Assembly: GCF_030028105.1 (NCBI RefSeq)
Contig: NC_092374.1
Span: 189,417,074 to 189,481,073 of the forward strand
DNA: 64,000 nucleotides
Reading direction: 5' to 3'
DNA from: Mobula birostris
Lineage: Eukaryota
Part shown: positions 1-64,000 of the stretch, one piece after another
Layout: each line of letters opens with the position of its first letter
How positions within the stretch are numbered: the first letter of the stretch is position 1
Notes under the pieces: model-generated
Told to the model about the DNA's origin: nothing
Database searches by the model: none
Seen by the model: only the letters and a program-made list of their open reading frames with translations
Translations under genes and position numbers: made by a program

Positions 1-54
1 ACTACTGTGGCTCTGAATGGAGGTAAAGGAGTATGCAGGTGAGGCATTTCTTTC

Positions 55-430
55 CTTTGCTGGGATAAGCTGCATGCATGGAAATGATTAAACAGTTGAC
101 ATTTCGGGCCGAGACATGTCTTCAGGTCTAGAAAGGAAGGGGGAAGATGCAAGAGTGAAAAGGTGAGGGGTGGGGGAAGGGAAGGACGCTAGCTCGAAGG
201 TGATAGGTAAAGCCAGGATGGAGAAAAAGGAATCTGATAGGAGTGGAGAGCGGACGATTGGAGAAAGGGATGAAAGAAGCGCTTCAGTGGGAGATGATAG
301 GCAGGTGAGGAGATGTGGTAAAAGGCCGGAGTGGGGAATACAAGAAGAGGGAAGGGAGGGGGAAGAGGGAATATAAATGATCGAGATACAAAAAGTGGGA
401 GGGAGGTACAGAAGCCTGAAATCACGCACT
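55..430 (-). mobile_element. Penelope-like element 3' end/pseudo-LTR fragment
   Basis: Reverse complement of the pyrimidine-rich Penelope 3' region seen at 26070-26455 and 56720-57075; includes a degenerate hammerhead core. Confidence 0.65.
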
Positions 431-479
431 AAACGTTCATCCCCGCCGCCATGGACAATGAACCCATATACACGATCTC

Positions 480-780
480 ACTGATTTTTTTTCTTTTTAT
501 TAGGATTTTTCTCTCTGCATGCGTTAAGTATTTAATTTTTGTTGACGGAATTTTATTGTTTTCTGTGGTTTTATTGCATCCGTGGTTTTAAATTATTACG
601 TACTGCAATGTACTGCTACCGCCAAACAACAAATTCCATGACGCAAACTCGAGGAAATCTGCAGATGCTGGAAATTCAAGCAACACACATAAAATGCTGG
701 TGGAACGCAGCAGGCCAGGCAGCATCTACATAGAAATTCCATGACATATGCCAGTGATATTAAAGCTGACTCTGATTCCA
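480..780 (+). mobile_element. L2-like 3' end with a ~91-bp Penelope-end fragment inserted at 643-733
   Basis: Tail ...catgacatatgccagtgatattaaagctgactctgattc; 12-bp direct repeat AAATTCCATGAC at 631-642 and 734-745. Confidence 0.55.
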
Positions 781-2017
781 TTAATACTTCCGCCTGCCTA
801 CAGTCCTCAGCCAAACCACATGGTGGAACGACTTGACAGGAGTTGATAAAACTGAAAGACATACAGAGACTAGTCTCTGTTCCACGGCGTGGGACATGTA
901 CGAGCCCGGAGCGTTTAAACTAGATTGGTGGGGTGTAGTGGGGTGGGTATGGAACACTGAGCTGGAGCACGTTATTCGTAAAGCAATGACCAGTGAGAAC
1001 AAATTTAGTAATCACGATAGCAAGGGGCAGAGTAAGCAGAGGAAATAAATACTCACTTAAATTACATTTATTTCAATGCACGAGGCTTAACAGGCGCATG
1101 GGGAAACTCAGAGAATGATTGGCTCTGAGGAATGGGATTTCGTGGTCGTAACAGAAACATGCGGAGAGATGGGTAGGTCTGGTAGGTCAACGTTCCAAGA
1201 CAGAGGTAAAACAAAGGAATAGGTAAGCGAAAAGGGGATGTTGCCTTTTTGTTAATGAAGGACGTAGCATCAGCACTAAAAATTACATCCTTGAGGGATT
1301 GATTGTCCAGTGAAGTCACAAGCCGGGGAGGGACGGGACATTCTACCATACAGCGCCCCCACCCCAGCGGGAATTGCTCGTTGTTGTAACTACAGTGTTG
1401 TATATTAGTAGGTCGTATTTAATTTTCCTGATGTAGTTGGGCCACGCAGAATGTTTAAGAGAAACACAGTGGAATTTACAGAATGTGTGCAGGAAAGTTT
1501 CTTGACTTTATATGGAGAGGGTCTTACTTGGGGCGGTGCAACAGTGAAACCCTTCTAATGGAAAGAAACATGACAAGTATTTGAAGTAGAACTCAGGGAG
1601 TATATGGGCTCCAGTGTCATCATTTTATTAGTTTTAGGATAGTGATGGGAAAAGATAAGACAGTCCACAGTTTAGGATGTTAAACCAGAGCAGGCTTAAT
1701 TTTGAGGAATTAGACAGGATCTGAAAGAGACGGATCCGCTGAGCCGATTTCAAAGGCAAAACAGGGAGGCTTTTAAGAGTATGATATCAAGACTCCATCA
1801 TGTTCCTGTTAGGATAAAGGGCCAATCCAGCAAATACAGGGATCGATGGGTGACGAGTTATTGAGACTCAGGTCATGAAAAAGAAGGAAGTATAAATGGG
1901 GTTTAGGAGCCAGTTCCGTGGATCAAGCTTGCAACATGCTGTCCACGATTGCAGGTGAGGATGTTCACTCACCATATAATTACCCTGTTAGTGTGAGATC
2001 CTGTACAATTACTGGTC

Positions 2018-4170
2018 TTATCAGAATCAAATCAGTTTTCATATCACCTGCATATGTGGTGAAATTTGCTAACTTTACGGCAGCAGTACAATGAGATATA
2101 TGATAAATAAATGTAGAGGAAAAAAACTGAGTTACATTAAGTATACATGTTGTTCGTCCTTCGTCGATGTCGATGAGGATCTCGACAGCATCGTGATGGT
2201 GTCGAGACTAGCGCGTGATTTGGATTTAAGTGAGGGAGAGTTGCGCAGCGTCAGCCTCACTCTCTCTTCCCAATTCCCATCTAGACCCAGTGGCAAGACA
2301 GAGTCGAGACGGCTGGAGATGGGACTAGGCACAGTGGATGACTAGGACGTCTTCTGTGCCTTGTCCCGCTCTACACGTTCCACGACGCTTGCACAGACCG
2401 CCTTCTTGACCGTTGGACCTTCCATTGGTCTCGTCCGCTCAATCCGCCGGAGTCTGTCTTCACATGCTGGGATACACAACTCCCTATCTCACCGAGGGTT
2501 TGAGACCCATCGGCTGCCCTCACCTGGTTTAGCCGGCTTGTCGAAGCCGTTGCCCAGGGCGTGGCCGCTGTCGCATGCAAACAGTTACGAGGAGCCACAG
2601 GTGAGAGCTGAGTGCCAAGTAGGGACCAAAGATGGACAACCCGCCTTGAAAAGGACGCGACATGTTCCCTCACCAGAGGTGCTACCCTCCCTGACACCCC
2701 ATACACCCCAAGTACACATATGGCTATTAAAAAGCGTATGTTGAAATAAGAAGAGCAAAAAAAAAACACAGAAATAAAAAAAAGTAGTGAGATACTGTCC
2801 ATGTGTTGAAAGTCCATTTAGAAATCGGATGGCAGAGGGGAAGAAGGTGTTCCTGAATCGCCGAGCGTGTGCCTTTAGGCTTCTGTATCTCCTTCCCGAT
2901 GGGCGTGGAGGGCATATCCTAAGTGATGGGATTCCTTAATGATGGACGCCGCCTTCTAAAGGTTCCACTCCTTGAGAATGTGTTGGATACTGCCGAAGCT
3001 AGGACCCATGATGAAGCTGACTAATTTTATAAGTTTCTACAACTTCCATTGATTTTGCGCAGTGGCAACGCCCAGCTCCCATACCAGACGGTGAAGCAGT
3101 GAGTCAGGATGCTCTCCACGGTATATTTGAATAGAACTCAATTGAATTGACTTTATTACTTAAATCCTTCATATACATGAGGAGTAAAACGCTCTAAGTT
3201 ACATCTCCGTCTAAATGTGCAGCATGCAATTTATAGTAATTTATAATAAATAGTATGTACAGCAGGCCAGTCAGTATAACATAGAAATACAGTGTGTCAG
3301 CATGAATTAAGCAGTCTGATGGCCTTGTGGAAGAAGCTGTCCCCGAGCCTGATGGTCCTGGCGTTTATGCTGCGGTACTGTTTCCTGGATGGTAACAGCT
3401 AGAACAGTTTGTGGCTGGGGTGACTCGGGCCTCAAATGATCCTTCGGGCCCTTTTTACATACCTGTCTTTGTAAATGTTCTGAATAGTGGGAACTTCATA
3501 TCTACGGATGCGCTGGGCTGTCTGCACCACTCTCTGCAGAGTCCTGTCATTGAGGGAAGTACAATTCCCATACCAGGCAGTGATGCCGCCAGTTGGGATG
3601 CTCTCAATTGTGCCCCTATAGAAAGTTCTTAGGATTTGGGGGCCCATAATAAATTTCTCCATCCGTCTGAGGTGAAAGAGACACTGCTGTGTACAGCCGG
3701 TGTGTACAGATCACGTGAGATCCACATGAGATTTGTAGAAGTTTTCCAGTGTTTTAGCTGACAAACTAAATTTATATGACATATTGCCGTTATCTTGCCT
3801 TCTATAAAGCTGCATCATTATGTTGCGTACAGGTTAGGTCCTCAGATATATTGACACCCAGGAATTTGAAGTTACTCACTCTCTGCACATCTGATCCCTT
3901 TATGAGGATTGGATTGTGTTCCCCTTATTTTAACCTTTCTGAATTCCAAAATCAGCTCTTTGGTCTTGCTGATGTTGAATATAAGGTTGTTGCTGTCACA
4001 CTACTCAAGTAACGGGTACATTTCACTCCTGTACGCACTTCCGTCACCATGTGAAACAGTGGTTGTATCATCAGCGACTTTATAGATGGCATTTGAGCTA
4101 TGCCTAGTCACACAGTCACACAGTTAGAGAGACTAGAGCAGTGGGCTAAGCACACATTCCTGTGATGCGT
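2018..4170 (-). mobile_element. L2-clade LINE 3' fragments (two pieces; the first is split by the RTE-like insert)
   Basis: ORF 3432-3662 (TIESIPTGGITAWYGNC...LQRVVQTAQRI) is typical of the L2 ORF2 C-terminus; (TCAAT)-like tail at ~3135. Confidence 0.75.
2149..2709 (-). mobile_element. Short RTE-related non-autonomous retroelement
   Basis: The minus strand ends in gagagtgaggctgacgctgcgcaactctccctcacttaaatccaaatcacgcgc, resembling RTE/MAR1-type 3' ends as recalled; 10-bp TSD aagta(t/c)acat at 2139-2148 and 2710-2719. Confidence 0.6.
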
Positions 4171-4282
4171 CCTTTCATACTTCTTTCATGTTTCCCCGCC
4201 CGTTCCTGTGCTCATTCGATCGAACGCAACCACTAAACCGAGAGTAACCAGTTTTAATGACAATCTTCGCTTCACAGAAGAC

Positions 4283-4343
4283 ATGGCCAAGAGTGGTTCT
4301 GGTATCGTCACGATTATCTGTCCGTTGCTGAACGATTCGAGAG
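4283..4343 (+). CDS. Gene A exon 1, signal-peptide exon MAKSGSGIVTIICPLLNDSR
   Basis: gaagacATGGCC start context is shared with gene B exon 1; phase-1 donor G|GTGGGA; lies in a CpG-rich patch; 9 nt shorter than the gene B exon. Confidence 0.75.
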
Positions 4344-4912
4344 GTGGGATCACGCCTTAATCCGGTGGGGGAAGGTGCTGAAGGGGATAAACGCTGAGAC
4401 CGAGGCGGGGGTGAGGGGTGGCTACAAGGTGCTTCTGTTGCTCTGTCTTTGCCCGTGCGTTGAATTTCCATCTCGATCATTTTTTACGATGTCTTTTCCT
4501 GCCCAGTTCTCTTAAGCAAGCAAGTATCTTGTGGAGGCGAGTTTCTTTATTTATTTACCTGAACCACGTTTGCCGTTGCATATCGGGGGCCGGGGTGCGG
4601 AGGAGACTTTCCGTACGGACCTTCGGTGCCTGACTGAGGGAAATGATTTGCTTCTCAGGCCACCGCGATCACGCGGTGGCGCTCGGAGTAGAGCGTGCAG
4701 CCATTTAATAATCTAAACGTGCAGAATAAATAAATAACTAAATAAACCAGGGGTTGCGTTATAGCGTAGGAGCAAAATCACTCGGTCTATATATACGGAG
4801 CTGCAAACTGCGTCTCTGCAATATGCTTAATTTCAAAGTAAGTCATTTTTTGTAAAACATGTCATGGAGAACATTAAGTTAGTGTGAACAGATTATCATT
4901 TCGACCTTAGAT

Positions 4913-7900
4913 CCATAGAACAACACTACGCCTACAGGCCCTTTGGCCCAAAATGTCGTGCCGAACTTTTAGACCATAACACCATAAGACGTAGGAGGAG
5001 TATCAGGCCATTTGGCCCATCGAATCTGCTCCATCATTCAATCATGGCTGATTCTATTTCCCCAACTCTCCAGCCTCCTCGTCGTAACCTTTGATGCCGT
5101 GCCCAATCAAGAATCTATCAAGCTCTGCCTTAAATACACCCAACGACCTGACCTCCAAAGGTGTCTTTGGTAATAAATTTCATAAATTCACCACCTCTGA
5201 CTGAAGAAATTTTATACACATCTCTGTTTTAAATGGACAGACCTCTCTTAAAACTGTGCTCTCTTGGCCTAGATTCCCCCAGCATGGGAAACATCCTTTC
5301 CACGTCTACTCTGTCAAGCGAGTACAGGCCCAGAGCCATCAAACGTTCCTCATATGATAACCCTTTCATTCCTGAAATCATACTTGTGAACCTCCTCTGA
5401 ACCCTCTCCAATGCCAGCATATCTTTTCTTAGATGAGGAGACTAAAACTGGTGAGGCCTCACTGGTGCCTTATAAAGCCTCAGCATCACATTCTTGTTTT
5501 TGTATTCTAGACTTCTTGAAATGAATGCTAATATTGCACTTGCCTTCCTCACCACCAACTCTACCTGCAAGCTAACCTTTAGGGTGTTCTGCAGAAGGAC
5601 TTCCAAGGTACTCTGCATCTCAGATCTTTGGATTTTCTCCCCATTTAGAAAATAGTCTGCGCATTTACTTCGACTACCAAAGGGCATGAGCATTCATTTT
5701 CCAACATTGTATTTCATTTGCCACTCACTTGCTCATTCTCCTCATCAGTGCAATTCTGCATTAGCTTACCTGTTTCTGAAACTCTACCTGCCCCTCCACC
5801 AATCTTCATATCATCTGTAAACTTGGCAATGAAGTCATTTATTCCAGCATCTAAATCATTGATATGCAGCATGAAAAGAAGTGGTCACAACAGCGATCCC
5901 CTTGAAACACCATTGTTCACTGGTAGCCAACCAGACAAGGATCCTTATATTCCCACTCACCATCTCCTACCAATTAGCCAATGCTCTAAATATGCCAGTA
6001 ACTTTCCCGTAATGCAAATGGCAGTTAACTTGGTAAGCAGCCTTATGTGCGACACCTTGTCAAAGGCCGTCAGAAAGTCCAAATATATAACATCCTCTGC
6101 ATTCCTATTATCTATTCTATGTGTAATCTCCACAAAGAACTCCAACAGGTTTGTCAGGCAAGATTATCCCTGAAGGAAACCATGCTGATTTTGTCCTATC
6201 TTGTCCTGTGTCACCAAGTACTCCATAAGCTGATCCTTACCAATTGAATCCAACATCTTCCCAACCACTGGGGTCAGGCTACCTGGTCTATAATTTCCTT
6301 TCTGCTGCCTTCTTCAATTTTTTAAAGTGTGGATTGACACCTGCAGATTTTCCAGTCCTCCAGCACTATGCCAGAGTTCAATGACTTTTGAAAGATCATT
6401 AATAATGCCTCCACTATCTCTACCACTACCTCTTTTAGAACCCTAGGGTTTTCCCGAGTGACTTATGTACCCCTAGGTTTTTCAGCTTTTTGAGCACTTT
6501 TCCCCTTGTAATAGTTACTGTACTGACTTCTCTTCTCTCATACCCTTCAACATCTGGCACACTGCCACTGTCTTCCAAAGTGAAGATTGATGCAAAATGC
6601 TTATTTAGTTCATCCTCCATCTCATTGGCCCCTGTTATTATTTCTCTGGCCTCATTTTCTGGTGGTCCTCTATCCACTCTCATCTGTTTTATTCTTTAGA
6701 TACTTGAAAAAGCTTTTACTATCCATTTTGTACTGTTTGCTCACTTGATTTCATATTTCATTTTTCTCCCTCCTAATGATTTTTTTAGTTGCTCTCTGTT
6801 GGGTTTTAAACCTTTCCGTTCCTCTGTCTTCTCACAAATTTCTGCTTTGTTGTATGCCCTCTGTTTTGCTTTTACATTAGCTTTTACTTCCTTTGTCAGC
6901 CACTGCTGGACTATTTTCCCATTTGAGTATTGTTTGTTTTTGGAATACATCTATCCTGCACCTTCCTTATTTTGCCCAGAAACTCACACCATTGTGGATC
7001 TGCTGTCGTCCCTGCCAACAACTACTTCCAAGTTACTTTGGTCAACTCCACTCTCATATCGCTGTACTTTCCTTTACTCCACAGAAATACCGCAAGGTCA
7101 GAATTTGCTTTCTCCCTATCAACTTCCAAGTTGAACTCAGTCATATTGTGATCACTGCCTCCCCTAAGGGTTCTTTTACCTTAATTCCCCTAATCACTTC
7201 TGGTTCATTACATAGCACCCAATTCAGTACAGCTGATGCCCTAGTAGGTTTAATGACGAACTGCTCTATCTCATAGGCATTCAACAAACTCACTCTCTTG
7301 GGATCCATTTCCAACCTGATTTTCCCAATTGAGCTGCATGTTGAAATTTCCCATGACTATCATAATATTACTCTTTGACAGAAGAACATAACATAAGAAA
7401 TAGGAGCAGGAGTAGGCCACCTGGCCTATCAAGCCTGCTCCACCATTCAATAAGACCTGGCTGATCCGGCCGTGGACTCATCTCCACTGACCTGCCTTTT
7501 CCCCATAACCCTTAATTCACCTTCTAGGCTAAAATCTATCCACGCTTGCCTTAACTATATTTACTGAGGTAGCCTCCACTGCTTCATTGGCCAGAGGATT
7601 CCACAGATTCAGCACTCTCTAGGAAAAGCAGTTCCTCCTCATCTCTGTCCTAAATATACTCCCCAAATTCTTGAGGCTATATCCCCTAGTTCTAGTCTTA
7701 CCTACCAATGGAATCAACTTTCTTGCCTCCATCCTGTCTATCCTTTTCATAATTTTATATGTTTCTTTAAGACCTCCTCTCATTCTTCTGAATTCCAGTG
7801 AGTACAGTCCCAGGTGACACAATCTCTCCACATAGTCTAACCCCCTCATCTCTGGAATCAACCTGGTGAACATCGTCTGCACTACCACCAAAGCCAGTAT

Positions 7901-8810
7901 ATCCTTCCTCAAATAAGGAGACCAGAACCGCATGCGGTACTCCAGGTGCAGCTTCACCAGTACCCTGTACAGTTGCAGCATAACCTCCCTGTTCTTAAGT
8001 TCAAACCCTCTAGCAATGATGGCTAACATTTCATTCGCCTTCCTGGTAGCTACTGCACCTGCAAACCAGCTTTGTGTGATTCATGCAAATTGCCCTTTTT
8101 GACACGCCTCTTCTATTTCCTGTTGTCCACATTCCAGCTGCTGTTGGGAGGCTTGTCATCAGGGGCCCTTTACCCTTGCAGTTTCTTTATTCAACTGACA
8201 AGGACGCAATGTTTTCCAATCCCATGTCACATCTTTCTACTGATTTGATGCCATTCTTTACCAGCAGAGCCAAGCCACCCTCTCTGACGACCTTCTTATC
8301 CCTCTGGTACAATGAGTAACCTTGGAGATACAGCTCCCAACTACAACCATCCTTCAGCCACAATTCAATGATGGGCACAACATCATACCCTACAATCCAT
8401 AAAAGTGCAACAAGGTCATCCACCTTATTTCTTATACTTCATGTATTGAGATATAACATTTTGAGTATTGTATTTGCTACCCTTTTTGAATCTGCAAAAG
8501 CCAAAAAAAAGCAGGCTGCAGTTATATTTTATCATCTGCCTGCCCTTCCTGATAGTCTGACTAAATGCTATCTTTGCTTTTTTACCATCTGTCTTATCCT
8601 GAGTCCCATCACTCTGATTCCCACCCTGACCCTCCCTAACTGCTCTGACAAACCAGCCCATGAGAATATTGGTTCGCCTCAGATTCAGGTGCAACCTAAC
8701 ACTTTTGAACCGGTCATAGCTCCCCCAGAAGAGATCGCAATGACCCAAAAAAACTGAAGCCCTGTCACCTGCACCAGCTCTCACCCATACATTAATTTGC
8801 CAAATCATCC
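4913..8810 (-). mobile_element. Composite of degenerate CR1 LINE ORF2 fragments (RT and APE endonuclease) in gene A intron 1
   Basis: Motifs LDFLTAFDKV, LERVQRRFT, HLEY...FWSPYLRKD and IELWLKDG..WEL, with frameshifts and stops. Confidence 0.9.
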
Positions 8811-8829
8811 TGTTGCTACCCTCATTGGC

Positions 8830-9210
8830 GCTGGAGTTTAGAAGACAAAGGAGATCTCATTGAAATTATTGAAAGGCTTAGATAGAGCGAACATGAAGAG
8901 GATGCTTCCTACAATGGGACAGTCTAGGATCATGGGGCACAGCTTCAGAGTGGAAGGACATCCCTTGGGAACAGAGATGAGTAGGGATTTTCTTTAGCCA
9001 GTGGGTGGTTAACCTGTGGAATTCATTGCTACAAACGGTTGTGGAGGCCAAATCACTGTGTAGATTTAAAGCAGAGGTTGAGATGTTCTTGTTTAGTAAG
9101 GGTATCAAAGGTTATCGGGAGAGGGCAGGAGAATGGGGTTGAAAGGGGTAATAAATCAGCCATGATGGAATGGCGGAGCAGACTCTATGGGCTGAACTGC
9201 CCAGTTCTGG
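8830..9210 (+). mobile_element. CR1 3' fragment
   Basis: agagtggaaggacatccctt...gggtggttaacctgtggaattc...gggctgaactgcc, matching the 3' ends of other CR1 copies in the window. Confidence 0.75.
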
Positions 9211-9997
9211 TGAATATTCACAAGACTCCTCGGAATATTCACATACTTTTGGGTCAAAATATTTTGCCTGGTTGGTAAACACTTGAGTACAGAAACCTAA
9301 GACTCTCAAAGTTAGTGTTGTGTGGTTGACTCTAGGTACACAAATCCCAATTATTGATTGCATCACAGAACATGTCTAATGCCTGTTTTGATGTAGGCCA
9401 ATTTACACGAGACTGATGCTTGTAATTTGGCAGTTTCACATGGGAATGAATCATGGTTGTCAGTATTAATGGCAATGCTTCTGTATCATAAACTTCATAC
9501 TTGGTTAGCAGCTGCCTTGCCCTAACAGACCCCACTGTTGACACCCTGAACAGAAACCTGTCCCAAGAAGTTTGAACTGGTTTCAGGTTACTTGGACTGC
9601 AAAGTCCCTTTACTATGGATCACTGTGTATACACAGCCTTGCATGAAGCATGACTTTCCTATGAGAAATCCACTTTCCTGCTTCAATTGTCTTCCTCCTC
9701 GGTCATTAGATATGATGTGTGCCTTTAACATTCAAGTAGTTTGCATCGTTATGTGGCATTTGACAGGAAACTGACACAATGGATCAGAGAATGGTGAAGG
9801 ATTGGTACAGGGTTGGTACAGGAAAATGGCACCGAGGTAAAAATAAAAAGCACCCCCTCTACGTGTGGTGTTGTTCCGACGTGTCTCCTTCTCCTTGTCC
9901 CAGAGCTGTGAAGACGCCATATAATGAAACTATGGACACCAACACATTGAAATTAATGACTCTAATGACATGTCCTTCTGTTTTATTTCTGGCAGAG

Positions 9998-10306
9998 CTG
10001 ATGGGAATCCAGCTACTCATCGTGTGGTGAATGGGGCACTGGGACAGTCAGTCACTTTGCCAGGAACTGTGCCAGAAGAAAACATTTCAGTCATTACTTG
10101 GGACTACATAAATACATCTAATCAAAAAAAGATTCAATTATGTGAGAAATATCAAAACAATCCAATAAAGTGTTACACAGAGAGGATTACGTTAAACCCG
10201 AAGGACTATAGCCTGGAAATACAGAACCTAGCAGACAGTGACGAAAGTTTCTATGCAAGGGCAGGTGTGGATGTCCATGAAGAAGTGACAAAACTGCAAA
10301 TTCATG
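9998..10306 (+). CDS. Gene A exon 2, IgV-like N-terminal domain (DGNPATHRVVNGALGQSVTL...DESFY...KLQIHG)
   Basis: ORF 9970-10320 has V-set hallmarks (G-Q-S-V-T-L, W in strand C, YSLEIQNL, D-x-x-x-Y) and a phase-1 donor G|GTAATA at 10307. The 5' boundary is uncertain because the ancestral AG is mutated; the in-frame acceptor is GAG 9995-9997. Confidence 0.85.
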
Positions 10307-11342
10307 GTAATATAATTTAAATTATAATATAAATTCTGATCTAACTTCTTTTAAGCAGACAAAGATGAAAGGGGAGATGTTTGTGGTCTGAGCTGAAGCC
10401 TATGGGGGGACACAAGGCAGAGGGAATACTGAACCTCTGCACAGATGCAGCACTTGTTCATTATGGAACCAGTCAGAAGCACTGTCTGTTTAAATACTGA
10501 TGGCAGGAAAACGGATTGCTCCTTTTATGGAAGGAACCTTAAGACACCAGACCTGGTGTAGATGATCTCTTACAGCAGGGATTCTCAACCTTTCTTATGC
10601 TATGAACAAATTCCATGAAGAAGAGGTCCCTGGATGCCAGCATGAAAACCTGTTTCTAAAGATGAATGTCTAGCTGCCACGTTTATATTTATTCTTTTGT
10701 CCCAGAATCCAAAATGTTCACTGGTGGGGGCTGGGGGAGGAAGTATGCCAACAGCATTAACCTCTCATTCTGGTAAAAGAACCCAGGTAGAACATAGATT
10801 ACATGGGTAAGGAATGTTACTGGTATTCACAAAGCCATTTACGCAAGTTCTGTTTTGGTGTCCTTGCCTGAAACTTGGTTCACAGGAATTCTAGGCAAAT
10901 TCTGGCTGTCTGGTGCTTGGGATGGACAGAATTGAGTACACCTTTATTCTTTACAGCTTAGAAGAATGAGATGTAATCTCACTGAATTTAAGAAATAAAT
11001 CTAAGAGGTCTTACTGTTGTGGATACATAGGGCTATCTTCCCAGCGTAATAATGCTTGATTCAGAATAAAGTTTGGGTTACTCAGGATGGAAATAGAAAG
11101 CGTGAGGTTGATAAATATTTGGTATGTTCTTCTCTAGAAGACAGAGGAGCCTTAATTATTCAACATTAAAGTAGATAGATGTTTTGTATATTAGAAGAAT
11201 TTAGGATAGTGTAAAAGTGTGATTGATGAATGGCAGAGCAGGTTTTTCCTAGCTCTACATCATAAGAGCTCATGAGAGGCTCATGGCTATTACCTACTTG
11301 TTGTCAAACCATTTTCTTTATTTGTGTTTTTCTTATAAACAG

Positions 11343-11630
11343 AAAGCATGTCGAAACCCATAATAAATACCGTCCAATTCAACTCAGATGAGGTATGTAA
11401 CATAAGCTTGCATTGTTTACTGGAGCGTGGCACAGAGCCAGCTTACACTTGGTGGACAGGAGATATTGAGGTCACGGCTGATGGGTCACATGTGCTGACT
11501 GATGGAGGGAGAAGACTGGAATTGTCCTTAAGGCTGAATGATAACACAGTGTACAACTGCACAGTGAGGAACCCTGTCAGCGAGGCATCTTCAAGTATGG
11601 ATGTCGGAAGGCCCTGTCTAGTCACAGAAG
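11343..11630 (+). CDS. Gene A exon 3, SLAM/CD48-type IgC2 domain
   Basis: Acceptor tttttcttataaacAG at 11341-11342; ESMSKP...CNISLHC...YTW...YNCTVRNPVS...PCLVTE; phase-1 donor AAG|GTGGGT. Confidence 0.9.
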
Positions 11631-12764
11631 GTGGGTCCATTACCTTTTCAAACCCCGTAAATTTTTCTTAAAATTAACCACGATTTATTCCCTTTCTCTT
11701 CTAATCTCAATCCATTTACAATAGATCAGATCAGGTCTGAGATAGATCTATGATTTCTAGGAACATGCATTCTGAGTAGAAAACTCCAGACATAACTTTG
11801 TTGCCCTATTCATTCTGGTCCCTCTATGGGTCAGTCAGAGCTTGACTGCAATTGATGGGATTCACTCAAGTTCAACACCACTGATACCACTCTAAAACTG
11901 AGATTTATGTTTGAGCTCGTCTCTCCTTCACCTGCCTGTATGACTGCATGTCTTATTAAACAGACTGTCACAAATTCCCTGAGGTATAATTGAGACAATA
12001 AAGACTCTCAAAGGACGGTGGTGGTCAGAACACTAAATATTTTGTGTCACAGGGTTAGAGAGTGGCCAATACGCCGGCAATCCTTAACACAGTAAATGAC
12101 CTTCTTCCCTCCTATATTGCGCTCTATTTTTCATTTATCCACGCGTCTATCTAAGAATCTTATTTGTGTCTCTAATGTATGTACCTGTACCATCACCCCA
12201 GACTGTGCATTCCATGCACCAATGACTTTCTATGTAAAAAAACATATCTCTGATATCTGCTCTATAGTATCATCCAACCACAGTAAAATTATGCCCATTT
12301 CTGAATGGCTATCCACTCTTATTGTCTGGAAAAAGGTGTTGACTGCCCACCCTTATACACCTTAATATATCTCTGACATTTTTCCATTAGCAGATGTTTT
12401 CATGGCTATAAGTCATAGATGCAAGGCAAAAGGCACAAGCAATAGAAGGGAACTTTTTTTATGAAATGGTTATGGGCTAGTTAAAACAGAGTCAATTCTA
12501 CTCTGATGTCTTATGATCTTATGATCTTATGGACTTCCTGCTTTCAAACTAGTGGCTTTATTTTTCTCTGGGCTTGATCCTGGGTTGAAATAAAACACTT
12601 TTAATTAACCTACAGTCACTTTCTGATGCTTAAACCTTCAGATTCAGCACTTTAGTTTTGATTGCCTTGAACTTGGCAGAAAAGTATTATGTGAATTACT
12701 AATAATGGGAAAAATGTTAAATTTAGATCTATTTAGAAATGTAGAAATCTGGTCCAAATGAGTT

Positions 12765-12950
12765 TGTGCTGCTCATTACACCCATGTGACAATTATCATA
12801 CTCAAACAAACATCTTTGGAAATTGGGAGGAAACCAAGGCACCTGGAGGAAACTCACACAGGCATGGAGAGAACATGCAAACATTTCACAGACAGCAGTA
12901 GGGAATAACCCTGTGTTGCTGCCTCTGTAAGAACCTTACACTAGCACTTT
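12765..12950 (-). mobile_element. tRNA-derived CORE/HE1-like SINE fragment
   Basis: ggaggaaaccaaggcacctggaggaaactcacac...gcaaac...cacagacagc is the reverse complement of the SINE body seen at 54700-54900. Confidence 0.65.
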
Positions 12951-12989
12951 GGTATTGAGCTGTCCCATAAACTCAGTCAATGAGGACAA

Positions 12990-14375
12990 GTCGGAAAAAT
13001 TGTCAAAAATTAAATCAGTGATAGAAGTCATCTGAATGCTGAATGAGGGTGGTGAATTTGCAAAATTCATTGCCACAGCTGGCAATGGAAGTCAAGCCAT
13101 TGGGTATATTTAGAGCAGAGGTTCATAGGTCCTTGATTTGTAAGGGCATCAAAGGTTACGACAGAATGCAGGAGAATGGAGTTGAGAGGGAAAATTTCAA
13201 AAAAGCCACGATGGAATGGTGGAGCAGATTCAATGGGCCAAATGCCCTAATTCTGCTCCCATGTCCTTTGGTCTAATCCCAAGCAGGAATGAATTGATAT
13301 GAATGATGTTGAATGCCACATGATTTTTGAACAGTAGACGGGTCATATTCTGCTTGGAGGTTAGTGACCAGTGATGTGCCTCAGGGATCTGTTCTGGGAC
13401 TCCTACTCTTTGTGATTTTTATAAATGACGTGGATGAGGAAGTGGAGGGATGGATTAGTAAATTTGCTGATGACAGAAAGGTTGCAGGTGTTGTGGGTAG
13501 TGTGGAGAGCTGTCAGAGGTTGCCACGGGACATTGATAGGATGCAGAACTGGGCTGATAAGTGGCAGATGGAGTCCAACCCAGATAAGTGTGAGATGGTT
13601 CATTTTGGTAGGCCAAATATGATGGCAGAATGTAGCATTAATGGTAAGACTCTTGGTAGTGTAGAGGATCAGAGGGATCTTGGGGTCTGAGTCCATAGAA
13701 CACTCAAAGCTGCTACGCAGGTTGACTCTGTGGATAAGAAAGCATACGGTGCTTTGGCCTTCATCAATCATGGGATTGAGTTTAAAAGCCGAGCTGTAAT
13801 GTTGCAGCTATATAGGACCTTGGTCCGACCCCATTTGCAATACTGTGCTCAATTCTGGTCACCTCACTACAGGAAGGACGTGGAAACCATAGAAAGGGTG
13901 CAGAAGAAATTTACAAGGATGTTGCCTGGATTGGGGAGCATGCCTTATGAGAATAGGTTGAGTGAACTCGGCCTTTTCTCCTTGGAGTGACGGAGGATGA
14001 GAGGTGACCTGATAGAAGTGTTCAAGATAATGAGAGGCATTGATCGTGTGGAGAGTCAGAGGCTTTTCCCCAGAGCTAAACAGCTAGCATGAAAGGGCAT
14101 AGTTTTAAGGTGCTTGGAAGTAGGTACAGAGGAGATGTCAGGGGTAAGTTTTTTACGCAGAGAGTGGTGAGTGCATGGAATGGGCTGCTGGCGGCAGTGG
14201 TGGAGGAGGAAGCGATAGGGTCTTTTAAGAGACTCCTGGATGGCGACATGGAGCTTAGAAAAATAGAGGACTATGTGTAAAACCTAGGGAGTTCTAAGGT
14301 AGGGACATGTTCGGCACAGCTTTGTGGGCCGAAGGGCCTGTATTGTGCTGTAGGTTTTATGTTTCTATGTTTCTA
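12990..14375 (+). mobile_element. CR1 3' fragments (RT C-terminal half)
   Basis: PQGSVLGLLLF, FADD, HLQYCAQFWSPHYRKD; tail gggccgaagggcctgtattgtgctg...(tttctatg)n. Confidence 0.9.
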
Positions 14376-14983
14376 GTACAATTTTCTTTCTGTCAGGAAA
14401 AATTTCATTGATGATTAATCTGGTTTAATGATTATTTTGAATGCATCAGTAGGATGACGAAGGATTTGGCGAGATAATTCTTATTCTCAAAGGTTTCTTC
14501 TGAGGACAGGGCCAAGATATAGAATTCTCAGATCTGGTTTTGGTTCTTTTTATGTGCTTTCATCTTCTCTGTGCAGAAGAGGCCATTTTACTTCATGATT
14601 CTAGCAGTATTATCAGCGATGGATAACTTTTTTGAATCGTAGTTTATTCCTGTTTTGTTCTTGAAATCTCTGATTGATTCTCGCATCGATCTCTACTCAT
14701 GCAGATAGTGAGATGCTGATCACAGCCACTCTCTATCAATCCCATGTTCCAGCCACTCCCCATTTTCACCCTTTATTCCTGTAACCCCTGATCCTTAAAC
14801 TATCTAGTTATGGGAACAGCGTCCCTCCCTTTACTCTGATTAAACCATTTGTGATCTTGCAAATCTTTATCAGCTCTCCTGTTGATCTCATCTTCACCAG
14901 TCTGCTGTGTTTTCTACTTTAAGCCAAGTTTAATTAATTTCCCAGTGTTGACAAAATCACAATGCATGTCTATCCCTTTTCAA

Positions 14984-15100
14984 GTCAGAAGCCACTGAGG
15001 CCAATCCACATTCGTTTAATTGCAACTATTGCTCTGATAGCTTTCATCACAGTTATCCTCTTCATGATCTATTGGAAGAGAGCACCAAAGTCCAATGAAG
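14984..15100 (+). CDS. Gene A exon 4, transmembrane exon (QKPLRPIHIR-LIATIALIAFITVILFMIYW-KRAPKSNE)
   Basis: 20-residue uncharged hydrophobic run at 15016-15075 followed by a KR stop-transfer motif; phase-1 donor AAG|GCAAGT. The 5' boundary is uncertain because no intact phase-1 AG is present. Confidence 0.7.
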
Positions 15101-16801
15101 GCAAGTACTCTTGAATATTAAGTCACACAGTGTAGTCCCTGGTAATATCCCATCACAATATTTGGTCTCAAGTTAGTCTTTGTTAATGGGACCTCTGGAT
15201 CTTGTCCGTTCAGGTATGGTCTCACTGGACTAGTGACTGCCTCCTGGCAATAATTAGTGGAGTGAGACTATACAACCTCCTGGGCAGGAATTCAAAGCAC
15301 TTCCTTGAACTGAGGGGAAAACAGCCCACAAGTGTGCATCATGAAATTTAGTGACTATAAAATACGATGCTTTGTAAAGTGATTCTTGTTCCAACCCCTT
15401 TTGTAGTGTGCCACAGAGTATCTCAGGTGCTCAACACACACAACCTTTGGGATATTCCTTCACTTAAGAATGGTAAGCACCGTTTCTCAGCCTATGACTG
15501 CAGAAAGAAGTTTTTGCAATGCCTGGTGGTTCTTCTATTGAACAAATTAAAGGATACTATTCGACATATATATTCAACAAAATGAGTCCCATTTCAGGTA
15601 TTGGCACCCTGGCCATTCTTCACACCTTGACCTACACAACCCTTATTCCCATGGTTCCAACCCACAAAACTGGGCACGCCCTCTGCCTTTGCTTGACTGG
15701 CAATACCAACCTGATCAGACAAGCTCTGCCCCAGCTACAAATCTCAAACATTTCTTCACCACCAACAGAATGGAACTCAGATTCCTCTTTGTAGTCCAGC
15801 ACATAAAGGAATGGTCTTCCCTTGCATGTTCTCCAATGCTTGGAATATGGATTTCCTTTCTGTTCATCAACCAGCGGTGTGCCTCTTATAGGGTCTAAGA
15901 ATATGCAAGGTCAAAGTTTGAACTACATTTAGGAGCTCAGTTCACAAGAGTAATATCTGAGTTGCCAGGAGCCAAGGTAACTCCTAGTGAAGAGAGATGC
16001 ATTGCAGAACAGGAATACCTGTTGCTCTGAAGAGCCATGTAATGGACTCTGCTCTTAAAAGTTTATGTGATGTTCTTGTATCTGTATTCAACTTAGAGTA
16101 GGTCACAGATAATGTAATCTCTTAGCTGTGCTGCACGTGCTTCATTATGAATTGCAAATATTTCTTGAATGTTGTGCACAGATGGAGGAGATTGAAGCAA
16201 CACAGAGATTACAGCACAAAATCATTATTGTGAGGAAATTAAAGAAAAAAAATATTCTGGGAATCTTTCAATTGAGATTAAAGGTGATTAAAATATTTAT
16301 GAATTGGACAGTCTGAAGAACAAGTGAGACAGCCTGAAAGGAAGGAATGGTTTATTTGGAAAAGTGAAATTTCAGACACTGAGTCAAGCAATGTTAATGG
16401 CAGTAACTTGCTTGGATTTCTGTTTCCATCCCACCCTGCCTGCCCTCCACACTATCTATAATTCTGCTACTTCACCATATTTGAATGTGTCACTGTATGT
16501 CAACTTCCAGGGTGTCAAAGGAAAGGATAAAGGAGGACAGGAACAGCGAAGCCTTGGGAACATTGTCTGTAGGATAAACCAATCCAACTTCTGGTCTTTT
16601 CCCTTGTGGTATTTTAAGCAGAACTGTACAAATCCAAAGTTCTGCACATTGTCTCTTCAATCATTTTTTTCCAGTTTGAGAAACTCTTTCATATTTCCTC
16701 TCAATCTCCGATTTCTTACAAAACTGGTGACATGAGCAGAATATGACATGTAGAATTGAACAATTCTATTCTGCTCTCCATCTTTGTTGCTGCCTACACA
16801 G

Positions 16802-16880
16802 AAACCTGTGTCATTTCTCTGCCACCATGCAGTGTTACATATTCCTCTACTTTGGGTACAGATAATTCGCCATTGCCTAT
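16802..16880 (+). CDS. Gene A candidate cytoplasmic exon 5 (ETCVISLPPCSVTYSSTLGTDNSPLP)
   Basis: Pyrimidine-rich acceptor ...gcctacacAG and donor |GTAAGG; open when entered in phase 1, exits in phase 2. Confidence 0.45.
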
Positions 16881-17869
16881 GTAAGGTCTGAATGGGAAGT
16901 TTTATATCCAATAACACAGACCTTTCTTATATTGTGGAAATTGGAGATGATTAGGGATGATCAACAATTCTTTTGGAGGGAACATTCAGGATGACTAACA
17001 TCATGATGTAAATGTCAATTCACCTAGAATTTACACAGGTAGTTTCTTAAATTGTATTATCTATGAAGAATACTCCCACTTCCTTTTACTGTGAAGAAAG
17101 GAACTCCACTATGGTTATTATTTTTCCTTCCGAATAAATGATTTTACTTGGTCCAAAGTCTACTGTACAGCTTTGATATCAATGAGATATAACAGGATAC
17201 CTCATCCCTGGTGGAAGTTTATAAATGGGCCTGGATGGCAGCTGGGTAGGTCAGGGAAAGGGAGTTCCCACAGTCTACCTATTGATGCTATGATCAGACT
17301 CGCCTGAGATGTCCTTGTGTTTGTGTGGTCAGTCAGGTTTCTAAATGGATAAAGTATGGCTGGTGGAAGGACTCAGCAAAGGTTACCTTTAAGTGGAAGA
17401 ATATTTGGAGAAAATATTCACTTAAAAGAAAACAGAAGGAGAATCCAGACATGGTTCCAAAAGTGATTGCTTTTTATTTAAAGCTCCTAATACTGAAAGG
17501 AGAATTGAATCAGTGCTTATGCTGTGATCAGGAGAGCAAACCTTGCCAATGACCAGGTCAGTACAAGCTGCAAAAGTCTGTTGGGCTTACTCTCTCCCAT
17601 TATCTCCACTTTCCTCAGTTTCAATAACAAATATCCAGTGATACTTTCAACAAGAGCAAAGTTACCCACACCCTGATCAGTTTCCCTCCTTCTCCACCTG
17701 AATTCTAGTCTTCTATCTGATGGTGTGGGGGAGAATCCATTTGATAAAGGCTTCATGCTTTGCAGAAGAGAATTTCAATTTGATTATGTCACAATGTTAC
17801 AGCACATCTCACTCAGTCCATTGTATCCACACCATCCAAACAGAGCTACCAATACCAACTCCTCTCCAG

Positions 17870-17909
17870 CTCTGTCTGCACTATTATAGAATACAGCACA
17901 TCAGATGTG
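17870..17909 (+). CDS. Gene A candidate cytoplasmic exon 6 (ISVCTIIEYSTSDV)
   Basis: Acceptor ctcctctccAG and donor GTG|GTGAGG; enters in phase 2 and exits in phase 0, matching both neighbours. Confidence 0.4.
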
Positions 17910-19139
17910 GTGAGGGTTTCTGTCTTCTCCTCTTTCAGTAGGCAAGTCTCAAACAGCCATCAAAATTTTCAGTTTTCTTCCAACCTTACCATAGAATCAG
18001 GGCTTCAGAGCAAATGGATAGGTCTCCTTTCTCTTTATCAACCCCCACTACTCAACTCTGTCCTCTAGGACAGACAGCAAGTATTGCGGAACTGGGCAGG
18101 GCAGTTTCATCCATTAGTTACTCTGCTGAGAAATGCCTCAGCCATGTGGAAGTAACAGTGCACCCATCTGCCAGAATACCAATACTCCCTTGTTCTTTAA
18201 TTGTGGGATCTGGTGTGTACTGATAAGGCCAGCATTTATCACCTACCCTTAAATGCTCTTGAGAAGGTGGTGGAGAACTGCCTTTCACCGCTAGAATCTA
18301 TTTCGAGGACTGCTGAGGAAGGTTTTCCAGGCTTTAGACTCACCAAAGGTAAACAAACAGGTGGCCACTTCATTAGTTACTTCCTGTACCTAATAACACC
18401 TTGTATTCCATCTGGGTAGCTTCCAACTTCATTGCATGAATATGCTTTCTCCATGCAGTTAAAAATCCCTCTTGCTCCCCTCTTCTTCTATTCTTCCCTT
18501 TGGCATCTTACCCCTTCCTTTCCAATCAAGAAGGAGGTCAGTCTGAAAAGCCGACTGTGTACTCATCTGAGTAGATGGTGCCAGACCTGCTGATTTCCTC
18601 CAGCAATTTGGTGTGTTTGCATCATCTGTCAAATTTCTCGTGTTTATGCTTACCATCACCTTCTCAAGGCCAATTAAGGATGAGTAACATACAGTAGCTT
18701 TCTCAGTGATGCTCTGATCCAGAGAAAAGAAATAAAAATCAAAATTACAACATGACCCCAGAACCCATTCGTTGACCATGGTGGGATCTGATGAGGTCAT
18801 TTAAGGGTTGTTTCATCCTGATCACATGAAGTCTGCTCTCAGGTGCTTTCAACATGGCCCGGATGTTAGATTGATGGGATTGCAAGAACAGGATGACACC
18901 TCTGTCATAATTTCATGAGTTTCTCTGTAGTCTTTTTCCAATTTATCGAGCTTGTCTCTAATCTTTGGTTTTGTGTGTTTTCTCTCACTCCCTCATCTTG
19001 CATTTGTTGCTAGCAACAAGATATCTCTTTAAACAATTTCCTTCTGATTTCTGTTCCTTCATCACTGGGCATTTTTCCGATAAATGTTTCTCCCACCCTG
19101 TTTCATTCTGACTGCGTGCTTTGTTCTTTCTGCTGCTTA

Positions 19140-19560
19140 AGACCATAAGAGAATAAGATATAGGAGCAGAAGTGGGCTGATGGAGTCTGCTCCGCCATTC
19201 AATCATGGGCCGATCCAATTCTTCCAGTCATCCCCACTCCCCTGCTTTCACCCCATACCCTTTGATGCCCTGGCTAATCAACAGCCACTCGTGGCAAAAA
19301 ACTCTACCGATTGACCACCCTCTGACTAAATTAATTTCTCCGTATCTCAGTTCTAAAAGGACGTTCTTCAATACTGAAGTTGTGCCCTCTTGCCCGAGAA
19401 GCCCCTACCATGGGAAATAACTTTGCCATATCTAATCTGTTCAGGCCTTTTAATATTCGGAATGTTTCTATGAGATCACGCCTCATTCTCCTGAACTCCA
19501 GGGAATACAGCGCAAGAGCTGCCAGACGTTCCTCATATGGTACCTTCCATGAGTTCATGA
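19140..19560 (-). mobile_element. CR1 3' fragment
   Basis: YEERLAALALYSLEFRRMRRDLIETFRIL in ORF 19331-19675; accataaga tail. Confidence 0.85.
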
Positions 19561-20425
19561 ATCCAACAGAACCCCTTTCAATCTCTTTTAGCCATCTCAG
19601 TGTGACTAAGATATGGTATGAGGCTTTTCCGCCCAGACTGGGTGGGAGAGAGTGACTACAGGACATTTGAAACATGAGTAGAGTTTGAAAATTTTACAGA
19701 ACTTGCATTTATGTATTGACTTTATGTAGTAAAAAATTTCATGGGAACTTGATGGTGTTAATGATCTATTGGCACTGTGCCCATTAACAAAAACTGAAGC
19801 CAGGCAGCCAGAGGCTCAATCACTAAGTTTTACAGAGGTAGAAAAATATGACAGGATTCGGATGGATTTCATTGTTTCAGGATTTTACAACTGATGGGAT
19901 GTAGCAATCTAATCAGTTTGTAGCTACCTCCAGAGATGAGACAAAGGTTTATAGAGGATTATACAGCTCAGAGAGATTACAGTCAAGAAGGGGCAAGTCC
20001 CCATGGGAGAACAAAAAAGTATTCTGTTTTTAAATCACCAATAAGTTTTGTCCCATTATCAAAGCAGTTGTAGAGATTATGCAGCTCAATGTGGTTTGAA
20101 TGCAAACTTCAGAAACTGTGGAAACTGCAGGAATAACCAGTCACTTTGGTCCCACACCATGGGTTGAGTAAAAATGCAGGCGAGTAATCAGATAACAGGT
20201 AGGACTGGGACAAAAAACAGCAGAGTGAGAGAGCAGTCAGTGCTAAATGAACTAACCATATCACATTTAAAACAATCCTGATAAGCTGATAACCTTCATG
20301 GTTATATCCACTTATTACTCAGCTTTGGATCTTTTAAGATTGCTGGTGAACAATAAGGAATAATCAAACCTTTATCTGCATCACACTGACAGTACAGATT
20401 TCCTTCAAAAATACCGACATTTTAG

Positions 20426-20560
20426 AAATCTGTCTGCACAAGACCACAGGACGTGACTCTGTACACTGAGATATTCCAGCAATATTCCACAAGACATTAT
20501 GGAAGCTTCTCTATAGCCAAACAACATAGCTCTCCCTCCCCTCAGTATAAAGGTCCCTAA
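20426..20560 (+). CDS. Gene A candidate terminal coding exon with ITSM (KSVCTRPQDV-TLYTEI-FQQYSTRHYGSFSIAKQHSSPSPQYKGP*)
   Basis: Acceptor cattttAG at 20424-20425, phase 0; TxYxxI motif at 20456-20473; TAA at 20558-20560; AATAAA downstream at 20845. Confidence 0.5.
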   Translation, partial: KSVCTRPQDVTLYTEIFQQYSTRHYGSFSIAKQHSSPSPQYKGP

Positions 20561-20844
20561 CAATTAGAAAACACTTTTGACATTACTTTATAATACAAAG
20601 TCTCTTTGTTTCACAGTATACTTTAAAGATTACACAGAGCTTTTCAATTCATTGATTTCCAGTGCTAAAATGTGTCTCCGTGTCCAAAAACTATCCTGTA
20701 TTCTGCTCCGTTTAGATAATTTTCTGCATTATCTCCTTGGACTATATCTTTCAAGAACAAGTCAGATAATCACAAGGTCTAAACACATGTTCTTTGAAAT
20801 TACTTTCTTTCCAGCCACAGAGACATTTACATCAACTGGATTCC

Positions 20845-20850
20845 AATAAA
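20845..20850 (+). terminator. Candidate polyadenylation signal of gene A
   Basis: AATAAA about 285 nt after the predicted stop codon. Confidence 0.35.
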
Positions 20851-21134
20851 AGACGGCAAAGTCCAAGGGCACAGCTCACAATGACATACAGTCCTGATGT
20901 GAACACCTTGTGGCAGCAGCAAACATGGAAGAGGAGTTCGACAATCAACACATCACTGCATGAAACATAAACATGGCATTGAAGTGTACTTTACTCCCAG
21001 CAATTTCCTGTACTGCCTACAGCTGATACATTGGCTTACACATTGGGAGAGCGGACCATGTGTTGGAACAGGTTTCCAATGAGAAGCTGGATAAACCCAA
21101 AAAGAAATGTTGGAAATAAACCATAGGGCAATGA

Positions 21135-23120
21135 GTTCTAAGGGGAAATAGGGAGGTAGATGCATGATTTATACCTCACAGATGAGTTTTGAAGAAGTGT
21201 GATGGATGGATAGCTTTCATTGAAGGAAGATCAGGGAAGACTCACTAGGTTCATTCATGGTATCAAAGGGTTACCTTATAAGGAAAGATTGGGTAGGTTG
21301 AATCTAACCTGATCGGAGGTTATACGGTAAACCCCTGACTGTACTGATGATTAAGATTCTGCATAAATTTGACAAGATCGATGCTGAGGTAATGTTTCTC
21401 CTTATGTTGAATCTAGTTTGAGAAAATATCACAGTTTAAGGAGGCAACAAAATGGAGTTTCTTTTCAGGGGATTGTAAACATTTGTACTTTGTGGAGGCT
21501 GAATCATTGTGTATTTCAAGGCTGCAACTTCCAGATTTTTAGTCTACAGTTAGTCAAAGGTTATGCAGGAAAGTTGAGCTTAAGCCATAGACAGATCAGA
21601 CATGATCTTTGGCAGAGGAGCTTGAGGATTTTGAAGGAAACCACTGCCTCTACATGTGTATACTCAGGTAGAAGTGCTGTGCATGAGCTGTCAACCACAG
21701 TGTATTTCCACCATTTCCCTTTTGTTATGGTTATCATTCGGCCATGACATTTTGTATTTTATTCAATTAACTTTTTTTTTACTGATGCATTTCCCTGTGT
21801 GATGGTGGTATGTTTGCTCTTTTCCAACATAAATGTGTTGTCATTTTTTAATAAAGCATTTGGAATTGGTATGGCTTTAAACAAAGGTGCTCGGTGGTGT
21901 GACTTAGAAGGGCCCATTGACTTAGAAATTCCAGCATGCGTTGAAGGAGTAATGTGCTGGAATGGTGAAGAAGCAGTGGAACTACTGCCAGCAAAAAAAA
22001 ATGTTGCTGCAGGAACTCAGCAGTTCAAGGAGCATCGGATTGTAAAGGTGGAGTGGGGGGTGGGGGGAGGGGGACAAAGAGATTCTCAAAGCTCTGGATC
22101 AGGACCTCAGATCAACTACTATTTGGTCAAACCACATCGGAGATTGAGATCAAAAGCTTTGCTGGTAAGTGACCGGTTTCAGGTTCACTGAAGGAAGTTC
22201 TCAGAGAATCTTCCTAAAGGGGAAAACTGCAGTGAATAAAAGACGGGTAGGTGGGGGCATGGTCTGTATCTAGCAGATGAGTTACAAAGAAGCGTGATGG
22301 GTTAATAGCTTGTATTGGAGGTAGATCAAGGAAGACTTACTAGGTCCATTCATGGGATCAAAAGGTTATCTTATAAGGAAAGGTTGAGCAGGTTGAATCT
22401 ATGCTAATCTGAGGTTATATAGTTAACTGCTGAACATGCTGAAGATTAACATTCTGACTAGATTTGACAAATTGATGCTGAGATAATATTTCTCCTTATG
22501 GGGAATCTAGAACTGGATATGTAGTTTCAGAAAATATCACAGTTTAAGGTGGTATCAAAATGGAGTTTCTCCTCATGGGATTGTAAACATTTGGACTTTG
22601 TGGAGGCTGAATCATTGGAATTTGCAGCCTTGCAATACACAGGTTCTTAATCTGCAGCTAGTCAGGGGTTACACAGTAGAGTTGAGCAAAGCCAAAGCAA
22701 GATCAGATATGATCTTACTGAATGACAGAGCAGGTTTGAGCATCTTGAAGTAAACCACTGCCTCTACATATGTATGCTCAGGTAGAAGTGTTGAGCATGA
22801 GCTGTCAACCACAGTTTATTTCCATCATTTCCAGTTTGTTACAGTTATCATTCAGCCATGTATGTTTTTATTTAATTTAATTTAATTATTAAACTAGACA
22901 TTTAACTTTTTTATTGATGTATTTCCCTGTGTAATGGTACTATGCCCACTCTTTGCCAGCACATTTGTGTTCTCCTTTTGTCAACAAAACATTTGCAATT
23001 GTTATGGCTTTCAACAAATTGTGCCTCAGTGGTCTGGCACAGAAGAGGTCCAGTAACAACACTGACCTAGAAATTCCATCAGGCCTTAAAGAAGCAATGC
23101 ACTGCAATGTTGAAAATGCA
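21135..23120 (+). repeat. Diverged direct duplication with ~1.1-kb period (21135-21975 vs 22240-23120)
   Basis: Collinear matches such as aaccactgcctctacat.tgtat.ctcaggtagaagtg...gagctgtcaaccacag in both units. Confidence 0.85.
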
Positions 23121-24479
23121 CAGAGGCTCTCTATAAGCTTCCTGTCAAGTGCTTCAAACATCACATTGGCTTCATAACGGAAAATCATGAAAGGAAGGGC
23201 CCTGTTAAACTTCAGTTTTTTTAATTCCTTAACATTAAAAAAAACTTAGAAATGTACAATTCTCAAATCAAATCAATTTTAATTATCATTCACACATAGG
23301 TACTGCCAAATGAAACAGTATTCCTCTGGTATCAAGGTACAAAATATACAAAGCACTTTCAAAATAGCAAGCAAAAATAAACATAGTCAAGCTAAAAAAC
23401 AAATATATAGCCCAAGACCCTGTGCAAATTGATGGTACTGTTCCTGACAATTACGTGTGCAGCATGCAATCCAGCTTACTCCAGCTTAAGTTAATCTTTT
23501 ATCATGTAGCATTGGAAAAAGAACAGCATGGCACTACTGAAATTTTTGACAACTGAAATGCTAAGGACTATACTGAGTTTTCTTCTATTTTCTACTCTTA
23601 CCAAAAGGAAAAATAGGGCAGATAAGTGTTTCTTGCACAGGCAGAGTGGAAGATTCGTATTGTATAGAGGCAAATGGCTGTAGTCATCAACTGCTAGAAA
23701 TACTAAAGAACAAAGGGTTGTGTTAGAGTGATTTTTGGATTTAGGACATGTACATTTAGCAATTGAGTTTGGCTACCAGGCTTCACATCTGAAAATGCAT
23801 TATGGATTTCATTTGGAGTGCAGCTCTGAACAATGGGTTCCTAAAAGCTGTGAATCCCAGACCAGACAATGCTGATTAAAATTCATTTGGATGTCTGTGG
23901 TGTGGATGCAAATCAGGAAGTGCGAAGGTATTTATGTAGTTTCAAAGAAAGCATTGTGCATACATTGTAAATATGGAGTTATCTTTTGTTTGGCTCATGA
24001 AATATGGAGCCGCATCTTGGGCCAATGAGACCCTTCAACCAAAAGCATCTCCGTATGATACCTGCTGTACCTTGTTTTGTCGAATAAAGAAGCTGTTTTG
24101 TATCTACTAGTAATTTTCTCCGGTGACCTCATTCACCCAACAACAGGCCGTGTGGGTAAGAACACTGAAGGAAATTAAATGAGGAAACTGGTGATTACTT
24201 CTGAGAACCTGCACCACAGATTTTTAAAATAGGCTGCGGTTCAGTAAAGAAATGTTCTCTTAGTGTCTTACAAATCCTATAGGTTCTAGAGTTGCTCTAA
24301 AGATTGTAATCCTATAGACTGCGAACCCACTATTTAAAAAAGGAGGGCGAGATGAGGCAGAGATCTACTGACACATTTGCTTAACATTAATAGCAGAAAA
24401 ATTGCTAGAATTTACAATGATGTGACAACAGAACATCATGAAATAGGACATGACATAGTAAACATGGACATGAAACAAA

Positions 24480-25110
24480 AATCATCCTTGACTAACATTC
24501 TAAGAATGTGATCAACAGAAAAGATAAAGAGGAACGAGTAAATGTGCCCTTTGTGTTTATCATAAGGCTTGGAATGTGACTCCATATAGGTAGTTGGTCA
24601 ACAGTGTGTGAATACATCAAACTGAGGGTAGTATATTGATGTTGCTGACAACTGAATAATGCATAGAAATCAGAGTGGTGAAAATAATTGATCTTTCTCA
24701 GACCAGCATACTGTGACCAGAGGGATATGTAGGGACCAGTGTTATATAGTGACATTTGACTAGACTAGATTCAGTTTATCATGTAATGTGAGTCTGAGTA
24801 GCCTAGACCTGTATACTTTAGAATGGGCGGCAATCTCATTGAAGTTCACAAAATCCATACAGCTCATGGGTACACAGCTGATTATTTCCACCAAATAAGG
24901 AAATTTAGAACCAGGTAACACTTGTACAATAAAAAACATGCAGTTTAGTACTGAGATAATGAGAAATTTATTCACTCAGATGTTTGGATTTTCTACCTTG
25001 GATGCCTGTGGGATCTCAAACCTGAATTCAATGATAAGAAAGTTTAATTGGTTTCTGTGTATTAAAGGAATCACTGGAACAGGGAAGATTGCAGTGAAAG
25101 TAGATAATCG
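24480..25110 (+). mobile_element. Highly degenerate CR1 RT fragment
   Basis: Relics of the CLTNL, KAFD and PQGSVLGP coding sequences plus CR1 3' sequence. Confidence 0.5.
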
Positions 25111-25974
25111 GTAATAGTTACGTTGAGTACTAGGGAAGGGTCGAGGTGCTTGGTTTTATTTCCATTTCTTAGTCACAAAATAATTGAAGATTGCTTTGAT
25201 TTCGGCATGATGATAGAAAGAATTTGTCATTTGGGCTGAACCAATTTGTATGCATTTGCCTGTATTGCAGTTTCAAAATTCAATTCCATTCCCCTCATTT
25301 CTTTATCTGCAAGTCTGAGATATCATGCTGGTGTAAATCAAGCCTGCCTATCATTGGAGACTCCTCTATCTAATCAGGTTAAACTATTTTGCAGTATAAG
25401 GAGGGACTGTAAAGTTTCCAGTCCTTTGCTTCTTGCAGATACTTACTAGTTTCCTTCCTTTCTTGCCTGCTGTTTCAAACTGACACTGCATGGCCTGCAC
25501 TTTAAGGAACATCTAATAAAACAGCTGTAACCAAAAAAATTGCACCTCATAGTTAACTTCTGAAGAACCTACTGGTCCAGATAACCTACGGCTCCAGCAG
25601 TAACATCTGTGGAAATGGAAACAGAGTTAATGTTGCAGATAAAGATCCTGCTTTGTTATAGAGAGCGAAATTATGGGATGAAAGGAAAACCTCTGACAGA
25701 GTGAGGCCAAGGTTACTGTGGCGATAAGCTTCTGATGAAACCAATGGTGATAAATTACTGTTGTCCTGCTGCCACAAAACAACAACTTTCACAAATGTTT
25801 TAGTGCTAATGAACCTGATCCTGATTCTAAGATAGTTACTATTATCTCCATCCATCTCCACATTTAATTTAGGCAGAGGCTGCTCATCCAAAGCAACTGA
25901 ATGAGCAGAATTCAATATTTCTCTTTGAGGAATGAAGGAATTTGTTCTTGTTTTGAGTTCACAGTTATACTGCC

Positions 25975-26455
25975 CCATGAGGCCACACTAAGTTTGGAGG
26001 AGCAACACCTTATATTCCCTCTGGGTAGCCTGTAATCTGATGGCGTGAACATCAATTTATCGAACTTCCAGTAATGCCCCCCCCATCTCCTTCACCATTC
26101 ACCATTTCAATTTCTCTCTCTCACCTTATCTCCTTACCTGCCAATCATCTGGTGCTCCTCCCCTTCCCTTTCTTCCATTGCATTCTGTCCTCTCCTGTCA
26201 GATTCCCCCTTCTCCAGACCTTTACCTCTTTCACCAATCCGCCATCCCAGCTCTTTATTTCACTTCTCCCCCTCTGCTGTATTCACCTATCACCTACTGT
26301 CTTGTATTTCTTCTTCCCTTCCCCCACCTTCTTACTCTAATTCCTCATCTTTTTTCTCCAGTCCTGATGAAGGGTCTCAGCCCAAAACGTTGACTGTACT
26401 CTTTTCCATAGATGCTGCATGACTTGCTGAGTTCCTTCAGCATTTTGTGTGTGTC
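25975..26455 (+). mobile_element. Penelope-like element 3' end
   Basis: Encodes a degenerate LEEQHLIF.LGSL..DG.NI, the C-terminus of the GIY-YIG ORF, followed by a pyrimidine-rich UTR and a hammerhead motif. Confidence 0.8.
26359..26396 (+). ncRNA. Type I minimal hammerhead ribozyme motif, probably inactive (G12A)
   Basis: Stem I CAGTC/GACTG; core CTGATGA; stem II GGG/CCC; AAAA in place of GAAA; palindromic ACGT stem III. Confidence 0.65.
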
Positions 26456-26839
26456 CCTTTTTACCACACACTCTTTCCCTCTTGCCAATCTGTCAATGCT
26501 AGTATATTTCCTGTAATACCATGGGCTCTTATCTTGCTACGCAGCCTCATGTGCAGCACCTTGTCAATGGCCTTCTGAAAATCCAAGTACAGAACATCTA
26601 CCAATTCTCCTATAGTCGAGGAGTCGAGGACAAAAGGCACAAACTCAGAACAGAGGGATGTCCTTTTAGAACGGATATGAGGGGAGTATCTTTAGCCAGA
26701 GTGTGGCAAATCTGTGGGAGTTATTGCCACAGGCCAGGTTATTTTGGTTTATTTAAGGAAGAGAGTGATAGATTCTTGATAAGTCCATACATGAAAAGTT
26801 ACTGCAAGAAAGCAGTATATAGGAATTTTGGGAGTTAGG

Positions 26840-27090
26840 AAGGACGCTGAGAAGAAGGACCTCATCGAGGATTGCTGCCTGTGCCATGCAACAGTGAAGA
26901 CAGGAATAAAGTGAGATGGCAGAGAAATGCGTGGCTGAAGATTTGGAGCAGGGGGCAGGGATTCACATTTCTGAATAATGGGAACCTCTTTTGAGGCAAG
27001 TGGGACCTGTCCGAAAGCAGTGGGTTGCACTTGAATTTGAGGGGGACCAAAATTTTTGCAGGCAAGTTGACTAGAGCTGTTGGGAGTGGT
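26840..27090 (+). mobile_element. CR1 ORF1 (esterase-region) fragment
   Basis: Homologous in reverse orientation to 47590-47800 and 30420-30590. Confidence 0.6.
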
Positions 27091-27344
27091 TTAAACAAAT
27101 GTAACCCCTCTCCCCCACCCCAAGTTCAGAATGTGAGTCAGCCAATCAGGATTGTGTGATGTGGGGAGAAGGTTCTAGAGAGCTGCAGGGAAGAGGTTTC
27201 TGAAGGACAGTAGTCTGGTTTGGTGTCTTTTGGGGGCGGGGGAGATGCGGAGAAGAGAAGATTAAGATGATGTAGAATTCGTTCCAACGGGAAGACGCTA
27301 TAGAAAGGAATGCTTTGTGAGATGAAAGAGTACAAGATGGGAAG

Positions 27345-30300
27345 TTCTATAACCATATAACCATATAACAATTACGGCATGGAAACAGGCCATCTCGGCC
27401 CTTCTAGTCCGTGCCGAACGCTTACTTTCACCTAGTCCCACTGACCTGCACTCAGCCCATACCCTCCATTCCTTTCCTGACCATATAGCTATCCAATTTA
27501 ACTTTAAATGACAACATCGAACCTGCCTCAACCACTTCTGCTGGAGGCTCGTTCCACACAGCTACCACACTCTGAGTAAAGAAGCTCCCCCTCATGTTAC
27601 CCCTAAACTTTTGCCCTTTAACTCTCAACTCATGTCCTCTTGTTTGAATCTGCCCCACTCTCAATGGAAAAAGCCTGTCCACGTCAACTCTATCTATCCC
27701 CCTCATAATTTTAAATACCTCTATCAAGTCCCCTCTCAACCTTCTATGCTCCAAAGAATAAAGACCCAACTTGTTCAACCTTTCTCTGTAACTTAGGAGA
27801 TGAAACCCAGGTAACATTCCAGTAAATCTTCTCTGTACTCTCTCAATTTTGTTAACATCTTTCCTACAATTTGGTGACCAGAACTATACACAATACTCCA
27901 AATTTGGCCTTACCAATGCCTTCTACAATTTCAACATTACATCCCAACTCCTATACTCAATGCTCTGATTTATAAAGGCCAGCATACCAAAAACTTTCTT
28001 CACCACCCTATCCACATGAGATTCCACCTTCAGGGAACTATGCACCATTATTCCTACATCCTTCTGTTCTACTGCATTCTTCAATGCCCTACCATTTACC
28101 ATGTCTGTCCTATTTTGATTAGTCCTCCCAAAATGTAGCACCTCACATTTATCAGCATTAAACTCCATCTGCCATCTTTCAGCCCACTCTTCTAATTGGC
28201 CTAAGTCTCTCTGCAAGCTTTGAAAACCTACTTCATTGTCCACAACTCCACCTATCTTAGTATCATCTGCATATTTACTAATCCAATTTACCACCCCATC
28301 ACCCAGATCATTAATATATGTGACAAACAACATTGGACCCAGCACAGTTCTCTGAGGCACACCACTAGACACCGGCCTCCAATCTGACAAACAGTTATCC
28401 ACCACTACTCTCTGGCATCTCCCATCCAGCCACTGCTGAATCCATTTTACTACTTCAATATTAATACCTAACGATTGAACCTTCCATGTGGAATCTTGTC
28501 AAGGCCTTACAGAAGTCCATATAAACAACATCCACCGTTTTACCCTCATCAACTTTCCTAGTAACCTCATCAAAAAATTCAATAAGATTTGTCAAACATG
28601 AACTTTCACGCACAAATCCATGTTGATTGCTTCTAATCAGACCCTGTCTATCCAGATAATTAAATATACCATCTCTAAGAATACTTCCCATCAATTTACT
28701 CACCACTGTCGTCAAACTCACAGGCCGATAATTGCTAGGTTTACTCTTAGAACTTTTTTAAACAATGGAACAACATGATCAATACACCAATCCTCCCCAT
28801 TTCTAATGACATTTGAAATATTTCTGTCGGAGTCACTTCTATTTCCACAGTATCATCCCTCAAGGTCCTTGGGAATATCCTGTCAGGACCCAGAGACTTA
28901 TCCACTTTTATATTCCTTAAAAGCACCAGTACTTCCTCTTCTTTCATCATCATAGTTTCCATAACTACCGTATTTGTTTTCCTTATCTTACACAATTCAA
29001 TATCCTTCTCCTTAGTGAATACCGAAGAAAAGAAATTGTTCAAAATCTCTTTTGGCTCTGCACATAGCCATCCACTCTGATTCTCTAAGGGACCAATTTT
29101 ATCCCTCACTATCCTTTTGCTATTAGTATAACTGTAGAAACCCTTTGGATTTATTTTCACCTTACTTGCCAAAGCAACCGCATATCATCTTTTAGCTTTC
29201 TTGATTTCTTTCTTAAGATTCTTTTCACATTCTTTATATTCCTCGAGCACCTCATTTACTCCAAGCCGCCTATTTTTATTGTAGATCTCTCTCTTTTTCT
29301 GAAACAAGTTTCCAATATCCCTTGAAAACCATGGCTCTTTCAAACTTTTAACCTTTCCTTTCAACCTAACAGGAACATGAAGATTCTGTACCCTCAAAAT
29401 TTCATCTTTAAATGACCTCCATTTCTCTATTACATCTTCCTATAAAACAAATTGTCCCAATCCACTCCTTCTAAGTCCTTTCACATCTCCTCAAAGTTAG
29501 CCTTTCTCCAATCGAAAATCTCAACCCTGGGTCTGGTCCTATCCTTCTCCGTAATTATATTGAAACTAATGGCATTGTGATCACTGGACCCGAAGTGCTC
29601 CCCAACACATACCTCTGTCACCTGACCTATCTCATTCCCTAACAGGAAATCCAACACTGCCCCTTCTCTAGTTGGTACCTGTATGTATTGCTGCAAAAAT
29701 TATCTTGCATACATTTTACAAACTCCAAACCATCCAGCCCTTTTACAGAATGGGTTTCCCAGTCTATGTGTGGAAAATTAAAATCTCCCACAATCACAAC
29801 CTTGTGCTTACTACAAATATCTGCTATCTCCTTACAAATTTGCTCCTCCAATTCTCGCTCCCCATTAGGTGGTCTATAATACACCCCTATAAGTGTTACT
29901 ACACCTTTCCCATTCCTCAATCTAACCCAAATAGCCTCCCTAGACGAGTCCTCTAATCTATCCTGCCAAAGCACCTCTGTAATATTTTCTCTGACAAGCA
30001 ATGCAACACCTCCCCCTCTTGTCCCTATCACACCTGAAGCAATGAAATCCAGGAATTTTTAGTTGCCAATCACACCCCTCCTGCAACCATGTTTCACTAA
30101 TAGCTACATCATATTTCCAGGTACCAATCCATGCTCTAAGCTCATCCACCTTTCTTACAATGCTCCTAGCATTAAAATAGATGCATTAAGGAACTCTCCA
30201 CCTCTTACTCTCGGTTTATCCCTAATGGTGCAAACAACTTTGTTATCTCTTTCTTCCTTCTCCCCTACATCTTCGGTTTGAGTGCTCCCATTCTCTGTCC

Positions 30301-30590
30301 CCTGCCTATCCTTCCTCACACACTGTCTACTAGCTTTCTCTACTGGTGAACTAACCTCCTCTCTCCTAGTCTCTTCAATTTGATTCCCACCCCCCAACCA
30401 TTCTATTTTAAATTCTCCCCAGTAGCCTTCACAAATCTCCCTGCCAGGATATTGGTCCCCCTAGGATTCAAGTGCAACCCGGCCTTTTTGTACAGGTCAC
30501 ACCTGCACCAAAAGAGGTCCCAATAATCCAGAAACTTGAATCCCAATCCCCTGCTCCAATCCTTCAGTCAGGCGTTTATCCTCCACCTCA
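27345..30590 (-). mobile_element. CR1 LINE, ORF1 end plus disrupted ORF2 (EN and RT)
   Basis: ISETWL, GVYYRPP, VIVGDFNFP, SCLTNLIEFF, YADD; (ataacc)n-like tail at ~27345. Confidence 0.92.
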
Positions 30591-30619
30591 TTCCGTTCCT
30601 ACTCTCACTGTCAGACCCA

Positions 30620-30985
30620 TGGACTTGTCCTGTACTGCAGTCTGCGGCACAGCATTCCACAGATTCACTACTCTGTGGCTAAAATTTCCTCCTTACCTCT
30701 GTTCTAAAAGGTCACTCCTCAATTTTGAGGCTGTGCCCTCTAGATCTGGATATCCTCACCATAGGAAACATCTGCTCCACGTCCACCATATCTGGCCCTT
30801 TCAACATTCGGTAGGTTTCAATGAGATCCCCCCACATTCTTCTAAGTTCCAGTGAGTAGAGGCCCAAAGCTGCCAAATGGTCCTCATATGTTAACCCCTT
30901 CATTCCCAGAATCATCATAATGAACCTCTTCTGGACCCTCTCCGAAGACAACACATCCTTTCTGTGATACTGGGCCCTTCTATCT
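30620..30985 (-). mobile_element. CR1 3' fragment
   Basis: ERVQKRF...LGLYSLELRRMWGDLIE in ORF 30712-31221. Confidence 0.8.
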
Positions 30986-31519
30986 CCTTCTATATTGGAA
31001 GCAAATATGGAAACTTGGTAATTAATCTTGCATGATAAAAATCCAGAGTAATAACCATTTAGAATTCTGCTGCTGGATTTTGATTTTATTGTACAAATAT
31101 TTGAATTGTTTTTGATTATTTTCATGGACTTGAAATTCTTTTGGTTAGTGTGCATCCGTTTGTGAATCATTGTTTTAAACCTAGAATGGAAATGGATCAT
31201 TGAAAGGGATTGGGAAACCACAGTTCTTTTGGACGTTTAGAAAGTCTGGGTTGGTTTACACTGATTTGTCGACAGACCGCACGAATGGGTGAGGTAAGAT
31301 AACAGGTAGGGAATCCTCAAGAAAAAAAATCCTTAGTCTTGAAAATGTGGAACTAGCTCCTACATGGGGGAATTCAGGCACTGCAGGGGGCGTTAAAGTG
31401 AAGCAACAGACAAAAAGCCCAAGGAACACAATACGCCAGGCAGCATCTGTGAAGAGAAATGGACACTTGACATTTCAGGTTGACTTTCTATCTGTCTTGA
31501 TAGATGCTGTTTGGCTAAG

Positions 31520-31980
31520 AAATTTCTACAGAGGTATTAGAGAGCATGTTGACTGGCTGCATCACAGCTTGATATGGGAACTGTACCTCCCTCAATCACA
31601 GGACTCTGCAGAGAGTGGTGCCGACAGCCCAGTGCATCTGTGGATGTGAACTTCCCAATGTTCAGGACATTGCCAAAAGGCCCGAAATACCGCTGGGGAT
31701 CCGAATCACTCCAAACGCAAACTGTTCCAGCTGCTACCATCCGGGAAGCGGTACTGCAGCATAAAAGGCCAGGACCCACAGGCTCTTCTACTAGGCCAGC
31801 AAATTGATTAATTCATGCTGATACAATCGTATTTCTATGTTATGATGACTGTACTGTTGTACATACTATTGATTATAAAATACAATAAATTGCACATTGT
31901 ACATTTAAATGGGACGTAACATAAAGAATTTTACTCGTCATGTATATGAAGGATGTAAGAAACAAAGTCAATTCAATTCA
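31520..31980 (+). mobile_element. L2-clade LINE 3' end
   Basis: Homologous in reverse orientation to 3140-3600; ends in tcaattcaattca. Confidence 0.75.
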
Positions 31981-32212
31981 TTTTAATTCCTCCAGCTATT
32001 TATATGTTACTCCAGATTTCAGCATCTGCAGTCTCATTACAAAGGTGGGAGCTATGCGGCTTAAATGTCGGCATGGATATATCCAGCCGCCACTGGATAT
32101 CGCAGGGCTAGGTCATGTGTTACAGACCCTCAAGTATTTTATGAGCTTACTGGATAAGGACGAGTCATGACCTGAGTTGTAAGAATGTGTGCTGATTCGA
32201 AAGCATAAAACA

Positions 32213-32315
32213 ACATGCAACTAGTTCAAGTTTATAAGCAGTGAAGGACATGTAACTAGTTCAAGTTTATAAGCAGTGAAGGACATGTAACTAGTTCAAG
32301 TTTATGAGCAGTGAA
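32213..32315. repeat. 35-bp tandem repeat, ~2.9 copies
   Basis: Unit acatgtaactagttcaagtttataagcagtgaagg starting at 32213, 32248 and 32283. Confidence 0.95.
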
Positions 32316-32319
32316 TATT

Positions 32320-32545
32320 GACTTACTTACCAAGCCTATAACCCCTACTGGGACAGAAGCTGCCGATAGAGTTCGCCAGTGTCCTCTGCGCTGGGTCTGG
32401 TTTTAAAGTTGTCCCCAGGCGCAACCCATCTTCGGTATTTTTCCTCTCCCAGGAATGAGGTATTTGAGGCTTTATTTGGCGTTTGTGTAGGCTCTGAGCT
32501 TTTACGGGATGATCCCATGCCCACCCTTCTCAAGCTTGGGACCGT
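32320..32545 (-). mobile_element. Possible RTE-X-related non-autonomous fragment
   Basis: cttacttac (GTAA-type tail) at one end and ttttacgggatgatcccatgcccaccctt at the other; resemblance is from recall only. Confidence 0.35.
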
Positions 32546-34442
32546 CCACGGTGGAGTTACACAGTGTATTAATGTCATAAAAATTGGCTTTTTGTAGCAA
32601 CAGCCCACCACTTTACAAGACGTGGACAACATCAGTTAACATTAACGTAAAGCAATATAAATTACAAACAAGCAATAAAATAATTCATTATTTTGCTTCA
32701 ACATATTCTTTATATTTCTCTACTGTTGTGTTTCTGTTGTATTTCACACCAACACATCACAGAGATTTCCTCAGCCATATTAATGTATATGGCGAATAAA
32801 GTTGATTTTTGAACGTTCGTGCTTCATAAACAACGCAACTACTGGATTTTCAGCATCTGCTGAATCTCTTGTGCTTACTAATTCTACCCAACTCCACCCT
32901 GTTAAATGCAACGCCCACCTACGTCTACGTTTGTCTGACTATGGGCTACTCGTTTTGGAAAACCTGCCCTGGAAAGGGCTGTCCCAAAGTGGGGAATCTG
33001 CGAGAGAGAAAAAAAAAATGACTAATTGATTCGATCTTCCCGGAGGCCAGCACGGATCCTGTGGGCTAAATGGCCGCGTCTTTGGCTGCAGTAATCTCTG
33101 TAGAAAGTTCCTGACGTTTCACCCAGAAACGAAATTGAAGCGAGGAGACTGATTGGAAGCAAGGTATTGACAGACCGGCCTGACCCACCGACGCTGCTAG
33201 CTGTGTCTCTTTGTCCCAGACCAGAGTGCTGATGTTCATCAAGATATGCCCGGTGTCTGTGAGGAACGACCTCATTTTGAATCACTGTTTGAGAGCTTTA
33301 CTTTACTAGGCGTAGCGGTTTCTTGGCTTCGCTGCAGTTTTCAGACAAATACCGCAGCTCATAGTCTCTTTTTCCGCTTCAAAAATAAGAACTCGTCCTC
33401 CACTCCCCCCCCCCCCCCCCACGGTGCTCTGCATTTCCGAACCTTCAGCCTTCCACTTCGAACAAACTTCCCTCCCTCAGCCTCAGATAATAATCCACTC
33501 ACTACAATGGTGAAAGTCTGCATTGTTGACTTTTAAACCCATTGGCCCGGAGTCTCAACGGGACGGTGGTGGGGAACTTGGTGAAGTGGTTGTCTCACAA
33601 CATGTCGAAAGCACCCCACGGTCCAGGCACGTCGCAGCAATCACTCCCCCCCCCCATCCCCTCCCGCCCCCGCCATTAATGGACTCAAGATTAGATCCGG
33701 ATAAACAAACACATACGTACTTTAAATTCACTTTTCATTTTTTTGTTATATTCTTTGGTGAAAGCATCGGTTAGCACAATGTTCAGAAATTGTTGGAAGC
33801 GTTCATCAGGTCAGGTGGAAACGGGGTTAATGTTTCAGTCAGCCTAACGGAAAAGGGTTAATGTTGTTTCGCTCCGCACAGGCGCTACCTGACATGTTGA
33901 GTGTTTTCAATGTTATTTTTGTTTTAATTGCAGATTTGCAGTACCTGCCACTTCCCTCCAAACCCTGGGCATATTTCACTGTACATGAATCCCTGATAAT
34001 GATGGTAGAGGTTTACAGGCGAGGCGCTTTATTCATCCTTTCTAACAACCAGTAACAGAGGAGCGAGGTGCCCGTTGCTGCCTGGAAGAGAAGTTTTGAC
34101 CGGCGTTAGCCTCGGTGTTTTGTTCGGGATGTCGCGATATCCTGCCTGTAGCAAGGTAAAGATCGAATCGGTAAGTGACCCGTTTGCGATCTCCACCCGT
34201 GCACTTGAGACATTTCCACAGATATCAGGCATGTCGCTTGTCAAAAGATGTCGGGGTGATTCGTAACATACTGTATTGGACAGGTGCGCACCGCACCAGC
34301 TGGAACTTCGGGAGAACCTGTGTCCCACAAAAAACAAGTCAGTCGGCAAGATTTTATCTGTGCCAAGATCACAAATTTGTGACAAATCTGAACGCTATTG
34401 CAAACTGTCTGATTTCAGTCGAATTTACATTATTGCAAACGA

Positions 34443-34979
34443 CGCTCATTGACCGTTTAATTGGATACTCCTGAACACCTGCTCGTTAATACAGATATTT
34501 AATCAGCCAATCATTTGACAGCAGTTCAATGCATAAAAACATACATACATGGTCAAGAGGTTTAATTGTTGTTCACACCAAACCTCAGAATGAGGAAGGA
34601 ATGTGTTCTAAGTGATTTTGACCGTGGAATGAAAGCTGGTGCCAGGCGGGATGGGTTGAATATCTCACATACTGTTGATCCCCTGAGATTTTTACGCGCA
34701 GGTGTATAGAGTTCACAGAGAATGTTGCAAAACGCAAACAATAAAAAGAAACCATTCAGTTAACGATAGTTCTGTGGGAAAAAATGCCTTGTTAATTAGA
34801 GAGGTCAGAGGAGATTGGTCAGACTGATTCAAGCTGATATGAGGGCAAAAGAAACTAAACGCCACAGTGGTGTGTAGAAGAGGCAACCTGTTGAATCTTG
34901 AAGTGGATAGACTACAGCAGCATGCATTTAGTAGCCACTTTCTGGTACCTCCTGTCCCTAATAAAATGGCCACTGAGTG
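34443..34979 (+). mobile_element. Tc1-like DNA transposon deletion derivative
   Basis: Right TIR ctaataaaatggccactgagtg; degenerate left TIR; internal relic of the transposase N-terminus (CVLSDFDRGMKAGARRDGLNIS). Confidence 0.8.
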
Positions 34980-36292
34980 AACAGCGAAAGGAGCGTCTAA
35001 CTGCTGCGTTTCTGTGACACAAAACAATTGATTAACATTTATGTGTTTGAATGCCGTTTTATTTCGCCGATCACAGTCTGAATTCTATTTAAATGTAATA
35101 CTGTAATTCGACCTAACTTCTGATTTTAATATGAAATCCCTGATTGCATTCTAATCGAATTTATTGCAACCTGCATTCATTGATCATAATTGAAACTTCC
35201 CAATTAAAATCTAAAATCGTTGATCGGAGTCTAATCACATTTATTTACAATGTAAAACAGTTAATTTCAATATTAACTCCTTAATTTCAATGTAATCTGT
35301 TATACACCTTCCAAAATAATTGACCATAAATTAATCCTTGTCGGGTGTATTTTTATAACTTTTATCTTGCAAATGCTTCATTGTTTTTTTCTACTTCTGT
35401 GATTTCACCCAGACTTATAAAACTTCATCTGCGCTATCACTTTGGTTTCCATTAATAGATTATCATCGTCTATAACTAACACCCTGAAACCCTTTTGTGA
35501 AATGTACGTGGCAATTAGATAGTTATTCCTGTAATGTATCAAGTATTTGTGAAGAATGTTAAATGAGCCACATGGGCTCCTTTGAATGTAATTTCAACTT
35601 CCCATTTTCAGACGCCTGTAGAGGTTCGATCTGCGTTGATGGTTTTCCTGACTTTATCCCAGCACAGAACCGTGAGGTATTCTCTCATTACACTTCACTC
35701 ATTAGTTTCGTGATGCAGCCTTTGGCAGTTTGCTGTCAGCTGGATCTTGATCTGCGCAATATTTTCTACTCAAGCCAACCTATTACCGTCTGCACCATGA
35801 GTTTATATTGTATCGAATAACCTTTGATATGCCACCTTATCAAACGCCTTCTGAAAATCTAAGGCGAATACATTCAATTATTTTTTTTATTCACAGCAAT
35901 GTTTATCATTCAAAAACTGGAACAAATTAGTCAAATATGATTTCCCTTTCATAATGCTGGGTTGACTTTGCCCGAGGCGTCCTGCTTTTCCAAATGTCTT
36001 CAACCTCTTCCTGATGGCAGATGATATATATAGTGACCTGACGTTTCCTGCTTTCTCTTAAAAAAACGTTGGCAGAATCCGCGATTTTTCGAAAAATGAG
36101 GCATGTTTAACAGCAGTGAAATAAGGACCCGAGGTCGAAGCCCATCAGACACGGCGTTCGGCATCTCGTAGCTCAAAAACATAATCACATAGCTCAGGGT
36201 AACAGTTCTAGTGATTGTAAAATTCCTGAATATCCCACCCCCCACGTTTCGATTCATAAATTACACATTTTTTTTAGGAAGTCAATTTTATA

Positions 36293-37830
36293 TTAAGACC
36301 ATAAGACCATAAGACAAAGGAACAGAAGTCGACCATTCAGCCCATCGAGCCTGCTCTACCATTTTATCATGAGCTGATCCATTCTCCCATTTAATCCCAC
36401 TCCCCCGCCTTCTCACCATAACCTTGATGCCCTAGCTACTCAGGTACCTATCAATCTCTGCCTTAAATGCACCCAATGACTTGGCCTCCACTGCTGCCCG
36501 TGGCAACAAATTCCATAGATTCACCACACTCTGACTAAAAAAAATTCTTCGCCTTTCTGTTCTGAATGGGCGCCTTTCAATCCTTAAATCATGCCCTCAC
36601 ATACTAGACTCCCCCATCATGGGAAACAACTTTGCCACATCCACTCTGTCCATGCCTTTCAACATTCGAAATGTTTCTATGAGGTCTCCCCTCATTCTTC
36701 TAAACTCCAAGGAATACATTCCAAGAGCGGACAAACGTTCCTCATGTGTTAACCCTCTCATTCTCGGAATCATTCTAGTGAATCTTCTCTGTACCCTCTC
36801 CAACGTCAGCACATCCTTTCTTAAATAAGGAGACCAAAACTGCCCACAGTACTCCAAGTGAGGTCTCACCAGCCCCTTATAGAGCCTCAACATCACATCC
36901 CTGCTCCTATACTCTATTCCTCTAGAAATGAATGCCAACATTGCATTCGCCTTCTTCACTACAGACTCAACCTGGAGGTTAACACTAAGGGTATCCTGTA
37001 CGAGGACTCCCAAGTCCCGTTGCATCTCAGAACTTTGAATTCTTTCCCCATTTAAATAATAGTCTGCCCGTTTATTTCTTCTGCCAAAGTGCATAACCAT
37101 ACACTTTCCAACACTGTATTTCATTTGCCACTTCTTTGCCCATTCTTCCAATCTATCCAAGTCTCTCTGCAGACTCTCCGTTTCCTCAGCACTACCGGCT
37201 CCTCCACCTATCTTCGTATCATCAGCCAACTTAGCCACAAAGCCATCTATTCCATAATCCAAATCCATTGATGTACAATGTAAAAAGAAGCGGCCCCAAC
37301 ATGGACCCCTGTGGAACACCACTGGTAACCGGCAGCCAACCAGAATAGGATCCCTTTATTCCCACTCTCTGTTTCCTGCCAATCAGCCAACGTTCTATCC
37401 ACGTATGTAACTTTCCCATAATTCCATGGGCTCTTATCTTGTTAAGTAGCCTCATGTGTGGCACCTTATCAAAGGCCTTCTGAAAATCCAAATATACAAC
37501 ATCCACTGCATCTCCCTTGTCTAGCCTACTGGCAATTTCCTCAAAAAATTGTAATAGGTTTGTCAGGCAGGATTTTCCTTTAAGGAATCCATGCTGAGTT
37601 CTGCCTATCTTGTCATATGCCTCCAGGTACTCTGTAACCTCATCCTTGACAATCGACTCCAACAACCGATGTCAAGCTAACAGGTCTATAATTTCCTTTT
37701 TGCTTCCTTGCCCCCTTCTTAAATAACAGAGTGACATTTGCAATCTTCCAGTCCTCCAGAACCATGCCAGAATCTATCGACTTTTGAAAGATCATCGCTA
37801 ATGCCTCTGCAATCTCCACAATATTGAAGG
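36293..37830 (-). mobile_element. Relatively young 5'-truncated CR1 (RT domain)
   Basis: ORFs of 241 aa and 144 aa with LDFQKAFDKV, PQGSMLGP and LADD; (accataag)n tail. Confidence 0.93.
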
Positions 37831-38059
37831 ACATGCAGAATACAAATTAATTCACTTGCCATCTTTTTATTTTCCTTTATTTGTTCCAACATACACTTTT
37901 CAGAGGGCAATGACTACATTAATATTTTAAATTGTTTTCTTTTTAGATCTCTCAACGTGGCGGGTGGAGATACTTGGAAAAATTAGGGAAATTCTAAGCA
38001 GTTTCTAAAGTAGATTACATGATCAGTGCAGCATTGTGGGCCGAAGGGCCTGTAATGTG

Positions 38060-38255
38060 CTGAAAACAAGAAAGAAATATGACAATGGTTGGTCAAGCGA
38101 CCGCTGCCGGCACGTAGTCTATCTCAGAAGAATATTGATGATGGCTGGGGTCATCCATCTTGAAAGCCACTGCCCAGAAGAAGGCAATGGAAAACCACTT
38201 GTGTCGAAAAATTTGCAAAGAGCATTCATGGTCAAACTATTATCGTCCGCATCAT
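38060..38255 (+). mobile_element. SINE-like fragment with an RTE-type gaagaaggcaatggaaaaccact motif
   Basis: The motif resembles RTE/BovB-associated SINE tails (from recall). Confidence 0.35.
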
Positions 38256-40184
38256 GATGATGGCAACTGAATTTCTAACCATTTGATTTTACATTCCATG
38301 CAAGCTTTATTACGATTTGTACATTTTTGTTCTACCTAGCCCTTCGATGCTTTCACTTATAAGTTATGCAGCAGGCAGAGTCGTCTTTTGTCTCTTTTTT
38401 GTTTACGTTTTTAGTGTTTTTAAAACATTTTTCGTTATCCAAAGATGGTGGGTCTTCCCCATGGAATGTTATTTTCTCTTCAGAAGGTAGTCATTCTCTG
38501 TATTCAAAAGGATCACCTCCAGTACCTGTTACTTGATATCAATTAGTGGACCCTTCAGGCAAATTTCCCAGTTCCACTTTTTGTGGCCTCTTTGTTTCTC
38601 CTACTTAGTTTAAATTATTTGGGTCAGTTCTTCTATTCTGCAAACTTACCGTAAATTTCATTGATGTTGTGATTGTTGCGATTGAGAGGCAACTTCATGA
38701 TGAGATCATTATTTAAACTTATCTCGTTGCACAATACCAGCATTTTATACAGGACCCTATCATGTGGTTACTTTTTGGAATCTGTAGAAGCGAATGGAGC
38801 CAACTAGCGTATTCAATGCTGAGGAAAATTTGCTGATAGATACGCTAAAACTCAGTGCAGTCACACCAGTGCCTTTGTGAAGAAGTTCCTCAGTCTAGAG
38901 TTCTAACACCGGTAGACTCTGAGGAGATGTGCGCCATTTTACAGCCTCTTAAACATTTCAAATGTGCATTGTTTAAGATGAAACATCAGTTCTGTTGACT
39001 AATTTCAATAGAGTGTACTGAACTAACGGTAGACAAACAGGATGGCATATTTTTACTTTCTGTATGCATTTTGAATAAGTTTTACATTTTTGGGGAGAAC
39101 AAAGTTTGTACACCATTCGTGCAAGTGATTTCATACCTTTATTATAGCTCATCCCCATACAAAACGTGTCTACATCCCAGCTTCCCGAACATCTTTCATC
39201 TCAGACCCTGGTACAGATATTATCGTTCATCAACTGAGCCAAATCCCTTCAACTTTTCCTGACTTCCTGGTATTTTTATTGCCATAGCTCCTTCAACATT
39301 AAAGTCACAGTAAATGTCATTCTGCAGCAATGCCTCTATAATTGCTCTTACGCCATATTTTCATTGCACCAGTAAGTTAGCCGTTGTTTAGCAAGGTATG
39401 TGCATTCAAGTCACAGAGTCGTTTAGTTTCGATTGGCCTGCTCTCCTTAACTTTTATCCCTCGCCCCTACTACTTAGTTTAAAGTCTGCTCGGGAATTGC
39501 AATAATGCAGAGTATTAATTTATCATTGTAATGGTGATGTAAAGTTAATGCAGATTAAAAATTGTAAAATTATTCTGTGGTCCTAAAAGGGTTGTCTGAT
39601 AATTATGCAGCAGTTTAACAGAATTCTATATAGTCAGGAGTATAATAGCGATTACAGTAGTAATATGTTAAAAGATATTGATATAACTGTGTTGTCTGAT
39701 ATTAATACAGTAGAATATGATATTCAGATTTGTAACTGCTGTGTGACATTTTCCGTACTGAAATTACCATTAATTAAAATTAATTCGTTTAAAATGAGTG
39801 CTATTAATATGTCGTAATGGTGTTGCTTGATATTAATGCAGGCTATATGATAATTAATAATAAATATAATTTATTATATTAATTTTATCAACGATTATAA
39901 TGCATTATCTGGATTGTAATACAATTATAATACAGTGTGGTGGTTGTTTTTGTGTAAGGGCTGTGATATTAATATACAAGGTGAAAATCGGTTGATATTG
40001 ATGAGGCGAGGCAGCCTTGCTGCCTGATATTATTTCAGTTTTGCAATAGTGTTAATTTCTGTACAAAACACAAGAATGGATTATGGAGGTGGTTTGTTGC
40101 TTTACCATACAGCGCTGCTGAAGGACACAGAGAGGGAGAGCAACGATTAAGCTCGCGAAGCGGTTTCGACGGTATTTTAATTCC

Positions 40185-40380
40185 GATGTAGCACAGTGGA
40201 GCTCCCAACTTGTCAATCACAGGGACCCGGGTTTGATCCTGTCCTCCGGCGCTGTATGTGTGACGTTTTCTCGTTCTCCCTGGAACCAGTGTTTTTCCAG
40301 TACTTTGTTTACATTCACATTGTGAGGTGGTAGTTGTAGGCCGTTGCAAATCGACCCTAGTGTGTAAGTGAGAAGTAGAA
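40185..40380 (+). mobile_element. tRNA-derived CORE/HE1-like SINE
   Basis: B-box-like gggtttgatcc followed by tccggcgctgtatgtgtgacgtt. Confidence 0.65.
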
Positions 40381-40614
40381 TGGATAGGGAAATAGGAAGG
40401 CTAGACTAGAAGGAACTTTAGTGGCGGAGAGAGACTGAGTGAAACTAAAGACCATTTAAGGTGTGAAAATGTCTATCACTCCCCTATGGAGTGTCCGAGG
40501 AACCCTTCCCGAACGCGGCCGGTCATCAGGGTAGAGGTATGTATATTTGGAGACATGAGATACTCGAATCTGGATTGAAAGAGTTGGTAAAATTCAACAT
40601 AATGTGCCTGTAAT

Positions 40615-40805
40615 AAACGCAAGATATTCTGCAGATCCTGGAAATCCAGAGTAAGAGAAAGAAACTGCTGGAGGAACTCAGCAGGTCAGGCAGCATCTAT
40701 GGAAAGGAGTAAAGGGTCGACGTTCCTGTCTGATACTCTTCACAGCTATTTATTCCTTTCCTTAGATGTTTCCTGACATGCTGAGTCCCTCCAGTGTTTT
40801 TGTTA
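40615..40805. mobile_element. Palindromic Penelope-end-derived mini-element
   Basis: ctgctggaggaactcagcaggtcaggcagcatcta ... tagatgtttcctgacatgctgagtccctccag form inverted arms. Confidence 0.6.
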
Positions 40806-41759
40806 CTTTACGTACCTGTACATTTGATTTGTGATGTCCGTTGTGACTTTTCCCGAATATCTGCGCTCTTATGTTTGCGCACCGTGAGTTATGATCAGCA
40901 TAGGTTATTGCTATGATCAAACTAATCCCAAAGTGAGCAAGGGGAAGATTTTATGTAGGTTGGACCATCGTTTCAATTTCTGCTTAACTGCAGATGTCCA
41001 ATAAAGAAGTGACTTTCGACGTTCGTCTGTAGCCATAATGGGCACGCAGAGAGACCCTGGAAATCTTAGTGCAGACAACTAGGGAGTTCCTGGGAGACCC
41101 TGTACAGGCATGCGGGAAGTTCATTCCCTGGTGCAGAGACAGGGAATGTTGCCGCGAGATCTGACACAACACTCCCAGAGCCCTCAGATGAAACTCCGTT
41201 GACATATGCTTCAATCAGGTCGTGGAGAATGCGCTCCAAATTCCATTTAGCGAGGAGCAGCTTTGAGAAAGTGTGCATGATTGTGAAAACGGTTTTAACA
41301 TTGACTTACCCTCCGGGAATTAGGTACGGCGTTTATTATGACTATTTTATCCTGTGTATTGACTCCAACAAACGTGTCATTGTCGTATTCTAGTCAATCT
41401 CATGTTTCCACGGGATTCCAATGGGGGCTATATTTTTTTGTTGTTCTTGTTCTATATGTTGGAATTTTATGCTTCATTTGCAATGCATTTAAATTACGTT
41501 CCTAATTTCCAAAATTCGCGTCACCTTCCTTTCTGCTCTCCAAAGTGATTCAACTGGAGGCTGAGGTGGCTAGGGAGGCATAAATGTTGTGGCAGACGCC
41601 AACAATTCCAATTAATTCAGGGAGAAAGATTTATTAATGCACGGAAATGTGCAGAACGACAGTACGCACTGTATTTACTCCCACTGAAAGCAAAACAAGA
41701 AAAACTGCGCTGCTATTTATTTATTTTTAGCTTTAGGGATTCGACCGGAACCTTCCGGC

Positions 41760-41960
41760 CCAAAGAGGCCGTGTCGCACAATTCCACCACTGTGACCAAT
41801 TAACTTACAAACCCATACGTCTTTGGAATGTGGCAGAAATCAGGATCACCCGGAGGAAACCCACGCGATCACGGGCAAGATCGTACAAACGCTTTACAGA
41901 CAGCGGCAGGAACTGAAACCGCGTCGCTGACGCTGTAATAGTGTTCTACGAACTGTTAGA
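41760..41960 (-). mobile_element. tRNA-derived CORE/HE1-like SINE
   Basis: cgtctttggaatgtgg...cacccggaggaaacccacgcgatcacggg...acagacagc. Confidence 0.7.
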
Positions 41961-42429
41961 CTACCGAGACATCTCTGGTTCGGAGAAGATAAATTTCGTC
42001 AGATCACTGTCTCTGGCTTCAGTTACACAACCCTGAAATAAAAAGTTGGTAGCAGTAAATATGATACTTTCATAAAAAAGGAAGAGGTGGAAATCGGTCA
42101 GCATAGCGCCGGCCTGTCCACCTGTAAAGTCCGACTCTGTGATGTGGTTGAATAAACACTGCGTGCGTTGGAAGCTGAGACAAAACCAAAAAATGCTGGA
42201 TACAGTGAGTCACGTAGCACACGTGGAAAGAGAAATTAAGTTAATGTTGCAGGTCAGATGAGTCTTTGACATGAAACATTGACCCCGTTTCTCTCTCCAT
42301 CACGGCTTTTGTGGTTATGTTTGTGACTAAAAACTCTTACTGCTACTACAGGCTCAGAACCTGAATTTAAATTCTGCAGCCGCCTCGAATAGAACTCAAA
42401 TCTGCAGAACACTGGTCTCCTAAATGATT

Positions 42430-44720
42430 CAGCACCATGACTGAGTTCATATCCAGCCACTTATATTCAAGACATCTTGAAATAAAATCTAACATTGCAT
42501 TTGCCTTTCTCACTACTGACTCAGTCTGCAAGTTAACCTTCAGGGTGTTCTGCACAAGCACTCCCAAGTCTTTTTGCATCGCAGATTTTTGGGTTTTCTC
42601 TCCATATAGAAAATAGACTGCACATTTATTTCTGCTACCAAGGTCGATGACCATGCATTTTCCAACACTGTATTTCTTTTGCCACTTTCTTGCCCATTCT
42701 CCAAATCTGTCTGAGTCCTTCTGTAGCCTAGCTGTTTTCTGAACCTTACCTGCCCTCCACTTACCTTTATATCATCTGCAAATTTGGCAACAAAGCCAAC
42801 TATTCCATCATCTAAAGCATTAATATACAGCATAAAAAAGCGCTCCCAACACCGCCCCCTGAAGAACACCACTATTGACTGGCAGCCAACCAGAAAAGGA
42901 TCCTGCTTTTCCCACTTGTTGCATCCTACCACCCAGCCAATGATCTAACAATGCCAGTAACTTTCCTGTAATACCACAGGGTGTTAACTTGGTAAGCAGC
43001 CTCATGTGTGGCATCTTGTTAAAGGCCTTCCGAAAGTCCAAATATAAAACATCCACTGCATCTTCTTTATCTATCCGACTTGTAATCTCCTCAAAGGATT
43101 GCATCAGGTTCATCAGGCAGGATTTCCCCTTAAGGAAACCATGCTCACTTTGCCCCATCTTGCCCTGTGTCACCAAATACTCCATAACCTTATCCTTAGT
43201 AATTGATTCCCACCTCTTCCCAACCAATGAGGTCAGGCTAACTGACCTATTACTTCCTTTCTGCTGCCTTCCAACTTTCGAAAAGAGTGGTGTGACATTT
43301 AGAATTTTCCAGACCTTGGCACCATGCCAGAGTCCAATGCATCCTGAGAGATCATTGCTAATGCCTCCACAATCTGTACTGCTACCTAGGGTGTTTCAGA
43401 ATCCTAGGGTGCAGTTCATCTGGTCCAGTGACTTATGTACACTTAGGGCCTTCAGCCTTTTGAGCTCCTGCTCCCTTGTAATAGTAAATGCACTCATTTC
43501 TCTGCCTTCACACACTACAACATCTGGCACACTCCGGGTGTCTTCCACAGTGAAGACGAATGCAATATACTCAGTTAATTCATCTGCCATCTCCTTGTCC
43601 CCATTATTATTTCTCTGTCCTCTTTTTGTAGCAGTTGTATATCCATTCTTATCTCTCTTTTATTTTTTACATACTTAAAATACTTTTAATATCCACTTTA
43701 ATAGTGTTTGCTAGCTTCCTTTCATATTTCATCTTTTCCCTCCTAATGACCCTTGTAGTTACTTTCTGTACGTTTTTAAAAGCTTCCCAATCTTCTATAT
43801 TCCTGCTAATATTTGCTTTGTTGTATGCCCTCTCTTTTGCTTTTTCATTAGCTTTGACTCCCCTTGTCAGCCACGTTTGTACTGTTTTGGCATTTGAGTA
43901 TTTCTGCACTTTTGGAATACTCATGTCCTGCATCTTCCTCAGTCTTTCCAGGAACCCACACCATTGCTGTTCTGCTGTCGTCCCTGCCAGCAGGTCATCC
44001 AATTTACTTTAGCCAATCCCTCTTTCACACCACTGTAATTTCCTTTACTCCACTGAAATAGTGCTAGGTTAAACTTTACTTTCTCCATATCAGATTTCAA
44101 GTTGAAGTTACTTATGTTGTGATCACTGGCTTCCAATGGATCTTTTTACCTTAAGCTCCCGACCGAATCACCCCCAGTTCATTACATAACACCCAATCCA
44201 GTATAGCTGATTCTCTCAACAACAAACTGCTCTAAAAAGCTATCTCTTAGGCATTCATCAAATTCACTCTTTTGAGATCCATTACCAACCTGATTTTCCC
44301 AATCCATCTGCATGTTAAAATCTCCCATGACTATCATAACATTGCCCTTTGGACATACCTTTTCTCTTTCCTGTTGCAATCTGTAGGCTACAGCTACTGT
44401 TTGGAGGCCTGTATATAACTGCCATCATGGTCCTTTTACCCATGCAGTTTCTTAACTCAACCCACAAGGATTCAATATCTTCTGATCCTATGTCACTTCC
44501 ATTCTTAACTAGCAGAGCCACGCCACCCCCTCTGCCTGCCTTCCGATGCAACGTGTAGCCTTGGATATTCAGCTCCCAACTACAACCATCCTTCAGCCAT
44601 GATTCAGTGATGGCCGCAACATCGTAGCAGATAATCTGTAATAGTGCAACAAGATCGTCCACTGTATTTCTTATGCTCCATGCATTGAGATATAACACAT
44701 TGATTACTGTATTTGCTGCC
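42430..44720 (-). mobile_element. CR1 LINE, disrupted ORF2 (EN and RT)
   Basis: YLNAWSIRN, AITESWL, LDFRKAFNKM, FADD. Confidence 0.92.
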
Positions 44721-44884
44721 CTTTTTGATTTTGCATCCCTAATGTATTTTGTTCGAAAATAACTGCTGCTTATGCATGTTTCATGTCTCTTCGAGCATCA
44801 GTCTCAGCTGCATCTGTTCTCAAGGTGAAGCTTTCCACTCTAGAACTTCTGCAGTGTCCTGCTTCTTCTGAGAACCTTTGCTGT

Positions 44885-47800
44885 AGATAGAAATATAGAA
44901 ACATAGAAAGCCTACAGCAAAATACAGTGCTGAACATGTACTAACTTACGAAATTACCTTGGGTTACCCGTAGCCCTCTATTTATCTAAGATCTATGTAC
45001 CTATCCAAGAGTCTCTTAAAGACCATATGGTATCCGCCTCTACAACGGTGCTGACAGCACATTCCATGCACTCAGCATTCTCTGCATAAAAAACCTTACC
45101 CCTGACATCTCCCAGCACCTTAAATCTGTGCCCTCTAGTGTTAGCCATTTCACCCCTGGGAACAGGCCTCTGAATGTCCACACGATCAATGCCTCTTATG
45201 ATCTTATACAACTCTATCAGGTCGCCTCTCATCCTCTGTTGCTCCAAGGAGAAAAGGCCAAATTCACTCAACCTATTCTCATAAGACATGCTCCCGAATC
45301 CAGGCAACATCCTCGCAAATTTTCTCTGCACCCTTTCTATAGTTTCTACATCCTTCCTGTAGTGAAGTGACCAGAACTAATCACAGTACTCAAAGTGGGG
45401 TCTGACTAGGGTCCTATATAGATGTAACATTACCTCTCGGTTCTTGAACTCAATCCCATGGTTAATGAAGGCCAATATACCGAATGACTTCTTAACCACA
45501 CAGTCAATCTGTGCAGCAGCTTTGAGTGTCCTATGGACTCGGACCCCAAGATCCCTCTGATCCTCCACACTGCCAAGAGTCTTACCATTAATACTATATT
45601 CTGCCATCATATTTGACTTACCAAAATGAACCACCTCACACTTATCTGTGATAAACTTCATCTTCCACTTCCCAGCCCAGTTTTGCATCTTATTGATGTC
45701 CCACTGTAATCTCTGACAGCCCTCCACATTATCCACAACACCCCCAACCTCTGTGTCATCGACACATTTACTAAACTATCCCCCACTTCCTCATCCATGT
45801 CACTTATAAAAATCCTGAAGAGAAGGGGACCCCGAACAGATCCTTGAAACACACCTCTGGTCACCGAACTTCATGCAGAATATGACCCGTCTACAACCAA
45901 TCTTTGTCTTCTGTGGGCAAGCCAGTTCTGAATCCACGAAGTAATGTCCCCTTGGATCCCATGCCTCCTTACTTTCTCAATAAGCCTGGCATGGGGTACC
46001 TTATCAAATGCCTTGCTGAAATCCATATACACTACATCTACTGCTTTGCCTTCATCAATGTATTTAGTCACATCCTCAAAAAATTGAATCAGCCTTGAAA
46101 GGCACGACCTGCCTTAGACAAAATCCATGCTGACTATTCCAAATCATGTTATACCTCTCCAAACATTCACAAATCCTGCCCCTCAGGATCTTTTCCATCA
46201 ACTTACCAACCACTGAAGTAAAACTCACTGGTCTATAATTTCCTGGGCTATCTCTACTCCCTTTCTTGAATAAGGGAACAACATCCGCAACCCTCCAATA
46301 CTCCAGGACTTCTCTCGACCCATTGATGATGCAAAGATCATTGCCAGAGGCTCAGCCATTTCGCCCCTCGCTTCCCACAGTAGCCTGGGGTATATCTCAT
46401 CTGGTCCCGGTGACTTATCCAACTTGATGCTTTCCAAAAGCTCCAGCACATCCTGTTCCTTAATATCTACTCGCTCAATCTTTCCAGTCCGCTGTAAGTC
46501 ATCCCTACAATTGCCAAGATTCTTTTCTGTAGTGAATACTGAAGCAAAGCATTCATTAAGTACCTCCGCTACCTCCTCCGGTTCCATACACACTTTTCCA
46601 CTGTCACACTTGATTGGTCCTATTGTCTCATGTCTTATCCTCTTGCTCTTCACATGCTTGGAGAATGCTTTGGGGTTTTCCTTAATCCTACTCGCCTTCT
46701 AATGGCACCTTCTGGCTCTCCTAATTTCATTCTTAAACTTCTTCCTGCTAACCTTATAATCTTCTAGATTCCTATCATTGCCAAGTTTTTTGAACCTTTC
46801 GTAAGCTTTTCTTTTCTTCTCAACTAGATTTTCAATTGCCTTTGTAAACCACGGTTCCTCTACCCTACCATCCTTACCCTGTCTCATTGGAATGAACCTA
46901 TGCAGCATGCCACGCAAATATCACCTGAACATTTGCCACATTTCTGCCATATATTTCCCTGAGAACATCTGTTCCCAATTTATGCTTCCAAGTTCCTGCC
47001 TGATAACTTCATACTTCCCCTTACTCCAATTGAGCACTTCCCTAACTTGTCTGTTCCGATCACTCTCTACTGCTATGCTAAAGGAGATAGAATTATGATC
47101 ACTACCTCCAAAATGCTCTCCCACTGTGAGACCTGACACCTGACCAGGTTCATTTCACAATACCAGATGAAGTACAATCTCTCCTCTTGTAGGCTTATCT
47201 ACATCCTGTGTCAACAATCCTTCCTGAACACACCTAACTTCACACCATCTAAACCCCTTGCTCCATAGAGATGCCAATCAATATTGAGGAATTAAAATCC
47301 CCCAACACGATCAACCTGTTATTACTGCACCGTTCCAGAATCTGTCTCTCTATCTGCTCCTCGCTGTCCCTGTTACTATTGGGTGATCTATAAAAAACAC
47401 CCAATAGAGTTATTGACTCCTTCCTGTTCCTAACTTCCACCCACAGAGACACAGTAGACAATCCCTCCATGATTTCCTCCTTTTCTGCAGCTGTGACACT
47501 ATCTCTGATCAGGAGTGCCATCAGGAGGGGCTTGTGAGCCAACCGCCCCTTCTTACGTCTCTTCAGTCTGGCTCCCTACCCCAGCAATTCTAGTTTATAC
47601 TCTCCCTGATAGCCTTTGCAAACCTCCCTGCCGTGATATTTGTTCCCCTCGGATTCAAGTGCAACCCATCCTTTTCACACAGGTCACGCCTGCCCCAAAA
47701 TAGGTCCCAATGATCCAGAAATCTGAATTCTTGCACCCTGCTCCAATCCCTCAGCCACACATTTATCCTCCACCTCACTCTATTCCTATACTCACTGTAA

Positions 47801-48720
47801 CGTGCCACAGGCAGCAATCCCAAGATTACTACCTTTGCGATCCTGCTTCTCAGCTTCTTTCCTAACTCACTGTAATCTGTATTCAGGACCTTCTCCATTT
47901 TCCTACCTATGTCGTTGGGACCAATATTTACCACTACCTCTGGCTGTTCACCTTCCCACTTGAGGATATCATGGATGCAATCAGAAACATCCCAGACCCT
48001 GGCACCTGGGAGGTAAACTCCCATCTGTGTTTTTTCCTGCATCCACAGAATTACCAGTATGACCCCCTATCTATAGAGTCCCCTATAACTGCTGCCATGC
48101 TCTTCCTTTCCCCACCTATCTGAGCCACAGGGCTTGACTCTGTGCCAGAGGCACTGTCACTGTTGCTTCCCCCAGATTAATCATTCCCCCCACCACCACT
48201 CAAGCAGGAGGACTTATTGTTAAGAGGGACAGTCATTTGGGGTACTCTCTAGTATCTGACTCTTGCCCTTCCCTCTCCTGACTGTTACCCTTTTATCTGT
48301 CTCCCAAGGCCCTGGTGCGATTACTTGCCTATAGCTCCTATCTATCACTTCATCACTTTCTCTGACCAAACAAAGGTCATCGAGCTGCATCTCCAGTTCC
48401 CTAATCCTGCCCCTAAGGAGCTTCAACTCAACGCATCTGGCGCACATGTGGCCGTCCAGGAGGTTGGGAGTCTCCCGGACATCCCACATCTGACACCCAG
48501 TACAGAACGCCGGCCTCACAGCCACACTTCCTATTTCTATTCTTCACAAGTAACTTACTTCACATTGACCCGTTGAGCCAAAGCGCTCCTACTCTAACTC
48601 CCTCTACTACGACACCCACACCTCTAGTGCCCACTCTATAAAGGTGTCTTCTTTTTCAATTTTTCCTGTCAGTCTAACTCGCTGACGTCCACACGCCTGC
48701 GCAGTCATGCCTCGATCCTC
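44885..48720 (-). mobile_element. Near-full-length degenerate CR1 with ORF1 (Cys-rich N-terminus and SGNH-esterase-like region) and ORF2
   Basis: CTGCQMW...CARC (48220-48525); YLPGARV...VVNIGPNDIG...DGLHLN (47590-48042); EN and RT relics; catagaaa tail at ~44900. Confidence 0.92.
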
Positions 48721-48739
48721 GTGCCTAGATGAATAAATG

Positions 48740-49330
48740 TGACACATATTTTCTTCATTTCTCACATGCCCGCTCTCATCCTGCCTCTGCCGAGACAGAA
48801 CATAGATAGAGTTCCCCTGGTCCTTACATTTCAAATTCCTGGACAACCACGTCAAGCACACAGCATTAGCTACTTCTACCAGTCAATTCTTCCTTTGTCC
48901 CTCCATTTAAACACCAGTATCCAATGCCACCCTTGTCATCTCATCACTTCTCCTGCAGGATGTATAACATCTGCCCATACAATAACACCTTCACCACCAC
49001 TCAGGGACCTGAACAGCACTTCCAGGAAAGGAAAAGATTCATTTGCACATCCTCTATCCTGGTCAATTAAATTTGGTGCTCACGATGTGGCTTCCTCTGC
49101 ATCAGTGCATAGGTGGCCAATTTGCAGAGCACCTGAATTCTTTCCATAATAGCCATCTTGAGCTTTCATGTGCACATGAGTTTATAACTTCTCTGCCCAT
49201 TCCCAAGCCGAACTATCATCCCAATCCTTATTCCCTACCACCATGAGGCCAAATGCAAACTAGAAGAATGGTACCTCAGATTCAACTTTAACCCAATGAA
49301 ATGAACATTGAATTTTCAATTTTTAGGAAA
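48740..49330 (+). mobile_element. Degenerate Penelope-like ORF 3' fragment
   Basis: DRVPLVLTF motif and similarity to 56100-56720. Confidence 0.55.
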
Positions 49331-49344
49331 CTCACTTCTACCGT

Positions 49345-49640
49345 ATTCTCTTCCCACTTTCCCAGCACACAGGGATTCTCTCCCTCATATCCTGTGGAGG
49401 CATTTTTTTAGCCAGGGAGTCATGAATCTCTGGAATGCTCTGAAACAGAATGGGGTGGAGGGCAAGTCCGTGGGTATATTTAAAGTGGACATTGATAGTT
49501 TCCTGATCAGCCAGGGTAACAAAGGATATGGTAAGAAGACAGGAGTATGGGCTTGAGTGGGATCTGGGATCAGCCATGAGGGAATGGCAGAGCAGACTCA
49601 ATGGGCTGAATGGCCTAATTTTGCTGCTATGTCTTATGGT
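49345..49640 (+). mobile_element. CR1 3' fragment
   Basis: FFSQGVMNLWNAL and a gggctgaatggcct tail. Confidence 0.75.
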
Positions 49641-50967
49641 CTTACAGTCCTTCAGGTTTTCCACATCTCTCCTCCTTATCACCCCGTCATCTTGTTTCAT
49701 CAGCCCGTTATCTAAACACAGATTGTCTCATATTTAGTTTCCTTGCTTCACCTTTCCTACTCACTGCTTGCCCAGTTCCACATTCCCACCATCGGCGAGC
49801 TACTCATCAACAAATACTCCAAGGGCAGCCTGACTAGTGTCTTACAGAGGCTCAGCATTACCTCCCTGCTTTTATATCCTGTTCCCCTTGAAATAAATGC
49901 TAACACCGCATTTGTCTTCAGCCCCCACAGTAACCTCCTTCAATCCATTTGGGCAAGTTCTCTCTCATACCTTTGTAATTCTCTTTATTCATTTGTGATT
50001 ATGATACATGTGAGTTATGCTTCAACATCTCAAATTGCAGTATGAATTCAATCACATGGTGATCACTGCATGCTGGGTGCCTTTACGTTAAGCTCCCTAA
50101 TAAGATTGGGGTTATTACCAAAAAACCCAGTCTAGTATATCCTTTCCGCAAGTAGTCTCAAGCACAAGCTGCTCTAAAAAGCCATCTTGTAGGCAGTCAA
50201 CAAATTCTCTCTCTTGCGATCTGACAACAACCTGATTTTCCCAATCCCTTTGCATGTTGATGTCCCCATTACAATTGTGTCATTTCCCTTATTACATGCC
50301 TTCCCAGCTCCCTGTGCAATCTCAACCCCACATTTTGGCTACCATTTAGGGTGGAACACTGAGCAGGAGCATGTTATGGGATAAAGCAATAACCAATGAA
50401 AACTAATTTAGTAACCAGGATAGGCAGGGGCATAGTAAGCAGACGGAAATAAATAGACACATAAATTCAATTTATTTCAATGCACGAGGCTTCATAGATA
50501 AAGGGGAGAACCTCAAAGAATGATTGGCTCTGAGGACTGGGATTTTACAATAATAATTGAAAAATTGAATTAAGGACAGGATAGAGGCAAAGCAGATGTA
50601 TGGGTGAATGAAAAGGGGAAGTTACCTTTTTGTTTCTTGAGTCACTATTCAGAGGGCCCTCCTCGGGCTGATACAACAGTGTGGTCCTCTTCTAAGGAAA
50701 AGGAGCAGGATAAGATGTTGCAGTGGAAATCAGGGGATTTTGACTCAAGTGCCAAAATTGTATTACTTTTAAGATAGCGATGTGAAAAGATAGGAAGGTC
50801 CACAGTTTAAGTTGCTAAACTGGAGCAGGCCTAATTTTAAGGGAATTAGACAGGATCTAACAAAGAAGGATCTGCTGAACCTAATTGAATGGAAAGGAAT
50901 AAATTGCAAGGTGGAGGCCTTTAAGATTATGATATTAAGAGTCCAGGAGGAATATGTTCCTGTTCAG

Positions 50968-53930
50968 ATAGAACATAGAAACATAGAAAACCTACAGCAC
51001 AATACAGGCCATTCCGCCCAAAAAAGCTGTGCCGAACATGTCTTTACCTTAGAAGTTAACCAGCGTTACACATAGCCCTCTATTTTTCTAAGCTCCATGT
51101 ACCTATCCAGGAGCCTCTTAAAAGACCCCATTGTTTCCACCTCCACCACCTTCACCAGCAGCTCATTCCACGCATTCACCACTCTCTGTGTAAAAAACTT
51201 GCCACTAACATCTCCTCAGCACCTACTTCCAAGCACCTCAAAACTGTGCCTTTTCGTGCTAGCCATTTCAGCCTTGTTAAAAGGCCTCTGACTATCCACA
51301 CGATCAATGCCTGTCATCATCTTATACACCTCTATCAGGTCAGCTCTCATCCTCTGTCGCTCCAAAGAGAAATGGTCGATTTCACTTAACCTATTCTCAT
51401 AAAGCATGCCCCCCAATCCAGGCAACATCCAGGCATATAGATGAGGGTAGTGCAGTGGATGTGATCTATATGGATTTTAGTAAGGCATTTGACAAGGTTC
51501 CACATGGTAGGCTTATTCAGAAAGTTAGAAGGCATGGGATCCAGGGAAGTTTGGCCAGGTGGATTCAGAATTGGCTTGCCTGCAGAAGGCAGAGCGTGGT
51601 GGTGGAGGGAGTACATTCAGATTGGAGGATTGTGACTAGTGGTGTCCCACAAGGATCTGTTCTGGGACCTCTACTTTTCGTGATTTTTATTAACGACCTG
51701 GATGTGGGGGTAGAAGGGTGGGTTGGCAAGTTTGCAGATGACACAAAGGTTGGTGGTGTTGTAGATAGTGTAGAGGATTGTCAAAGATTGCATAAAGACA
51801 TTGATAGGATGCAGAAGTGGGCTGAGAAGTGGCAGATGGAGTTCAACCCGGAGAAGTGTGAGGTGGTACACCTTGGAAGGACAAACTCCAAGGCAGAGTA
51901 CAAAGTAAATGGCAGGATACTTGGTAGTGTGGAGGAGCAGAGGGATCTCGGGGTACATGTCCACAGATCCCTGAAAGTTGCCTCACAGGTGGATAGGGTA
52001 GTTAAGAAAGCTTATGGGGTGTTAGCTTTCATAAGACGAGGGATAGAGTTTAAGAGTCGCAATGTAATGATGCAGCTCTATAAAACTCTGGTTAGGCCAC
52101 ACTTGGAGTATTGTGTCCAGTTCTGGTCACCTCACTATAGGAAGGATGTGGAAGCATTAGAAAGGGTACAGAGGAGATTTACCAGGATGCTGCCTGGTTT
52201 AGAAAGTATGCATTATGATCAGAGATTAAGGGAGCTAGGGCTTTACTCTTTGGAGAGAAGGAGGATGAGAGGAGACATGATAGAGGTGTACAAGATAATA
52301 AGAGGAATAGATAGAGTGGATAGCCAGCGCCTCTTCCCCAGGGCACCACTGCTCAATACAAGAGGACATGGCTTTAAGGTAAGGGGTGGGAAGTTCAAGG
52401 GGGATATTAGAGGAAGGTTTTTTACTCAGAGAATGGTTGGTGCGTGGAATGCACTGCCTGAGTCAGTGGTGGAGGCAGATACACTAGTGAAGTTTAAGAG
52501 ACTACTAGACAGGTATATGGAGGAATCTAAGGTGAGGGCTTATATGGGAGGCAGGGCTTGAGGGTCGGCACAACATTGTGGGCCGAAGGGCCTGTACTGT
52601 GCTGTACTATTCTATGTCTATGTCTATGTCTATGTCTAAATATCTCCTACACCATTTCTATGGTTTCCACATCCTTCCTGTAGTGAGGTGACCAGAACAG
52701 AGCATAGTACTCCAAGTGGTGTCTGACCAGGGTCCTATATAGCTCCAACATTACCTCTCGGCTCTTGAACTCAATCCCATGATTGATGAAGGCCAGTACA
52801 CCATATGCCTTCTTAACCACAGAGTCAACCTGTGCAGCAGCTTTGGGTGTCCTATGGACTTGGACCCCAAGATCCCTCTGACCCTCCACACTGCCAAGAG
52901 TCTTACTGTTAATACTATATTCTGCCTTCATATTTGACCTACAAAACTAAACTACCTCACACTTATCTGGGTTGAACTCCATCTGCCACTTCTCAGCCCA
53001 GTTTTGCACCCTGTCAATGTCCCACTGTAACCTCTGACAGCCCTCCACATTATCCACAACACCCCCAACATTTGTGTCATCATCAGATTTACTAACCGGG
53101 TTGCAGTGCTGTTTCCTTATTCAAGAAAGGGAGTAGAGGTAGAGTACCTCAGCTATCTCCTCCAGTTGCATACACACTTTCCGCTGTCACACCTGATTGA
53201 CCCTATACTCTCACGTCTTATTCTCTTGCTCTTCACATACTTGTAGAATGCCTTGAGGTTTTCCTTAATCCTGTCCACCAAGGCCTTCTCATGGCCCCTT
53301 CTGGCTCTCCTAATTTAATTCTTAAACTCTTTCTTGTGAGGCTTATAATCTTCTAGATATCTATCATTACCTAGTTTTTTGTACCTTTCGTAAGCTCTTC
53401 TTTTCTTCTTGACTAGATTTACAACAGCCTTTGTACACCATGGTTCCTGCAGCCTATCATCCTTTCCCTGTCTCATTGGAATGTACCAGTGCAGAACTCC
53501 ACACAAATATCCCCTGAGCATTTGCCACATTTCTGCAGTACCTTTCCCTGAGAACATCTGTTTCCAATTTATACTTCCAAGTTCCTACCCGCTAGCCTCA
53601 TATTTCCCCTCTCTCCAATTAAACACTTTCCTAATTTGTCTGTTCCTTTCCCTCTCCAATGCTATGGTAGAGGAGATAGAATTGTGATCACTATCTCCAA
53701 AATGCTCTCCCACTGAGAGATCTGACACCTCACCAGGTTTGTTTCCCAATACCAGATAAAGTACAGCTTCTCCTCTTGTAGGCTTATCTACATATTGTGT
53801 CACAAAACCTTTCTGAACACACCTAACAAACTCCACCCCATCTAAACCCTTTGCTCTAGGGAGATGCCAATCAATAGTTGGGAAATTAAAATCTCCCACC
53901 ACGCCAACCCTGTTATTATTACAACCTTGT
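50968..53930 (-). mobile_element. Older CR1 (minus strand), split by a younger plus-strand CR1 at 51435-52637
   Basis: CR1 3' end at 50968-51430 resumes at 52638; endonuclease relic VGDFNFP at ~53890. Confidence 0.88.
51435..52637 (+). mobile_element. Young 5'-truncated CR1 with an uninterrupted 368-aa RT-to-C-terminus frame (51455-52561)
   Basis: MDFSKAFDKV, PQGSVLGP, FADD, all without stops; (tctatg)n tail. Confidence 0.95.
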
Positions 53931-54699
53931 TATTATTAAGATGAGCAGCAAGACTGGTAAATACAGGGATATATGGGTGGTGAGCTAGTGAGTCTCTCGT
54001 CTAACAAAAGAAGGAAGAATGCATTAGGTTTAGAAGCCAGTTCCGAGGCCCAGGCTTGCAAATCTGTTCCATGATTGCATGCCAGAAATTACACTCACCA
54101 TATTATTTTCCTGTTACTGTCAGATCCTCTGCATTTGCGGGTCTTATATCAGACCCTTACATTTTCTGAATATATTCCTGGGTGACTGGACTCGGTATTT
54201 TGAGATAAGAGACTGCAGATGCTGGAATCTGTAGAAGCAGACAAAACGCTTGAGTATTCAACGTGTAAAGCAGCAGATAAATGGACATAAATGGACATAA
54301 TGGATAAATGGACAAATGAAGGGTCTGGACACGGACAAGAAACGTCGACAGTACATTTCCCTCCAGAGCTGTTGCCGGAGCTGTTAAGCAGTTTCTCACA
54401 GAGTCAGCGTTTTGTCACAATCATAGAAAACGACAGCGTGGAAACAGGCCGTTCGATCCATCTAGTCTGCGATGAACTGTTATTCTGCCTAGTCCCATCG
54501 ATCCACAAATGGACCATAGATCTCAGTACCCCTTTCATCCATGTACTCATCCAATCTTCTCTTAGATATTGCAATCGAACCCCCATCCACCCACTCTGCT
54601 GCTGTTTTATACCTAGTTTGTTCTTCACTTTGTCCCTATTTGCTGAATATACTGTAGCTGTGTTCCGTCCCTTAACTAAAGGTGCTGTAGCCAGTCGTA

Positions 54700-54900
54700 A
54701 CCTGTCCGCAGCTTCAGAGCGTGGCGGAACTACTGTCTCACAGCTCCGGGAACCCGGGTTGGATCCAACCTCCGGTGCTGTCTGTGTGGAGTCTGGACGT
54801 TGTACCGGTGATCGCTCAGGTTTCCCCGGATGCCCCGATTTCCTACCACCTCCTAGAGACGGTAGGTTAATTAGTCGTGAGAAGCTAATCGGAGCGTTTT
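54700..54900 (+). mobile_element. tRNA-derived CORE/HE1-like SINE
   Basis: gggttggatcc B-box-like motif followed by tccggtgctgtctgtgtggag. Confidence 0.7.
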
Positions 54901-55179
54901 GATGAATGGCAGAGTGTGAAGCAATTGATGGCGATACGAAGAGAATTAAAAATGGGCTCATGTAGCATTGGTGAAAATGGGCAGATAAAGATCGGCGTGG
55001 ATTCTGTTGTCTGTTCGGGCGCTGTCTGTTTGAATGAAATGGATAAAAAGTGAATGGAAAGTTGAGGAAAATTAAGTTGTAGGAGTACGGGTACAAGGGG
55101 CGAATATCGATGGGACCGCTCAGCTAACAGCTGACGTCGAGCCCGATTAACAACTGAACGTTCGCACTTCACTCTCGAA

Positions 55180-55318
55180 TCTCCCTTTCAAACTGTTCTC
55201 TTTCCCCACCCCTTTCTCTGCTCATGCCCCTGAGCGATATGAGCAAATCGAGCGTAACGGAACCACATTTGCGTGAAGAGTACCACATTTAGATGACCAT
55301 CTTCGCTTCACAGAAGAC
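55180..55318 (+). promoter_or_regulatory. Putative proximal promoter/5'UTR of gene B with two RUNX-type ACCACA sites
   Basis: CpG-rich; AACCACA at 55261 and TACCACA at 55281; homologous to 4180-4282. Confidence 0.4.
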
Positions 55319-55388
55319 ATGGCCAGGACAGCTTCTGGGATCCTCTCCGGCGTCATGATTATTTACCTGCTGTTGAGCGATTCGGGAG
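55319..55388 (+). CDS. Gene B exon 1, signal peptide MARTASGILSGVMIIYLLLSDSG (continues VLA-ETD in exon 2)
   Basis: ATG at 55319 in gacATGG context; hydrophobic core; phase-1 donor G|GTTGGT. Confidence 0.82.
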
Positions 55389-55516
55389 GTTGGTTCTCGC
55401 TTAAACTGGTGGGGGAAGGTGGTGGAAGGGTTAAACATTGAAACCGAGGTACGAGTTGTTGCTTCGTTGTTCTGGCTTTTTTGAATGTTTTGAATTTCCA
55501 ATCTCGATAATCTTGT

Positions 55517-55925
55517 CATAGAGACATAGAAAACCTACAACACAATACAGGCCCTTCGGCCCAGAGTGCTCTGCTGAACATGTACTTACTTTAAAAATTA
55601 TCTAGTGTTACCCACAGCCCTCTATTTTTTAAAGATCAATGTACCTGTCCAGGAATCTCTTAAAAGGCCCTATTGTATCCGCCTCCACCAGCGTCGCCGG
55701 CAGCACATTCCACGCACTCACCACTCTGCGTAAAAACAAACTTACCTCTGACATCTCCTCTGTACCTACTTTCAAGAAACCTAAAACTGTACCCTCTCGT
55801 GTTAGCCATTTCAGCCCTGGGAAAAAGCCTCTGACTATCCACACGATCAATGCCTCTCATCATCTTATACACCACTATTAGGTCACCTCTCATCCTCCGT
55901 CGCTCCAAGGAGAAAAGGCCGAGGG
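55517..55925 (-). mobile_element. CR1 3' fragment in gene B intron 1
   Basis: ERRRMRGDLI...RGIDRVDSQRLFP. Confidence 0.85.
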
Positions 55926-57075
55926 TGTCGCAATAATTTTCAGCCCAGTTCTTTCAAGCCAGCCAGTATCTTATGGAGCAATGAAGGACATGTTCTCCTT
56001 TTTCAAAGAAAGGAACTTCCCATCCTTGACCATCAACTCTGCCTTCAGCCGCGTGTCTTCCACATCATGCACGTATGCCCTCACCCCATCCTCCCGCCGG
56101 CTTACCACGGATAGGGTTCCTCTTGTCCTTGCCTACCACCAGCCTTGGCATCCAGCACATAATTCTCCGTAACTTCTGCCATCTCCAAAGGGATCCCAGC
56201 AGCAAGCATATTTTACCCTCCTGCCCCCCCCCCCTCACTTTCTACTTTCCGCAGGGATGGCTCCCTATGCGACTCCCTTGTCCATTCAGCCCTCCCCGCT
56301 GATCTCCTCCTGGCTCTTATCCTTGCAAGCGGAACGAGTGCTACACCTGCCTCTACGCCTCCTCCCTCACTACCATTCAGGGCCCCAAACAGTCCTTCCA
56401 GGTGAGGCGACATTTCACCTGTGCATCTGTTGGGGGTCATATACCGTGTCCAGTGCTCCCAGTGTGGCCTCCTGTATATCGGTGAGACCCGATGTAGATT
56501 GGGAGGCCGTTTCACTGAGTACCTAAGCTCTGTCCGCCAGAAGAAGTGAGATCTCCCAGTAGCCATCCATTTTAATTCCACTTCCCATTCCATTAAGTCA
56601 ATCCATGACCTCCTCTACTGTCGCAATGAGACCACACTCAGGTTGGAGGAACAACACCTTGTATTCCGTCTGGGTAGCCTCCAACCTGATGGCATGAACA
56701 TCAGTTTATCGAACTTCTGGTAATGCCCACCCTCCGCCTTCACCATTCCCCATCCCCTTTTTTCTCTCTCATCTCCTTGCCAGACGATCATCTCCCTCTG
56801 GTGCTATTCACTGTTTTTCTTTCTTCCATGGCCTCTCCTATTACATTCCCCCTTCTCCAGCCCTGTATCTCTTTCATTAATCAATTTCCTAGCTCTTTAT
56901 TTCAAACCCCCTCCCTCAGCCCGATTTCACTTATCACCTTGTGTTTCTCCCTCCCTTTCCCCTCACCCTTTAAATTTCTTTTCCCTCCGGTCCTGATGAA
57001 GGGTCTTAGCCCGAAACTACACTACGTTCCGTAGATGCTCCCTGATTTACTGAGTTCCTCCAGCATTTTGTTTGT
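55925..57075 (+). mobile_element. Penelope-like element 3' part with GIY-YIG endonuclease
   Basis: GVIYRVQCSQCGLLYIGETRCRLGGRF at ~56430-56510; LEEQHLVFRLGSLQPDGMNI; broken hammerhead at 56988-57017. Confidence 0.88.
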
Positions 57076-57514
57076 GATATTGTGGAGGTGATATTGTTTG
57101 TTCTTTTATGCACGTTTGCTGCTGCAGATCGGGGCGTTGAGGGGGTGGGGGAGGAGTGTTTCTGTACAGACACTCAGTGCCTGACTGAGACAAAATGTCT
57201 GCCTCTCACGCTGTCGCGAGCACACAGTGTTGCTCGGAATAAAGTGTGAAACCGATTAACGATCAAAAGGTGTAGAAAATAAATCCGAGGTTGTGTTACG
57301 ATGTAGGAGCATAAATTACCAGGTTTATATTTGGTCTGGAAATTGTGGAAATACCTGTATAGAACGGCATTGCAAACTGTGTGATTAGAATGTACTTAAT
57401 TTCAAAATAGTTCATTTTCGTAAAATGTAATGGCAAACATTGAAGTTAGTGTTAAATAAATGATTAGGAGATTATCAGCTCAGCAACAGCTTTTTCCATA
57501 CTCCCATCATATCA

Positions 57515-59000
57515 GAAACATAGAACAGCACCGCACAGTACAGGCCTTTCGGCCCACTATGTCATGCTGAACCTTTATACTCCAGCATCAATATAATGCT
57601 TCCCTCCCGCATAGCCCTCCATATTTCATTCATTTATGTATCTATCAAAGATTCTTTTAAATATCTCTAATGAATCTGCCTTTACCACTACCCTTGGCAG
57701 CCCATTCCAGTCATTCACCACTCTCTGTGCAAAAGATCAACCTCTGACAACAGGTTAACCCTATCTCTACCCTCCCCATACTTTCTTCCAATCGTGTTAA
57801 AATTATGCCATTTAATATTAGCCATTTCCGTCCCATGAAAAGTGTTCTGCCCGACTACTTTATCAGTGTGTCTTGTCATCATACACACCTCTTATCAAGT
57901 CATCTCTCACTCTTCTTCACTTCAAAGAGAAAAGCTCTAGCTTACTAAATCTTTCCTCTTAAAAATGCCCTCTACTCCAGGCAGTCTCATTTGCACATTT
58001 CCATATCCTTCCTATAAGGAGACCTGAAGAGAAGACAATACTCCAAGTGTGGTCTAAGCAGATTGAGTTACATAACGGCTCTTTAACTCAGTTCCCTGAC
58101 TCATGAAAATCAACATACCATATGCCATTTTAAACACACTATCGACTTATGCAGAATCTTTGAGGGATATATCAACATGGACCCCGAGGTTTCTTTGTTC
58201 CTCCTCACTAAAAGGATCCTGCCATTAACTTTGTACTTTGCCTTCCAGTTCGACCTTCCAAAGTGTTTCACTTCACACTTACCGAGACTGAACTCTATCT
58301 GTCATTTCTCAGCCAATTTTCTGCATCCTATCTTTGTTCCATTTAGAACTCTTCTCAGCCCAATTCTCTACATCATACCAATGTCCAATTTCAACCTATG
58401 ACAACCTTTTATGCTATGCACAACACCACTAAACTTTGGGTCATCTGCAAACGTACTAACCACCTTATCATTCCCTCATCCAAGTCATTTATAAAATTCA
58501 CAATAGGTAGTTTCCCAGAAGAGATCACGATGGAATAGTACTGGTCATTGAATTGTAGGTAGGCTCTACTCTATCTACTACCACCGTCTGCCTTCTGTGG
58601 GCAAGCCAATACTGACTCCACACAGCCAAGGTCCCCTGGATTCCATGTCTTCTGACTTTCTGGATGAGGATTATCAAATTTCTCACTGAAATCCATGTAC
58701 ACCACATCTACTACTGTACATTCATCACAATGTTTTGTCAGTTCCTTGAAGAATTCCGTCAACCTTGTAAGACACTGCCTGCCCTTTATAAAGTTATGCA
58801 GACTAATTATAATCAATCTATCTTCACTAAATTTGAATAAATTCTGTCTCCAATAGTTTGTCCACCACTAACATAAGACTCACTGGTCTATAATTTCCAT
58901 GAAATTGCTTTTCGTAAACAGAGGAATAACATTTAACATCCTCCAGTATGCACCTCTATTCTTGACAGACCTGTAAAACCCTAATACAGTCTCAACTTGC
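57515..59000 (-). mobile_element. Degenerate CR1 RT fragment
   Basis: VVYMDFSEKFD and CLTRLTEFF; catagaacagc tail. Confidence 0.8.
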
Positions 59001-59299
59001 TCTAATGTCATTATGTTATTTTTGTTTATTTGACCCTTTGTCAGTTTGCCTTCCATTCTCCTTTCATCCTCTGTCACGGATTTGCAGAGCAAATGTGGGC
59101 ATTCTTATCAGAATTTGGGTTAGCTACGCAACCCCTGGGCATCAACCAATAGCAGAGTTGCAGGGGTAGGATGGTTGAATTGTGGGAAGCTGAACTTACT
59201 CAAATGGTACACACCCACTCATGGAAAGAGTAAAAAAGGAATAAAAAAGACAAACTGACATTTAACTGAGTAATAAATTATGCACTTCAATGAAAAATA

Positions 59300-59500
59300 A
59301 ACCGCCTAGTGTTGTCGAGGCATCAGCGCCAGACTTTGCGGCAAATGGTCCCTAGTTCGAATCCAGCATGCTCCTTGCGTGCTTTCCATCCATGCTGTGT
59401 GGAGCGTTTAGCTAGCGACTTGGCCTCATAAACAACAGTCAAATGCCGTGGAAATGGCAAAAATAAATGCTGCACAAGGCATGAGAAAAGAACAGCCATG
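59300..59500 (+). mobile_element. tRNA-derived SINE of a second family
   Basis: B box GTTCGAATCC at 59355-59364 followed by ctagcgacttggcctc. Confidence 0.55.
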
Positions 59501-59789
59501 AAAAACAGAGCAAATTAAAACAATAACAACATGACTACAGTACTACAGAAACATATATTATTTCTTAATAGATTTCAATGGAAACTGTGTAAACTGCTGT
59601 GTTCTTTTGGTTCACTGAAAATGAACAAAATCAGTGCCAACACCTAGTGTAGATAGGGTAGATAGACTGCCTTCATACAATCATTTCGATGATTGCATCT
59701 GAACAAATCTTCATTTTCATTGTAACATTGAAGATGATTGCCAATACCTTCAAACTCTTCATAATTCCTAACTTGTTAAAGTACTGAAT

Positions 59790-60093
59790 CATTTTATTTC
59801 CACTCCTGGCCTTTTCTGGCATTTCTCACCCTGGAAATTGCTGTGCATGAATAAACCAAATCAACATTTTCTGAGATACTGAAACCTCCCCACTTGGCAT
59901 CAACAATCATTCCATTGTCAAATTCACTGAGATCACATCTCTTTCTCATTCTGATGTTTGATCTGAACAACTGAACCCATTGACCATGTCTGCATGCATG
60001 TATGATTTGAGTTGCTGCCATACGATTGGCTGATTAGATGTTTGCATTAATGAGGTGTTGCACAGGGGTAGTTAATGAGGTGACCTTTGAGTG
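59790..60093 (-). mobile_element. Tc1-like transposon 5' fragment
   Basis: MRKRCDLSEFDNGMIVDAKWGGFSIS; degenerate TIR ending gagtg followed by TA; same family as 34443-34979. Confidence 0.75.
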
Positions 60094-60755
60094 TATCTAT
60101 TGTAGTTTACAGGATCTGATCCTTCTCCCACCGCTTCTCTTCTCCATCCTGTACTTTGTTGCCAAGGTCACCATTACTGCTCAATCCAAACTGCCCTTGA
60201 CAAGTGCTGGTAAGCTGCCTTCTGGAACAGTTTCAGTCCTCCTGGGGAAGGTGCTCGCTCAGTGGTGTTGGGGAGGGAGTTCCATGATCTAGAGCCAACA
60301 ATGATAAATGTTGAGCCAACGCAATGAAACTGTGGCAAAAAATATATAAACTGCTGGAGGAACTCAGCGGGTCAAGCAGTCTCAGTGAGGGAAACTAGTG
60401 ATGCAGGGTTTCTATCAAAAACATTAATCATTCCCCCTCCTGCCATAGAAGCTGTTTGAAATGCTGATCTCCTCCAGCAGATTATTTCCTGTTCTATGTA
60501 TCACAGCCTTGCGTGGAGCATAGCTGTTCTATCAGAAATCAACTTTTGTGTTTTAATTGCTTTCTTCCATGGTTATTAGATAACATGCGTGCCACTGAGG
60601 TAAAAGAGCATCCCCTCATTATGTGGTGGTGCTCTCATGTGGCTGCTTCCCCTTCTCCCTCAGATTTGGGACCATGCTAGAGTTGCCATGCTGTGGAAAT
60701 GTGGACACCAACACACTGGGACTAATTACTCTAATGGTTTGTCCTTCTGTTTCAG

Positions 60756-61082
60756 TTCTGGCAGAGACTGATGGGAATCTGGCTACTCGTCGTGTGGTGA
60801 ATGGGACACTGGGACAGTCAGTCACTTTGCCAGGAAATATGCCAGGAGAAAACATTTCAGTCACTTGGGACTATACAAATTCATCTCATCAAAAAAAGGT
60901 TCAATTATGTATGAAATATAAAAACAATCCAACAGATTGTAACAGAAAGAGGATCACATTAAACCCGAAGGACTATAGCCTGGAAATACAGAACCTAACA
61001 GGCAGTGATGAAGGTCTGTATGAAATAAATGCAAGGACCGATACAGATATTCATCATGAAGTGATGGAACTGCGAATTTATG
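60756..61082 (+). CDS. Gene B exon 2, IgV-like domain
   Basis: Acceptor tccttctgtttcAG at 60754-60755; VLAETDGN...GQSVTL...TWDY...YSLEIQNL..DEGLYEI...LRIYG; donor G|GTAATA. Confidence 0.92.
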
Positions 61083-62019
61083 GTAATATTATTTTAATTA
61101 AAAGATGTGCTGCTATATAACATTTTTAAGCAGAAAGAAGCAAGCGGAAATGTTTATGGCCTGAATCAAAGTCTGTGGGATACACAAGGCAGAGGGAATG
61201 CTGAAAGACTGTTCAGATGCAGCACTTGTTTTCATTAAGGACCCGTTCCAAAGCACTGTCTGTTTATTGTATGACTTAGTATGATCTCTTAATGTGAATT
61301 CTTGCTGCCACCTGTGTACTCATCCTTCTGTCCTAAAAGCCACATTGCTCAATAGTGAGTTGGTACGTCGGCAGCATTAATATCTTCCCCTTACTATTTG
61401 GAAGGAGAATTGTACGGAGCAGAACAGAAGTGAAAGTGAAGGACAGGAGACAAAGGTGCTGGTCTACTGAGCTTCATTTCAGAGAATCCAGATGGAACAT
61501 AGAGAACATGGGGAAGGAATGTTCCTAGTACTCTCAAAGCTGTTGATACAAGATCCATTTGTGTCTCCTTATCTAAAACGTGACATTCATGGGAGTCCTA
61601 ACTAAATGTCAGCAGTACGGTTCCTGGGATAGAGGGAAATCCCATACAAAAGACAGAGTGGAGTACACCTGTATTACTTAGAGCTTAAAAAAATGAGAGG
61701 TAAACTCACTGAAACTTAAGAACTAGATCTTCAAGGTCTTAAGACAGTGGATGCTTGGGCCCAGCCTTAGAAGGCTAGAATCAGCATAATGGGTAGGTCT
61801 ACTCTGGAAGACTGGGGAGCCCTAACTATTAAGGTGTATTAATACTAAAGTAGATAGATGTTTTGTATATTAAAGGAATTAGGATAGTGTAAAAATGAGA
61901 TTGATGAATGGCAGAGGAGATTTCTCCTGGTCCTATTTCCAAAGTTCTTGCGAGAGGCTCATGGCTAATACCTATTTGTTGATAACCATTATCTTTATTT
62001 GTGTTTTTCTTATAAACAG

Positions 62020-62310
62020 AATCTGTATCAACACCAGTAATAAAGAGCAGCAAGTTCAACTCAGATGAGGTATGTAACATTAGTTTGCGCTGTTCACTGG
62101 AGCGTGGCACGGAGCCAGTTTACACTTGGTGGACAGGAGGTGATGAGGTCACGGCCGATGAGTCACATGTACTGACTGACAGAGGGAGAAAACTGGAATT
62201 GTCCGTAAGGCTGAGTGAGAACAACGCAGTGTACAACTGCGCAGTGAGAAACCCTGTCAGTGAGGCAGCTACGAGTGTGAATCTCAGAAGGCTCTGTCTG
62301 ATCACTGAAG
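62020..62310 (+). CDS. Gene B exon 3, IgC2 domain
   Basis: Acceptor tttttcttataaacAG; ESVSTP...CNISLRC...YTW...YNCAVRNPVS...LCLITE; donor AAG|GTTGGT. Confidence 0.92.
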
Positions 62311-63039
62311 GTTGGTACATTACATTTTTAATCCCTGTAAACTTTTCCTACAAATGATAGTGATTTATTTCCTTTCTCTTCTAATCTCAAAAGTCTTACA
62401 ATGGACAGGGTAAGGTCTGAGATAGATCAGTGACATTTTAGGAACATGGAATCTGAGTATAACCCTCCAGACTTGACTTTGGTTCCCTATTCATTCTGAC
62501 GCTATCTATGGGTCAGTCAGAGCTTGACTGCAATGGGTGGGATTCACTCATGCTCAACACCACTGGTACCACTCTAAAACTGAGATTAACACTTGAGCTC
62601 ATCTCTACTCCACCTGACTGTACAATTGCAGTCTTATTAAACAGACTGTTGCAAATTCTCTGAGGTACAATTGAGACAATAAGGAATCTCAAAGGACGCT
62701 GGTGATGAGAAGACTAAATATTTTGTTTCACAGGGTTAGGGAGTGACCAATATGCGGCAAGCCTTAACATAGTATAGGCCCTTCTTCCCTCCCACATTGC
62801 CCTCCATTTTTCTTTCATCCATGTGTCTCATCTAAGAGTCTCATCTGTGTCTCTAATGTATGTACCTGCACCATCACCGTGGGCAGCAGAGACCAATTTC
62901 TGTGAAAGAAAATGTATCTCAGCTATCCTCTCTATAGCATCATCCAATCACAATAAAATTATGCACTCTTATATTAGTCATTTCCAAATGGCTGTCCACT
63001 ATTATCATCTGGAAGAAGGTGCTGGCTACCCACTCTTAT

Positions 63040-64000
63040 CATTTTATAAAACTTCCCACTTCCTCCAAACTAAAGGTGTAGCTATGGGCACCCGTTTGGG
63101 TCCTAGGTATGCCTGCCTTTTTGTTGGCTTTGTGGAACAACCTATGTTTCAAATCTACTCTGGTATCTGACCCCACTTTTCCTTCTCTTCATCGACGACT
63201 GAATTGGTGCTGCTTCCTGCATGCATGCTGAGCTCATTGACTACATTAACTTTACCTCCAACTTTCACCTTGCCCTCAAGTTTACCTGGTCCATTTCCGA
63301 CACCTCCCTCCCCTTTCTAGATCCTTCTGTCTCTATCTCTGGAGACAGCTTATCTATTGATGTCTACTATAAGCCTACTGACTCTCACAGCTATCTGGAC
63401 TATTCCTCTTCTCATCCAACCTCTTGCAAAAATGCCATCCCCTTCTCGCAATTCCTCCGTCTCCGCCGCATCTGCTCTCAGGATGAGGCTTTTCATTCCA
63501 GAATGAGGGAGATGCCCTCCTTTTTTAAAGAAAAGGGCTTCCCTTCCTCCACCATCAACTCTGCTCTCAAACGCATCTCCCCCATTTCCCGCACATCTGC
63601 TCTCACTCCATCCTCCTGCCACACCACCAGGAATACGGTTCCCCTTGTCCGCACTTACCATCCCATCAGCCTCCGGGTCCAACATATTATTCTCCATAAC
63701 TTCCGCCGCCTCCAACGGGATCCCACCACTAAGCACATTTTTCCCTCCCTCTCTCTCTCTGCTTTCCGCAGGGATCGCTCCCTACACAATTCCCTTGTCC
63801 ATTCGTCCTCCCTATCCCTCCCCACCGATCTCCCTCCTGGCACTTATCCTTGTAAGCGGAACAAGTGCTACACATGCTCTTACACTTCCTTCCTTACCAC
63901 CATTCAGGCCCCCAGACAGTCCTTCCAGGTGAGGCGACACTTCACCTGTGAGTTGGCTAGGATGATATACTGCGTCCGGTGCTCCCGATGTGGCTTTCTA
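63040..64000 (+). mobile_element. Penelope-like element (RT C-terminal half into GIY-YIG), disrupted and truncated by the window end
   Basis: FLQTKGVAMGTRLGPRYACLFVG; FIDD followed by a stop; IYCVRCSRCG at the window edge. Confidence 0.9.

Follow-up and report, generated by a model that had tools for sequence, protein, structure and literature searches.

Receptors of the SLAM family combine an IgV and an IgC2 domain with a transmembrane segment and a tail bearing a switch motif; they are encoded by tandem genes and mostly bind themselves (PMC4718992). The switch motif, TxYxx(V/I), is absent from SLAMF2, SLAMF8, and SLAMF9. CD48 and a form of CD58 are GPI anchored, and CD2 has a long, proline-rich tail (PMC4718992). 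Among the papers searchable to us, none was found that deals with SLAM receptors in cartilaginous fish or with an elasmobranch SLAM cluster. Outside mammals, for example in Xenopus, the CD2/SLAM group is reported to have undergone lineage-specific tandem expansions with varied tails and pseudogenes (Guselnikov et al. 2011).

We analyzed a stretch of 64,000 nucleotides from Mobula birostris, referred to here as the window. It holds two genes, A and B, on the same strand, each with a leader, an IgV, and an IgC2 exon and with phase-1 junctions throughout. Our overall reading, to which we assign a probability of roughly 80%, is that they belong to a stingray-specific tandem cluster of the SLAM family, in which gene B is intact and corresponds to XP_072115633.1 and gene A is the older sister copy, most likely a pseudogene. 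The features of the window are as follows.

950 to 12356, plus strand: duplicated block, copy A; collinear with 50352 to 63039 at 71 to 84% nucleotide identity and interrupted by retroelement insertions
4283 to 4343, plus strand: leader exon of gene A, MAKSGSGIVTIICPLLNDSR then G/gt, phase 1; ATG at 4283, donor after 4343
9998 to 10306, plus strand: IgV exon of gene A, V-set, ending ATG/gtaata; top PDB matches SLAMF6, CD84, and CD58
11343 to 11630, plus strand: IgC2 exon of gene A, four Cys, phase 1 at both ends; 85% identical to the C2 domain of Hypanus P0153
14984 to 15100, plus strand: transmembrane exon of gene A, GQKPLRPIHIRLIATIALIAFITVILFMIYWKRAPKSNE, G/; start set by homology, profile E=4.6e-5
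20815 to 20970, plus strand: last cytoplasmic exon of gene A, degenerate, PQRHLHQLD...AQLTMTYSPDV; in register with orthologues
50352 to 63039, plus strand: duplicated block, copy B; collinear with 950 to 12356
55319 to 55388, plus strand: leader exon of gene B, MARTASGILSGVMIIYLLLSDSG then G/gt; exact match to the start of XP_072115633.1
60756 to 61082, plus strand: IgV exon of gene B, tttcag/TT ... TATG/gtaata; V-set, SLAMF6 E=6.4e-6, exact match to P0135
62020 to 62310, plus strand: IgC2 exon of gene B, four Cys; Pfam, homology to the C2 exon of gene A, exact RefSeq match

The sequence-only reading had proposed two same-strand genes of this layout arranged in tandem, and the exons were found where it had placed them, the end at 62310 being exact. 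The leader ATGs, at 4283 and 55319, are spaced 51 kb apart, inside collinear duplicated DNA. By alignment, 71 of 106 residues are identical between the V domains of A and B (67%; E=6e-51), in line with the figure of about 70% from an earlier manual count (72/103), and the C2 domains share 67 of 96 (70%; E=1e-49). All three exon indels between the copies, in V and C2, are multiples of 3, and identity amounts to 83 to 85% in exons and 76 to 82% in introns. The dN/dS ratio between A and B is 0.54 for C2 and about 1.07 for V, the latter value being compatible with decay or diversifying selection alike. Pfam assigned V-set to both V exons (gene A, E=2.4e-8; gene B, E=7e-11) and Ig_3/I-set to both C2 exons. 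A profile scan of all six frames picked up no further V or C2 exons in the window, nor were genes other than A and B found within it.

Gene B would encode an intact receptor of type I and is not new. Its spliced leader, V, and C2 exons (230 amino acids) form an exact prefix, from residue 1, of XP_072115633.1 (P0135), a Mobula birostris protein named “SLAM family member 5-like” in NCBI RefSeq, where it stands as an automatically predicted, unstudied protein. This exact match points to M. birostris as the species and also agrees with the earlier attribution of the DNA to a cartilaginous fish. The RefSeq protein represents the same gene and continues into a transmembrane segment and a tail, whose exons are located past base 64000, beyond the window; homology and profile scans of 62311 to 64000 found no transmembrane-like exon. 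In its tail, the proximal tyrosine is that of SVLYAVT, and TTIYDEI forms a distal switch motif. From the N terminus, the encoded receptor would consist of a signal peptide, an IgV domain that lacks the B-F disulfide, an IgC2 domain held by two disulfides, a transmembrane helix, and the tail. If it works as mammalian SLAM receptors do, its V domain would contact a partner molecule on a second leukocyte, after which SAP/EAT-2 or SH2-phosphatases would be recruited to the phosphorylated TIYDEI; leukocyte expression, ligand binding, and SAP recruitment are predicted from the same likeness.

Gene A carries several lesions; thus, the window appears to hold one working receptor gene and a probably dead or remodelled copy. 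The earlier proposal of two receptor genes stands for gene B and is not supported for gene A, given its acceptors, V frame, and tail motif. The leader of gene A matches that of the Hypanus orthologue P0157 (MAKSGSGVVSGVTVICLLLSDLG), minus 3 codons. At its V exon, the acceptor of the gene B type has been lost, reading ttttat where gene B has tttcag/TT. The start of this exon also shows a 1-nt deletion (gagct versus gagact); the frame is preserved solely through a weak gAG/ acceptor (9996-9997), whereas the stronger cAG/ at 9994-9995 leads to a frameshift. Read-through of the C2 donor yields GSITFSNPVNFS and then a stop. The transmembrane exon, which has the length and register seen in Mobula hypostoma P0006 (TEG-EKLLGPFHICLI) and Pristis P0116, is preceded by AA, not AG, and the closest AG would not put it in phase; the donor of this exon is GC (G/gcaagt), with a read-through stop at 15112-15114. 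In the last exon, a 15-nt in-frame deletion takes out the IYDEI core of the switch motif, leaving LTMTYSPDV, and a 1-nt deletion after PDV shifts the ancestral C terminus (EHLVAAANMEEEF...) to another frame. A middle cytoplasmic exon was not detected in gene A by tblastn or by profile scan. We also considered TLYTEI, at 20456, as a gene A motif and discarded it, since no homology backs it and TxYxx[VIL] turns up about as often as expected by chance. Because the V and transmembrane acceptors are mutated, the V exon has a 1-nt deletion, and no middle tail exon is detectable, gene A would no longer be spliceable to a canonical receptor, but its V and C2 frames remain open over 198 codons.

Three small RNA-labelled runs of M. 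birostris, one of them flagged as probably DNA, cover repeats and no exon junction of A or B; the splicing of gene A was therefore deduced from its sequence. One contig from these runs follows the V exon of gene B as far as 60954 and departs from it beyond that point; it is probably a paralogue. Protein database searches that do return other M. birostris paralogues returned no protein derived from gene A, an absence that could also reflect database limits.

Both genes have close relatives in other rays. Gene A is sister to Hypanus P0153 in the V tree (96/89) and in the C2 tree (98/97); the latter tree also pairs gene B with M. hypostoma P0137 (100/98). Gene A and its Hypanus orthologue are 77% identical in V and 85% in C2. 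Gene A is thus orthologous to the Hypanus sabinus gene for XP_059826812.1/XP_059826813.1 (“SLAM family member 5-like” isoforms X1/X2); therefore, the pair predates the manta-stingray split. The Hypanus models share with gene A the MAKSGSG leader and the read-through end after C2, and they show no transmembrane exon. Unlike gene A, which lost the acceptor and 1 nt, the Hypanus gene keeps a normal V acceptor (…LG/VLAESDG). An earlier idea that gene A evolves faster than gene B was dropped once the true orthologue was found and branch lengths proved equal. Overall, the stingray paralogues form their own clade (98/98), and NCBI names them variously as SLAM-like, SLAMF5/6/7/9-like, Ly-9-like, or CD48-like. 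M. hypostoma, Hypanus, and Hemitrygon each have 3 to 5 paralogues on one chromosome-scale contig, with consecutive accession numbers in M. hypostoma. The clade and the mixed names accord with the previous suggestion of a lineage-specific cluster with no one-to-one mammalian orthologue.

The SLAM/CD2 membership put forward in the sequence-only reading was weighed against placement in CEACAM or another IgSF family on the basis of sequence, profile, and fold rankings. Word-based protein searches gave only elasmobranch relatives plus one teleost CEACAM5-like protein. The V domains of A and B have no Cys at the B strand (SVTLPG) or the F strand (GLYEI/SFYA), and these strands align to the same positions of SLAMF6; each V domain has two Cys in the C'-C'' region. 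CEACAM N-domains likewise have no B-F disulfide, the highest profile score, when several repeats are summed, is that of CEA (82 bits), and the C2 exon alone places FCRL5 and CEA first. Yet CEACAM never matches the V domain. Searches by phmmer with the V exons of A and B rank SLAMF6 first (E=8e-4 and 6e-6, respectively), followed by CD84, CD58, and 2B4, and a V exon reaches CEACAM1 with an E value of about 0.6 to 1.4, against 6e-6 for SLAMF6. The orthologue profile matches SLAMF6 in a single 72-bit stretch across V and C2, versus 47 bits for the best CEA domain, limited to the end of V plus C2. In both genes, the C2 Cys lie at positions 18, 24, 72/73, and 91/92, and all four align with SLAMF6 Cys in the profile match; the first and last of the four have no counterpart in CEA, from which the extra Cys pair common to these C2 domains and SLAMF6 is missing. 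Fold comparisons, in which the modelled ectodomain of the Pristis orthologue (72% identical to gene B; pLDDT of about 90) served as a stand-in, also speak against CEACAM, as SLAM and CD2 members lead: NTB-A/SLAMF6 and CD2 come first in the PDB, the Swiss-Prot models matched are SLAM, 2B4, SLAMF6, CD84, SLAMF7/8/9, CD2, and Ly-9, and the atlas neighbours are all SLAM, 2B4, CD48, CD2, or Ly-9 clusters. The orthologues' tails contain TIYDEI or TVYNEI in Pristis, sharks, and Narcine, and TIYDEI likewise argues against CEACAM. With SLAMF6 and other SLAM/CD2 members leading and CEACAM matching the C2 part only, we consider it extraordinarily improbable that these genes belong outside the SLAM/CD2 family.

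As to the fate of gene A, its sequence suggests that it is probably a young or recently inactivated unprocessed pseudogene and, less likely, a soluble form. Its ectodomain bears signs of past constraint, namely in-frame indels only, the C2 dN/dS of 0.54, and a branch length not exceeding that of the Hypanus orthologue, and a protein could still be produced from it, either through the weak gAG acceptor or in soluble form. One alternative holds that gene A encodes a functional, dedicated secreted SLAM-like V-C2 protein, ended by read-through or polyadenylation after C2, with relics of the transmembrane and tail exons, as in Hypanus. Hypanus P0153 and P0157 have a common read-through end with a stop at the same place (GGSITFTNPTIFS versus GGSITFSNPVNFS in gene A), V and C2 remain open with every indel in frame, the branch length equals that of the Hypanus orthologue, and the lesions of the transmembrane acceptor and tail would be of no consequence to such a product. 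However, the loss of the V acceptor and the 1-nt deletion hit every gene A product, soluble ones included; the in-frame gAG is weak and adjoins the strong out-of-frame cAG, and an unspliced alternative leader is likewise out of frame. Moreover, the intron start after C2 is open in gene B too, for 14 codons, so the read-through frame of gene A may be due to chance, and with low neutral divergence (introns 76-82% identical) relics are expected to keep open frames for long. We therefore regard a secreted product as unlikely. Marginally less probable again is the proposal that the gene A lineage, including Hypanus XP_059826812/3, is a conserved gene for a secreted V-C2 protein that would modulate the membrane receptors encoded in its own cluster or serve as a soluble decoy for them, and that would still be expressed in the manta via the weak in-frame acceptor. 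To our knowledge, soluble SLAM is made in mammals only through alternative splicing. The receptor/ligand or paired-receptor set suggested earlier finds no support in our results, and gene A is damaged. Under this proposal, A and B would be a receptor-ligand or activating/inhibitory pair in which gene A dropped the switch motif and signals via a membrane-edge Arg and a short tail. Gene B indeed keeps the motif that gene A is missing, gene A has an Arg at the outer edge of its transmembrane segment, read-through of its transmembrane exon gives a short tail, KRAPKSNEGKYS, and then a stop, and the skate short-tailed forms P0003 and P0004 carry this Arg too. But the same Arg is present in gene B and several motif-bearing paralogues (LHIRLITTI: P0135, P0137, P0145, and P0150), which rules it out as a mark of an activating receptor. 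The AA acceptor of the gene A transmembrane exon precludes an in-frame junction, the frame defect at the V exon applies here as well, and the self-binding of most SLAM receptors (PMC4718992) is a further point against such a pair, which we find very hard to credit. A pseudogene thus remains the preferred reading of gene A.

The ray genes confirm true SLAM-type receptors in rays, with a switch motif of the type that would dock SAP-like adaptors. Their cluster grew within the stingray lineage, its V domains change fast, and one copy or more is decaying, as is usual for immune receptor families, which evolve by birth and death. Alone, the locus matters little and adds nothing beyond what automatic annotation shows; its practical use lies in annotating gene A as a probable pseudogene or a form without a transmembrane segment. 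For comparative immunology, the elasmobranch SLAM cluster would lend itself to a description as a family.

Among known systems, CEACAM resembles the ray genes in its N-domain without the disulfide and in its C2 domains (C2 exon, E=7.5e-9), but it differs from them in giving no V-domain match, lacking the extra C2 Cys pair, and having another tail. CD2, CD48, and CD58 have the same two-domain fold and disulfide pattern, CD2 being a top fold match (TM 0.78 by target); unlike gene B, they have no switch motif, and their sequence matches are weaker than that of SLAMF6. The Xenopus CD2/SLAM expansion belongs to a different lineage from the ray cluster. Mammalian SLAM receptors are the best sequence and fold matches, yet they are only about 20 to 24% identical, and no single member stands out as an orthologue of the ray genes. 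As in the RefSeq protein of gene B, the IgV domain of SLAMF1/CD150, SLAMF6/NTB-A, CD84, 2B4, and SLAMF7 lacks the B-F disulfide and precedes a four-Cys IgC2 domain, a transmembrane segment, and a TxYxx(V/I) tail, and the genes of these receptors share with the ray genes one exon per domain, phase-1 introns, and tandem clustering. In contrast to them, the V domain of the ray genes carries one more pair of Cys (QLC…NNP..C), and the ray tail combines one proximal ITIM-like tyrosine with a single distal switch motif.

Each of the two genes in the window comprises a leader, an IgV, and an IgC2 exon on the same strand, as the sequence-only reading had proposed with accurate coordinates.

Exons of gene A and gene B, with example reverse-transcriptase ORFs
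4283 (ATG) to 4343 (donor after this base), + strand, gene A leader exon, phase 1
End at 10306, + strand, gene A IgV exon, phase 1
11343-11630, + strand, gene A IgC2 exon, phase 1
27452-30031, 36597-37665, and 42367-48525, - strand, reverse-transcriptase ORFs (examples), retroelement
51455-52561, + strand, reverse-transcriptase ORF (example), retroelement
55319-55388, + strand, gene B leader exon, phase 1
60756-61082, + strand, gene B IgV exon, phase 1
62020-62310, + strand, gene B IgC2 exon, phase 1

The two genes share 67% identity in their V domains (71/106; E=6e-51) and 70% in their C2 domains (E=1e-49). The proposed tandem arrangement also stood: positions 950-12356 are collinear with 50352-63039, with duplicated flanks broken by retroelement insertions. 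The window is gap-free vertebrate DNA rich in repeats, with LINE reverse-transcriptase fragments on the + and - strands, and a six-frame profile scan of its whole length found no third V or C2 exon. LINE-type retroelement fragments in both orientations fill the 30 kb of intergenic sequence at 21000-50000, where no further host gene was observed. The suggestion that the genes form a receptor/ligand or paired-receptor set did not hold up, as nothing speaks for such a relation. A membrane-edge Arg was rejected as a sign of a paired receptor, being common to paralogs that bear the switch motif TxYxx(V/I) in the cytoplasmic tail.

Gene B is an already annotated, ordinary SLAM-type receptor gene. 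Its spliced product of 230 residues is the exact start of XP_072115633.1, “SLAM family member 5-like” from Mobula birostris, a match that confirms the exon borders and points to the giant manta ray (order Myliobatiformes), in line with the proposed cartilaginous-fish origin. The rest of this protein is encoded past base 64000, outside the window. It has a transmembrane (TM) segment (…LHIRLITTIALKAFITAIVFAFYW) followed by a tail (KRELKFNK / ASDTERRSKSVLYAVTSKTNIAMDQ / PQRHLHQLDANEGHQNPRARLTTIYDEIKYNPDV…) in which TTIYDEI fits the switch motif, which is conserved in the orthologs from Pristis, Scyliorhinus, Heptranchias, and Narcine. By analogy, self-binding and the recruitment of SAP or a phosphatase are putative functions of gene B. 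Between the congeneric mantas, gene B and its M. hypostoma relative P0137 share 91% identity in C2 and only 78% in V, and the closest M. hypostoma V domain reaches no more than 83%; this points either to very rapid evolution of the V domains or to their exchange between genes of the cluster. Each of the three RNA-labeled runs contains a contig that matches the gene B V exon with 98% identity or more over 60822-60954 and departs at 60954 into unrelated sequence (AAGCTTCAGAATGAGTG…); it probably derives from a paralog elsewhere in the genome.

Database searches recovered many NCBI-predicted proteins from rays, skates, sharks, and the elephant shark, named SLAM-like, SLAMF5/6/7/9-like, Ly-9-like, or CD48-like. 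Trees built separately for the two domains pair gene A, as sister, with Hypanus sabinus XP_059826812/3, two isoform models of its ortholog (support of 96/89 for V and 98/97 for C2). In the C2 tree, the sister of gene B is M. hypostoma XP_062905756 (100/98). Stingray paralogs, three to five per species on one chromosome, form a single clade (98/98) that excludes the sawfish, skate, electric ray, and shark sequences. According to these placements, therefore, the A/B duplication predates the manta-stingray split but occurred within Myliobatiformes. M. hypostoma XP_062905755 (P0006) has the domain order leader-V-V-C2-TM, with leader, TM, and tail like those of gene A and V and C2 unlike them; the model may reflect a genuine gene with two V domains or a fusion of neighboring genes. 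Two H. sabinus SLAM-like models (P0007 and P0150) continue beyond a C2 or TM exon with a C terminus that is long and resembles a transposase (…ERIGNLAGDFNSQLKAKVV…), probably by extension of the model into a mobile element.

Gene A, the sister copy of gene B, is damaged, with lesions that we read in register with its relatives. Its V acceptor is ttttat, versus tttcag followed by TT (…SDSG-VLAETDG) in gene B and all models, and one base is missing at the start of the V exon (gagct versus gagact). Splicing of the phase-1 leader to the strong cAG at 9994-5 leads to a stop after 11 codons, and the frame is preserved only via a weak gAG at 9996-7. The TM exon, whose start at 14984 was set by homology (TEG-QKPLRPIHI… versus TEG-EKLLGPFHI… and SEG-NSPRRTLHI…), is directly preceded by AA; the next AG gives a frameshift, and the donor is GC. 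The middle tail exon of the orthologs was undetectable in gene A by homology and profile scans. In the last exon, a 15-nt deletion takes out the motif core (AQLTMTY-SPDV versus AQLTTIYDEIKYNPDV), and a subsequent 1-nt deletion places the old C terminus in another frame. No gene A protein appeared in database searches that recover two other M. birostris paralogs. Since the RNA-labeled runs of this species (small runs only) cover no exon junctions, we infer the splicing of gene A from its sequence.

The V and C2 exons of gene A are nevertheless open across 198 codons, all three indels between A and B exons are multiples of three, dN/dS between A and B is 0.54 for C2 and 1.07 for V (the latter also compatible with diversifying selection), and the terminal branches of gene A equal those of its Hypanus ortholog. 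Together, these features count against long-standing decay. Given the family assignment, gene A was probably constrained for most of its history and inactivated recently in this lineage (probability of roughly 0.65). The main alternative is that gene A encodes a soluble V-C2 protein: its terminal peptide, read through past the exon donor, is shared by the two isoform models from Hypanus.

Directly upstream of both V exons, 60 to 80 nt resemble a signal peptide (60674-60755 in gene B and 9932-9995 in gene A). The gene B stretch, MLELPCCGNVDTNTLGLITLMVCPSVSVLA followed by ETDG, is in frame with V; that of gene A, MDTNTLKLMTLMTCPSVLFLAE, is unspliced and 1 nt out of frame. The same peptide opens M. 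hypostoma XP_062905754 (P0142) and the skate transcript-derived protein P0004, which suggests a conserved alternative unspliced leader. Among NCBI isoform models of orthologs (P0008/P0116 and P0013/P0118/P0120), all three frames of the last tail exon (20815-20970 in gene A) are used. A frameshift results when the middle tail exon is skipped (its size, deduced from 25 residues and the phases, is about 76 nt), giving …RDIY(I/V)NWMP… or …TFTSTG… in place of the switch-motif tail; noisy splicing or a regulated tail switch could be responsible.

The assignment of both genes to the SLAM/CD2 family was upheld by V-exon, profile, fold, and atlas matches and by the cysteine pattern. Pfam returned V-set for the V exons and Ig_3/I-set for the C2 exons, with 2B4 receptor family matches below threshold. 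Against solved structures, the gene A V domain alone matched SLAMF6, CD84, and CD58 best, and that of gene B matched SLAMF6 (E=6.4e-6) ahead of 2B4, CD58, and CD84. The C2 exon alone, led by FCRL5, CEA, and DCC, was less informative than V. A structure model of the Pristis ortholog (72% identity to gene B; ectodomain pLDDT of about 90) placed NTB-A/SLAMF6 and CD2 first in the PDB and retrieved SLAM, 2B4, SLAMF6, CD84, SLAMF7, SLAMF8, CD2, Ly-9, and SLAMF9 among Swiss-Prot models; protein atlas neighbors were only SLAM, 2B4, CD48, CD2, and Ly-9 clusters. No cysteine occupies the B or F strand position (SVTLPG; GLYEI), in agreement with family features summarized in PMC4718992. CEACAM, the competing family named in the sequence-only reading, is excluded: the gene B V domain matches CEACAM1 with an E value near 1, and a profile of elasmobranch orthologs matches SLAMF6 in a single 72-bit stretch that spans the first V strand through the final C2 cysteine, with all four C2 cysteines aligned, whereas the best single CEA domain scores 47 bits and begins only in the last V strands. 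The extra C2 cysteine pair, absent from CEA, is found in these genes and in SLAMF6.

What the first reader, a model, noticed from the sequence alone, without database searches (positions are those of the whole stretch)
15016..20560. Reconstructed TM and tyrosine-rich tail with an ITSM for gene A, absent from the ORF track
Seen: four short segments with plausible splice sites chain in phase (1, 1-2, 2-0, 0-stop), giving an uncharged TM and a ~90-aa tail with TLYTEI plus VTYSST, IEYSTS and three further Tyr. Established: TxYxxV/I is the ITSM bound by SAP/EAT-2 and SHP phosphatases in SLAM receptors. Inference: gene A is or was a switch-type signalling receptor. Caveat: several TxYxx[VI] matches are expected by chance in 40 kb, so the phase chain and position carry the argument.
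Basis: partly seen in the sequence, partly recalled or inferred. Interest (0 to 1): 0.7.

Follow-up and report, generated by a model that had tools for sequence, protein, structure and literature searches.

The report
Decayed ray SLAM-family gene; ITSM tail artefact

Summary
The four segments exist and translate as described, but only the first is a real exon.

**What is real.** Cartilaginous-fish relatives annotated as SLAM-like (Mobula, Hypanus, Pristis, Heptranchias, Callorhinchus) match the TM exon, 14984-15100. Its GC donor at 15100 is conserved.

**Where the true tail lies.** The relatives' tails map to two other exons:
- cyt1, 17484-17556
- cyt2, 20815-20970

- An 8.5-kb Pristis ortholog stretch (introns included) aligns collinearly with window 14416-21629 at about 68-70%.
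- In Pristis they lose the acceptor, most of the second segment, and the Tyr of TLYTEI.
- One TxYxx[VI] in 5.7 kb is about the chance expectation (~0.6).

**State of gene A.** Intact relatives carry an ITIM-like SVLYAVI and an ITSM TTIYDEI. In gene A:
- a 1-bp deletion at the first Tyr codon gives a premature stop;
- a 15-bp deletion removes the ITSM core;
- the V and TM exon acceptors are lost (CAG>TAT, CAG>CAA);
- further indels are present.

Gene A "was" an ITSM receptor; it is now most likely a pseudogene. The scan has already reported broken SLAM-like copies elsewhere in this genome.

**Side note.** The family's last exon is read in two frames, selected by tandem GC/GT donors.

The parts
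4283..4343 (+). Gene A leader exon: ATG, signal peptide, phase-1 donor G|GTGGGA. It has a 9-bp in-frame deletion in the hydrophobic core relative to gene B and Pristis.
   Evidence: tblastn of P0001; three-way DNA alignment; coordinates
9984..9998 (+). Lost V-exon acceptor. Gene B and Pristis have TTTCAG|TTCTGG; gene A has TTTTAT|TTCTGG. A 1-bp deletion follows (GAG-CTGAT). Of the cryptic AGs, the exon start at 9996 is out of frame and the start at 9998 is in frame. The same deletion frameshifts the alternative intronless start ORF (9932 onward).
   Evidence: (the P0057 match is split over two frames)
9987..10306 (+). Gene A V-set Ig exon. The ORF is intact, there is a 3-codon deletion in the F-G region, and the donor is phase 1.
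   Evidence: Pfam V-set E 2.4e-8; 60-63% identity to Mobula, Hypanus and Pristis proteins
11343..11630 (+). Gene A C2-type Ig exon with four Cys. The acceptor is AAACAG| and the donor AAG|GTGGGT (phase 1).
   Evidence: Pfam Ig_3; 67-78% identity to relatives; splice scores
14984..15100 (+). True TM exon (GQKPLRPIHIR-LIATIALIAFITVILFMIYW-KRAPKSNE). The canonical acceptor is lost: position 14983 is A where Pristis and Heptranchias have TCAG| and Callorhinchus TTAG|. The neighbouring AGs, giving exon starts at 14985 and 14989, enter in phases 2 and 0 and do not fit the phase-1 C2 donor. The 3' end is a conserved GC donor, AAG|GCAAGT.
15101..15104 (+). Four bases between the tandem donors. The GT donor after 15104 (GGCAA|GTACTC; relatives have GGCAG|GTACT) gives the short isoform, which reads the last exon in frame a.
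16802..16880 (+). It is intronic. In Pristis the acceptor is CTG, there are two 1-bp indels plus a 14-bp gap just past the donor, stops occur in every frame, and identity is 68%, the intron background.
17484..17556 (+). True cytoplasmic exon 1, 73 nt against 74 nt in Pristis. It encodes APNTERRIESVL / YAVIRRANLANDQ with a 1-bp deletion (between 17517 and 17518) just before the Tyr codon of the ITIM-like SVLYAVI motif. The reading becomes ...ESVLML and then a stop. Both splice sites are kept.
   Evidence: (P0060, P0057 and P0058 each match in two frames that meet at 17518). This is the most conserved stretch of the whole Pristis alignment: 0.83 in the 150-column profile, 0.84 for 17460-17580.
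17870..17909 (+). It is intronic and largely absent from Pristis (32-bp gap, 30% identity).
20426..20560 (+). It is intronic, with a poor acceptor (-8.1). In Pristis an 8-bp gap removes the Tyr codon, and 11-bp and roughly 148-bp insertions break the ORF.
20815..20970 (+). True last coding exon. Frame b (long isoform) reads PQRHLHQLD...AQLTMTYSPDV... A 15-bp in-frame deletion at about 20889 fuses two Tyr codons and removes the ITSM core (relatives have TTIYDEIKYNPDV). A further 1-bp deletion lies near 20910. The frame-b stop is at 20968-20970.
20816..20884 (+). The same exon in frame a (short isoform): HRDIYINWIPIKDGKVQGHSSQ, then a stop. It is 73-74% identical to Pristis isoform X3 and ends five codons early.

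Best explanation
Gene A (+ strand, 4283-20970) is an unprocessed, decaying duplicate of a cartilaginous-fish CD2/SLAM-family receptor gene.

**The family plan (shown in Pristis, Heptranchias and Callorhinchus).** It has six exons:
- leader
- V-set Ig
- C2-set Ig
- TM
- cyt1, carrying an ITIM-like [SV]xYAxI motif
- cyt2, carrying the ITSM TTIYDEI

**Inferred function of intact members.** By analogy with mammalian SLAM receptors, they signal through phosphorylation of these two tyrosines and recruitment of SH2 proteins (SAP/EAT-2 or SHP/SHIP).

**Gene A.**
Those three are chance open stretches within the two cytoplasmic introns.
- Both tyrosine motifs are destroyed: a 1-bp deletion gives a premature stop, and a 15-bp deletion removes IYDEI.
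- The V-exon and TM-exon acceptors are mutated.
- Further indels lie in the leader, the V exon and the last exon.

The locus therefore cannot make the ITSM receptor and is most likely a pseudogene. The lesions are shown directly. Loss of expression or function is inferred.
For: **Family.**
- phmmer of the V exon against 1.84e9 representatives finds 39 proteins. The top ones are SLAM-like proteins of rays, sharks and chimaera.
- Pfam gives V-set and Ig_3.
- The best solved structure covering the whole ectodomain of the relative P0059 is SLAMF6, 2if7, E 2e-12.

**True exons.**
- tblastn and blastp of the relatives hit 14986-15111 (64% identity, E 5e-11).
- They hit 17459-17556 in two frames that meet at 17518.
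- They hit 20812-20951 (E 1e-13).

**Collinearity.**
- Pristis L001 41000-49500 aligns to window 14416-21629 at 68-70% identity, introns included.
- Identity peaks at the true cyt1 exon (0.83-0.84).
- Over each reader segment plus 20 bp either side it is 0.68, 0.30 and 0.39.

**Lesions.** Four-way alignments with three intact genes show each lesion in gene A only. The conceptual splice gives ...NEAPNTERRIESVLML and then a stop.
Against: - The V and C2 ORFs of gene A are still open. A lineage-specific count of nonsynonymous against synonymous codon changes shows no clear relaxation: A 20:10, B 16:2. Decay is therefore recent, or part of the gene is still used.
- Frame-restoring cryptic routes exist on paper. 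One is the AG at 9996-9997 combined with the 1-bp deletion. Another is the weak phase-0 donor CCC|GTAAAT at 11656 combined with the acceptor that starts the exon at 14989.
- The short-isoform frame of the last exon is still open.
- No transcript data were available.
- Single-base indels could in principle be assembly errors.
Confidence: 0.86

Rival explanations
1. Gene A splices 15100>16802, 16880>17870 and 17909>20426, and makes a receptor with a lineage-specific tyrosine-rich tail whose TLYTEI acts as an ITSM.
For: The chain is in phase and open, and TLYTEI is a perfect TxYxxI. The internal sites score moderately: acceptors 4.9 and 0.6, donors 6.0 and 9.0. The canonical tail is dead, so replacement by new exons is conceivable.
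Against: - No homology to any of 61 family proteins.
- Not conserved in the collinear Pristis introns: the acceptor, the ORF and the Tyr are lost.
- The terminal acceptor is worse than the median AG.
- The motif count is at the chance level, and millions of alternative chains exist.
- The upstream V and TM acceptor lesions would affect this transcript too.
Confidence: 0.03
2. Gene A is still expressed through cryptic splice sites as a motif-less protein. It would be either a short-tailed receptor (frame a tail NEGNHRDIYINW...) or a soluble V-C2 protein, that is, a decoy or SLAMF8/9/CD48-like derivative rather than a dead gene.
For: - The V and C2 ORFs are intact, with no excess of nonsynonymous change.
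- The 1-bp deletion after the lost V acceptor makes the AG at 9996-9997 in frame.
- The frame-a tail is open and 73-74% identical to Pristis X3.
- An exon start at 14989 joined to the canonical C2 donor would give a secreted form (own translation).
Against: - The in-frame cryptic V acceptor (GAG|) lies 2 nt behind a much better out-of-frame CAG| (scores -1.1 against 7.2).
- No phase-1 acceptor exists for the TM exon.
- The -1 G of the short-isoform GT donor is mutated (GCAG>GCAA, score 1.0).
- The signal peptide has lost three residues.
Confidence: 0.08
3. The lesions are assembly errors or a private null allele. In the population gene A is an intact ITIM+ITSM SLAM-like receptor using the canonical exons 17484-17556 and 20815-20970.
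For: Three of the lesions are single-base deletions, a common error class. The exons are otherwise well conserved (84% identity around cyt1).
Against: There are at least seven independent lesions of different kinds in one gene: two base substitutions at acceptors, deletions of 15, 9 and 9 bp, and three 1-bp deletions. None is in a long homopolymer. Gene B, 45 kb away, is clean over its exons in the window.
Confidence: 0.03

Closest known systems
Predicted cartilaginous-fish SLAM-like genes, e.g. Pristis pectinata XP_051899442.1 (P0040), Hypanus sabinus SLAMF9-like X2 (P0060), Mobula hypostoma Ly-9-like (P0059)
   Same: - The same six-exon plan and collinear introns.
- V and C2 are 60-78% identical, the TM exon 56-64%, and cyt1 and cyt2 are recognisable.
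- The tandem GC/GT donor at the end of the TM exon is shared.

   Different: Gene A alone has lost two acceptors, is frameshifted in cyt1 and in the last exon, and lacks the ITSM core.
Mammalian SLAM-family receptors (SLAMF1, 3, 4, 5, 6, 7). The best structural relative is SLAMF6/NTB-A, PDB 2if7.
   Same: - A V-set domain without the canonical disulfide, followed by a four-Cys C2 domain.
- A single uncharged TM.
- A tail made of small exons carrying TxYxx[VI] motifs in intact relatives.
- ITSM biochemistry as described in PMC3958483.
   Different: - Only about 2e-12 sequence similarity.
- The chondrichthyan genes have one ITIM-like motif plus one ITSM, rather than two to four ITSMs.
- Orthology to any single mammalian member is not established.
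- SAP/EAT-2 binding is untested.
- Gene A itself has no ITSM in its true exons.
CEACAM1 and the CEA family
   Same: - The strongest PDB sequence hit over the C2 region is CEA, 1e07, E 7e-18.
- From my own knowledge, CEACAM1 also has a disulfide-less N domain and ITIM-type tyrosines, and makes long and short tails by skipping a small exon, which shifts the frame of the downstream exon. That is the same logic as the long and short isoforms here.
   Different: - The CEA match covers only residues 97-217, whereas SLAMF6 covers the whole ectodomain.
- The four-Cys C2 pattern and the weak 2B4 Pfam hit point to CD2/SLAM.
- NCBI names the relatives SLAM-like.

Membership tests
CD2/SLAM receptor family | Ectodomain of a membrane-distal V-set Ig domain lacking the canonical B-F disulfide, plus a membrane-proximal C2-set domain with two disulfides (four Cys) | tested here: met
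   - Pfam V-set (E 2.4e-8) and Ig_3.
- The V exon has no Cys at the B and F strand positions; it reads ...SDESFYARAG.
- The C2 exon has the pattern C..C...C...C.
- The relative P0059 aligns over both domains to SLAMF6, 2if7, E 2e-12.
- CEA scores higher, but on the C2 part only.
CD2/SLAM receptor family | Gene plan of leader / V / C2 / TM / small cytoplasmic exons, with phase-1 boundaries around the Ig exons | tested here: inconclusive
   The plan is met in Pristis, Heptranchias and Callorhinchus. In gene A all six exons are present in order, but the V and TM acceptors are destroyed.
CD2/SLAM receptor family (signalling members) | At least one ITSM, TxYxx[VI], in the cytoplasmic tail | tested here: not met
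   Relatives have TTIYDEI. In gene A's true last exon the 15-bp deletion leaves QLTMTYSPDV, which is not an ITSM. The cyt1 Tyr codon is frameshifted. The only TxYxx[VI] in the interval, TLYTEI at 20456, lies in non-conserved intron.
CD2/SLAM receptor family (signalling members) | Phosphotyrosine-dependent binding of SAP/EAT-2 and SHP/SHIP | not testable with these tools
   This needs peptide binding or co-immunoprecipitation. The background is PMC3958483.
Unprocessed pseudogene | Retains introns and synteny with a functional paralog or ortholog, and carries disabling lesions absent from intact relatives | tested here: met
   - Introns are collinear with Pristis, and gene B is a tandem paralog.
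- The lesions are two lost acceptors, three 1-bp deletions and deletions of 15, 9 and 9 bp. Each is seen in gene A only.
- Lack of expression was not tested.
CEACAM family | An N-terminal disulfide-less V domain followed by single-disulfide C2 A/B domains, with orthology to CEACAM genes | tested here: inconclusive
   CEA and CEACAM1 chains are the top PDB sequence hits for the C2 region (E 7e-18 to 3e-12). However, the C2 domain here has four Cys, and the whole-ectodomain match is to SLAMF6. No tree was built.

The most novel reading that the evidence does not exclude
In this receptor family, gene A's remnants included, the last coding exon is truly dual-coding and works as a splice-selected signalling switch.
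- Tandem donors 4 nt apart at the end of the TM exon (AAG|GCAG|GTACT) are conserved from chimaera to rays.
- Together with inclusion or skipping of cyt1 they select the frame of the last exon.
- Frame b gives the ITIM-like plus ITSM tail.
- Frame a gives a conserved short tail, GS.RDIY[VI]NW.P. Its Y-x-N would be a Grb2-type SH2 site.
- Gene A could then survive as a short-tail-only copy.
Probability: 0.25. Interest if true: 0.5.

Novelty: new member of a known kind. Interest (0 to 1): 0.18.

Why it matters
As a gene it matters little. It is one more broken copy in an expanded SLAM-like cluster, and its intact relatives are already computer-annotated in several rays and sharks.

The useful results are two:
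- **A corrected annotation.** It gives the true TM, cyt1 and cyt2 exons and a list of lesions.
- **A caution for ab initio exon chaining.** A phase-consistent chain ending in a perfect ITSM can arise by chance in 5.7 kb of intron. Intron-level collinearity with a distant ray, together with the relatives' protein sequences, resolves the question at once.

The family-level observation is the only part that might interest a comparative immunologist. It comprises an ITIM-like motif plus an ITSM conserved across chimaera, sharks and rays, and tandem GC/GT donors that toggle the frame of the last exon.

Tried and rejected
- **Phase-1 acceptor for the TM exon.** This led to the AG>AA lesion rather than to an alternative exon.
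I considered this because it lies about 1.7 kb after the TM exon and contains SVxY. I rejected it: the true cyt1 lies at 17484-17556 with 84% DNA identity to Pristis, and segment 2 aligns to Pristis intron with its acceptor lost.
- **Relative-rate test.** The nonsynonymous against synonymous count on the V and C2 exons, with Pristis as outgroup, was uninformative: A 20:10, B 16:2.
- **Fetching ortholog DNA.** The look-up of encoding contigs returned no DNA for the Mobula or Cetorhinus proteins (files too large) and had no record for P0003, P0010 or P0060. The closest orthologs could therefore be compared only as proteins.
- **Literature.** Two full-text searches found no paper on SLAM-family genes of cartilaginous fish.

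Full report
**1. The observation**

They join in one open frame. The product is an uncharged hydrophobic stretch followed by a 92-residue tail with TLYTEI, VTYSST, IEYSTS and six tyrosines. The letters are as described. The splice sites are weaker than claimed:
- 15016 is not preceded by AG.
- The donor after 15100 is GC.
- The acceptor at 20426 scores -8.1 on a simple position-weight model, below the median of all AG sites in the window.

**2. What the locus is**

The window is vertebrate DNA full of LINE reverse-transcriptase debris. It holds two tandem genes on the + strand.
- Gene A has a V-set Ig exon (9987-10306) and a C2-type Ig exon (11343-11630).
- Gene B has its leader at 55319, its V exon at about 60.75-61.08 kb and its C2 exon at 62.02-62.31 kb.
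- A and B are about 76% identical in DNA from 9623-12356 against 60494-63039. The similarity then ends, so gene B's downstream exons lie off the window.

An exhaustive phmmer search with the gene A V exon found 39 proteins. The best are predicted proteins of rays, sharks and a chimaera: Mobula, Hypanus, Pristis, Rhinoraja, Narcine, Heptranchias, Scyliorhinus and Callorhinchus. A second search on the tail of a full-length relative added Cetorhinus. NCBI names them SLAM family member 5-, 7- or 9-like, SLAM-like or Ly-9-like.

For the relative P0059, the best solved structure spanning the whole ectodomain is SLAMF6 (2if7, E 2e-12). CEA and CEACAM chains score higher, but only over the C2 part.

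**3. The family's real tail**

Full-length isoforms share one tail plan, for example P0040, P0045, P0048 and P0057-P0061:
- The TM exon ends in ...NE.
- A 24-residue exon follows, with an ITIM-like motif (SVLYAVI, VQYAEI or IVYADI).
- The last exon reads QPQ.HL.QLD......QLTTIYDEIK.NPD..., with a canonical ITSM.

Mapping the proteins on fetched DNA gives the same six-exon plan in three species: Pristis pectinata (L001), Callorhinchus (L002) and Heptranchias (L003).

**4. Where those exons are in gene A**

tblastn of the relatives against the window gives three sets of hits:
- The TM exon, 14986-15111, at 64% identity and E 5e-11.
- 17459-17556. This match comes in two pieces in two frames that share base 17518.
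- 20812-20951.

In a blastp against all 61 family proteins, those segments reach only E 0.4-1.7. The true exons reach 1e-8 to 1e-13.

**5.

Pristis L001 41000-49500 aligns collinearly with window 14416-21629 at 68-70% identity, introns included. A global alignment shows the following.
- Identity peaks at the true cyt1 exon: 0.83 in the 150-column profile and 0.84 for 17460-17580.
Its acceptor reads CTG in Pristis, there are two 1-bp indels, and stops occur in every frame.
- Segment 3 falls largely in a 32-bp gap (30% identity).
- In segment 4 an 8-bp gap removes the Tyr codon of TLYTEI. An 11-bp insertion and one of roughly 148 bp break the ORF.

**6. Chance**

- There is one TxYxx[VI] in the three forward frames of 15101-20810. 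The window-wide rate of 0.11 per kb predicts about 0.6.
- With any AG/GT allowed, about 1.7e7 phase-compatible three-exon chains exist.
- Eight other two-internal-exon chains with equal or better site scores also reach 20426 in phase.
- Six Tyr in 92 residues has P = 0.09.

The phase chain and position therefore carry no weight.

**7. State of gene A**

Alignments with gene B and three intact genes show lesions in gene A only.
- **(a) Leader.** A 9-bp deletion in the signal-peptide core.
- **(b) V-exon acceptor.** CAG has become TAT (9984-9986), followed by a 1-bp deletion. The good cryptic CAG| (exon start 9996) is out of frame. Only the weak GAG| (exon start 9998) is in frame. The same deletion frameshifts the alternative intronless start used in a Mobula model.
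- **(c) V domain.** A 3-codon deletion.
- **(d) TM-exon acceptor.** TCAG has become TCAA (14983). The nearby AGs give exon starts at 14985 and 14989, which enter in phase 2 or 0 and do not fit the phase-1 C2 donor.
- **(e) cyt1.** A 1-bp deletion lies just before the Tyr codon, so the canonical splice reads ...NEAPNTERRIESVLML and then a stop.
- **(f) Last exon, ITSM.** A 15-bp deletion fuses two Tyr codons and removes IYDEI, leaving QLTMTYSPDV.
- **(g) Last exon, C-terminus.** A further 1-bp deletion near 20910.

Against a long-dead gene:
- The V and C2 ORFs are open.
- The lineage-specific nonsynonymous to synonymous count is not elevated.
- The short-isoform frame of the last exon is open.

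I therefore read gene A as a recently inactivated, decaying duplicate. The main alternative (about 0.08) is survival as a motif-less short or soluble form through cryptic sites.

**8.

- The TM exon is real.
- The unusual GC donor at 15100 is the conserved long-isoform donor. It reads AAG|GCAGGT in Pristis, Heptranchias and Callorhinchus, and AAG|GCAAGT in gene A.
- The ancestral gene did encode an ITSM receptor.

**9. How the family works**

This part is inferred. By analogy with mammalian SLAM receptors (PMC3958483 for ITSM specificity), intact members would engage a ligand through the V domain. They would signal through the phosphorylated ITIM-like and ITSM tyrosines.

Annotated isoforms add a splice-selected frame change:
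- The GC donor plus cyt1 gives frame b of the last exon, which carries the ITSM.
- The GT donor 4 nt downstream, with cyt1 skipped, gives frame a (GS.RDIY[VI]NW.P...). This isoform is annotated in Callorhinchus, Scyliorhinus, Heptranchias and Pristis.
- A third frame is used in one Heptranchias isoform.

Substitutions among the three intact DNAs fall into two patterns:
- In the ITSM part, 6-8 are synonymous only in frame b and 0-1 only in frame a.
- In the 5' part, 3-5 are synonymous only in frame a and 2-6 only in frame b.

This hints that both frames are constrained in the 5' part. The counts are small. From my own knowledge, CEACAM1 long and short tails arise by a similar exon-skip frameshift, so the principle is not new.

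**10. Verdict**

- The thing itself is a new, broken member of a known and already computer-annotated family.
- Earlier notes of this scan report other intact and decayed SLAM-like copies elsewhere in the same (manta-ray-like) genome. I did not test them.
- Interest is low.

Noticed in passing
window 15097-15104 and 20815-20970; L001 41707-41720 and 48576-48749; L003 22081-22096 and 37737-37893; L002 16325-16335 and 18984-19121: Tandem GC/GT donors 4 nt apart at the end of the TM exon are conserved from chimaera to rays. With cyt1 inclusion or skipping they set the frame of the last exon, and all three frames appear in annotated isoforms. Frame a gives a conserved DxY[VI]NW tail (a YxN motif). 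Substitution classes suggest constraint in both frames in the 5' part of the exon.
   Followed up: partly
window 55319-55388, 60674-61084, 62020-62312: Gene B looks intact over the exons present: leader, V and C2, with all splice sites matching Pristis. Its C2 exon is 91% identical to Mobula hypostoma Ly-9-like (P0059). An ORF contiguous with the V exon (MLELPCCG..., from 60674) matches the N-terminus of a Mobula model (P0057), so it may be an alternative first exon with its own signal peptide.
   Followed up: partly
window 14416-21629 vs L001 41000-49500: Introns of this ray and of the sawfish Pristis align end to end at 68-70% identity over more than 7 kb, broken only by insertions (for example 18350-19550, which holds a LINE fragment). 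This is a useful resource for exon finding in these slowly evolving genomes.
   Followed up: partly
window 51455-52561 (+), 36597-37665 (-), 27452-28405 (-), 13364-14375 (+), 19137-19675 (-): Many fragments of one LINE family with reverse-transcriptase ORFs (motifs FADDTK..., MRGDLIE.YK). Two of them lie inside gene A introns.
   Followed up: no
proteins P0001 (Mobula XP_062905755.1) and P0002 (Hypanus XP_059827205.1): Both are probably chimeric gene models. P0001 has two V domains and reads through the TM-exon donor (GKYS). P0002 replaces the TM and tail with a long unrelated C-terminal half that looks transposase-derived.
   Followed up: no
window 20845-20850: An AATAAA hexamer created inside gene A's last coding exon (codons S-N-K in frame b). 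The relatives do not have it at this position. Whether it causes premature polyadenylation is unknown.
   Followed up: no
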